A stretch of 64,000 nucleotides of DNA from contig NC_057718.1 in NCBI RefSeq assembly GCF_004010195.1, positions 43,036,395-43,100,394 of the forward strand, read 5' to 3'. The DNA is from Chiloscyllium plagiosum (lineage: Eukaryota). Of this stretch, positions 1-64,000 are shown piece after piece. Below the pieces are notes generated by a model. That model worked only from the letters and a program-made list of their open reading frames with translations, was not told the origin of the DNA and ran no database searches. Within the stretch, counting starts at the first letter, position 1. Every line of letters starts with the position of its first letter. The position numbers and the translations under genes were made by a program.

Positions 1-249
1 TCACTTCTTTTCCCCTACTTTTCTCTCTCACCCTGTCTCACAACAAAAGTTTTATATCTTTCCTATTTGATACCAATTTGAAGAAGCAGTTTTTGCAGGC
101 AATTTAAGAGACTACAACATGGGATAACCTGGAGAGATAAAGTTTTGAAACGAAAAATTGTGACTGGCTGAAATGAGAAAGTTGACCATGCAATCGAGCA
201 AAGAAGTTGTTCAGACCTGGTAACCTTTAAGTTACCACATATGTACTGT

Positions 250-560
250 ACCAACATCAAAAATAGTTCACTGTTGCTGCCATATTTTGAAGCTAGCAGG
301 CGAAGGCTTTGGCTAAATATGAACAGGTTTGGATTATTGCCTGTTTTCAGGAGAAATGCGGAAGTGCACTGTGTCATTAGAATGTCCTGGTGTTCCGTTA
401 AGTTAGAATCCATAATGAAGTAACTACAAAATGGGAAGGGAACGGTTCAGAGAGGGAGAGACCTGCAGACAGGTCGATGAGGAATGTAAGAAGAACAGAC
501 AAATCAGACTGGGTGAATTAAACTATTCCACGATAGACCAGCATTAATATGATGCACAGT
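250..560 (+). mobile_element. Highly degraded CR1-like LINE 3' end
   Basis: Weak resemblance to the CR1 ORF2 end and 3' UTR (compare 62590-62817); no intact ORF. Confidence 0.35.
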
Positions 561-3500
561 GGCAAAATTATAAATACATTCTAAAATGCAGCGACCTAGC
601 ACTGCTTCCCAGATCAATATGGGTTTTTTTTTCCGTCAAACTGGGCAGCAAAGGTTTAGTTCTGGCAGATTAATTCATTGGGACCGACAGGGGGCACTAG
701 CCCCAATCGCCGCCCCCAAACTCTGACATTCACATATCAACTTCTACTTCTGGCAGACTTGACACTGAGAAACCTGTGACATTTTGATGCACACCCCATG
801 CTCGCCTATGTCCACCCCCCTCCACCTTTGTGTGGTGTTATTGAGAGAATGCACTGTTGACGCTTTAAGGTTTCCCTTGGCTTAGACAATATTCAAAGCT
901 CTGGACCCAGAATCCTGTTTCTTGCAGAACTATTGCATGCGAATTTGATGAAACTGGAGGATCTGGTTATGGTGAGGAGGGGGGTACGGCCAGGTATTTG
1001 TTTCCCTAATCCTGTAGTTGATATATGACCTTTGGAAATAATGCAACAATATTAATGTTAAATTGTAAGCAAATACATTTATACAAGTACTTGCTTTAAT
1101 TTTATGCTAGATATAGTTTCTTTTTAGATATATAGCATTCTAATTGGTTGCTATTTTGTCTTCGTGAAACAATCTAAAATGCAGGCAAATTACAGACATT
1201 GGTATGACCTTCCCAACACTCAACCTAGATATTTCAAAGATGACATTAAACAAGCAGGACATAATTGTTCCATGGGTGAAGTGAGTTTTTACTTTAATTT
1301 GCATCAATATATTTTTCTATGAAGGTACCGAACCAAAGCGGTCCCTTTCTATATTGCCCCCACAGCATCTGAAGCGATTGAACGTACAGTTCTCCACTGA
1401 GTGGTTAATGCCAATCTAGACTAACATGAATCATTTTACAGACAGCGAATTGTCCTTAACTGGCATAACTGATTTGGACTTGTATATGAATCTCGACATC
1501 TGAAGGAGAATGTTTCAGACCACTGTTTCATCTGACTACCTTACAACTTACTTTTTTTGTCATTGTGTAATGATGAACAATACTGGCTCCACCGACGTGG
1601 CCCGGTTATTTATTTGCTCCACAGCTCGATCCTGTTTCTTTCTTTTTGATCCTTTCTGTTCCTGATCGTCATAACAATAGCACACAAGTGTTATTTCCCA
1701 ACTTAATAGAGGCAAACTATCCCGATACAATCTGGGCTTCTTGTAACCATTGTGGGGCTGGAAGGCAAAGTTAGCCGGGAGTTGCTATTCGAGTGCTGAC
1801 ACAGTAATGTTTCAGCTTGAGACAGTTAGGTGGAATGTCAGTATACATATATTTTTAAAAGGAGCTTCCAACTTGTTGACACCTTGTGCCAATGTGACTG
1901 AATCGTGCATCAAACTCCTTTGTGCATCTTTTGATTCAACTTTTAACCTCTGGCCTCTGTTGCCTTGGTAACGGTGGCAATACTTAATTCCCTCATCTGA
2001 TATAAAATAATTGATATATACACCATGTTATATTTAAAAATTCATTAAATAAATACCAGACTCTATAAAGCGCGGTAAAACCCAGAGAGATCAAGACCTG
2101 TGCAAGCTTCCGACGAGATAAGCTACAGACTTATGGTGTTCCCGGATATAATCTGTGTATTTAGTTATTTGACCAACTGCAGATGCATCGGGACATTGAT
2201 GTCGAAGATGCGATTACTTAAAGAACCGAGTTGCAATTCTGCTCGAAGCAGCACCGCTTAACCGCGGCACAAATAGCGTCCTGGTTCGAGTTATAGTTGC
2301 ACTTTCACACCAACTGGAAAGTGATTATATTATTGGTGTCAATTTCCTCACACTGAGCTGCAGTATCCGTGTATCTATCCATCAGTGTTATTTACCCTTC
2401 CCTGCTATCAGCTCTCAGTCTGAGTGCGCGTTTATCTAATCTGCCGCTGCTTGGATGTCTTGCAAAAATATCCTTCATTATAACTGTTCATATCTTTGCA
2501 TGGCAGCACAGCAGCAAGCATTGTTGGAGAACTATTCCTATTGCGCGGTGAATTTTCCTTAAATCGTGTTTTACAATTGAACGTGATGTCGAGACTCTAC
2601 TTGAACCGTCAGCGTTTCACGTTTTGCATTGTCCTTCTCTTTAAAAATTCTTTCGAAGTTCCCGAGCCTCAGTTTCCAACTTCCTTCAGCGGCGCTAAGT
2701 GTAGTTTCTATCCCAACTACTGGGGTCCCTTGTCATTGTAGATCCTTTGACAGTACAAGGCAGGGAACTGATTAGACAAAACAAAAACTTTAGAACCTTA
2801 TTTTATCTAAGCATTCTCAACCAACAGGATGCTTAACACAGTTTCAATACTTTTACAAGGAAATTGGAAGTCACTGTTCTTTATCTTTTAAAATATTGTG
2901 GAATCATCGATAGGTAACCCTCCATCTCTGCTGTCCCTATAACATCCAAACATCTTAGGTCGTTTGAATGAACCGTGGTACCTTCCAAAGCAAATGTTTT
3001 CAACCGAAATTTTACATCGTTTTCGGGCACGTTCGTTTCGTTGAGAAGTCGTAAGTTAGTTTGCTAGAATAGAAGTTTGGAGATCACTGTAGATTTGGGG
3101 TAATAAATGTCCTTCAGATTAACGCTTTTCTGCCGATTTTGCGCTATAAGAGGTAAAAGTTACTCGGTAATTTCTACAAACCCATAAAATGTAAATGGCG
3201 AACATTGCGAGACTGGGACATCAGGTGACATTTCAAATACCGCAGGCTGGCATTTATTGCATGGGATGGTTCATAATCACGATTTGCCCCATCCTTCATT
3301 ATGGGGTTTGTTTTACTGTGCCGGGAAAGGCATATATAAATATTGCATTTGTCTGCTTAACTTGAGGTGGTACAACAAATGCTTCAGGCTCTGCGAATTA
3401 CACCAAGTTGTTGATTTGAAACTTTTTAATGCGATGTTTCTTTCGTGCCTTGCAGGAAGCGAACACATTCCATCTCATGCTAGCAATGTAGAAAGGAACT

Positions 3501-6500
3501 TATATAGCCAAAGTTAAAGTTAGAACATGTTAATGATTGAATATTAACTCCATGTCTCTCTTTGAAGGACTAAACGTGAGGTTTCATATTTGGGTAGTGC
3601 CACGCTGTACCACAGCGATCAACGGCTGAACTTTAGATTTTAATAAATCTTTAACGATAAATTAGAGATCGAAACTTTGGGAGTGAAACTCACACACTTT
3701 CCACATTTTGCTACATGTTTATACATTTAAATGTCACAAATCCACTAACTCTCGCAGAGAAACTAGTCTGGCAAACTGCTGTCATATGTTCAGTAATGCA
3801 GATTGAATTCTAACGGAGAGGACTGTCAACAGGAAAGTTCCCACCTTGTCTCCAAGCAGAAATATTCACCTAATTTTGCATTAAGCGTATTATTATTAAT
3901 ATATATCATAATTAATCGCATACTGCCTCCCTTAGCATTCTCACACCCATTACATTACTGTTAAGTACCGTATGAGATATGTTTTGACAAATCGTAATTT
4001 GTAACTTAATGCACAAAGTCTTCCTCTCAGTATGTTCCCCGTCTCCGGATATCTATTTCCTGCTTCAACTGAAGTTCTTTGCTGTTATCTTTCGTCTACC
4101 TTCAAAGCTCCGTCCAAATTTCAAAAGCTCTCAGATGATACTTCCTACTTTGCCTAACGCATCTTCTCCAGCCAAGGACTGTACATTTCGTCCAATATCA
4201 AGCGATGTTCTAGCCCTGTATAATTTCAAAAATAAATCAGTGCTTCCGCTTTATGTTCCTCAAGGTATACATTTTTCTGTTTTCTACCCGAGAAAGGATA
4301 AAAAAAATCTTTCCTCACCCCAATATCTTTATGATACTACAAGTTTTGTAAATGTGATTTCTAAATCACGGATATTGTTCGAAAATAATTCCTGCTGAAT
4401 TGATGGTATTACCACTGGCCTGTGTTCCGAAGGTACAGGTTTTCGATGTCTTCATCTCTGAAACGCGTTTATTGCAAGGTTAATGGTTCAAACAAGCTAG
4501 GTACTTCACATCAATATTTTATCTGTCTTAATTAATATCTTCTTTGAACCAAATGCCCGATGAAGGGAACAACAACCCTAAACCAGCACCATACAATGTG
4601 TCCAGATTTCACTGTAAGGTCACTTATCGTGTTATAGATGTGTCCAACAAACTTATTTGCAAAATTCAAAGGTACGTAGTATCTGGAGTTTTTCTATTTC
4701 TCACTGATCCGTACAGTTAGAAGACGCTTCGTGAGCCTAGTTGCTTCCCTTTCTTTCAAGCAACGTGCATTGTTTTCCTACATCGCTATTGCATCTGGCG
4801 GTGAACTCCCACCATTGAAGTCAACGAAGACAAAAACAACACTTTTGAGCATCTAATCACTCTCATACCTGCAGCCAAGCATTTTTACAGTACGCTGGTC
4901 TGTTTATACATTCTGCTGGCCTTTCAGCTGTGTATCGGTTATTGTACTTTCAGAAGCAGTATCTGACTAATGTGTGTCAGTGAAGAGTTAATGGGCAAAG
5001 GACTGAAGGCAGTGAGGGCATCATATGCTGTAAAGCGGGTTTTATTTCTCCATACTGTTAGTTTAGGAGTCTGGTGACAACATCATAAATAGTGTTGTAA
5101 GTTATTCACTGATAAACATGTGTTACAATAAATGGAACTTAATAATGTTAACTTGACCAAATATTTGACTAAAATTGTCTGAATTCCTCCACGCATGTGA
5201 ACCTTTTTACTTATTGTTTCTCGGATAGGAAACTGCAGGTTTGCAGGAAATTCCTTATTTGTTTTGATATTATCCTTACTGGATGTGGCACCAGAGTGTG
5301 CGCGTTGGTGGGGGCTAGGGGTCTATGGAATAACGCAGGCTAACGTTTCTGGGGGGTTTGTACAATCAAAAGCCATCTTTAACTAGGTAGCATTTATATC
5401 CTCAGATTTGAAGAGATAACATGTTTTCAAAATTGAAGTTGACCCAACTGATTCACTTACAATAAGTTACATAGTTCCCTTTATGTGGCATAGAATTAAT
5501 CGCAATTTTGTAAACCACGCGAACGTGCCGAGGATACTTAAAAAATAGCTATTTTAAAATAACTACCAGTGTTATGATTTTCCAGGCCGTATTATTGGAG
5601 TTAAAATATAAATTATAAAGTCTGCTATAACAGAGATTGGTCTTCGGACGGGACGGAACGGGTAACGTTTGCAAATGGAATTATTGATTTTATTCATAAT
5701 TATCCCATTCAGGTAAAGGTGAGTCTTCTCGTAAGCAAAATATTTAAAAGTTAGTAGGGATTAGAATGTTCAAGGGGAGAGTGGGAAGTTGATAAATTGG
5801 TCTTCAACTTTTAAGTCATATACATGAGTTTTCAAAGCCAGCCTTGCAGACGGATTAATGCAGATCCTTTGTTATTATTTTATGGGGCATGAGATTGGAA
5901 ATGTATGCACTGCAGAAACAGACTGATGGGCATAAATCAAAGGCTGATTTCCAGTCACATCACCCCTTTAAAACGCCTGGAAAGCTTTTTGAGTCGAAAG
6001 AGGAAGGAAATAACCTGTAATTCTCCATATAGAAACAGGCGGATGCTTCATGTGAATCTGCAAGTCGTCTTTGGAATGTAGCATTGATGCCACAAGCAAC
6101 ATTAAAATAAAAACAAAAACGCACAGTATATGTGTAAAACAGAGAGGCCGATTAAATGTCGGCGAGAGCGCAGAGCAGTGCGCCAGAAGACCAGAATTTG
6201 CCTTTTCCTAACTCCAGCATTCAAATCACATCGCTAATTCATGAGTAGTCGTACGCAAGGCAGACCGCCGAACATCACATCATCTAAACAGTTAGAGCAA
6301 TATGCACAAGAAAATGAGTCAAACTAATCCGCAAAAGACCAATAAGGCGCAAGACGTTTATTTCAAAGTAAAATTAATTAGTTCTATGGGTAACAGACAT
6401 TTAAACTATTTAAATAAGTGAGCTGCGGTATTGTAATACGAGAATAGGCAATTGCTCTTAAGCCTTAATCTTGCAAAAGAAGACGCAGAGAAAAGATACC

Positions 6501-6847
6501 GGAATCAGTCATTTTTCTCTTGATAACAACACCTATCCCAAAACGGGAGATGGATTTTTTTTTCTTTCCAACAGATCAAAAGATAGCAATGTGCACATTC
6601 CTACCGTAAGTTTTAAATGCTGAAAACATGCACAGATTTCTGTCAATTTTCCTATCATTACAGTTGGGGATACTCTCTCCTCAGGTGTAACGGGCTGGCG
6701 CTCTGAGATAAATAGCAAATCCTTCGCCCTACAGGTTTGCTGCGTGGATCTGCCTGGGGCTCTCTCTCCCGCTTTCTCTTCCCTCACCCCCACCCCCCAA
6801 CACATACACACTCCTATCTATCTTCGCACATTCTCTCTCTTCTACTT

Positions 6848-6861
6848 GGGGGGGGGGGGGG
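6848..6861. repeat. G14 homopolymer followed by an NRF1-like GCTCATGCGCA
   Basis: Directly visible run of 14 G; the adjacent motif is one mismatch from GCGCATGCGCA. Confidence 0.6.
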
Positions 6862-8329
6862 CTCATGCGCAAAATTACGCATTCTTCTCTCATTTGTTCC
6901 TTGTATCAATCAAAAAGTTGGCTATTTATAGGCTACAGAACATGGGATGGTAATAGTGATCTCCCCCTCTCTGTCTGTCCTGAAGTTGTTAAGTGGTCAG
7001 GTTGAGTGCAGCTATTTGGCCATTTGCTATTGCTGAGTCCAGGAGGAAGGTCCCAAGCTGTGATTAACTCAATCTCACTGCAGCCACTAACCATGTGAGT
7101 ACCTAAATCATTATATCTGGGCTCCAAATATCACATTGTTCCATATGCCTTTCACAATATGTGTATGGTGTAGCTATTTTCTTGCATTTTTGTAGATGCG
7201 CCTTAAAGCTCAATATGTAGCGAATCTATTCCTGTGTCTTACTGCTTTGATAAATGTGTCACCTAGCAATTTTTCACTTGGAGGAAGCAAGATAATGCAT
7301 CTTTTATAGATGGAAGGCATGTTAAATGTCTCTGTACTTTCCGCCGTGCTCTCTAGATGGGATATGATGAAGGTTGTTGTTTTGTGAAATTGCAGTGGAA
7401 TTACTCAATATTCATTTTTTTTTATTCCTCGTTCAGTAAAGGCCGTAAAACTGTTGTGAGTATTGTGAGAGAAGCCATCCTTCAGAATGAAATTTGCAAA
7501 GAAACAGATTGGGGTGGGAATTTGCAGTTTTATAAATTAAATATTTGTCGCCATCACAATGGACAGTGTGCACAGACAGTGGTTACAGATTGCTACGTGA
7601 CAAACAAATCTATCTATTGTGTAAAGCTGATTTCGATGTACTAAATCAACTGCAGGAATTCAACTTATGCTACTGAGGGACTATCGAACAGCAATGTAAG
7701 ACGTTTCTTGCTGCTTCAACGCAGTCTGCAACCACTGTTCTCGCATTTGTAAACTGCAAAAGTGAATTCAATTCACATGTTTCATTACCCGTCTCATCTA
7801 ACAAACATCTCCAAATTCTAAATTGAGTCCCTCAATTATTTCCAAAGTTCGGAGTTCCAAAGAGAGCAATGTAGGTTAGATCGTCGTGACAAGTTAGAGA
7901 CCAGTAACTAATGGTCGCGATGTCTGACTGTCTCTTTTTTTTACGGTGAATTGCTTTTTTTGGGGCAATGATTGCTACCCCGGAAAGTTAAAACGGTAAC
8001 TGGTTTGAAAACTACTCAAAGCCAGGTCACAAACTACTCTTACCCGGACCGCACAAAACAATACCTAACGCGTTCAAACTTAGTTTTAGACGCGACTTCA
8101 GTGATCACACGGACTGCTCCCGTGGGCTACTTTAACCGGCATTTGCCGCTATTTCGGATGCGCCGGTCCTGGTTAATACAAAATAAACATGGGCATGAGA
8201 GTAAACTGAACCACACCGTCGCTGATAAGTCACTGATAAGAGGGATAGCTCTGCTAAATAACGCATGACGGATTGACGCCCTTCTAAGATCATTTTGATA
8301 ACATCCCTTTCTTCCTAAGATCAGCTTTC

Positions 8330-8506
8330 TGATACTCAGCATCTATCATTGTTCACGCAAATGGCATTCCCGGTTTAAACACACACACAACACACGCTCA
8401 ATCGCAACATCGGGATTTGTCCTTCGTCAAAACAAAAAAACAAGCTGCCAGTGTACCTGGACATTAGATACCAGATGAAGTGAGAATTCTGTCAACCAAT
8501 ATGTAG
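8330..8506 (+). other. Candidate non-coding first exon (start approximate)
   Basis: Consensus donor TAG|GTGAGT at 8506/8507, followed by T-rich intron-like sequence, inside the CpG island. Confidence 0.4.
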
Positions 8507-9566
8507 GTGAGTTGTATTTTTTGTTTGTTTTTTTAGAAACCTAAAAATAAATTGACATTTTGATCGGCGAACCGCTTCTGGATTAATCATGGTTTCTTTT
8601 TTTGTTGTTGTTTATAAAAATAAAGACGGGAAAAAAAAACGCTGCAAGTGCACGTTTTGTTATCACCCCTGGAGCACCGCCAGTGCCGGGAGATTGTGAA
8701 TTTGGTCCCGTCTGTTGCAACTTGTCATTGATAAAACAAGCCGGGGATGACGCTCTGGGTCACGCTGAGTACGGACGGGCGCATTGCCGAGCGGGTGTGT
8801 GACGATCACATGGCCGCCCTGCTACACCGCTCTTTCCACCCACAAAGCACAATATCACCGCTTTAAATGACACAGGCGCCGAGGCCCCGCAGAAATCCCG
8901 ACCCCCGCTGGCCGGCAAATCGAGAGCCGCCGGCCCCCGCCCTCAGTTTCACAGCACCCCCCCTCCCCCCCCTTTAGACTCCGAGAGTTACCGGTTCCCA
9001 GGAAAGGGAGGCGTGTGTGTTGTAAAGAGGGTTTGCAGCGCTTCCGAACCCCGTGGACATTAAAGCGAAAGTAGCCGGCTTCCATTTACTTTAAACTACC
9101 ACATAACCCCCGGCAGCAGCTCTCGATCTGATAGGGAGGTTGTCCAAGGTAATCGTAAATCAATCACATATTTGCTAAAACGTGCAGCTTTTTCTGACAG
9201 TCTCCGATTGCGATTTTATTAAAGCGCCTGTGAAGCGGCTGATATTGAGCTGAGGGTTACCCTTGCAGAAGGTTGCAACTGTACAGCGACCTCAGCTTTT
9301 AAAGTTCCTGCTATTCTTTCCGAGAGCAGCCTCGGTCGCTGCAACAAGGGGGAGGGGGGAGGCGATGATGTAGAATGATCATTTGCAGGTCTTGTCCTGG
9401 AAATAGATGATAGGTTTGACAGCTGATCCACTGTAGGCCTGGAGATCCTGGCGCGTCAGTTGCATTTTTTTTGCTTGCTTGGTTCAGTTTTGTTGTGACC
9501 ACATGGGGTTGGTGGTAGGAAGCACGTTACGTGCTGAAGATCGTTAGTTCCTGACCATATACAGTT

Positions 9567-9690
9567 TGTGTGTGTGTGAGAGAGAGAGAGAGAGAAGGAT
9601 ATATACATGGTGTGTCAGGAAGATGTGCACTGAAAAAAAGAAAGACAAGTGTATGTGCCTGTGTGTGTGTGTTTGTGAGAGAGAGAGAGT
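9567..9690. repeat. Two compound (TG)n(GA)n microsatellites
   Basis: tgtgtgtgtgtgagagagagagagagaga at ~9567-9595 and gtgtgtgtgtgtttgtgagagagagagag at ~9661-9689. Confidence 0.9.
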
Positions 9691-10597
9691 CTGTATGAGA
9701 GGGAGAAAGTCACATTGAATGCTGGGCCGGCTGCCGCAGTACCTCAGCGAGAAACAACACGATATCCTGCTGTAATCCAAGAGATTTAGTGGCAGTGAAG
9801 CGGCGGCAGCCGAAGGAAATTCAACCGCGCAGGTTAACGTGCGGCCCTAAACCGGCAATGTGTAACTTGTAAACTGTAGCAAGACCCACACCAGTGCAGA
9901 TTGCGAGTGGATTTAGCCAAGTTGTTGTCAGTGAGGAGTATACGCTCCTGTTATATTGGAGGCCCATTGCTTCCCAGGACGTTGCACCAGACAATACACA
10001 ATGCAAGCTCCTAATGCAGTGTCCACGTAGAAGATTGATTGTAGATTTCACCCAGACTGAACTGCTGCAATAATTGCAGGCGATGCATGCCATTGCCAGA
10101 TTGTTTAATTATTTATTAACACACCTTTGAAGAATACATATCTGGGGTGCAGGCCCATCAACCTGTGTGATGCAATGTTAAAGCTATAAGTTAAAACAAT
10201 ACACACACTTCAAAAACGGTCAAGTTTCTTGTTTACGTTGAAATCAGTTTCTTGATTTGGTACGATCACATGCAAGTTGTTGAACTCGCCCTCCACTTAA
10301 ACCCTCTGTCCTGGCACTCTTGAAATTTGATATCATTGCTTTTTAGTGTTTATAGTGACGCAGAGCCTCTGACAGTCAGATCCTGCAAATCAAGGCTTAC
10401 CCACGTTATCCTGCTGGTGGTACTTCTACCCTATTTAAAATCAAGATCCTTCTTCGCCATTTGAGACTCGTCCTGTTCCTCATTTTCGCCTTTTCATATA
10501 TGTATGTCCTGTATGCTTTTTTAAAGTGTGTTAAAACTCTAAGCAAGTTGCAGGAATATTTTGGTTAGGGTTAGCTTAATTGCCCTTTGATTCAAAG

Positions 10598-10653
10598 GTA
10601 TTGCCAGCCAGCACTCTCGCTGTTAATCCCGTCACTGAGACGATCCAGCACTG
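10598..10653 (+). other. Candidate 56-nt internal exon, probably 5' UTR
   Basis: Branch-like CTTAAT plus TGCCCTTTGATTCAAAG| acceptor and CTG|GTAAGT donor. CpG-retaining, no ATG, at the edge of the CpG-rich domain. Confidence 0.5.
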
Positions 10654-13600
10654 GTAAGTTTCACGGTAGAACACTTCAAATAGACAAAAATAGTCTTTCA
10701 ATCATATATATTTCTCCTTACTGTCATCTCATGTAACAACATAGCTCGGGACCATCTTCTGTTTGTGGGAATGGAAGTTAATGTTGTCAGGGAAATTGTT
10801 GCAGTGTTATTTACTTAAATCGTTTTATAACTATTTTTGTGTATTCTTTGCATGTGTGAGAATAATAAGACAATTAGCACACATTGATCTGCATATTCAT
10901 TCTACCTACTTGTTTAATTGAAATAGAGTTGATGGTATTACCATGGCATGTTTAATGATCACCTCATTGCTTTTACTTATTAGTGGAGCATCTACTTGGT
11001 TAACCTAGTTACTATGTTATATTCCTATTAGTCAATGTTTGGAATAGTGTCTATATAGAGGGTTAAAACACTGGCAACATATCTCAGTACAAATCTTAAG
11101 CTTGGCCTATAATTAATAACATACAATGCCAGCAGTCAGCTGATCGAATGCCCTCTCCTTGGCAACGCAGGTTGGTAGATCCGTTGTGCTTTCTGAGTAA
11201 TTCTTGCTTTGGATCCAAAATCTGCACTTGGTTTAACTAGTGATTGTGAAATGGTAACCATAGCTTCCAGAGCTTAGAACAAAATCTATTGAATTCATTT
11301 TTGTGAACCTTCCAATGGAAAAGACCCAGAACAGTCAAAACACTGTTGGGTATAAAATAATGTTTGAACTATTTATTGTAACACAGTAACTGTTGTGGTA
11401 TTAGATATATTGTGCAAATTCAAAACTAATATTAATTCAAAATTATAACACGCAAGTAACCTATCACAGTGTTTTCTGCATAAAATGCCACTCAAAATAA
11501 ATCACACAAAATGTCATTCAAAACGTACATGGGTTTAGAAAATTCAAGTATTAGAAGTGTGATCTTGGTTGCAGAGTATATATCAATTTTTGATAATGAG
11601 ACCATGTAGCAGATGAAAATATAAACTTATTAATTCCTTAACTTCTCAATTTTCTGATTTCTATATCTTATTAAGACTTTTTGCATGAATACTGATGTCA
11701 CTATTCATTAGTACACCATTAAGCTTATGATATGACATTTTGTAAGGTGTGCAAAATATTTGTTGGCATGTTAGGTGTACTTCACGCTTTTTTGAAAAAC
11801 AAGTGTTCGGAATTTTAAACATAAATGTAGGTGATGAATAATTGAACATGGAAAACCATTTGATGTCCCTTAATTTAGCAACTGGATTAGATGGTTTGAC
11901 ATGAAGTTTAGACAATGGTGTGCATTATCTGTTGAAGGCTAGAGGACACTTTGCTTACTTGGCAGCTAAGCTGATGCCTGCCAGGTGAAGTAAATCCATT
12001 TGCAAATGAAGATACTTTGTAACCAAGATGGGTTTCAAAGGGATATTGTTTTATTTGGAAAAATAAAATTGCTTACAAATTGCGCCGATTGGTGGTGCGT
12101 GTTTTGCATTCACTTATCAGGTAATGCATTTCTAATGTTTCTCCCCCTATACTCCACCCTAGCAGCTGGGAAATCTTGACTTCATTAGACTGAACATGTT
12201 TGCCTCAGGCTTTTTGAAGTAATTGAGTTGTAACTCAGGTTAGATTTTAAGGGTTTGAATTGTTATCTTTGGTTTTATGGTCAGATGCTCTAGTTAAATT
12301 TTAGGTTCATGATTAAATGTGAGGCTACAAACTGGGGTCAATGCATTGTTTTTAAGATTCACATTCCGTGACTCTACAGAATGTTCTGGTTTTTCTTTTG
12401 GGGTCACGGTTTGGAGTTTGATGCTTGGGATCTTTCAATCGTCGAACAAAATTTTAGAGAAAAACATACAAATGACATACACATTGGGACAAATTGATTT
12501 TAAAATGCCACAAAGAGATAAAAAATAACAAAAATAACATCTTTGTTGTTGTGATATAATTTTATAATTTTATTGCTCCTGCATTTTGTTTGACTGAAAA
12601 GTATGTGTCCTAAGTCTAATACCATAGTTGTTAGACTATACACCGCAGTACAATCTAGCAATTAAAATGGCTGTCTCTAAGTTGTGCGTTGAGAGCAAGT
12701 CTTCCTGATTTTGTAGGATGACAAAGATCTTGATGGATTTTTATCAGTTGCCTCAAGAAAGCAAATGTATAATTACTGTATTGGCTGCTGTCTCAACTTC
12801 TGTTATTCCTAGTTGTAGTTTTTACAAAGATGGGTTCTGAAATATTTATTTGTGCTTAGCATCACAGTGCAACTTTACTTTTTTTATGGATGTGAGCTTT
12901 GGTTAAATGTCAGCAACTCTGAAAATTGATGTAATAACATGCTATATTGATCTGTTTTGGTGCTGGATTCCTAGATAATGAAGTCCATGATAAGAAAGGT
13001 TCCATAACACCATCCCGTTCTTCCATGAAGAAAAACAAACAGTCCAGAAACTAAAAAGGTGTACTGCACTTTATATTCCAGTTCCCATGTGCTCGGCTTT
13101 GTTCTCTCATGGAAGGCTGTTTGATACTTTATAGTTCTTTTTTTAGTAGAATGTGGAATTAACTAATTTAGCAACAATTCCAATGTCAGGGCTTTTCATA
13201 GCTGTCAGAAGGAAGCCTGTATAAGCAGATGAGTCAGTTATGAATTTCATTATTCTGCATCCCTCAATTTTCAGTAAATCACGATTAGATCAAGTTGGAA
13301 TGATATGCGGAATGGCATATTCTTTATTTTGGATTTGGAAGTATGTGTGCTTTTTGCGCAGACTCAACATCTCCATTTCTCACATCAGGCGTTCTTTTGC
13401 CTTTGAGTGGATGGAAAATTCAATGCCACATTATGGATAGTTTTATGTTTGACTCATATTTGCGACAGTTCAAATCCATTTCACTTGGGGCTTTTCCGAG
13501 TTATTAAGCAGGTCATCTGCCTCACCTCTTTGGACTTATTTCAAATTCATGCCCAAGAAGCAAAAAGATCGTGTTCTTAATCTCCTGTCCTGCTCAATCA

Positions 13601-15887
13601 TCTGTAATGGGTCTTGACCCTCAATGGCAGCATTGGTTGATACTACAGTATTCTCTCTAAACATAGTAAGGACTGTGCAAAACTTTATACTACTTTGTTA
13701 GAAATGGCAAATGAACTTTGAATTATTTTTCTTGAAAACTAGTTGGTATATTGGTGCAGTTATATACGGAAATCTCACTGAAGTAAGAACGCTGTGTGCG
13801 TTGGTTACATTTGTGGTGAATGTTTGAAATTGCATTTGTTTCACTAATTACTGATGGTGTATATTAGCTTAGTGTTTGCTTTTCTGAAGTGCAACAATCT
13901 GTCACAAGAGACTACTGCTGAATTCCAATTTAAAAGGATGTTGATACTTGGACTCTGCATGGACAGTGAGTTTTACCCCTGGGTCGCATCAGATGGGAAT
14001 TGGAATGAAAATGGGCAGTCGGTGACTGGTTCTTCACTGTCATGTTAGGCAGTCTAAGGAGTGGTACTGATTATGTTTTGTTGCTTGCCTCAATTAAAAA
14101 TGATAGACTAGATGTTGGATTTAGGATTAAAGAGTAAAACTTGCAAGTGCAAGTTCTTTGTAACACTGTTGTCACTTAAATACAAATAACTGGTAAACAG
14201 ACATAGCTTGTAGTTAATAGAAACAGTAAGTAGTATTGGTGGAGGTTAGCAGTCAATATAAATATCTATTTAAGGTGATTTCAGACCAGTAGTGAATATT
14301 ATGCCATCAGTATTCAAGTTGTGATTTTGTATGAGGTGTGAATACGCAGCGACGGTAATATTGGGGAAAAAAAATCTCAGCAGTCTACATTCATTCAGTG
14401 ACCTGTTGCAAGTTTTTATTTGTTTTCTTAATTAGAGCTTGTGTGGATGCTAATTTAGTGAAAATTAATCTTAAATATTTTAAATTAATAGACAAAGAAA
14501 AGATATGCCATTTCAGAAATCAGATCATTGATGTTTTAGCGTCAGTATTGCTAAATTAGGCTCAACAGGAGTGACTCTATGGAAACTAAAATTTGATACA
14601 TAGTAGTTACAATCCATCAAAGTAAATAGAAGTTACGACATGGAAACAGGCCATTTAGCCCAACCAGTCTCTGTCAGATTTAGAATCTTAGAATAAGAAA
14701 TTAATATTTGGAATAATTATCAATGCGGCAGAAGCAATCACATTCCACTGCAGGCTGCATAGCTACTTTATTCAAGCAGAGATGTACATTCGGATAATAT
14801 TCAACTGAACTTTTGGGGGTTTACTAATCCCTCAGGCAGGCTCAGTGTAAAGGGCAAACATATTTATAGTAATCCAAATCAGACTGCAATGAATGCATTG
14901 CATATTGCTTTATGGTTTACTTATGTAACACAATTACATAAAAAAAGTGACATGTAGATCACTTTTCCAGAAGTATTTAAACAAAAATAGCATAGAACAA
15001 TGCTTAGATAAAAAGAAAATATTTGAATTTCCCTTCAGTAATTTACCATGATCTGTTTAAAAACAAATGAGACATCACGTAGCTTGATAATTTCCCATGA
15101 CCGAGTCACCAGCATGAAGCATGTAATTTAGCATGATTTAAGATGCATATCTCTGGGTTTGTGCGTTGTTTCCAGATAGGTTTTAGTTTCTCTGACCTTT
15201 TCTGATACATTTTTGGCAGTTGCCCTGCTTATTTCGTTTTGCTCAGTAGATGCGTGTCACCCAGGTTATTGCTGGCAAAGAAAGCAATATATTTAGGCAG
15301 TCTACCTAAGCTATACTTTATTCAATTGTGTTACGGGAAATACTACAGCATGTACAACATTATTGAGAAAGTGCATTTGGTTACTTTAGAAGTTGAAGAT
15401 GCTGACATTTTCTTCTGCGGAATTTAAGCGATTTCTCAAATATTTTTCTGCTTTTTTTATTCTTAAGCGCATTCTCTCTATGGCACATAATTCTTCTACT
15501 TGAAGAGAACAGATGAATCATAACTGTCATTTGCCTATAGTGCTAAACAAAGAATGAATTAATGTCACTCCTAGCAAAAGTAAATGAACAAAAGTTGCGC
15601 GAAGTTTGCATGAACTTTGATTTCCAGCTTTCTTTTTCTGTTTCTGTCTTGTGTATCTTGCCTTAGTGTAATGTTTATTCAGACACTTCAGCTGATGGTG
15701 GGATCGCGCCACATGGAGAACCACAACTTTAAGTTTATGTCCTACACTGCATAGTAAAGCAGCTTTCCTGTTCAATCTCAGCTGTTATTTTCTAGTCATC
15801 TTGTCAAGGCTACACTTTTTTAATGTAGTGAAACCTACATGCATATTATGACATTTGAAGTACATAACTGAGTTTGAATATTGCTGG

Positions 15888-16642
15888 AAATCACACAACA
15901 CCAGGTTATATTCCAACAGGTTTATTTGAAATCACAAGATTTCAGAGCATCAGGTGAAGTGAGAGGGAAATACACAGATACAGAATTTACAGGCTGAGAA
16001 ATCAAGGGCAGAGAGATCAAAAGATCATACAAATGATGTGAGTGGAGTGTCAAATAATAAGAATGTTAGACAGTGTAAGAAAAGTATCAATAGCTGAGTA
16101 ACAACTGAAGAGATGACCTAAAATCCGATTAAATGAGGCAGAGAGTTAATTACAAAAAAATAAAAATGAGATGGTGCTGGAGACAAACCAAATGACTGGA
16201 ATAACATGGAACACAAATGGAAACTGCTGGAAAAGCCCAACAGGTCCGCCAGCATGTGTGAAGAAAAAACAGAGGATGGGTCACAGGTTCCAAAATGTTA
16301 ACTCTGATTTTTCTTCACAGATGCCACCAGACCCTCTGAACACCCACAACAACTGCTCCCCTTGCTCCCAATTTACAGCATCCGCAGTTCTTTTGTTTTT
16401 TTATCTGACTGGAATAATATGATCGGTAGAAGATTCGTCTGCTGAGGGTCTAACCAAAGTAATAAGTAATCAAAAACTGTACAAACTAATTAAGATAGAG
16501 AGATCATAACAATTTTTCAAGGTCATGGTCTCAAAACAGAACAGTAAGGAAGACTTTACAGATACTGAACAATGTGGGGGGTGGTCACATTTAACTGACA
16601 TGAACCCAAGATCATGGTTAAGATTGTCTTATAGGTATGGAA
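15888..16642 (-). mobile_element. Penelope-like element 3' part (family 'aaatcacacaacaccagg')
   Basis: Terminus matches 34050-34097 and 61520-61570. The minus strand near 16600-16625 reads LNHDLGFMS, like the PLE ORF C-terminus (LNRDLGFMS). Confidence 0.7.
16209..16405 (+). mobile_element. Short fold-back Penelope-like insertion nested in the previous element
   Basis: Flanked by TGACTGGAATAA(C/T)ATG at 16193-16208 and 16406-16421. Diverged inverted arms; decayed hammerhead-like GAGGATGGGTC..GTTCCAAAATGTTA. Confidence 0.7.
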
Positions 16643-16667
16643 AGAGAGATATAGTAATATACTAAAG

Positions 16668-17116
16668 TATTTTGTCTTTGTGTTCATTGCAACAAATGCA
16701 ATTATGCCAAATTTCAAATGATCAGATCAATTCACATGACAAGAGACAAGATATGGATTTGTTGACAAGTTGACTTTGGCTGAGGTATTCCCATGAGTAA
16801 ATCAACAAGGAACTACAGGCTTCTTAAGTTCCCATGTAGTTTGAAAAAGAGTAGCATCCCGTCCATAAAGACATTTTGCCTACACACAAGAGCAATGTCA
16901 AGTTTAGGTTTCTGTGCCAGTGCAATGCCATGTAGGTAAGATGCATATCCCAGTGATTGGCTTATTAAATTAACAGCATGTTCCCTTGGTAGCTCATTAT
17001 AGGAAGACTATAGATTGTACTCATCAAGCTTGCATTTGCAAATTCCAAAGGAAACATCTGCAATTACATCTGATTCCACAATTGGGCAGCATTTGCTGAA
17101 CAATCCCAAGTACCTC
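16668..17116 (+). mobile_element. Penelope-like GIY-YIG endonuclease relic with an inverted terminal piece
   Basis: 16868-16985 translates KDILPTHKSNVKFRFLCQCNAM*VRCISQ*LAY*I/QHVP, then SDSTIGQHLLNNP (decayed GIY-YIG domain). 16670-16725 resembles the reverse complement of 43627-43678. Confidence 0.7.
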
Positions 17117-18249
17117 TGTCTCTCTGCTGCCCAAACCTCAATCATGACTTCCACTTCTTCCCTACTACTGCTGACATTGTCCACTTTCTCTGAAATTGAA
17201 ATACTGATATTGTCTTTAGCATTGGCTGCACTGTATAAAGAAACGTTCTCTGGTATTTTGAAATTTTGGATTTGGAAGGTTGGTAGAATCCATTCAGCAA
17301 AATCTGACTCAACGCAAACTGTTGCAAGTTGTTTTAATCCAATCAGCATAATAATGAATATAAGTATCTGGAATATGCATGATGTGGGTCCCTGTAAATT
17401 CTGTATTACGTGTACTGACTTGTGCTCACTGTTAGTCAAGAGGGTGAAGTGTGGCCTGCACAACTAAGTTCACAATTTATAAACATGGCCACTTATATAG
17501 ATTCTTTGAATACTGATATTTTGAGAACAGTTAATGGTTAAGGTAGCAATCTGTATAATGTTATGAAGCTAAAAATTATCAGAGTACTATTTTAAACTAT
17601 TTTATACATTGTGCAAAAACAATTTTGAGAAAAATAAATTCTATATTTATTGAGTTATTAAATATCTTACAAATCCCAAATACAGATATTTTTGAATGGC
17701 TAAAGTGTGCCACATTTAGTGACACTGTTTGTAAAAGCAAATTCTAAGCTTAGATAAATTACAAACGTTGACAAAAGCCAAATATATAGATTTGCTTCAA
17801 GATGTTAGAAGAATAATTTCTGCTTGTAGAATGGAATTACTGCAAACTTGACTTCACAGTGGCCTGTTTCATTTGAAACATTTGGCAGGAAATGTGAATG
17901 TTAAATTGCTGAGTTTGCCATCTACACTAACTAATTCTGGTTTTTGTCATGCTGGTACCTGTTTAACCCTCTTTAAATGCTCTGTCATGCTTGGCCATTT
18001 ACTGGGCAGTGGGCAGTCAGAATATGCACTGTTCCAAGGGAACAAAAGCAGTTGATTGCTTTGGGATCAAGGAAAAATTCATTGTGCATTGCAGTTCAGT
18101 AAGTGGCTTAATGTCTGCTCTAGTGCTGTCATCCTCTGAACCTAAAAAGGGAGACATACAAATACACGATAGCAAAGCTTCTTTTTTCAGCTACTTTAAA
18201 CAGTTTAAAAAACTGTACAGAGGAAAACCATAACAGTTATTCGTGACAT

Positions 18250-19365
18250 GGCTATTTTTCCACAGGGAAACATTCATAGGTCATTGTTACCTATTGGGCC
18301 CTCACACTGAGCATGCACTGTCCAGTGACTGTCAGAGTAGCTCTGAATATTTATGTTTCTGGCTTCTATCAAAGTGCTTGTGAGGACAACAGCAACATCA
18401 GTTAGTTTGCTGTGTGCATGTGATGTGGCACATAACTGACATACTGTGTGTGCAGAGTCTGCTATTCGGAAAGTAAGAGCATTGGATTTTCTCACATTTT
18501 TATATTCCCACGGATGGAGGACATTGTCACCCACATGCATGTAGCCCTGCATGCTCTCCTTCTTGAAGCAGATTTATTTTTGAACAGAAAAAGCTTCAGT
18601 TCGCTCAGTGTGGAGCTTGTTTGTGACCACATGAGGCTTGTGTCTGGTATCCCGGCTACGGTCAGAATGCTTTCATACTGTGCCTGTTCTCCATGTCCTC
18701 TCTATAGCACCTGGCATTGGTGTGGAGCAGGGCTGCGAGTCAAGGAAAGAAGTTGGAGGTGAAGCTGTTTCTTGAATTCAATCAGTGGCTTGCTGTGTTA
18801 CTTCAAAGAGCAGGTAAGAGCCAACTACATTGCTGTGGTTCTGGACCAGAATGGAAAAGGACGACAAATCTCCTTCCCTAAAGAACATTAGCTTTTGAAA
18901 CAATGTAATATGTTCATGGTCATCATCACTGATATTAGCTATTTATTCCAGGTTTATTTAACTTCATTTAGAGATGTTATGGTCAGATTTGAATTTATAT
19001 TTTTGGATTATGAATCCAGATACATAACTACAATGACATTGTACTTTCATACAATCTAATGTTAAATCTCCATATCTAGCTTATGCATCCTTTCAGTAAC
19101 CCTGACATAAACGTAGAGCTCAGAAATAATGATAGTCATTCATTATCATGTGTTGTCATCAAGCAATCCATTGGCATCCTGAAGCAACAATTTCACGTTC
19201 TTGACAAATTGTAAGAGGTTCATCAGGCTAGTCTTGAGTGTGTCTCCAGTTTCTTAAATGCTCTGTGCTTCTCAATCAAGCTATTAAAAGGGAAATTACT
19301 TTGAAGATTCCTGAGGAGGAAGAAGTGGAACAGGAAGATGAAGAAGGAACTGAAGAAAGAAGGTG
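18250..19365 (+). pseudogene. PIF/Harbinger DDE transposase relic (HARBI1-like family)
   Basis: Motifs in the expected order: VALNIYVSGFYQ; GFSHIFIFPRMEDIVTHMHVALHA; FLNRKSFSSLSVELVCDH; YPGYGQNAFIL; PFSNP..ELRNNDSHSLSCVVIKQSIGILKQQFHVLD; acidic tail. Stops and frameshifts present. Confidence 0.85.
18780..19045 (-). mobile_element. Degraded SINE with LINE-derived tail interrupting the Harbinger transposase
   Basis: Non-transposase segment between the GDxGY-equivalent and WLMTP-equivalent motifs. Resembles the reverse complement of a tRNA-derived shark SINE. Confidence 0.5.
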
Positions 19366-20949
19366 CACGTGGCCCAACAGTAAGCTATGAGAGTTGCTAC
19401 ACAGACATGATTCTCTTAATTAGTCCCTCCCTCCCTAACACTAAAAGTCTCTTCATCCATTTGATCCAGTCCTCAGATCCACCATATTACAGCTCTCAGT
19501 CTGCAAACTTCCAAGTTCCACCTGCGTCTATACGATTATGAAGACAATCAGTTATACCAAAAACAATTATTTAATTTTATCACACTTCTTTTTTGATTTG
19601 ACAAATATTTACTTGATTCCTGTCTTACTGTAAATCAGCTATGTGCAATCCATAGTGCTTGCCTTGTGTTGGTGGCACATGACCAATTCTAGTACTCCTG
19701 GAATGTTGTATCTGAGTGACTAGAGCTTGGAACATGGAATGTTATTGCCGCTAGCACTTGAGATGGCTGTGGTAGCACTCTCAAGAGACTCTGAATGTTG
19801 AACTCATTACCAACTGTTGGAGGAGTTGCTTTGGCCAGGGTGATCTGATTCCGCTGGTTGTCAGTACTGGAAATAGAGTGACCTGGGAACTAGAAAATGC
19901 CCTCATCATTGACCTTTCTTTGCTCTGCACACCAAGAGAGATCCATACGTATACTGTGAGATTGTCTGAGATCCTACTCATGCTCACTTTTGATCTTTGC
20001 AAGCTGGAAAATAGCTCAGCCAAAGTCAAAAGGGTAAATATTTGTGCTTCTATCGAATGAATCAGAGCTGTTATCAATTAATCCATCTGTGAGGGTATCC
20101 TGCAATGATCATAGAGCTGATAACACACTCTGCATTCTGTCCCTCTGCCCTTGCTCCTACATACCCACGCTGGACGAATCTCCAAATGCGGACACTCCTT
20201 AAAAATGCACAGTGACAGGGTTTGAGTTGATACTTCAGCCATACAATGGCTGTTATGTTTCCTGTTCTGGTATGCTGCCAGCCTGTTATTCTTTTCCCTG
20301 AAAGATATATGTATCGCTAAGATCTGAAATATAAGAAAAGGAGAAAAGTTACATTTATTGACAAGGACAGTTGCATGGCTTTTGAAAAGAAGTTGCAACC
20401 TCTCATGCACCAAGTAATAAGGTGGGATTTAAATGAGAAGAGAAGGACAGAGTGATGGCTGAAAGTCCTTCAGCATCACTAGAGGTCAAGCTTCTAAGAT
20501 GCCCTCTTCCCATGATGCCCATAACCTGCTCTTCAAGTGGAGACAAGCACATGGATTCAAAGAAGAAAGTGTGTCATGTTAGAACAACGAGAAGCTTTGA
20601 GGATGTGCAAGTCAGGGTAGAATATATATTTGTATGTACAAGATGGCAGAGGTGTGTCAAGGTAAAACGAACAATTGTGTAGTGGCAGCTCCACTGCATT
20701 GCAGTAGAACTGACAACAGCAGAATAAAGTGTGTTGCAGCAATTGTAGGAGAGTAATAACAATTGAGGGATGGATGGTGAGAACTATGGTAATAGATGGT
20801 GCTAGGCTGATCATTGATTAAATGCAGGCAGAAGTTCATGGACAAGGAGAACTAGGGCAAGCCTCCTTAGCTGAATCCTACTGTTTGTTTTTTTGGCTAA
20901 ATCTGTGTTCTATAGTGTTTTTTGGAAGGTTTTTCACTGCAAGGCCGAG

Positions 20950-22635
20950 TGAGCTTTCTCGGTATATTTTACCAAATATGACACATTAATTAAAACCACA
21001 GCCCCTGATGTTTCTCACATCCAATTCTGGCTCCATCTTAGCATGCACTGTTTCTAGAACAGTTTGGCACCACAGATTTCACAGGTATTCCTTGCTTCCA
21101 TTCCATCTATAAAAGTGCGTTATGCAGACAGACACGCCCCTGTCAATCCAGAACTGCCCTGCATTCCTAATATTTCCTAATGTTTACTCTCTATGTGGCA
21201 GACAGGGGGGAACCATTGCCCCACAGTGCAGGCAGGGACATGGAGATCCTTTGGATGGGCTGGTGCAGAGGTGCCCCTTGATCAGGGGAGTGGAAGTCAG
21301 GATACTAGACCATACGTGCCTGGTCTGAGATTGCCACCCAGGTTAATGCATTCTTAGCTTCCTGAGGAATGCTCAACACTGCAATTACCTTCACTATTCT
21401 GCCAGAGGAAGTACTGCTACCTGCTCTCCGATACTTCACACTCAATCCATCCCTACTACTGCACTCACTTCCCACCAAGACATATTCTCTACCTCTCTAC
21501 TTATTACAACATCTCTCACACTGTCACCCACCCCAACCCCTGACTGCTGTAACTCTGTGCTACAGCTCATTTGTTCATGGCACCTCCTCACCTGCACCAA
21601 AAGAAACAGATGTGCCAGTTATTTTAATCACTTGTAAGATTTGTCTCTCTCATTCCAGATGTAGAACAGTCCTGAAAAGAGCAGAAAGAGACAAGATGGG
21701 TGATGGTATGTCTCTCATTCTGCTTCTCAGCCCGTATGTGGAGAACATCCTTAATCTGACTACGCTGAGTGGCTGACTGACTGACTGACTGTTTCTAGGC
21801 TGCTGGACTGGTGTTGGAGGCTGCCCTTGACTTACTATGCCAGGATACCCTGTATGAAGGCTATTCCTCTTGAACTAACCGAGGACTGTTGACACCCATG
21901 ACAAGCTTTTGGCTCTGTGTCCGAGCTAAATAGCAAGCGCAAGAACCAATTAAAATGAGCTTCGTATCTCTGGCTGAGTGGCTTCATGCAAAAAAGCATA
22001 GCAATGCAAGACAGGAATGATGTGACTATACAGTTAGGCTTAGAGGGAACGCTAACTATGACTGCAAATGAAGAACCCAGAGGTGCATCCTGGTCCAGTC
22101 CTTGGGCTGTGTGAGAATCTTTGAGTGCATAGTGTCCTTGCAGCAGCATTATAATAATGTAGCTTCGATGTGTAGAAACATTATGTAGTGGATCATAAAT
22201 GTGCCATGAAGGTTCTTAGAGGCTGGCACATCTCAGATGTGGAGTGTATGTGGCTGGTGCCCATGGGGCATGGTCTGAAATGTTGCTGCCCATTGTCCAA
22301 CATAGCGGTCATATGAAAAAAATGGTGAACTATATCCACCAGGTACCCGGTCTGGTGTCTATCTTTTTCTCTCCTTTAACCTGTTGGCGCATTTGCCAAG
22401 GTAGCAAAGCTGAATATTATTGAAGCAAGTTGTGCTGTTAAAAATGTATTTACCAAGCATTAATTGGCAACTTGTGCTGCCAAGCAAGAAACTCCCATGT
22501 CTACTTGTGAAAAGCATAAAAGGTGGTGTGAGATGTTCCTGATGTCAAGATGGGCATTGCTGGAGTTTTCGTCTGATTTTGCTCTGCATCTCAGCATAAC
22601 CCACGTCATTTAGACCTACCGAAGATCCACACTTT
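20950..22635 (+). mobile_element. Second Harbinger-type relic with a two-exon Myb/SANT-like (MSANTD-type) gene remnant
   Basis: ~21195-21350 reads IAPQC..LDGLVQR..RAWSEIATQVNA. After a C/T-rich intron-like stretch ending TCTCTCTCATTCCAG| (21658) it reads KRAERDKMGDGMSLILLLSPYVENILNL (RERxKTGGG..LTPYEE-like). Boundaries approximate. Confidence 0.65.
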
Positions 22636-23449
22636 GCCATGGGGCAGGTCTTTGTCATATTCTTTGCACAATGCCACCTTTCCCCACTTGAGCCCTTGCA
22701 GCTAGCTCAGCAGTTGCCCAGTGGATTGAAGAGGCCCCACCTTCAGCTGACAGTTTCTGCCAAGACCTCAAAATAGGGGTCTGAATGAAAAATGGAGCAG
22801 GCCTAGTGGCTTTTCCTCGACCTGGCATTACCCACAGAGAGTTGCCTGCATCCAGAGTGCACCTCCCATTACGAGGTTCAGCTTGCCTTCAAATAGCATC
22901 GGGAATGTGCAAAACAGGCACCCCCATCTGGCAAGATTCCCATTAATAATGTGACTTTTGTTGGCAATGTGCCTGTCATAATTGATGAGGTCCAGTTGTT
23001 TGAGGTCGACCTTGTAGGCAAGTGATTAGCCAGCATTCTGATAGCAATGTCCATTCTGCCTCCAAATGCCCACTCAAAGCAATATCTACATCAGTTTCAT
23101 GTTGCCATGTTTATTTGTATTAACATATCATTAAACCAGCTTCATGTTTTGAATGAATAAAGAATTTAAAAGTATTTTTAAACTAGCATTTTATTCAGTT
23201 CTATATCTAGCATTTTTTACATTGGTGCTCTATGAGGTTTTATTTATTTTAGGTGCTTGGGGGACATTTTGAATAATCTGTAAATGTGGTTTTCATGTGC
23301 CAGAATTAAGCTGAATGGCACAAAAATGTAAATACAATAATGTTGAAAGGGTGCTTTATCTTGTGACACCAACATTTAAATCACTGCCCTATACCAAGCT
23401 CTTTTTTTGTATCACTAATATACCAACCCATTGCCTTAGAAATACAAGA

Positions 23450-23528
23450 AGAGGGCAGGCTGGTCTGCTGTGCTCTTCCAGCACCATTAATCTGGTTTCC
23501 AGCATCTGCAGTCATTGTTTTTACCTGG
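23450..23528 (+). mobile_element. Short Penelope-like 3' fragment
   Basis: ctgctgtgctcttccagcacc...tccagcatctgcagtc resembles the reverse complement of 39905-39975. Confidence 0.6.
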
Positions 23529-25531
23529 TCTAATTTCTAATCGTGTTGAATGCTAGGTCATAGATCTCCCTCCTTGAGATGGAAGCAAAATATTTGTGCA
23601 TATTTTATGTACAATTCTAATTTAATCTGAAAAAATAGATGGGTATACATAAACCCTACAGATGCAAATTCTCATATGGTTTCCAGTCAGTTCTGCCTGA
23701 CCACAATATGTACTGTTGGAAGTCACCGATTTTACTTGTCTAGTTCTAGAATGTTATTTAAGTGGCCACTTGTCACTGAACTGCAGGTTCTGTTTCTGAG
23801 TACAAATCAGTTGCACATAAAAATCATATTATCTGACTTGGAATTTGGTTTATGATTTTTTTTGTAAGGAAATGTTTACCGAATTCCTTTATTTTTCCCC
23901 ATTTAAAATCTTTCATGAATTTTTCTGGACAAGTACTTCAACAAGCTAAGGATGAACCATGTTCTGTTCTGTGGTATTTATAGATGTGAGCTGAAACAAC
24001 CTCTGCTCATATCAGACAGTGTTGCAGCTTCTTAAATTCTGCACAGTTACAAAATTAGGAATTTTGCATTCTGAAAGCTGAAAAACCACCTCAGTAAGAA
24101 AAATTTGCAAGTGTTGTATTTTGGCTGAAAATCATGTTGTGTTATAACAGAGCAGGTTACACAATTTGCACTGGGAGAGTTTTGAAAAAATGAAGTTTTT
24201 ACTGAAATCCAAAGACAGTTTCAGTGCATTTATTCCTTCTCGAAAGCTTTGCTTTAGTCTGTACTGAAAATGTTTATACAATATATATTTTGATATTTCC
24301 CTTGTGATAAACCCATGTTATTGTCTTCAGCAAAAGCAAAACAAAAACACAGTTGTGTAATAACAGTGTAGTTGGAGTTACTCCCCACATTTTGTATGTG
24401 TTTTGCAGCTACACGATTCAAAGTCAGATGTGTAAAGATACAAATTGCTTACTAATCTACGTACAGCTAATTTATATTGGATAGACTTTAATGAGATGCA
24501 CCCAATCTTTTTACTTGTGCCATGATTAGAATCAAGCCCCAGGTCTTGATAAATATTCCATCAGAGTATTCAAATTACCCTTAAGGGCATTAATATAGGA
24601 TAATAGATGGCTGGCAGTGAATTACAAGGCAGTAATTCAATCGAGTGGCTCTGATGATGTCATAAATTGAAGGTACTAAGTGGCTTCCGAACATTCGCAG
24701 ATTCCCCCTCCCACAGCCCCTCTTCCCCCCCCTGCACAATTTAATTACCATCTTAATCCTGCCTGCCAGTCATTACTTTCTTTAATGTGTAACATATAAA
24801 AGAATGCTTGATGCAACCTTGAACAGTTTGGGATGCTATGGTGGGCAAAGTGGTTTGATGAAGGACTGAGGCTCTGGTTTGATTATGCTCGCCCGTTGAG
24901 TTGGTGATTGCAGTTAATTTGTATTGGGGTTGGGGGTCAATCCAAGGGTGGTACTGCCCCTTTTCCGCTGAGTTCATTCCGGGAAATTCAGCTGCACCTC
25001 CGTTACCAAGATCAGTGGAGACCTGCAAGAGAGGATGACATCAGTTCCAATATAGATGTTCAACCATCTATCAAATAAATTAATTTGGCCCATATTATTT
25101 TGAATTCAGATGCACAACATAATTTTTTATCAACTCATATTTGTCCAATTGATTTGGCTGAACATCGTGTTGTAATAGTGGTTAAAAAAGGCGTGTGAGG
25201 GTGCTGTTTTTGGAGTAGCAAGACTTCTGAACTGGAAACTTCAGTCAAAATTATTTATTATTAAACTGGCAATGCATTTTCTTTTGTTGATATTGCATAT
25301 AATAGATTTCAATTAATTTTGTTCTCGCATCTTGAAATGACTTCCTTCTGTATCCTTCTCCCCCTGCATCATGCATTATTTCCTGATCAAATGTTTAGGC
25401 AGCTAGGGTTGTAGTGGGTTTGTAACCAGCCACCAGTTGTGTTTAGTTTGATTTCCCTTGTTAGTCTTTTCTTCCTCTGATGGATCAACAAAGTCTTATG
25501 TTGAGAGATTTGGTGAAAGCAAAGGGTCTTA

Positions 25532-26255
25532 GGGTGAAATTTTACAACCTCTCTCATGGTATGTTAGGGGTTTGGAAGGATATTCAGTTAGATGGAATGG
25601 TCACATGCTTTAACCCCATCACCGCCAGAATTAAATCAGGGGCAGAAATGTTCCCTGGTCGGACTGATGAGGTTCTTAAATGGTCATTTAAGAACCTCGT
25701 CAGTTTGTTGCAGGTATAAACTTAGTGGTGGGTAGGCAGGCTGACATGTAGCATGCCACCAGGTAAAACTCTGCAGTGTACTTGTTTCCTAGAGTAGGGT
25801 TGGGCTAGCCTTGTGTTGAAAGGTACTCAGTGCCTGATAAAGGGACATGTCATCTCAAAGTGGGAAATCCACTGAGAACCACATCCTCTGTTCTTGCTGC
25901 AGATACATCCACACCCCTCTTCCCATGATCCCCACTCTGCAAAACTCACCCTGCCCATTACTTAGTTGTGGCATGGATCACTTTTCAACCCTGGACCTTC
26001 ATTCAGTGTTGTTCCTGCAGCAGCCGTCGCCTCCCAGTGTTCAAAGGAGTTGCCGATCTCTATTTGGTCAGCAGCTCTCAATAGGCAGCATTTCCACCCT
26101 GGGATCTTTTCATCCCTGGAAAGACCTGCACTGGCTATTTAAGTGACTGAGTAGCCTTCAATGCAAATGTACCGTCACAGAGGATGCAACAAAAGATCTC
26201 TCTTCAACTCTTCAGCCATCAGGGAGACCCTCGATACTTCTATAAAATCAAGCCC
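25532..26255. mobile_element. Non-autonomous DNA transposon, Harbinger-like TIRs
   Basis: GGGTGAAATTTTA ... TAAAATCAAGCCC imperfect terminal inverted repeats. GC-richer interior; preceded by TTA, but the TSD is not matched on the right. Confidence 0.5.
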
Positions 26256-29200
26256 ACATGTTGAACTATCAAACTGTAAGAGGGAGGGTAAGTGAAGGAA
26301 CTAATGGGTTTTTTCTAATCTCAAACGACCAGAGAAAGAGTTGAAATCAGTGTGATTACTTGAATGGAGGGCAATGTATTTAGAGTATAGCTCCTTTCTG
26401 TTAAAGATTGGTGAGCACCTGTTAACTATTTGTTTAGGCAAAAAAAAATTCACATTTAAAACGTGATCTTTTCTCCCCCTTTTTTCCCTCACTGAAGACG
26501 CTGGGGTGAAGTTCCACAAGTGTCGGCAGCCCTCCCTATCTTCGCCCAAGAGCCCATTCTACATGTGGAAGCTTAAACCGTGAGTATCGGCAGGTTGTCT
26601 CACTCTGAATGGTATAGAACCACTCAGCTCTTGATATCTGCAGATACACTTTCCATCACCCGGTCACTATTGTGCTGTAACCCTGACAATTTTACTTCCC
26701 TCTGTTCTTTTCCTCTTCCTTGGTCTAGAGATCTTGAGGTTGATTGCAGTATCCTATCACTATTCCATCTGAGATCATTGAACTCAGCATGGATCAGGGA
26801 CTGAGCTTGGGATGTTGCAATCCTGCATTGTTCAATGTCTGCCCAGTGGTGCATTTGACCTTACTAACCAAGCCAGAAAGCTAAATAATTTAGATTTTTT
26901 TGCTATATTTTCATAGTTACCATGCCCTCTTTCTCTCAAATCGAAGGTTTGTTGGATAACTTAAAAGAAAATATTTTTTACCTTTTATTAGGCTACATGA
27001 TCTTCCCATAATCTTGGACATTTCTGACCTGAAAACCAATACACCAGTAATTCTGAATCCTGAGTGAACAGTAACTGCAACTCCAGAAAGTAAATAAACA
27101 TACCTGAGATTAGAAAGAACTCCACTGACAGATTATTGTGTCTAAGGAATGCATTCAGGAGAGCTATAACTTGGTTTTGCATTCACACTGCACACCTGTT
27201 GAGTGACTGAAACTTTGGGAGGAGGGACTGGACAGAGACAAACCAACAAAGCAAATGGAGGTGAAGAGTGAGAACTCATCAGTTTGATTGCCAGTGCTTG
27301 ACACTTGGCAACAGGTCGAGTGTCTGCTATCTTAGTGGGGGTCTCATGCACAATAAGATGGGGGACATCGATGTAAGGCTCAGAAAAAAAGACACGTTGA
27401 AAGGGCATGGCAGTAACAGTTGTTGGAGCCAGAAAGGATATTTCTAGTGCACTGCAAGGTACCCTTCAGATTAATGAGGATTCACCCAAAAGATTTGTAA
27501 TCTATCTGGAGAAGGAAAAAAATTGAAATTAGAAGGAGTCTGCTTTTGCTTTGCTTTTGATAAAAAAAGGTGAGTAATAAATTCATCAAACTAAAAATGC
27601 AGGAGCTAATAGACTGCTCAAGTTTCAATGCATGGAAAATAGAAAGCGGGCTCCTATTACTGCGAAGATACACAGATGCTGTCTGCTTTAATCGCTTGGT
27701 CATGGTTGGCAGACAGTTAGTCATCACAGGCTATGACAGGGTGAAAGCAGGGTGCCAGCGTCCCTTTCAAGTGAAAATTTGATGCAGAAAACATTCTCTT
27801 TCTCCCTCCCTAGAAGTTAACAGCAACATTTTACTTCAAATCATTAGTCTCGCATAACTCAATCAATATGGATTTACTCAAAAATCAATTTCCTACCGCA
27901 AATATGATTGTTAAATAATTCACAAGTAACAAGCCCTCTGGCACCTGGAGGTTCAAGGGGGTAAGTACTGAACAAGATTTAAAGCAGATTTCAATTAAAT
28001 GGAGAGAAAAAAAATATTAACATTCAGTCAGGCTTTGAAACTTTTCTTCACTTGGTCAGAAAAATCTTTCTTTGGGATGGGGAGGGTGCAAGTGGAGGAA
28101 AGCGCAGGTGCAATGAAGCAACTTAAATGTTCAGCATATGTAAGTGCAATCTGAAAATCATTGTCTTGCAAAGAACATTTGAAATTGGTCCCTAATGGCC
28201 TCTGCTTTTGTCATATGGTCTTGATTATAACGATAAAATTGCATTGCCATGCCTTTAGTGAAAACGAGGTGGATGAATAATTGTTACGTGTATTGAATAC
28301 AGTGTGTGTATGTGTGTGCGTGTGAGTGAATCAGGGCAGTCACTGGACATATACTGTGTCTGTGCAGCAGTTTTCAAAGAGACCACCTCTCCTGCTGAAA
28401 GGTACCTGCTGTAGCAGCATTATTTTGTTGGGAAAACCAGCAGCATGCTTGAAGGTGTGTGGAAAGTTGGTGCAGATATGATGGCTGAATCTCTGTTTGC
28501 ATCAAGCTCAATAATAAATTCTAGCTAATTCATTTTTTATTCTCTCTTGGGGTCTGCTTGCAGACTTGACTTAACAGAGGAAGCATCATGTTACTTCCTT
28601 TAAATAATTGATGTCTCTCAGCCTAAGCCAGCTCAGAAGAAATCTGAAAATAGTGACTGATTAAGTAAATATGTAGCTTCTGCATTCCTGAAACGTGGGT
28701 GGGATTGCTGTCATTGGATCTTTATGCAGAGCTTTCCATTTTAGAGGATGTACATTTGACATATTGTCGTTGCTACCAAAACTGCCATTAAAGAGCCTGT
28801 TGTCCTTTTAGTTTGGCTGACGTAGGCAGGTTTCTGCTTATAATACAAAAATAATAGTTCTCCATAACCACTTCCACTACATACCAACCGTAGAAGTTTC
28901 TGAAAAATGTGATTTTTTTTCAATGAAATGCGCAGTAATGACTTCACAGTCTTTAATGTTTCAATGTGATCGTCATCACAAATCAATGATCCTGAGTGCT
29001 TGGCCAGTTGGCATATCCATACTGAAAGTTAGAGTCAGCAGAAAAACAAACCCAAAATGGGATAAAACTAACCCTTACAATTTACTGTATGTATTATTAA
29101 AAATAACAGATACCTAGTAGTGATTACAAGGCAGTAACCTAATCTCAGGGTTTAGATGACAGTTCTAAACCACTCAAGGTTTGCTCTTGTGGCTTATGAC

Positions 29201-29644
29201 ATCACCTGAACCCCTCTATTAAATTACTGCTTTGTAATCATTCTTTGGTAACCATTATTCTCCACTACACATGGCTTTGCTTATTTTTCAGTAATCCACT
29301 CTGAAAGAAAACTTATAACTTTTCAGTGACTGATGTAATGCCCTTTTAACATTGAGTCGAATATTCCTATCAACTTAATTGTCCTTTACCTTTGGAATTG
29401 TTTTGAACAGCGTGTTACATAGTGTAAAGAATAACCTGAGTTGCTGGTGAGTTACAACAAAAGTTTAATCACCTGTCTGTTGATAAAAGTTGTATGACTT
29501 TTGTTGTCTTGGTTCACAGTCCAAGGAAAGTTGTGATTGTTAGTTCAAGCCCTGATTGCTAGCAGCCCTAGTATCTTAGCTCAAAAGGACTACTACCTGT
29601 TTGGAAAATATATAATTAAAATAAAACCATATGATATTTTAGGA

Positions 29645-29830
29645 ATAAATTACTGCTGATGTTGGAATCTATAACTGAAAAACAACAAATGCTCGAGATC
29701 AGAGTGGGTCAGACAGGTCCATGGAGAGAGAGCAAACTAATGTTTCTAGCTGACTGTTCATTGGAGCTGATGTGAAGTGTGGAGGGGACAGCATTTATGC
29801 TATAGCTTGGGAGGGGTGGGGGTAGGGACC
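29645..29830 (-). mobile_element. Degraded Penelope-like 3' fragment
   Basis: actgctgatgttggaatct..aaatgctcgagatc..gggtcagacagg resembles the 39905-40025 family layout. Confidence 0.55.
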
Positions 29831-31051
29831 CATCACTATTTGTTCATTCAAAGAACAGAAGTAACTTTTGGCTTGTCCGTGAATGCGCTTGTTGTTCTTT
29901 ATGTATTTGGCTTTGCGCTCAGAGCTATATAGTTTGTGTATCTATGCAACTGACTTTTGTTCTTTTAGCTGGGTGCCTGCCAAGCATGGAAACAGCACAC
30001 ATAGTTGAATATCCAAGGTCAGAGGGACAAACGTCTGAATCAAATGAAAATATAAAAACTTGAGTCTTATATAACAGAAGATGTTAAGAAGCTTTCCATG
30101 TTTTCACCAAAGTTGCTTTGAACTCTGAATCAATCAGTGAATCAATCAAGGAAGCAATAAATTTGTAATAAATATGAAGCATTGCAATTCTCTGAAGAAA
30201 TGCTGAATCGTATACAAGTCTGAATGGCTATTACCCAACTTAATTGTGGAAAATAATGATTACATCACAGTAGTTAATAGGGATACTTTTATTGTCAGGC
30301 CAGCCAATGTATTAATGGAAAATTAAACAGTCTAAACTTTTTGTTGCAGTTTGCACCCTATGTAAAAAAAAAGAATAAGGAACAAAAATGAGCATGGTGC
30401 CTAACATTTTGAAGCAAATAGTAACACTGAAAGAAACTGAAGTGCATAGACTCGATAACCGGAGCATCAGGGTAAAAGATCTCCCTTATTTACCTGTAAT
30501 CCAGTTGTTGTCTGTAAAAGTGGTGTTGCAATGCTGTTCCATAGTGAAATTGGTGGGGTGGAGATAATGCAAATCAGGGACGATGATACTCCATGTCATT
30601 CTTGTGCATCTCAATGAAATTATTTCTGTGATAAGGCCAGAGACTTGAGAGACCCTTGGCCACATTTGTTGGCATGTCCTTGAAAAACATACCTGCACTG
30701 TAGCAGGAAGGTTAAGTTGTACTGAGGAGAAAACAAGTTTAAAGTAAGGGTAATAATATGGAAAATTTAATGTGATGGCAGCCTAAGAGTCACAATGCAT
30801 TCCAAATGATACATATTTAAAATTAACCAGATGCCATATATACTAATTCTACAAAATTTAGTTTCAAATAACCATTATATCTTGCCATTTACGTGCTGAG
30901 TATTAAGAATACAGTGAAGAATCTGGTATCACAAACTCGCGAACTGTGGCATTCCAGAAAGCCATGTTATTTTAAGTTTCTAAATGTAATATATAAATTA
31001 CATTGGTAAGAAAATTGACCATCTATTTCAGTTGTATCAAAATAGCTGTGA

Positions 31052-31103
31052 GTATATGTGTGTGCGCACATGCATGTATGTGTGTGCATGTGTGTGCATA
31101 TGT
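31052..31103. repeat. 52-nt uninterrupted alternating purine-pyrimidine tract
   Basis: gtatatgtgtgtgcgcacatgcatgtatgtgtgtgcatgtgtgtgcatatgt. Confidence 0.9.
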
Positions 31104-31370
31104 CAGTCCCTTGAACCAGGATGACATTTGCTTATGGCAAGAATCTGCCCATGAAGTCTTTTAAGTTGGAAGAGGTTGTATATTGCAGCCACCACACATT
31201 CCTAGCTGACCAGGAGACTCTCCCACTCTCGCGACCTGCCTTCAGCATATCAGATGGATTTGCAGATTGATAATCAACTTTTTTTGTCATGTCAGGACAC
31301 ACCTTCTATGGCCATCGATTTCTGTGGTAGGACCTGAATCCGAACCTTCTGGCCTAGAGTAGGAGTATTG
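31104..31370. mobile_element. Degraded RTE-like LINE/SINE fragment
   Basis: cagtcccttgaaccaggatgac..tgcagccaccacac and a tRNA-like reverse end (ggacctgaatccgaaccttctgg); from recalled consensus only. Confidence 0.35.
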
Positions 31371-31909
31371 TAGTTAGTAAGTTCTCCTCCAGGTAAACTA
31401 TCTTTTTGCAATAATGCAGTATTTTAACTATTTAGATATTTTCACCAAAGGTGGTATTCAGCAGTTCAACTGTATGACAGACACAAATCGCTAATTGATA
31501 CTAGACAGCGCACATTATTAAATTTTGTCACTAATTACTAAACTGTGCAAAAAATAATGCATTACAATAATTTTATTCTACAAATTTTGTCATAAAGCTT
31601 ACTTGTGGCTACTGGGATATTCGGACGCCATTCTTATCATTTGAGATTGACAAATATCTGAACGCTATGATGCATAACAATTTACTGGTACCTGTTCACT
31701 GAATCTGGTAAGTGAGGAATGTCATAGTTCGGATTTTGCAGTCAGTGGAGAAAGAATAGCACTTTCCACTAAATTCCAAAAAAGTTACTCACAAACATCT
31801 AGCAAGTCTCCTTTCCAGTTTTTGATGTCAATTTTATTCTGATGCTAGCTGTAGGGGATTCTTGATTCAGGGAACAATAAAGTCGTTGAGCAGCCTGAGC
31901 ACCTAATCA

Positions 31910-32075
31910 AATCAAAACCTTGGAACTCCATCCCTAATAGCACTGTGTGTGCACCTACTCTATATAGACTGCAATGATTCAGGAAGGTAACTCACCACCA
32001 CCTTCTCAAGGGCAATTGGGAATTGGCAGTAGTTCCTGGTCCAGCCTGCGATGCCTGTATCCTGAGTAGTAATTT
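31910..32075 (+). mobile_element. LINE (CR1/L2-clade) 3' tail, copy 1
   Basis: tggaactcc..cctaatagcactgtg..caccaccaccttctcaagggcaattggg; homologous to 39352-39505 and 33930-34185. Confidence 0.7.
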
Positions 32076-32742
32076 TTTTAAAAATTGTATAATCTCCACA
32101 CAGACATCAAGCCCATAAGCAAAAGCACTGTTCATCATTCAATTTTTAGCCAATTTAGAATGACCAAAATAACCACTGGGGTTGAGGCACAAGCTGAAAT
32201 ATCATAAAATTTGTAAAAGATATAAATACTTATTTTCGTCACTTTAAGAATCTGTGAAATTTTTATTATAGAGTGAACGACCCTCCAGATTTTTCAAACT
32301 AGGTTTTCAAGGTGAAAGTTTGTTCAGTAGTTACAATTTTGAACAACATTAAAAACTCAATTACACCTCATTCAACAAGGCACAGCACTTTTAATTCTTG
32401 TTTACAGTGAGAAAACAGCATTAAAAGTTGAAGGTCACATAAATCACTAATTTCTATGATGTTTGCATCTGCAAAGACTGTAAGTATCCTGTGGAGGAGC
32501 AGGGTATTCCTGACAGCAACGTTTAAACTTCTGCATTTAACCATGCATGTGTGCATAACAGAATTGCTGTCCGTTTTACAGAGTTTTGACACTGATGACA
32601 GTTCTTCCATCATTATAACCACAACATCTGACCCCAAATCTTCCATATATTGGAATATAAATATCCAACTCTATCAGCCATTAACAATGGAGAAAAACAA
32701 ATTAAAATATACAATTTTCAACATGAAGCATACATCGTTTTG

Positions 32743-33089
32743 AGAATCATAGAATCCCTACAGTGTGGAAACTTTTGGCCCTTTGGCTCTTTGGCCCAAC
32801 AACTCCATACTGGCCCTCTGAAGTGGAGCCCACCCAGACGCATTCCCCTACCCTATATTTCCACATTATCCCTGACTAATGCACCTAACCTACACATCCC
32901 TGAACACTATGGGCAATTTAGCATGGCCAGTTCACCGAACCTGCACATCTTTGGATTGTGGGAGGAAACCCATGCAGACACAGGGCGAACGTGCAAACTC
33001 CACACAGACAGTCCCTCAGGGCTGGAATCGAACCTGGATCCCCAGTGCTGTGAGACAGCAATGCTAACGACTGAGCCACTGTGCCGCCC
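32743..33089 (-). mobile_element. HE1-type V-SINE (tRNA-derived), full length
   Basis: The minus strand begins GGGCGGCACAGTGGCTCAGTCGTTAGC (A box) with a GGTTCGATTCC B box, a V-domain and a CR1-like tail ending in ATTCT-type repeats. GAGAAT duplicated at 32742-32747 and 33090-33095. Confidence 0.9.
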
Positions 33090-33553
33090 GAGAATTAAGT
33101 ATTTTTTACATTATTTTTCCCAATTGAAAAATACATAACATGAGCATTCATTTTAAAAAGACTCATCATAGATCTTCACATGCAGGTTAACTTTCCAAAA
33201 ATATTTGAGTCAGACACTTCTCTACCCAGACCCCATATGATCAGTAAAGATTGTGGCAGCAAGTTTTAGAAACTGATTTTACAGAAGATTAACATTAACT
33301 GAAATTTATGTATATATGAAAACCTGTTCTTTATAGCACTGTGGATAAATCTTTGTGCATAACATTTCAAGCTATACATTTTTGACACGTATCATTAAAA
33401 TTGTAAATGCATGTCAGGAAAATTGAAATTTTAGGACTTGGAGTTTTTTTTCAAATTCCATTTGGCCCATAATTTTATTTTTTAAAAACCAAACAGTGCC
33501 AAAATGTCTTCAAATGCAAACCGGTGAGTCTTAGCTCTGTTGTCAGGAATGTC

Positions 33554-33643
33554 GCTGAAAATGTGTTGCTGGAAAAGCGCAGCAGGTCAGGCAGCATCCA
33601 GGGAACAGGAGAATCGACGTTTCGGGCATAAGCCCTTCTTCAG
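33554..33643 (-). mobile_element. ~90-bp Penelope-like micro-insertion with minimal hammerhead motif
   Basis: Minus strand CTGAAGA-A-GGGC-TTAT-GCCC-GAA-ACGT-C (33643-33616). TCAGGAATGTC repeated at 33543-33553 and 33640-33650. Confidence 0.85.
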
Positions 33644-33929
33644 GAATGTCTCCAAGACTGTGTCGTGGGTTAGCATAGCAATGATTTGAAAGGTCTGACA
33701 AAAAGAGAATCTGTATGGAATCATAAGCCAGTGATCATCTATGACCAGTTTGTTGGATTAATTTGAGTGTTGGTTAGCAAACTAGTGAACATTGGAATGA
33801 GGCAACAGAATTTTGAAATGTGCTAGAGTTGGGAGAGAGATGCTGAAGTAGTATTTTAGCAAGAAGGTTGGACAATGTTGGATTGGCTTATGAATGGGGG
33901 TTATAAGTAAACCGTTCAAATCTTCGAGG

Positions 33930-34185
33930 ACATCTCTGTAACTGCATGTTGAATGTCACGCCAAATGGACTGATGCAGTTCAAGATGTCTAACTATTACC
34001 CTCTCAATGACAACCACCTGATGAAGGTGCGGCACTCTGAAAGCTAGTGCTTCCAAACAAACCTGTTGGACCGTAACCTGGTATTGTGTGATTTTTAACT
34101 TTGTCCAACCCTCTCAAGGACAATAGGGATATGTAATAAATGTTGGCCTTGCCAGCAATACGCACATCCCGTGAATTAATGTAAG
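33930..34185 (+). mobile_element. LINE 3' tail, copy 2, split by a Penelope-like insertion
   Basis: atggactgatgcagttcaag..accctctcaa [insertion] ggacaataggga..aataaatgttggccttgccagc; collinear with 31910-32075 once 34008-34117 is removed. Confidence 0.7.
34008..34107 (+). mobile_element. ~100-bp Penelope-like insertion with hammerhead motif
   Basis: CAC-CTGATGA-(decayed stem II)-GAA-AGCT-A-GTG at 34015-34049. ACCCTCTCAA duplicated at 33998-34007 and 34108-34117. Confidence 0.85.
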
Positions 34186-34653
34186 TTGGACAAATATCTT
34201 GAACAGAAACACATTGGATACAACTGTCAGGGTAATTGGAAAGATAGATACAGAATGTATATTCCTTTCCACTTCAAATGTTTCTATGTCGCAATGTTTC
34301 ATAAAGTGGCTGCATGTTCGATGACAAAAGTCAACGGTACTCATGAAAGGCCTCAGTTATCCTAATCGCTTGTTGAAATTCACAACTGTTGTTTTGTAGT
34401 TTCAATTTTCAAAGTCCTATAAAACTCTCAGACAAAATATTCTGCAAGGAACCTTTATTTTTCAGGTAACACTGAATTGAGTACAGCGGTGTTGACATTA
34501 ATCAAAATGTACTAATTCAAAGGTGAACTCAGTAAGTAGAGACCTGGCCTATAGAATTCAACATAACCAATTTTAAGTCAAAAACCTTTATTAATCAAAT
34601 GGGGATTTACTTGAAGCTACAACACAGAAAACATATCTTGGCTTTTGCATGTA

Positions 34654-34871
34654 CAATCAGTTCTGCTATAATGCGTGTTTCTTCAGTGCGATTGGCTTTA
34701 GCGTGATTGAAGAATTTAGACCGTTATTTGTAGAATGCAAACTTTCGTTACCTGTATTGTCTAAAACACGATTCTGGCCCCATTAGTTTAAGTAGCATGG
34801 GTCTTGCACGATTTTCTTATAATGGTAAATTTCACGAGAACAGGACTATTGCCATATATCAGAACTGAGTG
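34654..34871. mobile_element. Tc1/mariner-superfamily (pogo/Tigger-like) MITE, copy 1
   Basis: TA-CAATCAGTTCTGCTATA ... TATATCAGAACTGAGTG inverted termini. Homologous in opposite orientation to 36786-37004 (ccccattagtttaa / tttaaactaatggg). Confidence 0.7.
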
Positions 34872-34889
34872 TTTTGAAGAAAACAAATC

Positions 34890-35395
34890 AGACGTTAGCA
34901 TGCCTGTCAAAAATGTGACTTAAAAGTGCAAAGCAGTAATGTTGAAGTTATTTGAGGCTTTGGTGAAGCTGCATCTATGCAGTGTTTGCTTATGATCTGG
35001 GTATCCAGATGAATTATTGATGGGGTTCAGAAGAGGGTTAAAAGGTTAATTCCTGGTTACAGAGGGTTGAGTTCAGAGGAAAGAATGTCTAGTTCAAAAC
35101 CTTCCTCTCAGGAAAGGAGAGGTATTTGAAAGAGCTTTGTAAAAAAGAAATATGCTCATGGAGAATTTGGATCCAGCAGATATTTTTTCTGTCAGATATA
35201 GACTTTAAGAAGTCATGTGAAGGATGCTAACAGAAATATAGACATTTTTAAGTTGTAGTAAGGGAGTGATAGAAATACAGCAGGCTGTGAATAACCATGT
35301 TTGAGTGAGAAGACTGCACAGCTCTGCACAGTTAACTTTGGAAATACAGACAGGAACACATTGGATGGTTTGTGTGATAAGTCGGATGGACAAAG
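34890..35395 (+). mobile_element. Old degraded CR1 ORF2 3' fragment
   Basis: gtaatgttgaagttatttgaggctttggtg..ggggttcagaagagg..agagggttgagttcagaggaaaga parallels 62230-62400. Confidence 0.6.
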
Positions 35396-35399
35396 GATC

Positions 35400-35765
35400 T
35401 CTCCATCCTTCTGTCCATGGACTCTATTTACGTAGCTCACGGAAAGACTGCCAACATGATCAAAGACCCTTCGCTCCCCAGTAATGATCTCCTATAATCT
35501 CTTCTATCAGATAGAAGATACAGAAGCCTGTGACCACATGTACCAGTAGGTTCAGAGACAGCTTCTTCCTGGTCATTATTAGACTATTGAATAGACTCTC
35601 TAGCCTCCAACAATGCTGATCATGCTAACATTGATCTCTCTTGTACGCCCAGTGTGATGTTACCGTATGCCTCTTTCTCATTCTTTTGTTCTGCACATCC
35701 TTGTTTACTATGATCTGCCTGTACTGCTCATAAATAAAGCTTTTCACTGTATTTCAGTACAGATT
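35400..35765 (+). mobile_element. Rex1/Babar-type LINE 3' end
   Basis: Translates to MIKDPSLPSNDLL*SLLSDRRYRSL..TSRFRDSFFLVIIRLLN, matching the IIKDPSHP..LPSGRRYRSL..RF.NSFFP..IRLLN terminal motif; AATAAA near 35733. Confidence 0.75.
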
Positions 35766-35771
35766 TGAACT

Positions 35772-36510
35772 ACAGGCTGGTCTGTTTTCCCTGAAGCATT
35801 GGAGGCTGAGGGGTGATCTCATAGCATGATGGCACAGTGGTTAGCACTGCTGCCTCACAGCGCCAGAGACCCAGGTTCAATTCCCACCACAGGTGACTGA
35901 CTGCACAGGTGTGGAGTTTGCACGCTCTCCCCGTGTCTGCGTGGGTTTCCTCCGGGTGCTCCGGTTTCCTCTCACAGTCCAACAAAAATGTGCAGGTTAG
36001 GTGAATTGGCCATGCTAAATTGCCCGTAGGGTTAGGTGAAGGGGTAAATGTAGGGGAATGGGTCTGGGTGGGTTGCGCTTCGGCGGATCGGTGTGGAGTT
36101 GTTGGGCTGAAGGGCCTGTTTCCACGCTGGAAGTAATCTAATCTAATCTAAAATCACGAGGGGCATGGATAGGGTAAATACACAAGGTCTTTTCACTGGG
36201 GTGGGGGAGTCCAGAACTAGAGGGCATAGGTTTAGGGTGAGAGGGGAAAGATTTAAAAGGAACCTAAGGGGCAACTTTTTCATGCAGTGGGTGGTGTGTG
36301 TATGGAATGAGCTGCCAGAGGAAGTGGTGGAGGCTAGCACAATTACAACATTTAAAAGGCATTTGGATGGGTACATGAATAGGAAAGGTTTAGAAGGATA
36401 TGGACAAAGTGCTGGCAAATGGGAGTAGATTAGGTTAGGATATCTGGTCGGCATGGACAAGTTGGACTGATGGGTTTGTTTTCGTACTGTACATCTCTGT
36501 GACTCAATGA
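35772..36510 (+). mobile_element. HER1/CR1 LINE 3' end interrupted by an HE1 SINE
   Basis: 35772-35824 plus 36149-36510 align with 62401-62817. ORF 36165-36428 (RTRGH..LRGNFF..WNELPEEVVEA..FKRHLD). Confidence 0.9.
35824..36150 (+). mobile_element. HE1-type V-SINE
   Basis: TGGCACAGTGGTTAGC A box, GGTTCAATTCC B box, V-domain gtgtggagtttgcacgctctccccgtgtctgcgtgggtttcctccggg, tail (AATCT)n. Confidence 0.92.
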
Positions 36511-36785
36511 TAAGTGACAATAAATCAATCACTCAATCAACCCTGCCCAAAATCGCTTTGTTGTGCCATGTCATCATTTTCACATTAGCAGAAATTCTGC
36601 AAATGCTTCTAGCAATCAACAAATTAATTTATATGATCAAGAAGTGCTGCAGACAAAGACATGAGATCAGTTGAAAGATTTTTGAAAGAGAGAAGAGAGA
36701 TGGTTCAGGTGCAGACCTTTCATTGGAATTGAGTGTAATAATATTTTTGTTTTACCTAAACATAACGTAAATAATTTACACAGTA

Positions 36786-37004
36786 CAGTCGGATTTGTCG
36801 TAATGTGGTAGTTCCATTCCCGTGCAACCCCGTGTCATAAGAAACTCATGTAATAGTAGCATGGTTTAAACTAATGGGACAGGAATTGTGTTATAATCAA
36901 TCCATGCATTAAAAGTTTGCACTATAGAAACAGTGTCCCCAATTCATCAATTGTGTTACAGCGAATTCACATTAATAAAATGTGCATTACAGCAAAATGA
37001 CCTG
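36786..37004. mobile_element. Tc1/mariner-superfamily MITE, copy 2
   Basis: TA-CAGTCGGATTTGTCGTAATG ... CATTACAGCAAAATGACCTG-TA; TA on both sides. Confidence 0.75.
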
Positions 37005-37257
37005 TAGGCATTTACTTGAAGATCTCTTGTGGGTTTACTTGCAGTTAAACTAGCGTAAACTGTATAGAGTATTTCCCAGATACAGCTGTGCCTTGACTGT
37101 AGTCATGTGATAACATCTGGGTACTTGGCTCATTTGCATGTTGAGCTCTTAATGGGACATTACCTTTAAAGCTGCTTATGCAACATCAAGGTCTGAGGAA
37201 CTGTCTATATTTATTGTTCGAGTTATAGAGTCATAAAGCACAGAACTGGAAAGTAAA

Positions 37258-37358
37258 TTTCCTGTCATCTCCACAGGTGCTGATAGACCTACTGTATGTT
37301 TTTCACATTTTCTGATTTTGTTTCAGATATCCAACATCTGCCACATTTTGCTTTTTGA
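37258..37358 (+). mobile_element. Short Penelope-like 3' fragment
   Basis: tctccacaggtgctgatagacctactg..tttcagatatccaacatctgc resembles 16310-16400. Confidence 0.55.
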
Positions 37359-37879
37359 AGTCAGGTTCCTTTGCCTGTAGTTTGTATATTATGCATAGGA
37401 TGTATAACGTTCTGTAATTTGTTAATCCCCTGACATAATTGGACTTGTCGTAAATTTCTTTACCAAAGGCCACCTGCCATACATTTGGAGGGGGTGTCGG
37501 GTAGTAATTGCTACTTCCTAAATGAATGTGTAGCAACAAATCTCATCTTAATAGTACAAATTGACAGAGCAGTAGATTACCCTCTTAGCCTGGAATTTGT
37601 TTGGGGCCATCAATAAAAATGACTAATTTGATTATTGACCAGCTCTGCTCTTGCATTTTTATAGTGATTATTATACAAGTAATAATTGAATTTAGAGAAG
37701 GGAAAGATTAGGCTATAATTTTCCCCTTCCTAAAGCAATGAACAAACTTACAGATAAATAGGGACTACAATTTATGCAAATCTCAACTAGCAAAATAAAT
37801 ATAATAGTTCATATCCAATAAATTTGAGTCAGATATTTCTTTTAGATTTGAACAATATTTCAACGGAGATTACCTATTT

Positions 37880-38300
37880 AGGATCACAGAAATTATAGCA
37901 GAAGGTCATTTGGCCCATCATTTCTGATGCTAAGGCTTCAGCTCTATTTATCTACATTAACCTTACTTCCTCTCCTTTTTCCAAATTCTTTTACATTTCA
38001 TTTCAAATACTTATCCAGTTTCTTTAAAATGTTGCAGCACTCACTGCCTTAATTGTAGTTTGTGGTAAGGACTTCAATATTTTAAAGATATTCTTGTGAA
38101 CAAAATCTCTATTAACTTTCTCCTACATTCTTCTAATGATAATCTTCTGTCTGTGACCCTTTGTTACCAATTCACTAGCCACTGGAAACAATCCAACATT
38201 GTTCACCTTCTCAAAACCTTTTTGTAATGTTGAAAATCACTATTGCGTTTCCTTAATCTTTTATACTGAATTGTTTCTCTCCTTGCTTATCTTACCATGA
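37880..38300 (-). mobile_element. Degraded CR1 3' end
   Basis: Begins agaaggtcatttggcccatc (reverse CR1 tail), followed by pyrimidine-rich reverse ORF2-like sequence. Confidence 0.55.
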
Positions 38301-39351
38301 GTCTGATGCCTCTGTGATTGGGAAATAATGCTGGTTTTCAGCTGAATCTTGAAGTGTTTACTTTTGCTGTTTATAGTTTAATGGGCACAATAGTCTTGTC
38401 CTGCATGAATGAATATCAGTGTTGTGTGCTAGGGCGCCACGACAGATGATACCTCTTATCTCCTGTGATTTGGAATTTAAAAGCCAGTGAAGCTCAACAA
38501 TTTTATATTCTGATTTAAATGGGCTGAAATGGTACTGTATTTAAATTTCAAAACTAAAACAAATGTAAATGATGCAGTGCTGTTTAATGCATATCAGGTG
38601 AAACCGCAAGTTTGCTTTTACACTCCATTCATTTGATATGAGGTTTCAAAACTAAAACTTTAGCACTTGAACAGGATTAGATATTTTTAAATGAAGTTAG
38701 CTTGTATTTTACATTTTCAATAGTTAGATTGAATAGACCTCTACCCTAGATTATAGCATGCAAATTAATCTGACATGTCCTGATAAGATAATAATCTTTA
38801 TCACATTTACAGTGTATATGCAAAGTTATTTTGTATTTTTTTGCCTTCTTTAACCACTAGTTTTGAGATCACATGTTAAAATGACTAATGATTGCAATCA
38901 TTTGTAATTATTGAAAAAGCTGAAACCCTGTTTATTGGCTTAGTTAAATAACCTCCTTGAAACTCCCACTTCAAAGTAGTTTGCGAATAACAAGCTTTTT
39001 TGCAGAAATAAATTTGGCTTTTTTGTAAAGTACATTTCAGAGTAAATGATGGATTCAGAAATCTGTGATGCTATGAGTTGAACTACTGTTGAGAGCCTAG
39101 AGAACTTACTGTTGAAGAAAGAAAGATCTTAAATTTGACACCTTCAGGGTCCCCAAAACACTTCAGAACCAATAAATTGCATTTGAAGTGTTTTTATTTC
39201 AGGTTAATGGAGCTGCCAATTTGCGCACAGTCATGTTTCACACAAGCAGTAATGAGGTAAATGACCTATTCGTCTACTTTGTGGCTGTTGATTGAAGAAT
39301 TAAGCATTTTCAAAAATATATCCTGCTCTTCTTCAAACATTACTTGAGGGA

Positions 39352-39505
39352 AGGAATTCCCTCCCCAATGGCATTGTGGGTCAACCCAGAGCAGGTGGAC
39401 TGCAGCGGTTCAAGAAGGCAGCTAACCATCACCTCCTCGAGCAACTAGGTTTGGCGGTAAATGCTGGCCAACCAGCAATGCCCACATCCCATAAATTAAT
39501 AAAAC
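39352..39505 (+). mobile_element. LINE 3' tail, copy 3, nested in the DeuSINE
   Basis: ggaattccctccccaatggcattgtggg..tggactgcagcggttcaagaaggcagct..taaatgctggcc..gcccacatccc. Confidence 0.75.
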
Positions 39506-39904
39506 AAAATATTTTTTAATCCAGTTGGATATGCAGCTATGTCTTTAGTTTATAGATTTGACAGCGAGGACAGCAGTCCCTCAGTCCTACACAAAGTGTT
39601 AGGCCTATGTTATGTGCTCAAGTCCCTGGAGTTGGGCTTAATCATAGGCCAGATTTTCAAAGGGGGTTCAGGAACCTGAAACCCAGACACATTCCTAATT
39701 CCAAACCACTGCTTCATGCATATCATGTATGCAATGTGATTTTTGAAAGTTAGTGTCCTTATTGGGCAGGAGACAAGACCAATCTGTCTGGCACAAGTAG
39801 CAAAGGTAGCAGTTACCTTTGGGACAGCCTCTTCCTTGCAGAAGACTGTAGGTAGGTGCTCAGATATCTAGTGGAATAAATACATGAGACTGAGGGTGAC
39901 TGGG

Positions 39905-40027
39905 AGAAAGTAAGGACTGCAGATGCTGGAGATCAGAGCTGAAAATGTGTTGCTGGAAAAGCGCAGCAGGTCAGGCAGCATCCAAGGAGCAGGAGAATCG
40001 ACGTTTCGGGCATGAGCCCTTCTTCAG
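39905..40027 (-). mobile_element. ~120-bp Penelope-like micro-insertion with minimal hammerhead motif
   Basis: Minus strand CTGAAGA-A-GGGC-TCAT-GCCC-GAA-ACGT-C (40027-40000). Perfect 12-bp AGGGTGACTGGG at 39893-39904 and 40026-40037. Nearly identical to 33554-33643. Confidence 0.9.
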
Positions 40028-40164
40028 GGTGACTGGGTCAAACTGAGTGAATGAACTTAATATGCACAATATCTGGGCTGGGCACATTAGTTTTCAATAT
40101 TAAGATTTTTCAATTCTGCTTGTTTTGACCAACAAAAAAAGTACTGGAAAAGGATTTATCTGTA

Positions 40165-40470
40165 TTGCTGGTATCAGCTGAAAAAAGAGAGATGTTGTTG
40201 AAGCTTGTTACTTTGAATCCCTTTGAACAGATTTGCTACACAACCAATTGGGAAAAGGGAGCTGATTGGTTGGCCGGAGTATGCTGATTGAGGTATTGCC
40301 ATGGCAATGCACCAGGAAACTGTTGTCTCAAGCCTTTGTTCAACTTCAACTCAGGCAGTAAAAGTCGTCCCTTTAAAGTTTGGTATTCTTGTGATTTTGT
40401 CCTGATGAATGGAAGATCAAAAGTTTCAACAGCATGTCTGCTTTTACAGCAAATCTCTAGTTCTATACTA
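40165..40470. mobile_element. Degraded fold-back Penelope-like fragment (43.7-kb family)
   Basis: ttgtcCTGATGAatggaagatcaaaagtttcaacagcatgtct (40397-40439) matches 43655-43697. 40177-40210 is its reverse complement. Confidence 0.65.
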
Positions 40471-42830
40471 GACATGTCAATTTATCTGTGTGATTTGGCA
40501 GTCCGTGCCTCCCTTTAAAGGTGGTCTATTTGGAACACAGAAAACAAATATGAGGCATGCATTTAACTGAGTGATTTCCGTCCCAGAGCAACCCCTGTCC
40601 TTCCCACCTCTCTTACTAGAACTGGAAGGTTTGGTTTAGGTTTTTCTTAACATTCTTTCGTCCTGCCTGACCAAATAATTTTCCTTATTTTTGAGAATCA
40701 AAATCCACATCTTACCCCCATGCTAGTGTTGCGAAGGGATTGAGTGATTCAAACATGCAGAAATTGGAAATGTAGATTTCTTCACCAATAGCCGAAACCC
40801 AAAGGCTGCACATTCCTTGAATACACTAAAGCGAAGTTTGTTGGCTACACTTCCTATAATATATACAGCTTAAACTGCTGTTTCACAGTCTCAGTCTTTG
40901 CTTTTAAGGACAGCACCAGGGAACAAATATCAGATTTGTTGATTTTAATATATTGTCATCCTTTGGAAATAGATTTAATATTTTTTACTTCTAATAGCTA
41001 AATTGTTGCATTTAATTTTACTTTGCAACAGTAAATAAGTAATGGTGAAGTTGAGGCAGTAGGAGGTGATTTGATTAACTGTGAGTGACAGTTAATACAT
41101 CAGCAATAATCATTTGAGCATTATGGCATCTTTGTATGTTGCAGAAGTTATTACTTCATCTTCAGTTACATTGTATGTGAAGTATTTTTTAACTTTTAAT
41201 CTTACCGTTGATGTGGAAAATTAATTTTATGCTTTAAATAACTATAATCCAACAAGGAGAAATTATTCCTTTAATTACTGTTCCATTTACCGTCCATTTA
41301 GCTACTCTAAATGTTTGTCATGCATTCGCTTTCTTTTGTCAAAACACATGATAGCTAACTTAACCACTCAGTTTGCCACAAAATCTTTCTTCTCATTAGA
41401 AATTATGGACAAAAGACATTTGTGTGAATTTGTAGCTCTCTGATAATAACTGACTTCAATCATATTGTCCTTATCCAAGTGCTGGAATGAAATTGTTATC
41501 AAAGGGCTTTTTTACTGTTTACTTTGCCTAATGGATTGAATGGAGAAGAGAATCAATGGTAGTTGTGGAAGCATCAGTGAGATGCATTACCCCACCATTG
41601 AATTTAAAGGACAGAATAGGTGTAGCATGCTTGAGGAGGGAACTAAAGGACAGAAACAAAAGTTAATGGGAAAAATAATATTGTAATTAATTTACCCCAA
41701 TTAAGAAAAAATGAAGAATAACTAGATGCTCACAGTAGATGTTGCTAAATTAATATTAAAATCTAGGTATTGACACCATAGTGGTATGCATAGTTCTCAA
41801 GTAGATATCAGAGTGCGGCTAAGTAAAAGTACTTCTGGGGAGCTTGGTTTAACATCCAATGCTAAACAGTTCAAATAAACCAGACTACAGTTTAGATCTG
41901 TTCAGGTAGTGCTGGATATAAATGATGCAAACATTTATATTTTGTATTCATACTAACCCTATTTCTTTTAATGTATTTTTCCCCCTCTTGTAGTGGCAAG
42001 CCTTGGATTTTCTTCAAAATAATAACATTAAATTGGGTAGATATACAGAAATAACTTCCTCTGCTTGGGTATTCCACAACACGTGGTATGATCTTAAAAT
42101 GAGAGAGAAGCGTTTTGTGGTGAAATCTGAAAGCTGTTTTTCATATAAAGTGAAGTAAATAGCTGGATCTCTTCCCAAAAGGCTTTGAATGCTCCGTCAG
42201 TAGAGACAGTCAAAATAGATTTCTGTTGGGTTTGAGTGCGAAAACGTATGAAATAAAGACAGGTAAATGTAGTTAAGGTCAAAGTGAAACAGTTGCATGA
42301 CTGAAAGGCCTGCACCTGTTCTAATCTTTCTATTTTCAGTGATCAAGGAAAAATACTGCACATACTATACATATGAAATCAGAGCAAAAAATGCTGGTAA
42401 CTCTCAGCAGATCAGACAACATCTTTGTAGAGAGAAGGACATTTAATGCTGCCAATTGGTAGCCTTTCGTTCCAACCAGAAATATTTACCGATTGAATGG
42501 ATCTGACGCAGATGAAAAGGCACAGTAAGAGAGGTTGCAGGCTTTGGGGAATGACAGTGTGAACAAAAGGGAAGGTTGAGAATAGGATAGAGAACAAGAT
42601 GATCAGATGATAAACAGGAGGATGGCACAAGGCCAAAGGACTTGTTAGAGGGGCAAGTAAAGAACTAAAAAGTGTACAGAGGAGGCATTCAGAAGAAAAC
42701 GTAGAATCATTACAACAGCTGCTGTTCAAAAACAACAAAAAGGGTACATCAGTTGTGATCTGAATTTTTTTGAAATCCAAAAGGTTCTAAGATTGCTAAC
42801 CAACTAAAAGATGTTGATGCCCCCGTGAGC

Positions 42831-43740
42831 CACATATCCCACCAATTGGCTGATTGACTCAAATAACCTGTTCTGTTCTTTATTATAGGCAGAGTACAGA
42901 CTATACTCACCAGTGTACACTTGCAAAACCCAGAGCAAAATATCTACTGTTAGATGTAATTCCTCAGTTGGGTAGCACTTGCTGAACAAGCTGAGGGTGC
43001 TGTTAACTGTACTAACAACCAATGCAATATAATTAGTTAAACTAGTAATGTGACTCACATAGGCTTAGCGATGTTTGGGAAGATTTGAGGCTCAGGTTGA
43101 TGATAAGTATGTAAGTTAGCTTGCTGAGCTTGAAGGTTTGTTTTCAGACATTTCGTCACCGTACTAGGTGACATCATCAGTGAGAGTGTCTGGTGAAGTG
43201 CTGCTGGTATGTCCCGCCTCTCTACCTACCTTCTCTTGAAAAAAAGGAACCAGAAATGACATCACCCACTTTAAGAAACTAAGACCTATAAATAGAGAGG
43301 CAGGACATACCACCAGCGCTTCACCAGAGACTGTCACTGATGATGTTACCTAGTATGGTGACGAAATGTCTCAAAGCAAACCTTCAAATTCAGTGAGCTA
43401 ACTTACATACTTATCACATAGTCTTATTAGGAGCAAGATACATTTGAATGCACTGATCTGATCTCTGTAAACTAAAGTTGCTGTTCAAATTTTGTAACCC
43501 TTTGAATGAATTTCAAGGGAGCTTGGCAACGTGATAGTTTCCTGTAGTCCATCACAGTGCCATAGTCAATCAGAGTTTATTTGCCAACCAATCAGCACCC
43601 TTGAGTCCAGTGTTTTGAATTGTTATGATCATTTGAAATTTGGCATTCTTGCGTTTGTCCTGATCAGTGCAAGACGAAAAGCTTCGGCAACATGTCTCTC
43701 TTTTCAGCAACATTCAAGTTCTGTACTGCCAAGCGAACGA
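42831..43740 (+). mobile_element. Penelope-like element (middle layer): GIY-YIG C-terminal relic and 3' terminus with hammerhead motif
   Basis: Homologous to 16945-17110 (STVRCNSSVG*HLLN). Terminal TTGTC-CTGATCA-GT-GCAAG-AC-GAA-AAGCTT-C-GGCAA at 43655-43690. Confidence 0.75.
43068..43416. mobile_element. Fold-back Penelope-like insertion (inner layer) with two hammerhead motifs
   Basis: 124-bp inverted arms at 43101-43224 and 43293-43416. Cores at 43337-43370 (+) and 43180-43147 (-). TCACATAG(G/T)CTTA duplicated at 43055-43067 and 43414-43426. Confidence 0.88.
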
Positions 43741-44129
43741 TGAGCTTCATTGGAAGAGTGTAGGAGGCCAAGGACAGATAAGTCAGAGTGGGAGTGAGGC
43801 GCAGAATTAAATGGCTGGAAACCCGGGGCCATGCTTTTGGACTGAATGGTCGAACCCATGGTAAGTCAGATTCTAGTGAGGCAGTGAAAAAATGTGCTTA
43901 ATAAATTTAAAAAACCTTTTCTTTATCCATGCTTTTCTTTTCATGTACTACAAAATGAATAGTCATTGAAAGTGCTAAATAATTGTAAAAAAATTTAACG
44001 ACGTAAGATATAGTTACTTTCCATGTCAAATTACTGCATGATTTAAAAAAAAGTACTCTCTTGTTACATTTTATTTCAAATAATAGAAATGAGACGTAGT
44101 CAGGATTTGTTTGACGTAAGGTAATCATG

Positions 44130-44790
44130 AAGTTGGAATCATGTGCAGGTTCCATGCCTACACTGGTGGGCAGTGGGACCATAGTGGCCACCTTTTTGGT
44201 GGCACTTCTAAATTTCCAGTAAGGACAATAGGCAGCTCTTCAAGCTTCCATCCTAATCACAGAGCCTCTGAGAGAGAGATGGCTACCGCCAAGGCTGCAG
44301 GGAGAGCAGTAAAGACTCTGTTCCATTAGTAGGGGCAGACAGACCAGGCACGCCGTTCAGAGGGAAAACTTTGCCGTGTCGACCCTTTGACCTTCTCCCT
44401 GGGTTTTGGAGCTTCTGTCTCTGATGGCTTCCCCTGGAATGCTGCAGGGAGCTTTGCCTCAATGTTTCCAGCTCAGTGCTTCTCCCTATAGGGTGTATGG
44501 CTGCCCTGTTGTTGGTGAAACACCGACAGCTTGGAAAGAGGGCCCACCATTGAACCTTTAATCATCTAAGTTGGCTCACTGCCTTTGGTCAGTAGATGGT
44601 CAGGCCACTTGGAGGTATCTCTGGCTACACTATTATTGCTTTCAGGCTGCCACCCCAGACGGTTGTAATGTCTCCCTCACTGTATATTGCATGTTGGTTA
44701 CCAGAAGCCATGTTTATCCCACTTTGCCTGAGAATTTGTTTAACGATTTTCTCCCCTGGATCCAGGAATGGTTCAAAATGTCCGAACCAA
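44130..44790. mobile_element. Degraded non-autonomous DNA transposon-like block
   Basis: GC-richer island resembling 25532-26255 and 51398-52002; termini unclear. Confidence 0.35.
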
Positions 44791-45321
44791 TACTTTCTGT
44801 CATTCACTTGGCCTGAACTGGGCAGGAAGGACCAATCCCTGGTGTTGTCATTTTCTGTCAATCAGCTTTCCTCTGGATTCAACCAAAGCTATATTTAATG
44901 ATATTGGTATAGATGTATTGATTTGCTGTGCATTTTATGGAAAATAAAAATGCCAGCCTTTGCAGAAACAAGCTAGAAAACATGTAGAGTTTGTGCTTTG
45001 AAATCCTGTGGTAGAATTATATTTTAATGCCCTTTTTCTTGGCTTAATTATCACTATACTATTCCAGCTATAAAACAACCACTGAAATGTAGTGACACAA
45101 TACATAGGTATCAGGCCAGGGAGTGATGTTGCTGCTTCATCGCCTGACAAACTCTCAATTTTTCTTGCTCCATTTTGGATCAGATGCTAAAGATTTTTCC
45201 TGTATGAGGAGAATGTGTTTTTTTTCCTGTCACCACATAAACCTAGAACACTCCCTCATTCACCTTTTCTGCCACAGCATAAATGTTGCAGTGGGAAAGA
45301 TTTAATTGCTTGATTTCTTGG

Positions 45322-45385
45322 CAGGTAGTTGATATATAGCTAGGACATCTGATCGGCATGGACAAGTTGGATTCTGATTCTATAT
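45322..45385 (+). mobile_element. CR1 extreme 3' tail fragment
   Basis: ggacatctgatcggcatggacaagttgga matches 36438-36466 and 62751-62779. Confidence 0.7.
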
Positions 45386-48300
45386 GGGATGGCAGAGAAA
45401 GAGAAGGGAGAACAGTTAAGGAAAAGGAACCCAAAAGAAAAGAGAAAGACAGGACGCAGTTTTTATTTTTAAAAAAAGGCTTAAAAATTTATATATTCCT
45501 CTTCTAATTTTCTTAACCATTTACAATCTGTGACTATTGTTTAGGCCACATGGGATGATTGTCCACAGTTTGCTTACGATTGCTGCCTAGCTAGCATCCT
45601 TTAAGAAGTTATTAATTATAGAGCCAATGCACATCAGACAGTGGGTGTGTTGAGATTAATCACTGATGCTGGAGTGACTTGCTGAAATGCATTTTAGTTT
45701 CATCTTTCGTCAGCTTGTAATGGGTTTTCCTTTGCACCAGCAGGTGAACAGGTGCATAGCTGCTGCTTTTTCAATTTGCTTTTAGATGGCACAAAACCAT
45801 CCAGCAAGGAACAGGAACCTCCCTGTTTCTGTCAGGTGCTGCTAAAATGGTTTTCGATAAAGAGTGTCAGAATACTGAATGCAGGGTGCACAAATTGGTT
45901 TACATTTTCTTAATATAGTCTGGAGCTTGCTCTGAGGTTGTTCAGTGTTCTGCCTTTACTGTTGCTGCCTGCCTGAAATTTTCCATGGCTCTGAGCCAAA
46001 TCAAGGTGGAATTCTCCTTCATGTCTCTGAATGGGAGGCTTTTAATTATTTGCCAGAATAGATTGACTTTGTACTGTTTTGCACATTGCTATTTTTCTGC
46101 AACAGAGAAAGAAACTATGCTGACAGAAAACAGCAGAGGAAGCAGCTATTTCAGTACAAAACAAAATTAAGCTTCTTTCACATTAAATTTGAGAGGATAA
46201 AATTATAAAAATTTCCGCTCATGCCCTTTGACTTTGTTTCTCACCCTCCTCCATCCGGCCCCCAAGCCAGTACTCTGGATGAAAGAGTTTGAAGGTGATA
46301 TATTGCCAGGCTTCTGTCAATTTCATACTTGGGATGAATGAGAGTGACCTGGCTTTTTTCTGACTACTTGAATAATAATTTTCCCTTTCTCTACTGAGAA
46401 GACAGCAAGAGGAGGTTGAATTTGACTTCTGGCTGCCTAACCAACAGAGTGAGTTGGCTAGTTGCCCGCCCACGGCGCTGAGACAGCCAAGATTCTAAGG
46501 TCCTGGCTTCATTTGTCTCTGGCTGCCAAGCTGTAGGGGTGCCAAATGGGTAACTCGCTGAATAAAGGCAGGATAACATTGGGCCATCCCTGCCAAACAT
46601 GAGTTAAATGTGAAGGATGGTTCCACTTATAGGGGGAGGTGTGGTGTGCAAGGTTGACGGTGTCTCGGTTAGTGTTGAGAAACTCAGAACAGTGCTCCTG
46701 CTTCACAAAAGTTGTTTTCAGCTTACCTTTTGTTTGACTTTTTATGGCCCTAACTCAGGTGGATCCAATGAGAATGTGCGCAGTGTTACTTTATTTGGTA
46801 ATCCGTGTCCTCGGACCCCAGTTTACATTTTGAAGGGTGTATGCAGCCTAAGACAGGCGATTTGGGAGCTGAATACTTTCAAAATGGCACAGGCCATAGC
46901 TTTGTTAGTCAGCCACAAAGCTCTCAATCCTGTTTCATAGCCATTACTACTCTCTTAATGCTAGGCTCAAGTCAAAATTGCACAGAAAGAAAATGAAAGT
47001 AGCATGTTTCTGCACATTGCGTAGTCTCTGGTAATTCACTGTTTCTGCCAAATGGAAACTAGTGGTTGTTGTCTTGCTAGTTTGAAATCATGCTGGAGTT
47101 TCAAATCTTTTTTAAAGTTTAGAGAAACAATTGAATCTTGATGGTTTTGTATGTGAGAGCACAAGTATGCAGCACCATCAAGTGGAACCATGCAGAGTCA
47201 GTTTCACCCTCCTAACATGTAAGTTTTCCATTACCCTACATGGAAAAGGGGACCCTGGAAGAAGTGAGCTCACCGGGCTGCTGACTTGTGCCACTTAATA
47301 GCTTATTAAAGAGGCCATTGGTAGGGGAATGCGAGAATGTGATCCACCTGTCCCCGTTGGCATTGGAGAAATGTTGTTCAAAAGAATTTGCCAGAGGGAT
47401 TCAAGATAAAAGATTCAGTAGGGTCCGTCACTAAATACACACAAATGAAACAGACATGTGGAAGATAATGCCAAGGTGAATACCAGTACAGAATGCTTCT
47501 CTTGATGAAAGAGTCAAATTTGTGAGGGAGTATTCTCCAAAATGTAGAAAATGGAAGACTACTATTCAGAGCTTTTTTGTAACTTTACTCAGTTATCATG
47601 GCTATATAATCTTGAGAATTAAAACTGGGGTTTAATGAACTTGATAAGAAGTAAAAGTACATTGGTAAACAATATGCAAACAAAAAGAAAATTTGGGACA
47701 ATTGGAAAAATTTATAAGAAAGATTAATATCTCTTGTGGCAGAGGGATTAAATTTAATAATTCTGATTGAAACTGACAAGAAAATATTTGTTTCAGGTAG
47801 ATGAGTGCTGAGAACCAAATTTGGCGTACTGGCTTAGTGAGTTATTATGACTGTTGAACTGAGAGAACTGAATTAAACTGCACATTTATATTGGCAAAAT
47901 CGCTGTTGCAATCTGTAATAATGAGTATGTCAATGATAGTGTAACGGAAATCTATGATGTTTGGTTATTTACATTATCGCTAAGTATTTTTGAGATTTAA
48001 AGTTAAGTGGCATTATATGGTGGACTTTTGGATTATATTGCAAAATTCAGGTATTAGTACAAGGAAAAGTATGTAGTACACATTTTCAGTATTATTAACA
48101 AGTTAGCACTTTAAATTATTTTGGAGCCAGATTCTCACATGATTCAAGTTACGTTTAATATCAGTGTTGCCATAATTTTCAGTGAGCTGGTAGTCTAGAC
48201 CATTTGTGGTATTTTTTCACAATCAAAATTGGATTAAAATGCAGGACAACAATACTCATTTCTGAATATTATTCTGCACCAAGACCAGAAATTCTTGATA

Positions 48301-49484
48301 TTGGATGCTCTTTATAAAACACTATTGAAAAGTGATCTACAGAAGTGCACACACAAAGAAATGAAGTGGCATATGCTTTGAAAAATAATAGATACCTAGA
48401 GTGAGTTCAAAGCTGTAATTTAATCTTGAAGTTCAGAAGACCGTTGCAAACGAGTCAAGGGGTCCTCTACTGTGGTTGGTGTCACCTGAACCCCTCAATT
48501 CAATTATAACCTTGCAATTTTTTTCTGGGTTTCCATTAGTCTTTATCTCAGATGTTTTCACATCTTTGATGATCATGTAGCATTTGATGTATCCCAAGAA
48601 AAAGCTGTGTTTTTGCTCACGTTCGTAGAATGCACAAAAATAGAGAGGCACAGTAAACATTTGGATTTCCGTATATGTCAGTTATGTCTGTGATTATAAT
48701 GGTGATAACATTTGCATATAAGTGACATCTTTATCAAAGTATTCCACATGCTATACCTCACACCTTGAGCAGTAATATTAAGTGATATATGGTACATTAT
48801 GCTGTGCAACTATGTTTAACGTAACATAAACATTTAGGCACTGGTCAACAAATGGAAATCTGTCTCTGCATCTGCTGGCAAGCTGCTTACTGTAGTCAGC
48901 AGCTGAGCATGTTTAGCTCTTGCTGTTGCATGCAGTGTTCATCCTAAATAACAGTGCAGATTTTCTCCTTTAGGGATAAAGAAAGCTTGAATCCAGCAGA
49001 GTTTGGCTTTTATTGCACAAATGTTAGAGGAAAAGTCATAAGTCATTGCTTCTGTGTGTTAACGTCATCACAGTGCACTCATTTAATTTGCACAGTGAAA
49101 ATTTCCAAAGAGCATGTGTCCAGAAAAAAATGGGGTGAATGAGCTAAAAGGGAGAATCTGGAATGCTGATATTAGAACAGTGAACTATTTCACAGTCACA
49201 TTATTTTTGTGTTTTTGTTAGTTGTTATGATTAGCAAAGCCCTTCCTTGTTTCCAGCATTGCTCAACAGGGGAGCTGTAAGCAGTAAAGTCTTAAACGGA
49301 ATGGAAAGTTACGCTGATGGAATGTTTTAGCTATACTTAGTGCAAAATTTATTTTGAAAAGCCAGGAGAACATGGGCCATAAGCCAGTCGAGTGTAAATG
49401 TTAACATCATAGTCATTGTAAGTCTGCATAGCACTAGATATTCAACGACGTTTCCTCTTTTTCTCCCTTCTTACTTTTTCAGCT

Positions 49485-49830
49485 TGCCTCAGTTTGTTGT
49501 AGCACCTGCCTCTCTGTCAAAAAGGCCATTGGTTTAATTCCTACAGAATGAGGGTGTTCTTCATTGTCGAAGATGTCGTTCTTCACATGAATCAGTAAAG
49601 TGAATCTTGTTTGCCTGTACTGATGATGCTGATGTATTAAATAGATCCCATGGCAGTATTTTCAGGGGAGCAGGTGGTTTTTCTGGCATTCAGGCCAGCA
49701 TTCACCCCTCAAAAAAAAAATAGATGAATGAGTCATGCATGTAATTTACTATTTGTAGGGTCTTGCTATGCATGCATTGGTCGCTTCAATTACCTACAAA
49801 AACAAAATATCCCATTTTGTGTGAAGCCTT
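49485..49830 (+). mobile_element. DeuSINE-superfamily SINE
   Basis: tRNA-like head, then gatcccatggcagtatttt..gagcagg..ctggcattcaggcca..cccctca and tttgtagggtcttgctatgcatgcattggtcgc. Confidence 0.65.
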
Positions 49831-51329
49831 TCTTGACTTCAGTATGTCCCAAAGTGCTTTAAAACCATTGAAGTACTTTTATTGGATAGAAAATACATAA
49901 CAGTGATGGCACGACGAAAGAATAGTTGATTTGATGTCCGATTCTTCAGATGTTCTTAGAAAGATTAAGCATTAAACAAACACTTTTTTTTATCTTATAA
50001 AATATCAATCTACTTTTCCTTCCTCTTGTAAATAGGACAAATCCAGTACTAATTGGGTGTAGGCTAACAAGGTTTACTTCAGAGACCAGTAAGCTACTCC
50101 ATGGAGACTACACCCTTGGATTTGGCCTACTAATATACATCTTATTGAGAGACCTCTGCCCAAACAGCAAGGCCTAAGGCCCACACAACATGGACTCTGT
50201 CCTCAAACACAACAGACCTGTGAGCTGCAGACATTAGCTGGATATTCTCAGGGGGCTTGCCGATAAGCTGCAGTGTTGCCACTGGATTTAACATGATACA
50301 GAAAAGAGGAGTGGACATTCGGGAAAGTGGAGTGATTTGGTGGAGGATGATTAGAAGAGGGAAAGTGAAGTAGGACTGACTTAGAGAAAAGCAAGTGATC
50401 GGGAAAGATGGTAAAGTTGGCAGTCAGATGAGTTTAGGGAGAGGTGTGAAAGGTCTGATAGAAATATTGACCTAGATGTTTTTGTGAGCTATTCACCTTA
50501 TGTACCATTTTCTTTTGATTAGGATTCGGTTTGTCAGTAAGACTTGGGGTCATTAACTATCTGCTTAAATTTGCCACCACTTACAGGATAGCAGTTACAT
50601 GAGCAGGTAATGTATCCGGAAGTTGCATCAACAAATTAGATTGAAGAATCTTTACTGAACTATATAGATAGCAAAGCATGAAGTAACAAATAAATATAAA
50701 TTATGTTTAGTTAATTGTGCAGAAAATAACATAAAGGTATGAGCATATACATGGTATTAAGGAATGATATAAGTGTCAAAATAGAGACTGTATGGAAAAA
50801 TATCATCTTAATTTCTCTAAAATAATCTGTAACACTAACTATCTTCAGAGGGAATAAGACTACACACTTATAAATTAAATATTTCAGGGCAAAGATGTTG
50901 TTCTACAGTAATCATCACAAAGCCATTTCAACTGTCAGTTCCTCCATCTTGTAGAATCCCATATCTTTTTTTCTGTTTTTCGAGTGAGTGCATTTATATT
51001 AAGAGCATGCCACTACGGTGGTCTCATACCAGTTTTGATCAGCAAAGACTGCATTTTCACAGTCTGTTGAGGAATGAAAGTAATATTGACAACAGCTTCT
51101 GGTTTTCCATCTTTTACTGTAGTATGTGCAAACACTCCAATTTGCTGGCATTGTTAGTGAATATATGGTTATATGGTTTTCATATGATTGCTTTTGAGAT
51201 GACTGGGCTAATATGGGCTTAATCAGAAGCAACCTGATCCTATTTGCCAGTTGACAAATATGACAACCGCACAAATAAGTCTACTGACCCAAACGACAAG
51301 GTGAGGAGAATTGAAAGGTGCCAGGTTGA

Positions 51330-51395
51330 AAATAAAAATAAAAGTACTGGAAATACTTTGCAGGTCAGGCAGCATCTCTGGAGAAAAACAAATCT
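51330..51395 (-). mobile_element. Short Penelope-like 3' fragment
   Basis: gtactggaaatactttgcaggtcaggcagcatctctggaga shares gcaggtcaggcagcatc with 33582-33598. Confidence 0.65.
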
Positions 51396-51397
51396 AA

Positions 51398-52002
51398 AAG
51401 GTGGAATCTTCTGCTCCCTGTTAGTGGGTAGCTTGGAGGTGGGAAGAACACGCAACTTGGTGGGATGGTGGTGAACCTCACTACCTTCCTGCCTCTAGCA
51501 GAATAAAATTCTGGATGGGCATGCTAAAAGCCATCCTCTCTGTCCTGCTTCCCATTTACACTTTCTAAGATCAGATAATGAGCTCTTGAGGGCCTTAGCC
51601 TGTCACCAGTGATGTTAACCCAGCTTCAATCAGCCTGTTGCTATGCAGAATGCATGACATCTGCCACAGTGCAGGCAACCTTGGTGGGCGGTTGTCCCAC
51701 AATCAAAGGGACTGGACATTGGCTTGGATGTTCTCCACTGGGAGCCAACCCTCAGACCTTGCTTTTGACCCAAACAACCCCCATTACTTACCTTTGTCCT
51801 TGGTCCTCAGACTCTGGGAGTACTCGTAGCCGCATCTACGGGGGCCTCTAATTGTCCGGCAGCTCTTGTTAATTGGGACCTCTTTCCCTGGAATGCTGAT
51901 TTGGGGTGTCAGCCGACTGGTGGCCTTATGGCTCAAAGGGCCTTTCTTGGAAGTGGTAGCATGGGTTTCTTCACCCAGAAGACATCTCAAAAGATTTTGC
52001 CC
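51398..52002. mobile_element. Non-autonomous DNA transposon, Harbinger-like TIRs
   Basis: AAGGTGGAATCTT ... AAGATTTTGCCC imperfect inverted termini; interior similar to other GC-richer blocks. Confidence 0.5.
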
Positions 52003-52304
52003 TACCTCTCAAGTCGATGATCTTTCATTAGAAAATTGAAATCACTGCAGGATTTTTTTAATGTGTGCGCAGAATAAAATGGTATTTTCAGGAGAGATTT
52101 GTTAAAAGATAATATAAACTTCTAAATAACTATTCAGAGACAAGAGTTTATCGTGTGGCTTTACTAAAATAAAAGAAGGGTCGACTGGTTCATGTTATGT
52201 TTGTTCTTAGAAATTTTAAATAAATAGACAGCAGTTTGAAAATCTACTTCTGTAAAATAAAGTGCTACCCACTTTCGTGATATATAATTATGTGGAATAC
52301 AATT

Positions 52305-52440
52305 AAAATACACATGGACATAAATAGTTTGGAATGTGTGGATAAATTGCAGATGGAAATTGTTGCAGAGAAATGTAAAGTGATATGTTTTAGTGAGAAG
52401 ATTAAGGAGAGGCTACAAAACAAAAGGGCACAATTGTAAA
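52305..52440 (+). mobile_element. Old CR1 ORF2 fragment
   Basis: Parallels 61960-62085 (LQMEIVAEKCKVICF versus WQIKFNSDKCEVLHF). Confidence 0.6.
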
Positions 52441-52619
52441 CATCGCTTAGCTGTACACACTATCACCCAATCTGGACACTGACAGTATCTCTGACTTGTC
52501 TTTCCTTGTCCTGCAGTTTTGGGATATATCCCATCAGCTGGAGCTACCAGACTCATAGTACTTCTGTATCTCCTTGTATTTGAGTGCACACACAAAGTCT
52601 GGAAATTTGTCATCGTCGT

Positions 52620-53560
52620 CAGAAGTCCTCACTCAAGACATGTTTTAGTCAGGAGGTTCTGACACACCCTGAGAAGGATAGCCTATGATATCGGCCCAGT
52701 GGCTTGAACACTGTCAGTCAACTGTATGAGTGATCAGAGTCCGGTTTCTCTCCTTGCAGTGAATGAGAAGCTGGTTTTCAGGCAGTTCCCAACCATAATT
52801 GGCTTTTTCTGCCCTATTGTGATTGCCTTCTCCTACAATGAGAGGTTTTAAGGCTGATAGAAGTAGCTGTCACAGTTGTTAATGCTGGTGCAGATCTGGA
52901 AAAGATGGTGAGATTTTCTGAGAGGGGGTGTAGGCAGTGCATAGGGCACAGAGGCTAAATGGGGAGATGGGTTTTGGATAGGTGAAAGGCAGTGCGGGCA
53001 AATGTTGCATGAATTAATGAGAGGGGTAGAATCTGAATTAGCTTGGGAAATGGGTGCAGGAGCAGAGACGGAGTGACTGTGAAATATCGGAGAGATGATG
53101 ATGGCAGTTACTGACCCAGCGCAGAAAGTCTTTGACCATTTTCCTTCACTGCCAGGCATTCCTTTAGATGGTTGAGACTGCAATGACCAGATGACAATCT
53201 TGGACCAAGCTGTCAGGGTCTGATGGTAATGCATCATATACCGGTCCTGGGATAAGATGATATTCTGCTCTCTGCACCATCATGTCTACCAGGACCTGCA
53301 GATGCCCATCCTGCAAGCTTGGGGCCAATTTCTGCTTATTTGCCACATTTGAGGGAAAATATCAGGAACCATCAAGGGCAACTTCAGACTGACTGTGCAT
53401 AGCATGGTGCACATTGGCCTGGGCGCGAAGAATGCTAGTCAATTCCAGGATATCCTGGCAGTGGTAATTTTTTCTGGGTACAGTGAGATGGTGGAATCTG
53501 GCTAGCATTGGACGAGAAGGGTGCCTTTGAGGCGTAGTTAGTTAATGAGGTATATTTGGG
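52620..53560 (-). mobile_element. Harbinger-type relic with Myb/SANT-like gene remnant
   Basis: The minus strand of 53346-53120 gives KQKLAPSLQDGHLQVLVDMMVQR..QTLTAWSKIV.. (MSANTD-type domain, frameshifted). A C/T-rich intron-like stretch follows, ending CTTTTCCAG| near 52895. Confidence 0.65.
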
Positions 53561-56429
53561 ATGTTAATTGGGAGGGAAACTGATGCTTTGTTGAAATATG
53601 CCAAAATTCAGCTCTCCGTTTCAGAGGAAGCTGGCAGGAGGTCGAATGTTTTTCCAGACAAGCCCCAGCTGTTTTACCCTCCCATACCCAGAGAGTGTAG
53701 TCTCTGCATCCTTTGCCAAACTGCACTCCTAATGTTGGAAGTGGCCATTTTTATATATTGTGATTGAGTAACTTCTTCTTAATTACACAAACTTTATCGG
53801 GGTCAATAACAAGAATTACCATCCTCGATCAACAACTCTTGGAATTTTCAACCTATTGTTATTTCCACCTATTGTCCATCTCAAGAAATGAAGAGAGTAT
53901 ATGCAAGGACCACTGAGTGAATCATGAAAAATATTCTGATCTCTGCCTGATTAGCAGGGAAAAATTGATGGTTCCAATAGGTTGATCAATCACCGGCCAA
54001 TTTTATCTGAACTTTCCTTTGAAGTAATAAAATGGATATTATTTTTCCTAAAAACACTTAACTTCATTATGTTCCAATGCTTGTCTTACAAACATTAGAC
54101 AACAGACATTGGTACATTTCAGGGTTGGCTCAGCAACACTCTCTTTGCAAGTTGAAATTCAGGAGACCTGTTAAAATTACGCTTGTAAGATTTGTGGGCC
54201 AAGAGTGTAGGGAATTGAGGTGGAGATAACACAACACAAAGGGAAAAATGAGATTTGTATTTTTAATCCACTACAGCTATCATTGTTTTTTTTAACAATG
54301 AGAATCACTGTGAATATATTTTAAAGTATATGACATGGAGGAGAAGATGCTTTAAGGCAGTTATAGTTTATTTAAAAACAGTAAGACGACCCTAGAGCTG
54401 TTGAGGTATACATTGAGGTCTGTTAAGAACCAAATTGTATGGCTGATTACTGTAAATCTTTTTATTTTGATTTGCCCATAATTTAGTGTAATTTAGGGCC
54501 ATGAAATCTCTTATTGCAAATGCTTTCACATTTAACGGCTCTAAGCAACCATGAAAATGTAAGACTTGCAAAAATTGCCAGGATTGGCTTTCACAGTCCC
54601 AAAGTGGCATTTCTATAATAAGCAAATAAACACAACAAAATAAGCATGTTTTACTTCAGTGAATTCAAGGGATATTTCCAAAGAAATAAATATTGGTTTT
54701 GACTTTCTTGCATATGAGGTTTTTTTTATTTCTTTTAACCTCAGCCATGATAATTACATTTTAGTAGTGGAAGATATTCCATTGCACTTTGCACAGAGGG
54801 AAAATAAACTATTAACCAATCCGATACACATTCATTGAGTGCAATTCGTAGTTTGAAAATCTGGTTTAAACGTCTTGCTTGGGTTTATTTAGTAGGGCTT
54901 TTAAGGCATGGAGCACTTGCGCAGTTTAAGATGTAAACACCTGGAACTTAATTTTCAGCGCATTCAAAATTAATTCAGTCTTTTCAGTTTATGCAATAGT
55001 AGCTTGAATAGAGGAATTAATGTATATTACAATTCAACTGTACCTTGAGAAAATGGGGCTTTGCATTATGTACAATTATTTTTCATGTATCAGGGATCGC
55101 TAATAACTACAGCAGGAAACTGAGTGTTTTGAGTATATGTTTTGGCAGGCACATAGCTGCTTATGTTCTGGTAGGCATGTCCATGCACTGGATTTAATTT
55201 GATATTCAAATTTCTGTAAAAGTGATGGGAGCTTCAAAATGTTGTGCTGCAGTACACCATTCTGAAATAAATGCAACTTGCTTTCCTTTGTTGGAAGTCG
55301 TGAAACAAATCCAGTGCTAGAATTGTTAGCAGTAAGTAAACTGCATTATATTTATTTTAAATGTGAAAAGTGCTCAAACCATCTAAAAATAAACAGATGC
55401 ATAGCAGTTCATTAGTCTGCCTGCTTCGACTGATTTTCCCATTGATTAGTCTCAGTACTAATGCCTGCTCATTCCTCACTTCATAACTAATTAACGTCAG
55501 TGCCTTTCTGACTGGTTGACTAGTTTCAAGATCTCGGAGTATGTGTGAATTTATATGGACTAGATGCGGCAAATATAGTCTGACTACATTAATTAATTCC
55601 ACTTAGCCTCCACAGAACTTTAACCCAAAACTTCATAGAATATTGCAACAAAAAGTGACATTGGGATTCTTTAAAAGTTAAAGATGTACGTTTGTGGGCT
55701 ATGTTATATTTACTATATTTGTATATTTTGGAAGTGTACAAACTATTTTTGACAGCTATCATTCTGTGTCTGCATTATGCAGAGTCCAGAAAATATTATT
55801 TCATTGGTCCATAAAAAGAAACTAATAATGTGGGTAAGAAAAACATACTAAATCTTTGCTTTTAAATTCTAATTCAAGATCTTCATTTTCAAAGGGGAGA
55901 GTATTTTGTCCTGTGTTCGATTTTTATTTCCTCCTATTGCCAATGATCAATTCTCTTATACTGTACTCTTCTGCCAGGGTTGAATCTGTTTGAGTTCCAT
56001 TGCGAGGTCTAGTAGCTTGTGTAATTACTGGTCATTTTTTTAAGTATGTATCTAGATTGTAAGTATGAACATGGGGAGGAGTGCAGTGATGATGAGCCTT
56101 GATCCTATGCGTTGCTAAGGCAGAATCTTATTCAAGTGTCTCATCTGATGGTTGGAAGGCAAGTGAGAGACGCACGCTTCTTCTTTACAGGAAGTCACAT
56201 CAAGTCAATTGTCACTCAGAACTGCCAAGGCAACCTGCAGGCCTTCTCCAGGAATCAAGGTGCCAAAGATGGAAGCCTCAACTACTGGGAGCTCCTGGCC
56301 GTTGGAGGCTGGCTCCGCATCATCATGGAAGTTAGGGGGCTGCTGTGGTTGCTGCTGGGAATACAACCATCAAAATCCCAGGATTGCAGACTGACCCATA
56401 ACAAGTGGGAGTGAGTGGGGGGAAGAGGG

Positions 56430-56862
56430 GGGCAGAATTTTGCAAGATCAGAGTTTGTGTGGAAAGGAGGGCAGAACGGTCAAGGGCAAGGAGGATGGCT
56501 TTCAGTGGAACACAGTTTCCTGAAGTGTCCTGAGTTCTCTTGCTGGAGAGGCCAATGCAACTCTGCACACTGGAGGTGACAAACTGGCCCTGGTCTTAGC
56601 CACCATTCATGCAGCATAGTGACAGGCCCATCTTCAGCTGAGTTAACTCGAAAACCCTGGAATTCAACCTTTCAGTGATGATTAGTTGGTAATTAAGGGC
56701 TTTAGATGGTGGCAGAGTCAGAAGGTCAACAATGGGCCTCCTGTCCTGAATCAAATTTTGGCAGAGGCAAGAAGGTAGTAGGATACAGGTACACCACCAT
56801 CCGCCTAATTAAATACCTTCCTATGGCTAGGCCCGGCACCAGTGGGAGCAGGAGATTCTATT
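56430..56862. mobile_element. Non-autonomous DNA transposon-like block
   Basis: Starts GGGCAGAATTTT and ends near GAGATTCTATTC; interior shares gcctaattaa/ttaaggg motifs with related blocks. Confidence 0.45.
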
Positions 56863-59509
56863 CCTGATGTCCACGCACCAGCCTGGGTCAATGAATAGAA
56901 TAAGTGCAGAAGTAATGCGATATAGTATGGCTTTTGCATCACTTGCCAAGTGTTACTAATCTCATCATCTGAGAAACTGATTTTATAATTTTGAATGGCA
57001 TTGTTTTCTCATAGAAATATAAGTTACAAGGCTGTCACTACAGGTGTTGCATCACTTGAGTACTTAAAATAGGTGAATGATATCGAAGCGATAAATGCTC
57101 CTGTTACAGCACAAATTTTAGGTATATTTAATGCTTGCAGTGTTGGAAAGTTGGTATGAAATTCCTGATCTGGAATTGCAAAATTCAAATTTATCGTGCT
57201 TATTCAGCCCCAGCAGAACTTTCATGTTTTTAACAATGGGAGCCTTAGCAGGAAAGTAGATAATTCTAGTATAACTTTTGTAGCCAGCACATATTCATGA
57301 AATATATTTGAAATGTGTCTAATGACATGAATATGATCATGTGATTGTGAATACATGTGTGTGCATGACTATGTGAAATGAGACACACATTTCCACTTAA
57401 ACATGAAGTCTCGTCTGGTTGCACCAAAGCACATAAATATGGAAGGGAATTAGATTGCAACCAAAATAATATAGCCAATGTCTGTGAGACAACATTGTTC
57501 AATGCATTTTATTCATTCTATCATCCTATCAATAAAGCTGGGGATTTATTAGAGATTTATCATATTAGTTCAAAGGTATCATTTTACCCACAGTTAATAT
57601 TTATATGCTTCATGCTTGTATTACCTTAAGCAAGTTTATAATTGTAAATAAATGTTAATGTTCAGCTACTGAGTCATAATTTGGGAGTGCAACTGAAGGA
57701 GAGTTTTTAAGTTCTTAAAATCATTATGACAATTTAATGACAGTTTGAAAACATAGAAAGGATATATGTCCTGATTTTTGTATTAGTGCCAATTGTATCA
57801 GTATTTTGTAGAATCTCAGAAGGAGATGGGTGTGTCTAGGTCTTTGAAAGAGCTACCAATTAGCCTCACTGTCTTGCTTTTTCGTGATACATCTCTAAAC
57901 CTTTCCTTTTTAAGTATATATCTAGTCATCTTTTGAAAGTTTAGTGGCAATCTAAAATTTGGAGACTTAATTATTTAACTATTGGAAATCAACTAACTAT
58001 TGTACCAAATGTTTCAACATTTGATTATATTTATTGGCCTGTGGGTAGATGGGGTCCAGTGACTGTATTCCAATCTAAATGAATGGAGGTGATGATTATT
58101 TTAGAAATTGCAGCATTATTCTTCCAAGCAGAACAACTGAGAATATGTAAGCACTAAATGTTAAAAAAATGTTCCCCTTTATACAGATTAAAATGATCAA
58201 GTTGATAATGGTGAAAACATGGTTGTGTTTGGGTATTATAGCCATTTTCATCCCTAAGGTGCTCATTATCAGCTTGAGTGATATGGCCATAGTGCACTCT
58301 AGCATGATGATGATGCTACATTTCAGTGATCAACCATGAAACTTGCGCCAGGAATGCGTTTAGGAATAGTTCCAGGCCAATTAAATAAACAAATCGTAAA
58401 GTGAATAGTTGAAAGGCTTAATATAGATAAACGTTGCCATGTTTTAATCAGTAATTTGTTTGTTCTTTTTCCCTTTGCAACTGTGTGGTTCTTCATCTTC
58501 ATTAAGTAATTAAAGATTAAGATGTAATATTATATTTTCTTTCCTATGAGGAACAAGTAGCCCAAATATTACTTCATTTGGTGAAGGTAGTAAGCTAAAT
58601 ATATATTTTAAGATTTTAGAAGGACCAGTATCTTATTTTGAGCTCTGCAGTATTGCTTTCCTTGTTGAATTCTATTCTTTACCACATTACCTCACCACAT
58701 TAGCACTTGCATCTCCCTCAGATGGCATTCTGTTTCCATTCCATTCACAGTGGCCAAGGATCATATCACATAGGCACTTAGAAATACAATGCGCACTACC
58801 CCTGAGAACACAATTGCTTTCACAGTCAAAAGTATTGATCAGCTCTATTTCTGGTTTTCCATTCAGTCAGAGCTTTTGCTAGGAGTTGTTTCTTTATCAT
58901 TGGGGAGGGAAGATTTAAATAAAAACTGGATGTCCTTTTTTACTCCCACCTCTCCATCTGCAGTTGCTTTAATATTATTCTCAACAGATTTAATTGCTTC
59001 GTTGATATGTTTTATAATCTGCCAATACTGACATTATCAGGTACAATATTTATCTATATCACTGAAAATCTGATTTTTTTAGAATTTGTTAAGCATTTTT
59101 ACTTTGATATTAACGAGTATTACAATTATTTAATTATTTGAGCTTTAGTTGCAAAACATAATTTGTGTGCTGCTTTAGTGAAAGGGAAAAAACATTGTGC
59201 CCATAAGAGGTGATGACAATGTGCAATATTACATAGAATGGCATGCAGGTTGCCTATCATAATAAGAACAATTTAGGTCAAAATGTATATTGTATGGTAA
59301 AATTTGTTTCAAACTGGGTACAGTTCAATTTCAGTTACTGACCATGAGAGGTTTACAGAGGTCAAACGCAGAGAATTCCTTGCACTATCTGCTTTCATTA
59401 TCCAAATTGACATTGTTTCTGCCGCACTTCTAGAAAGTAGCTGTTGCTTTTTGTTTATCTTGGGGGAAATTATTGTGACATGGGATAACTGGAAACCATT
59501 TTTAGGTCA

Positions 59510-59950
59510 GTGAAGATAAAGCTGATGGGTAAGCGGGACTTGGTGTGGGATACAATTCTGGCAACAGACGTTTGAGCGAATTGAAGTTTTCAAAGGGAGT
59601 ACAATGGAAGGCAAGGAATGGACACATTAAAACAGTTGAATCTGGAGCTGGCAAAGACTTAGATGAGGATATCAGGTGCAAATGAGGTTGAGACAAGCCT
59701 TTCACTGCTTGGCAAGGCTCGGAACTCTGATTGGAGAAATTGAAATTTAATTTCAGGGAAGATGGGAGAATACAGATGGAAAGGAAGTGGAAAGGGAATT
59801 TGAATATCAATAGCTTATAAAGATAGAAAGTATCAAGCTGTATTTTGAGGCAAGAAGTGATGTTGGCAGTCTTGAAATAGAAGAGGCCTGAGGAAGTGAA
59901 ACTATTTTTAATGTCAGACATCGGCATCAGAAACAGAAATTAATTGTGAA
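59510..59950 (-). mobile_element. Degraded L2 LINE ORF2 fragment
   Basis: Purine-rich + strand resembling reverse L2 ORF2 (LIHAFVTSRLDYCN..LQ.IQN region) in decayed form. Confidence 0.5.
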
Positions 59951-61433
59951 TGGGGTCAAGTGCATACAAGATATAACTCTCATGGACATGATGAGGCCAA
60001 AAAGAACTTTGGGTGGATGGGAGGGAAGTTAAAGGGAAATAAAGGCTCAATTTTTACAAAGAAATGTTTCTCAAGCCTAGCTATTTGGTTGTATGCCCTA
60101 CTAATGTGCCTCAGTGTCAAACTTGGCTCAATAATATGCCAGAGAAGTGCTTTGGTATGTTTAATTATGTTAAAGATGCTACATATGTACAAGTTGTTGT
60201 TTAGATTGTGATAAGAAGAGTGAAGAAACCTAGAGATCTAGCTTGAACACAAGAGTTGTCACATCCAGTTCTAACACTACAGTTTGGACAGGATACAGTC
60301 TGAAGTGGCAATGGCCATGTACTCCATGGATTTGGCTATTCTAAATTCATTCTGTTTGATTCAAAATGGGATTCATCGGTACACAGTGTAAAAAAGATGT
60401 TACACTGCTGTTGGTTGAGATTAGGAACGTACTCTGAAACTGGCTTTCTAGCTCACAACAAGGTGTGATCATAATATTTGGAACTGTACTGTACAATGTG
60501 ACAGATCAAGCTGGTGAAAGACAGTTTCCTGGAGGAGATCAAATTCTACATTTCTTTTCACATTCAGAGTTCGTTAATTTGATAACTTTGCTGTCACTTT
60601 CACGTCACCAAATAACCAAGTCGCAATATAAACCTGCCTTTAAAGTAACTGTCTTCTGCAGCCGACTGGAACACATGTTCAAAGAACTCTTAATTGATGA
60701 GATTTGGTAAATGTTCAGACTGAGACCTTGTGCATTATTACTAGAGGTGTTACTTTTCCATTGATATCACAAGTCCAGTCCATGTCTTATGAATATAGAA
60801 TTTATAATAGGCATTCATTTTTTCACAAAATGTTAATGACTGTTTAATTAATAGGATCTTTAACCATTAAATTATGTTTCAGTAACAGGTTTTTCACTAT
60901 TCTTGAGTTTAGCAAGTATGAGCATTTATATATACTTTTATGAAAGATGACCACTATCTAAACAGGTACATAGCTACTTGGTAACAAAGATTATCCTGAT
61001 TCTCACATAAAGCTCTATAATAAACTGAGTGTCACTTCCCTAAGCTGTTGGCCTCTACCTATGATGCTAAAGCAAAATTTTAGGTCAATGCCACATATAC
61101 CCAGACAGGGAAGCAATCAGGATAACAATCATTTTGTATGTTGGGCAAATTGTTCCAACTGCGGTAAAAGTTTGAGAAGACATCAGCTTCCTGCTTGTAG
61201 TTGCTGTTTGACTGTGGAACAGTTTTTTTTACCACAGTGACAAGGAGCAGCTCAGGAACATATGACTTCACCTTGGATTTGTTTTTCTATATTTCTAAAT
61301 AAGCACCTTATCTTTGTTTTTTGGTGATGAGTATGCTGAGACTGGAATAATCAGTTGAATAATTGTGGCTGCAGTTTTGAGCATTGATTGGTCTGTGCTC
61401 AAACTATGAATCTTGGCTGTTACTTTTCAGATA

Positions 61434-61613
61434 AAAATTACACCATACCAGGTTATAGTCCAACAGATTTATTTGGAAGCATCAGGTGGTTGTGGATGAA
61501 GGAGCAGCGCTCCAAAAGCTAGTGCTTCCAAATAAACCTGTTGGACTAAAACCTGGTGTTGTGTGATTTTAAACCTTGTACACCCCACCCAACACCGGTA
61601 CCTGCAATTCATG
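61434..61613. mobile_element. Fold-back Penelope-like insertion
   Basis: Arms 61434-61481 and 61523-61570 are inverted copies. Perfect 12-bp ACTTTTCAGATA at 61422-61433 and 61614-61625. Hammerhead remnant GATGA-A-GGAGC-AGC-GCTCC-AAAAGCTA. Confidence 0.88.
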
Positions 61614-61948
61614 ACTTTTCAGATACTCGTGCACATTCTAATGGAGTGATGGTTTGTGTTGGTTTTCCAATATGACTGATAACCAGAAATGGCAAATAGT
61701 AGCTTGAATGTTTTGCAATAACTTTGATCTTTGCAGTCTCATTCACAGAGGGGTTTCTGCCATTCATTTGACAAAGTTATGATGGCGGAGCAGGAATGGC
61801 TCTTTGAAAATTCCATTATTTCTGTGTATAATGGAAGGCTAAAGCAATGGGTTACCGAACATGAACTAACTCTAACCCTGATGCGACACCATAAATTAAA
61901 ATTTTAATCCATACTAATGGATGTAGGTATTAGATGGAGGCCTAATCC

Positions 61949-62817
61949 TTACCTCAGATTACAACAGGATCTGGACCAGGTGGGCCAATGGGCTGAGAAG
62001 TGGCAGATTAAGTTTAATTCAGATAAATGCGAGGTGCTGCATTTTGGGAAAGCAAATCTTAGCAGGACTTATACACTTAATGGTAAGGTCCTAGGGAGTG
62101 TTGCTGAACAAAGAGACCTTGGAATGCAGGTTCATAGCTCCTTGAAAGTGGAGTCGCGGGTAGATAGGATAGTGAAGAATGTGTTTGGTATGCTTTCTTT
62201 TATGGGTCAGAGTATAGAGTACAGGAGTTGGGAGGTCATGTTGCAGCTATACAGGACATTGGTTAGGCCACTGTTGGAATATTGCGTGCAATTCTGGTCT
62301 CCTTCCTATCAGAAAGATGTTGTGAAACTTGAAAGGGTTCAGAAAAGAATTACAAGAATGTTGCCAGGGTTGGAGGATCTGAGCTACAGGGAGAGGCTGA
62401 ACAGGCTGGGGCTATTTTCCCTGGAGCATCGGAGGCTGAGGGGTGACCTTATAGAGATTTACAAAATTATGAGGGGCATGGATAGGATAAATAGACAAAG
62501 TCTTTTCCCTGGGGTCGGGGAGTCCAGAACTAGAGGGCACAAATTTAGGGTGAGAGGGGAAAGATATAAAAGAGACCTAAGGGGCAACTTTTTCACACAG
62601 AGGGTGGTACATGTATGGAATGAGCTGCCAGAGGATGTGGTGGAGGCTGGCACAATTGCAACATTTAAGAGGCATTTGGATGGGTATATGAATAGGAAGG
62701 GTTTGGAGAGATATGGGCTGGGTGCTGGCAGGTGGGACTAGATTGGGTTTGGATATCTGGTCGGCATGGACGGGTTGGACCGAAGGGTCTGTTTCTATGC
62801 TGTACATCTCTATGACT
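61949..62817 (+). mobile_element. 5'-truncated young HER1/CR1 LINE (ORF2 C-terminal part of reverse transcriptase)
   Basis: Uninterrupted ORF to 62741 with LQQDLDQ..WAEKWQIKFNSDKC, RDLG, LYRTLVRPLLEYC, LERVQKR, RRLRGDLIE, RTRGH, WNELP; CR1 3' UTR. The first ~10 codons of the 61917 ORF are flanking DNA. Confidence 0.95.
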
Positions 62818-63448
62818 AAGTAACATGGGCGGAGACACTTTGATTTAGTCCATTAAAACTTTTCCCCCACAATTTGCGGAAACATTTGCACTTTTTAAAA
62901 TTTTCATTTGTGCTAATTTAAGTTGCATTTGACAATCAGGGCACAAATTGTGATCAAGATTGCACCAATTTTCTGAATTGAAGCTTTTCCTCCAGTTTCC
63001 ATTTAAACTTACTGGTGAATCGGAACATAGAGCAATTGGGCCATGTTAAGTACATAATTTTCTTTGCTTTAATTTTTTTTTGCATATAGTTTGTGTGGAC
63101 AGCTGAAAATGGGTTTATCACCAAAAAAAGGACATAACACTTGGTGCCTATGTTTTGTGGGCCATACTGAACAGCATTCTGTGTAGTTTAATAGTGTGGG
63201 TACTGAGAGTCCCTCAAGTAAACAAAATAGGCATATTGTGACATCAGTTAGCTGACTTAACTCTATCAGTGCCATTTTCAACCCAAACATCCGACCTAAT
63301 ATTCTCTTTTAACCATGCGTGGCCGTGCATGTGTTCAGTAGCAGGAATGATTCCCCACCAGTGCTGTTTAAAGGAGCCATCAGTTTAGTTGCTGATTAAT
63401 TTCTACTGGCTAATGCTCAGTGAGCACAGATGGATTAACCTTTATAGA

Positions 63449-63568
63449 AGAAAGTGAGGAATGCAGATGCTGGAGATCAATGAAAAGTGTGGTGCTGGAA
63501 AAGCACAGCAGGGCAGGCAACATCCGAGGAGCAGGAGAATCAATGTTTCAGGCATAAGCCCTTCATCA
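63449..63568 (-). mobile_element. Older ~120-bp Penelope-like micro-insertion (39.9-kb family)
   Basis: Aligns with 39905-40025. Minus-strand core decayed: TGATGA-A-GGGC-TTAT-GCCT-GAA-ACAT-T. No clear TSD. Confidence 0.85.
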
Positions 63569-64000
63569 TACTCTACTTAAGCTTACAGAGAGTGCTGTGG
63601 CATCAATTGGAGGCCTTGAGCCTGATTTCAACAGTTCTACTCAGGCCATTAGTCATGAGAATAGAGCATTTTCTGTTCCTTTTAGGTTACATCACAGGGA
63701 GAATGAGCAGAAGTGATTCAAAAGAGGAGAAGCTGTGGAAAGTGAGTAGGACAAAAGGGAGAAGTGCTATCAGCAGGAGGTTATATCTCTGCGCATCCTT
63801 TAGGGTGCAATTCTTAACATCAATGAGGAACAGCATGTTCAATGTCTCTGTTTCAATAAGAAGGCACCCACTGAAGTCTACCGCCTGTTACAAGTAAACC
63901 CTCAGCTTCAGAGCAGGTTGAATGTAGCATTGCTAGTGGCTGTGTAGATGACTGTGACCATAATATTTTTCACTTTGGACTCCTTGCATGCTGCAGCAAA

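Follow-up and report, generated by a model that had tools for sequence, protein, structure and literature searches.

The window analysed here is a 64,000-nt stretch of Chiloscyllium plagiosum contig NC_057718.1, and the original prediction concerned the region from 33,554 to 63,568. It contains short, hammerhead-bearing, Penelope-like insertions of three families (Table 1). Offsets take the first C of the CUGANGA box as zero (C3 = 0); those at 23450, 37258, 29750 and 15888 and that of the long 43337 arm were placed by eye. By pattern and stem check, the ribozymes are minimal type I hammerheads as defined in PMC4209133. The copies at 33643 and 40027 retain intact CUGANGA and GAAA boxes, the extra base before stem II, G10.1-C11.1 and a palindromic stem III; these features are partly decayed in other window copies, and stem I has merely 2–3 contiguous pairs. 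An Rfam scan of the window reported no hammerhead and listed no tRNA-, 5S- or 7SL-type match.

The units show several hallmarks of endonuclease-positive Penelope-like elements: a hammerhead in the terminal repeat, an optional 30–40 bp tail and a short TSD without a poly(A) tail in the DNA. TSDs of 8–12 bp were found at six of the 11 candidate insertions tested, and none at the 63449 copy or at the old copies. Endonuclease-positive Penelope-like insertion units comprise a pseudo-LTR, a 30–40 bp tail and an adjacent inverted copy (PMC8557442, PMC3846280); ours are alike in having a minimal hammerhead in the terminal repeat, an optional 33-nt tail, head-to-head arms and 8–12 bp TSDs. All window copies are single units or inverted pairs, and in all three inverted insertions an inverted, 5'-truncated copy adjoins the 5' end, with the tail on one arm only. 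These short units contain no open reading frame with a telomerase-like reverse transcriptase and GIY-YIG endonuclease. A search for the parent protein with the 40–41 aa frames of families 1 and 3 gave no credible match, two weak matches being rejected as not reverse transcriptases, and the family motifs had no matches in viral or metagenome contigs.

Table 1. Insertions and related features in the window (coordinates of the 64,000-nt stretch)
Feature	Position	Strand	Details
Family-1 short Penelope-like insertion, no tail	33554..33648	-	Box 33643-33637; predicted cut after 33616
TSD of the 33554 copy, 11 bp	left 33543-33553, right 33640-33650
Genome-wide peak of family-1 5' ends (-3 to -5)	33646..33648	-	33647 is the putative +1 A
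Family-2 short insertion	34008..34107	+	Box 34018-34024; predicted cut after 34046; poly(A) signal position 34056; 10-bp TSD 33998-34007/34108-34117
Family-2 RNA polyadenylation place	34071..34076	+	506 reads with poly(A) loose ends after 34071
Family-1 insertion with 33-nt tail	39905..40028	-	Box from 40027; 12-bp TSD 39893-904/40026-37
Older family-1 insertion with tail	63449..63568	-	First matching base is box position +1
Family-2 head-to-head insertion	61434..61613		12-bp TSD 61422-33/61614-25; forward arm with tail from 61495, beginning +2..+4; tailless inverted arm to about 61494, ending -11..-9, with its stem II and cut site deleted
Family-1-related head-to-head insertion	16205..16405		12-bp TSD 16193-204/16406-17; forward arm with tail from 16272, junction +2..+4; tailless inverted arm (16271) begins about +32, near predicted cut
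Family-2-related copy running upstream of box	15888..15991	-	Stem II partly deleted
Family-3 head-to-head insertion	43063..43413		Boxes 43180 minus and 43337 plus; 8-bp TSD 43055-62/43414-21; arms extend to about -49 and about -100
Family-1-related copy, counter-example	23450..23529	+	Begins about +40, downstream of ribozyme

Positions of the 5' ends

Seven of 14 window junctions fall at -11..+5 of the box, for which uniform truncation over 100–300 nt gives P = 0.005 to 5e-6, the range having been chosen after looking; decayed old copies at 42355 and 51346 could not be placed and are omitted from the 14. The original prediction put element boundaries within a few bases of the box at 33643, 40027 and 63568, and the junctions indeed lie at -5..+4, -1..+2 and +1, respectively; the first may be anywhere in its range because the 11-bp TSD and the element overlap by nine matching letters (33640-33648). 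The inversion junction at 61495 likewise lies by the box, as does that given as ~16268, whose position is 16272. At 34008 the boundary is 10 nt from the box as described, but two extra letters come first and family sequence begins only at 34010 (-8, the putative +1), directly preceded by G where the family has C. As for the counter-examples, 23450 and 43063-43413 stand, the latter with both arms upstream of the boxes, whereas 37258 is doubtful, since its sequence, now decayed, may extend as far as the box. Upstream extension past the box is also seen in an old copy near 29750.

Genome-wide 5' ends were counted as loose ends in contigs from three runs of three related species; these have most insertions in common, and long copies that collapse in assembly are under-represented. 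Among the 24 of 1,145 rows listed, family-1 5'-side loose ends number 374/378/291 at -5, 285/336/228 at -4 and 208 (one run) at -3 and none lie inside the box; single box positions, absent from the rows listed, apparently have fewer than 208–241 each, and unlisted rows average roughly 16–48 by a rough estimate. The family-1 ends thus pile up beside the box, on its upstream side and a few bases away, and the smooth distribution by which the original prediction was to be refuted is not seen. The -4 ends carry unrelated flanks (agreement of 0.31–0.32, compared with 0.32–0.33 simulated for unrelated flanks). A junction exactly at G5 in all copies was dropped as a model, no box position being among the rows listed. 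For family 2, no 5' rows are among the DNA rows listed, and its -8 end is therefore drawn from a single copy in the window, together with one inverted arm and a small number of joints.

Another reading is ordinary random 5' truncation, in which microhomology, the end of reference homology or assembly bias would create the pile-up. In its favour are the microhomology of nine letters at 33643 and three at 40027, a reference that matches the family to -5 only and the preference of de Bruijn contigs for junctions with unique flanks. We nevertheless regard it as quite improbable: the -3 and -4 rows, with their unrelated flanks, are 4–17 times as large as spill-over from longer copies carrying a substitution would make them, and the same drop appears in raw reads. 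RNA-read depth declines by 0.5% per base over 33600–33623, already by 3.9% over 33630–33639 and by at least 12% over 33644–33648, the last a gross bound that includes read-end and trimming effects. The consensus of the -3 and -4 rows keeps a trace of family upstream sequence.

The boundaries had also been said to lie upstream of the predicted self-cleavage site, which holds for the family-1 peak, since it precedes the cut by about 32 nt; most templates would thus have been uncut. An origin of the ends in ribozyme cleavage or in circular RNA, as in retrozymes, would fit the inverted arm at 16271, which begins 2–5 nt past the predicted cut. Given the distance of the peak, the absence of the cut position 33616 among the rows listed and an RNA depth that does not fall across the family-2 cut at 34046 (792 then 864), we regard such an origin as very unlikely, the least probable of those considered. 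Non-LTR retrozymes resemble the present units in being short, non-coding, hammerhead-bearing and related to Penelope terminal repeats (PMC7229834; 10.64898/2026.07.22.740005), but are tandem, ribozyme-cut and circularized; here we find dispersed monomers or inverted pairs, no tandem array in the window and unit ends away from the cut. Head-to-tail tandem joints of short units occur in the contigs, at 1–4 contigs per listed row.

Putative start-site signals, polyadenylation and priming sites

The -4 ends mostly carry an extra letter: in all three DNA runs, the first loose one is C in the cDNA, corresponding to G in the RNA, the chance of which per run is at most 2e-4 at the window GC of 0.39 and 0.007–0.018 at a GC of 0.44. 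Joints from 33647 have C as the first inserted letter in four of the four listed, one of them explained by family sequence. This letter resembles the G left by an RNA cap, although a subfamily letter at -5 could also give it; full-length L1 insertions are marked by an extra G (PMC11702581). With upstream letters taken from contigs, position -4 in family 1 fits the A of a YYANWYY initiator, a motif that chance would supply at 1.3% per base; in family 2, an initiator-like motif likewise has its A at -8. In the 15888 copy, a TATA-like word with one mismatch, at 15991, precedes by 31 nt an initiator-consensus A at 15960, itself 7 nt ahead of the box. In family 3, TATAAAT occurs at -50; this TATA box, at 43287, predicts +1 near 43318 (about -19), where the base is G, not A. 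The initiator and TATA motifs are short. A splice acceptor was rejected as the cause of the -4 end, there being no AG before it in the upstream letters and no consensus in the flanks. Among the RNA rows listed there is no place where many molecules begin; none of the RNA sets listed covered 39000–44000, which speaks neither for nor against transcription there.

Measured from the putative +1, the first 3' end lies at 94, 98 and 96 nt for the three families; measured from the box, the values are 90, 90 and 77 (n = 3). Copies have 3' ends at two fixed positions, 33 nt apart: the 39905 copy is 33 nt longer than that at 33554, and loose ends at 33554 run on into the tail. At 34071 the depth of sense RNA drops by 73% and that of antisense RNA by 12%, downstream of a poly(A) signal (AATAAA or ATTAAA), whereas family-2 DNA copies end at 34102–34107 or later, about 30 nt past the polyadenylation place. 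Host transcripts may be the source of these poly(A) reads. In the anole element Poseidon PAc, the tail is set by two internal priming sites that lie downstream of the hammerhead, and uncut RNA is the template with no reads starting at the cut (PMC11167929); the present units are probably alike in this. The template printed in that paper has, as judged by eye, the same order of start-site motifs.

Because reverse transcriptase approaches an RNA fold from the 3' side, a structural stop would be expected on that side rather than once the fold has been copied in full. The original prediction had proposed the folded hammerhead as a reverse-transcription stop or template-switch signal; a protein-bound hammerhead might act likewise. 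Four window junctions at +1..+4 and a compatible fifth suit this proposal, as do two copies with deletions across stem II, a family-1 peak at the 5' edge of stem I (which lies at almost the same base as the putative RNA start) and an anole protein that assists its hammerhead (PMC11167929). Yet the family-1 peak lies 3–5 nt upstream of the box and of the entire fold, reached only once the fold is copied; the offset varies by family (-4, -8); and the one plain family-2 copy defined by its TSD starts 8 nt upstream. The initiator A and the cap-like extra letter weaken the proposal further, the extra C being left unexplained. In the same study, hammerhead mutants in vitro left the insertion size unchanged, although core mutants may keep the fold, and the template there had 126 nt of upstream sequence. 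A stop at the fold is thus not the best cause and is, in our judgement, unlikely.

Proposed run-off at the RNA 5' end and relation to known systems

The clustering of ends is real; the hammerhead box is probably a bystander. The discrete class of 90–130 bp ribozyme-headed insertions that had been proposed does exist, and we think it likely that its members are run-off cDNAs, internally primed about 95 or 130 nt from the RNA 5' end and stopped at the cap. Reverse transcription would start inside the RNA and run off its capped 5' end, predicted 4–19 nt before the box, yielding short 'strong-stop'-like insertions; the ribozyme would simply adjoin the transcription start, directly behind it. The order TATA, initiator, hammerhead, poly(A) signal and priming sites would let the terminal repeat act like U3-R-U5. 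Priming on the 5' copy would give a short cDNA joined directly to the target, often with a cap-derived G, or joined with the loss of a few bases through microhomology, which may have produced the window junctions at +1..+4. Head-to-head forms would arise when the short cDNA is joined to another cDNA, one primed on the opposite strand of the DNA. The four window junctions at +1..+4 lie 5–12 nt inside the putative start, which counts against run-off. In D. virilis, the start of Penelope precedes the ribozyme by about 120 nt, or 45 nt after splicing (PMC2377424, PMC4209133), and a start next to the ribozyme is therefore not universal.

The short units might instead be self-propagating, non-autonomous, SINE-like masters with an internal promoter and a 5' end at their own start site. 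Their copy number is very high (68,367 contigs for two families in X1, an incomplete count), D. virilis Penelope has an internal promoter (PMC2377424) and non-autonomous terminal-repeat derivatives have been proposed (10.64898/2026.07.22.740005). Short copies are, however, without the TATA word of longer copies, many copies extend upstream into common family sequence (323–378 loose ends at -5 show a family consensus), and a solo transcript would terminate at the poly(A) signal, short of the priming site; we give this reading a low probability, similar to that of a stop at the fold. The step from 5' end to RNA start is common to the masters and to run-off cDNAs.

In retroviruses and LTR retrotransposons, minus-strand strong-stop DNA is primed near the RNA 5' end and runs off at the cap, and the repeat spans the start site to the poly(A) site. 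The proposed run-off would share near-5' priming, termination at the cap and a repeat between the putative start and poly(A) site; it differs in that the primer would be nicked target DNA rather than tRNA, there would be no integrase and the run-off product itself would be inserted. TATA and an initiator were noted in the repeat of Adineta Pen2a (PMC8557442, PMC3846280). Truncation in Penelope-like units has been described as variable, whereas here the family-1 5' peak is sharp, with a cap-like extra letter, and the poly(A) site precedes the priming site. Regeneration of the Penelope-like terminal repeat has been said to have 'no obvious mechanism' (PMC2377424), and internal priming was shown only in 2024 (PMC11167929); that paper assumes a multi-copy mRNA and, in the main text consulted, discusses neither the insertion 5' end nor run-off products or jumps. 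Repeat regeneration would be linked with internal priming by a peak of 5' ends at the probable cap site and a poly(A) site that precedes the site of priming. No such run-off model was found in the literature searched, and some older papers may discuss template jumps. If true, run-off would account for the thousands of solitary minimal hammerheads in animal genomes, short copies would mark the element's transcription start and these elements would replicate partly like retroviruses; the model is directly testable with the existing in vitro system.

More tentatively, and with the odds against it, replication could be a hybrid of target-primed reverse transcription near the mRNA 5' end and a strong-stop cDNA that must jump to the 3' repeat for the open reading frame to be copied. 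Failed jumps would then leave the mass of 90–130 bp ribozyme-headed insertions, jumps to other RNAs would give chimeras and captured host genes, the hammerhead would be placed in the jump region, and repeated jumps would give partial tandems and a regenerated pseudo-LTR. Head-to-tail tandem joints of short units occur in the contigs, at 1–4 contigs per listed row.

Hammerhead-headed insertions in the window

The window has a base composition of ~39% GC and carries the minimal hammerhead motif in three repeat families, the assignment of which as Penelope-like rests on structure; a search for a parent ORF linked none to these units. Target-site duplications (TSDs) of 8–12 bp surround six of the 11 candidate insertions. 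The original prediction that ends cluster near the hammerhead CUGANGA box holds at its coordinates, except for 16268, which is corrected to 16272. Seven of the 14 junctions fall within a 17 nt interval, with P ranging from 0.005 if truncation is uniform over 100 nt to 5e-6 if it is uniform over 300 nt, for an interval picked post hoc and with several offsets read by eye. Among the junctions, only the inverted arm at 16271 would fit a template that had been cleaved. In all three inverted insertions the arms overlap and the tail (an optional 33 nt 3' extension) is found on a single arm, so that two templates or two passes are needed.

Insertions and junctions in the window (offsets in nt from the first C of the box; minus, upstream)
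Feature	Position	Offset	Remarks
Family 1 copies	33554, 39905, 63449		Relatives at 16205, 23450 and older ones
Family 2 copies	34008, 61434		Relative at 15888
Family 3 copy	43063–43413		
Old family-1-related copies	29647–29790, 42355–42460, 51346–51400, 37231–37345		Decayed hammerheads; original prediction listed only 37258
Junction	33643	−5 to +4	Nine letters common to element and TSD
Junction	40027	−1 to +2	
Junction	63568	+1	No TSD found
Junction, forward arm	61495	+2 to +4	
Junction, inverted arm of 61434 insertion	beside 61495	−11 to −9	
Junction	16272	+2 to +4	
Junction	34010	−8	Two extra letters precede family sequence
Junction, inverted arm	16271 (16268–16274)	about +32	2–5 nt past predicted ribozyme cut
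Junction	23450	about +40	Outside cluster
Junction	37258	uncertain	Counted outside cluster
Family 3, both arms (running upstream)			Outside cluster
Copies running upstream	15888, 29750		Outside cluster

Two family-2-type copies show deletions across hammerhead stem II at 61480–61486 and 15944–15953, with the cut site lost in one; slippage over the hairpin is a possible source. A 41-codon open frame (43055–43180, minus strand) has its start ATG within the family-3 box, and the anole Poseidon element PAc is similar; a parent protein was sought for this frame and none was found.

Genome-wide 5' ends of family 1

Window positions 33524–34123, whose match extends as far as −5 in family 1 and −8 in family 2, served as the reference for DNA contig sets of three related species (84, 85 and 62% scanned) and for a single run of raw poly(A) RNA reads (2% scanned). 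Matches comprised 68,367, 63,707 and 51,018 contigs, the first set being counted incompletely, assembly being biased against long young copies and the species sharing ancestry, and 3,882 RNA reads. Loose ends, where aligned contigs or reads stop matching the reference, were taken from 24 listed of 1,145 rows, six per run. Among these, the family-1 5' side shows 374, 378 and 291 at −5 (agreement 0.38–0.39, the flank consensus being the family upstream sequence), 285, 336 and 228 at −4 (0.31–0.32) and, in one run, 208 at −3 (0.31). Simulated agreement is 0.32–0.33 for unrelated flanks and already 0.35 with a 10% family share; the −5 rows are therefore partly copies continuing upstream, and the −3 and −4 rows, at 4–17 times the spill-over expected from mutated long copies, are mostly true ends. 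Rows outside those listed, among them all box positions and that of the predicted cut, apparently hold fewer than 208–241, with a mean of roughly 16–48. In the RNA reads, not subject to assembly collapse but weighted by expression, the gross loss of depth per base is 0.5% over 33600–33623, 1.9% from there to 33630 and 3.9% on to 33639, against 12% or more over 33644–33648.

The 5' ends of family 1 peak immediately upstream of the box, with a shoulder extending into it. The predicted pile-up is thus confirmed, and for family 1 genome-wide (peak rows −3 to −5); the proposal of a discrete class of short ribozyme-headed elements is probably right. Attribution of the ends to the ribozyme fold, as a stop or switch signal, is probably wrong, as the peak lies upstream of the box. 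A fold-dependent reverse-transcription stop, though less likely, would fit family 1, where stem I starts at the inferred RNA start.

Marks of a putative RNA start, and the RNA 3' end

Upstream letters from the contigs place the A of a YYANWYY initiator at −4 in family 1. On the cDNA strand, the −4 ends have C as their first loose letter in all three DNA runs, which is unlikely from random flanks and would require a fixed extra C in at least roughly 10–15% of the copies; all four listed joints from 33647 also start with C, and the 34008 copy has G in place of the family C. Full-length L1 insertions are marked by an extra cap-derived G (PMC11702581); alternatively, the C could be a subfamily letter at −5. 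In the 15888 copy, a YYANWYY A stands 7 nt upstream of the box and follows a TATA-like word by 31 nt; in family 3, TATAAAT at −50 would put +1 near −19, at a G. From the putative start to the first 3' end the three families measure +94, +98 and +96, and from the box 90, 90 and 77. TATA and initiator are reported in an Adineta repeat (PMC3846280), and the printed anole template (PMC11167929), by eye, likewise runs from a TATA-like word through an initiator-like A to the box.

In family 2, poly(A) follows 34071 in 506 RNA reads, downstream of a signal (34056–34061) that alternates between canonical AATAAA and ATTAAA (of 803 sense reads, 787 carry T at 34058; 251 carry T at 34057) and is used in RNA. 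Depth at 34071 falls from 803 to 220 in sense and from 245 to 216 in antisense; 347 reads extend upstream into family sequence, with no drop across the predicted ribozyme cut (792, then 864). DNA copies end at 34102–34107 or at the tail farther on. The RNA 3' end precedes these ends, so the signal-polyadenylated RNA lacks a 3' priming site and has one only near its 5' end. The poly(A) reads may stem from host transcripts borrowing the element's signal, and family-2 copies may provide 3' ends for host transcripts.

Proposed run-off model and known elements

In the anole element, reverse transcription begins at two internal sites, which define the tail; each target strand is cut and extended, with uncut RNA as template (PMC11167929). 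Run-off is the simplest reading of the 5'-end peak, the RNA 3' end and anole priming combined. Priming on the 5' repeat at +95 or +130 would give cDNA terminating at the cap, which could be joined to the target directly, after trimming at microhomology (giving the +1 to +4 junctions), or head-to-head to another cDNA made from the opposite strand. The ribozyme would adjoin the junction because it comes first in the RNA. Upstream-extending copies may come either from read-through transcripts or from jumps to the 3' repeat; the jump would be the novel case. Family 1–family 2 joints occur in three species, both tail-to-tail (34102/34103 to 33554/33558; as many as 14 contigs in a listed row) and head-to-head (33643–33648 to 34009; 0–2 contigs per run and row), most rows having unknown letters between partners; they may reflect insertion into each other's tails together with two different RNAs at one site.

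Minimal hammerheads are known in Penelope-like repeats, mostly as single truncated copies (PMC4209133), as are tails and inverted arms of such insertions (PMC8557442). Retrozymes differ in being tandem and ribozyme-cut (PMC7229834; 10.64898/2026.07.22.740005). Penelope of D. virilis has its start at base 371 and an intron (416–491) that ends at stem I, and the paper finds no evident way for it to regenerate the repeat (PMC2377424). Passages in PMC8969392, PMC6765202, PMC12602865 and PMC12910113 yielded nothing on 5' ends, and the literature searched, with key subscription papers and anole Fig. S2 outside it, describes no cap-site peak or strong-stop model (short cDNA run off the RNA 5' end). 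The finding, with its putative start site, turns an open question on the Penelope-like class into a directly testable one.

Elsewhere in the window, 3' ends of a LINE-type element that we take to be CR1-like lie at 61908–62817 and 35772–36504 (mutual identity 87%), with a reverse transcriptase fragment at 61908–62741 (weak RVT_1 match, E 0.03). The decayed fragments 16944–17103 (no Pfam match) and 42833–42989 resemble each other (71%) and are reminiscent of the GIY-YIG region at the C-terminal end of Penelope-like proteins. A CpG-rich stretch at ~9700–9900 looks like a host gene promoter.
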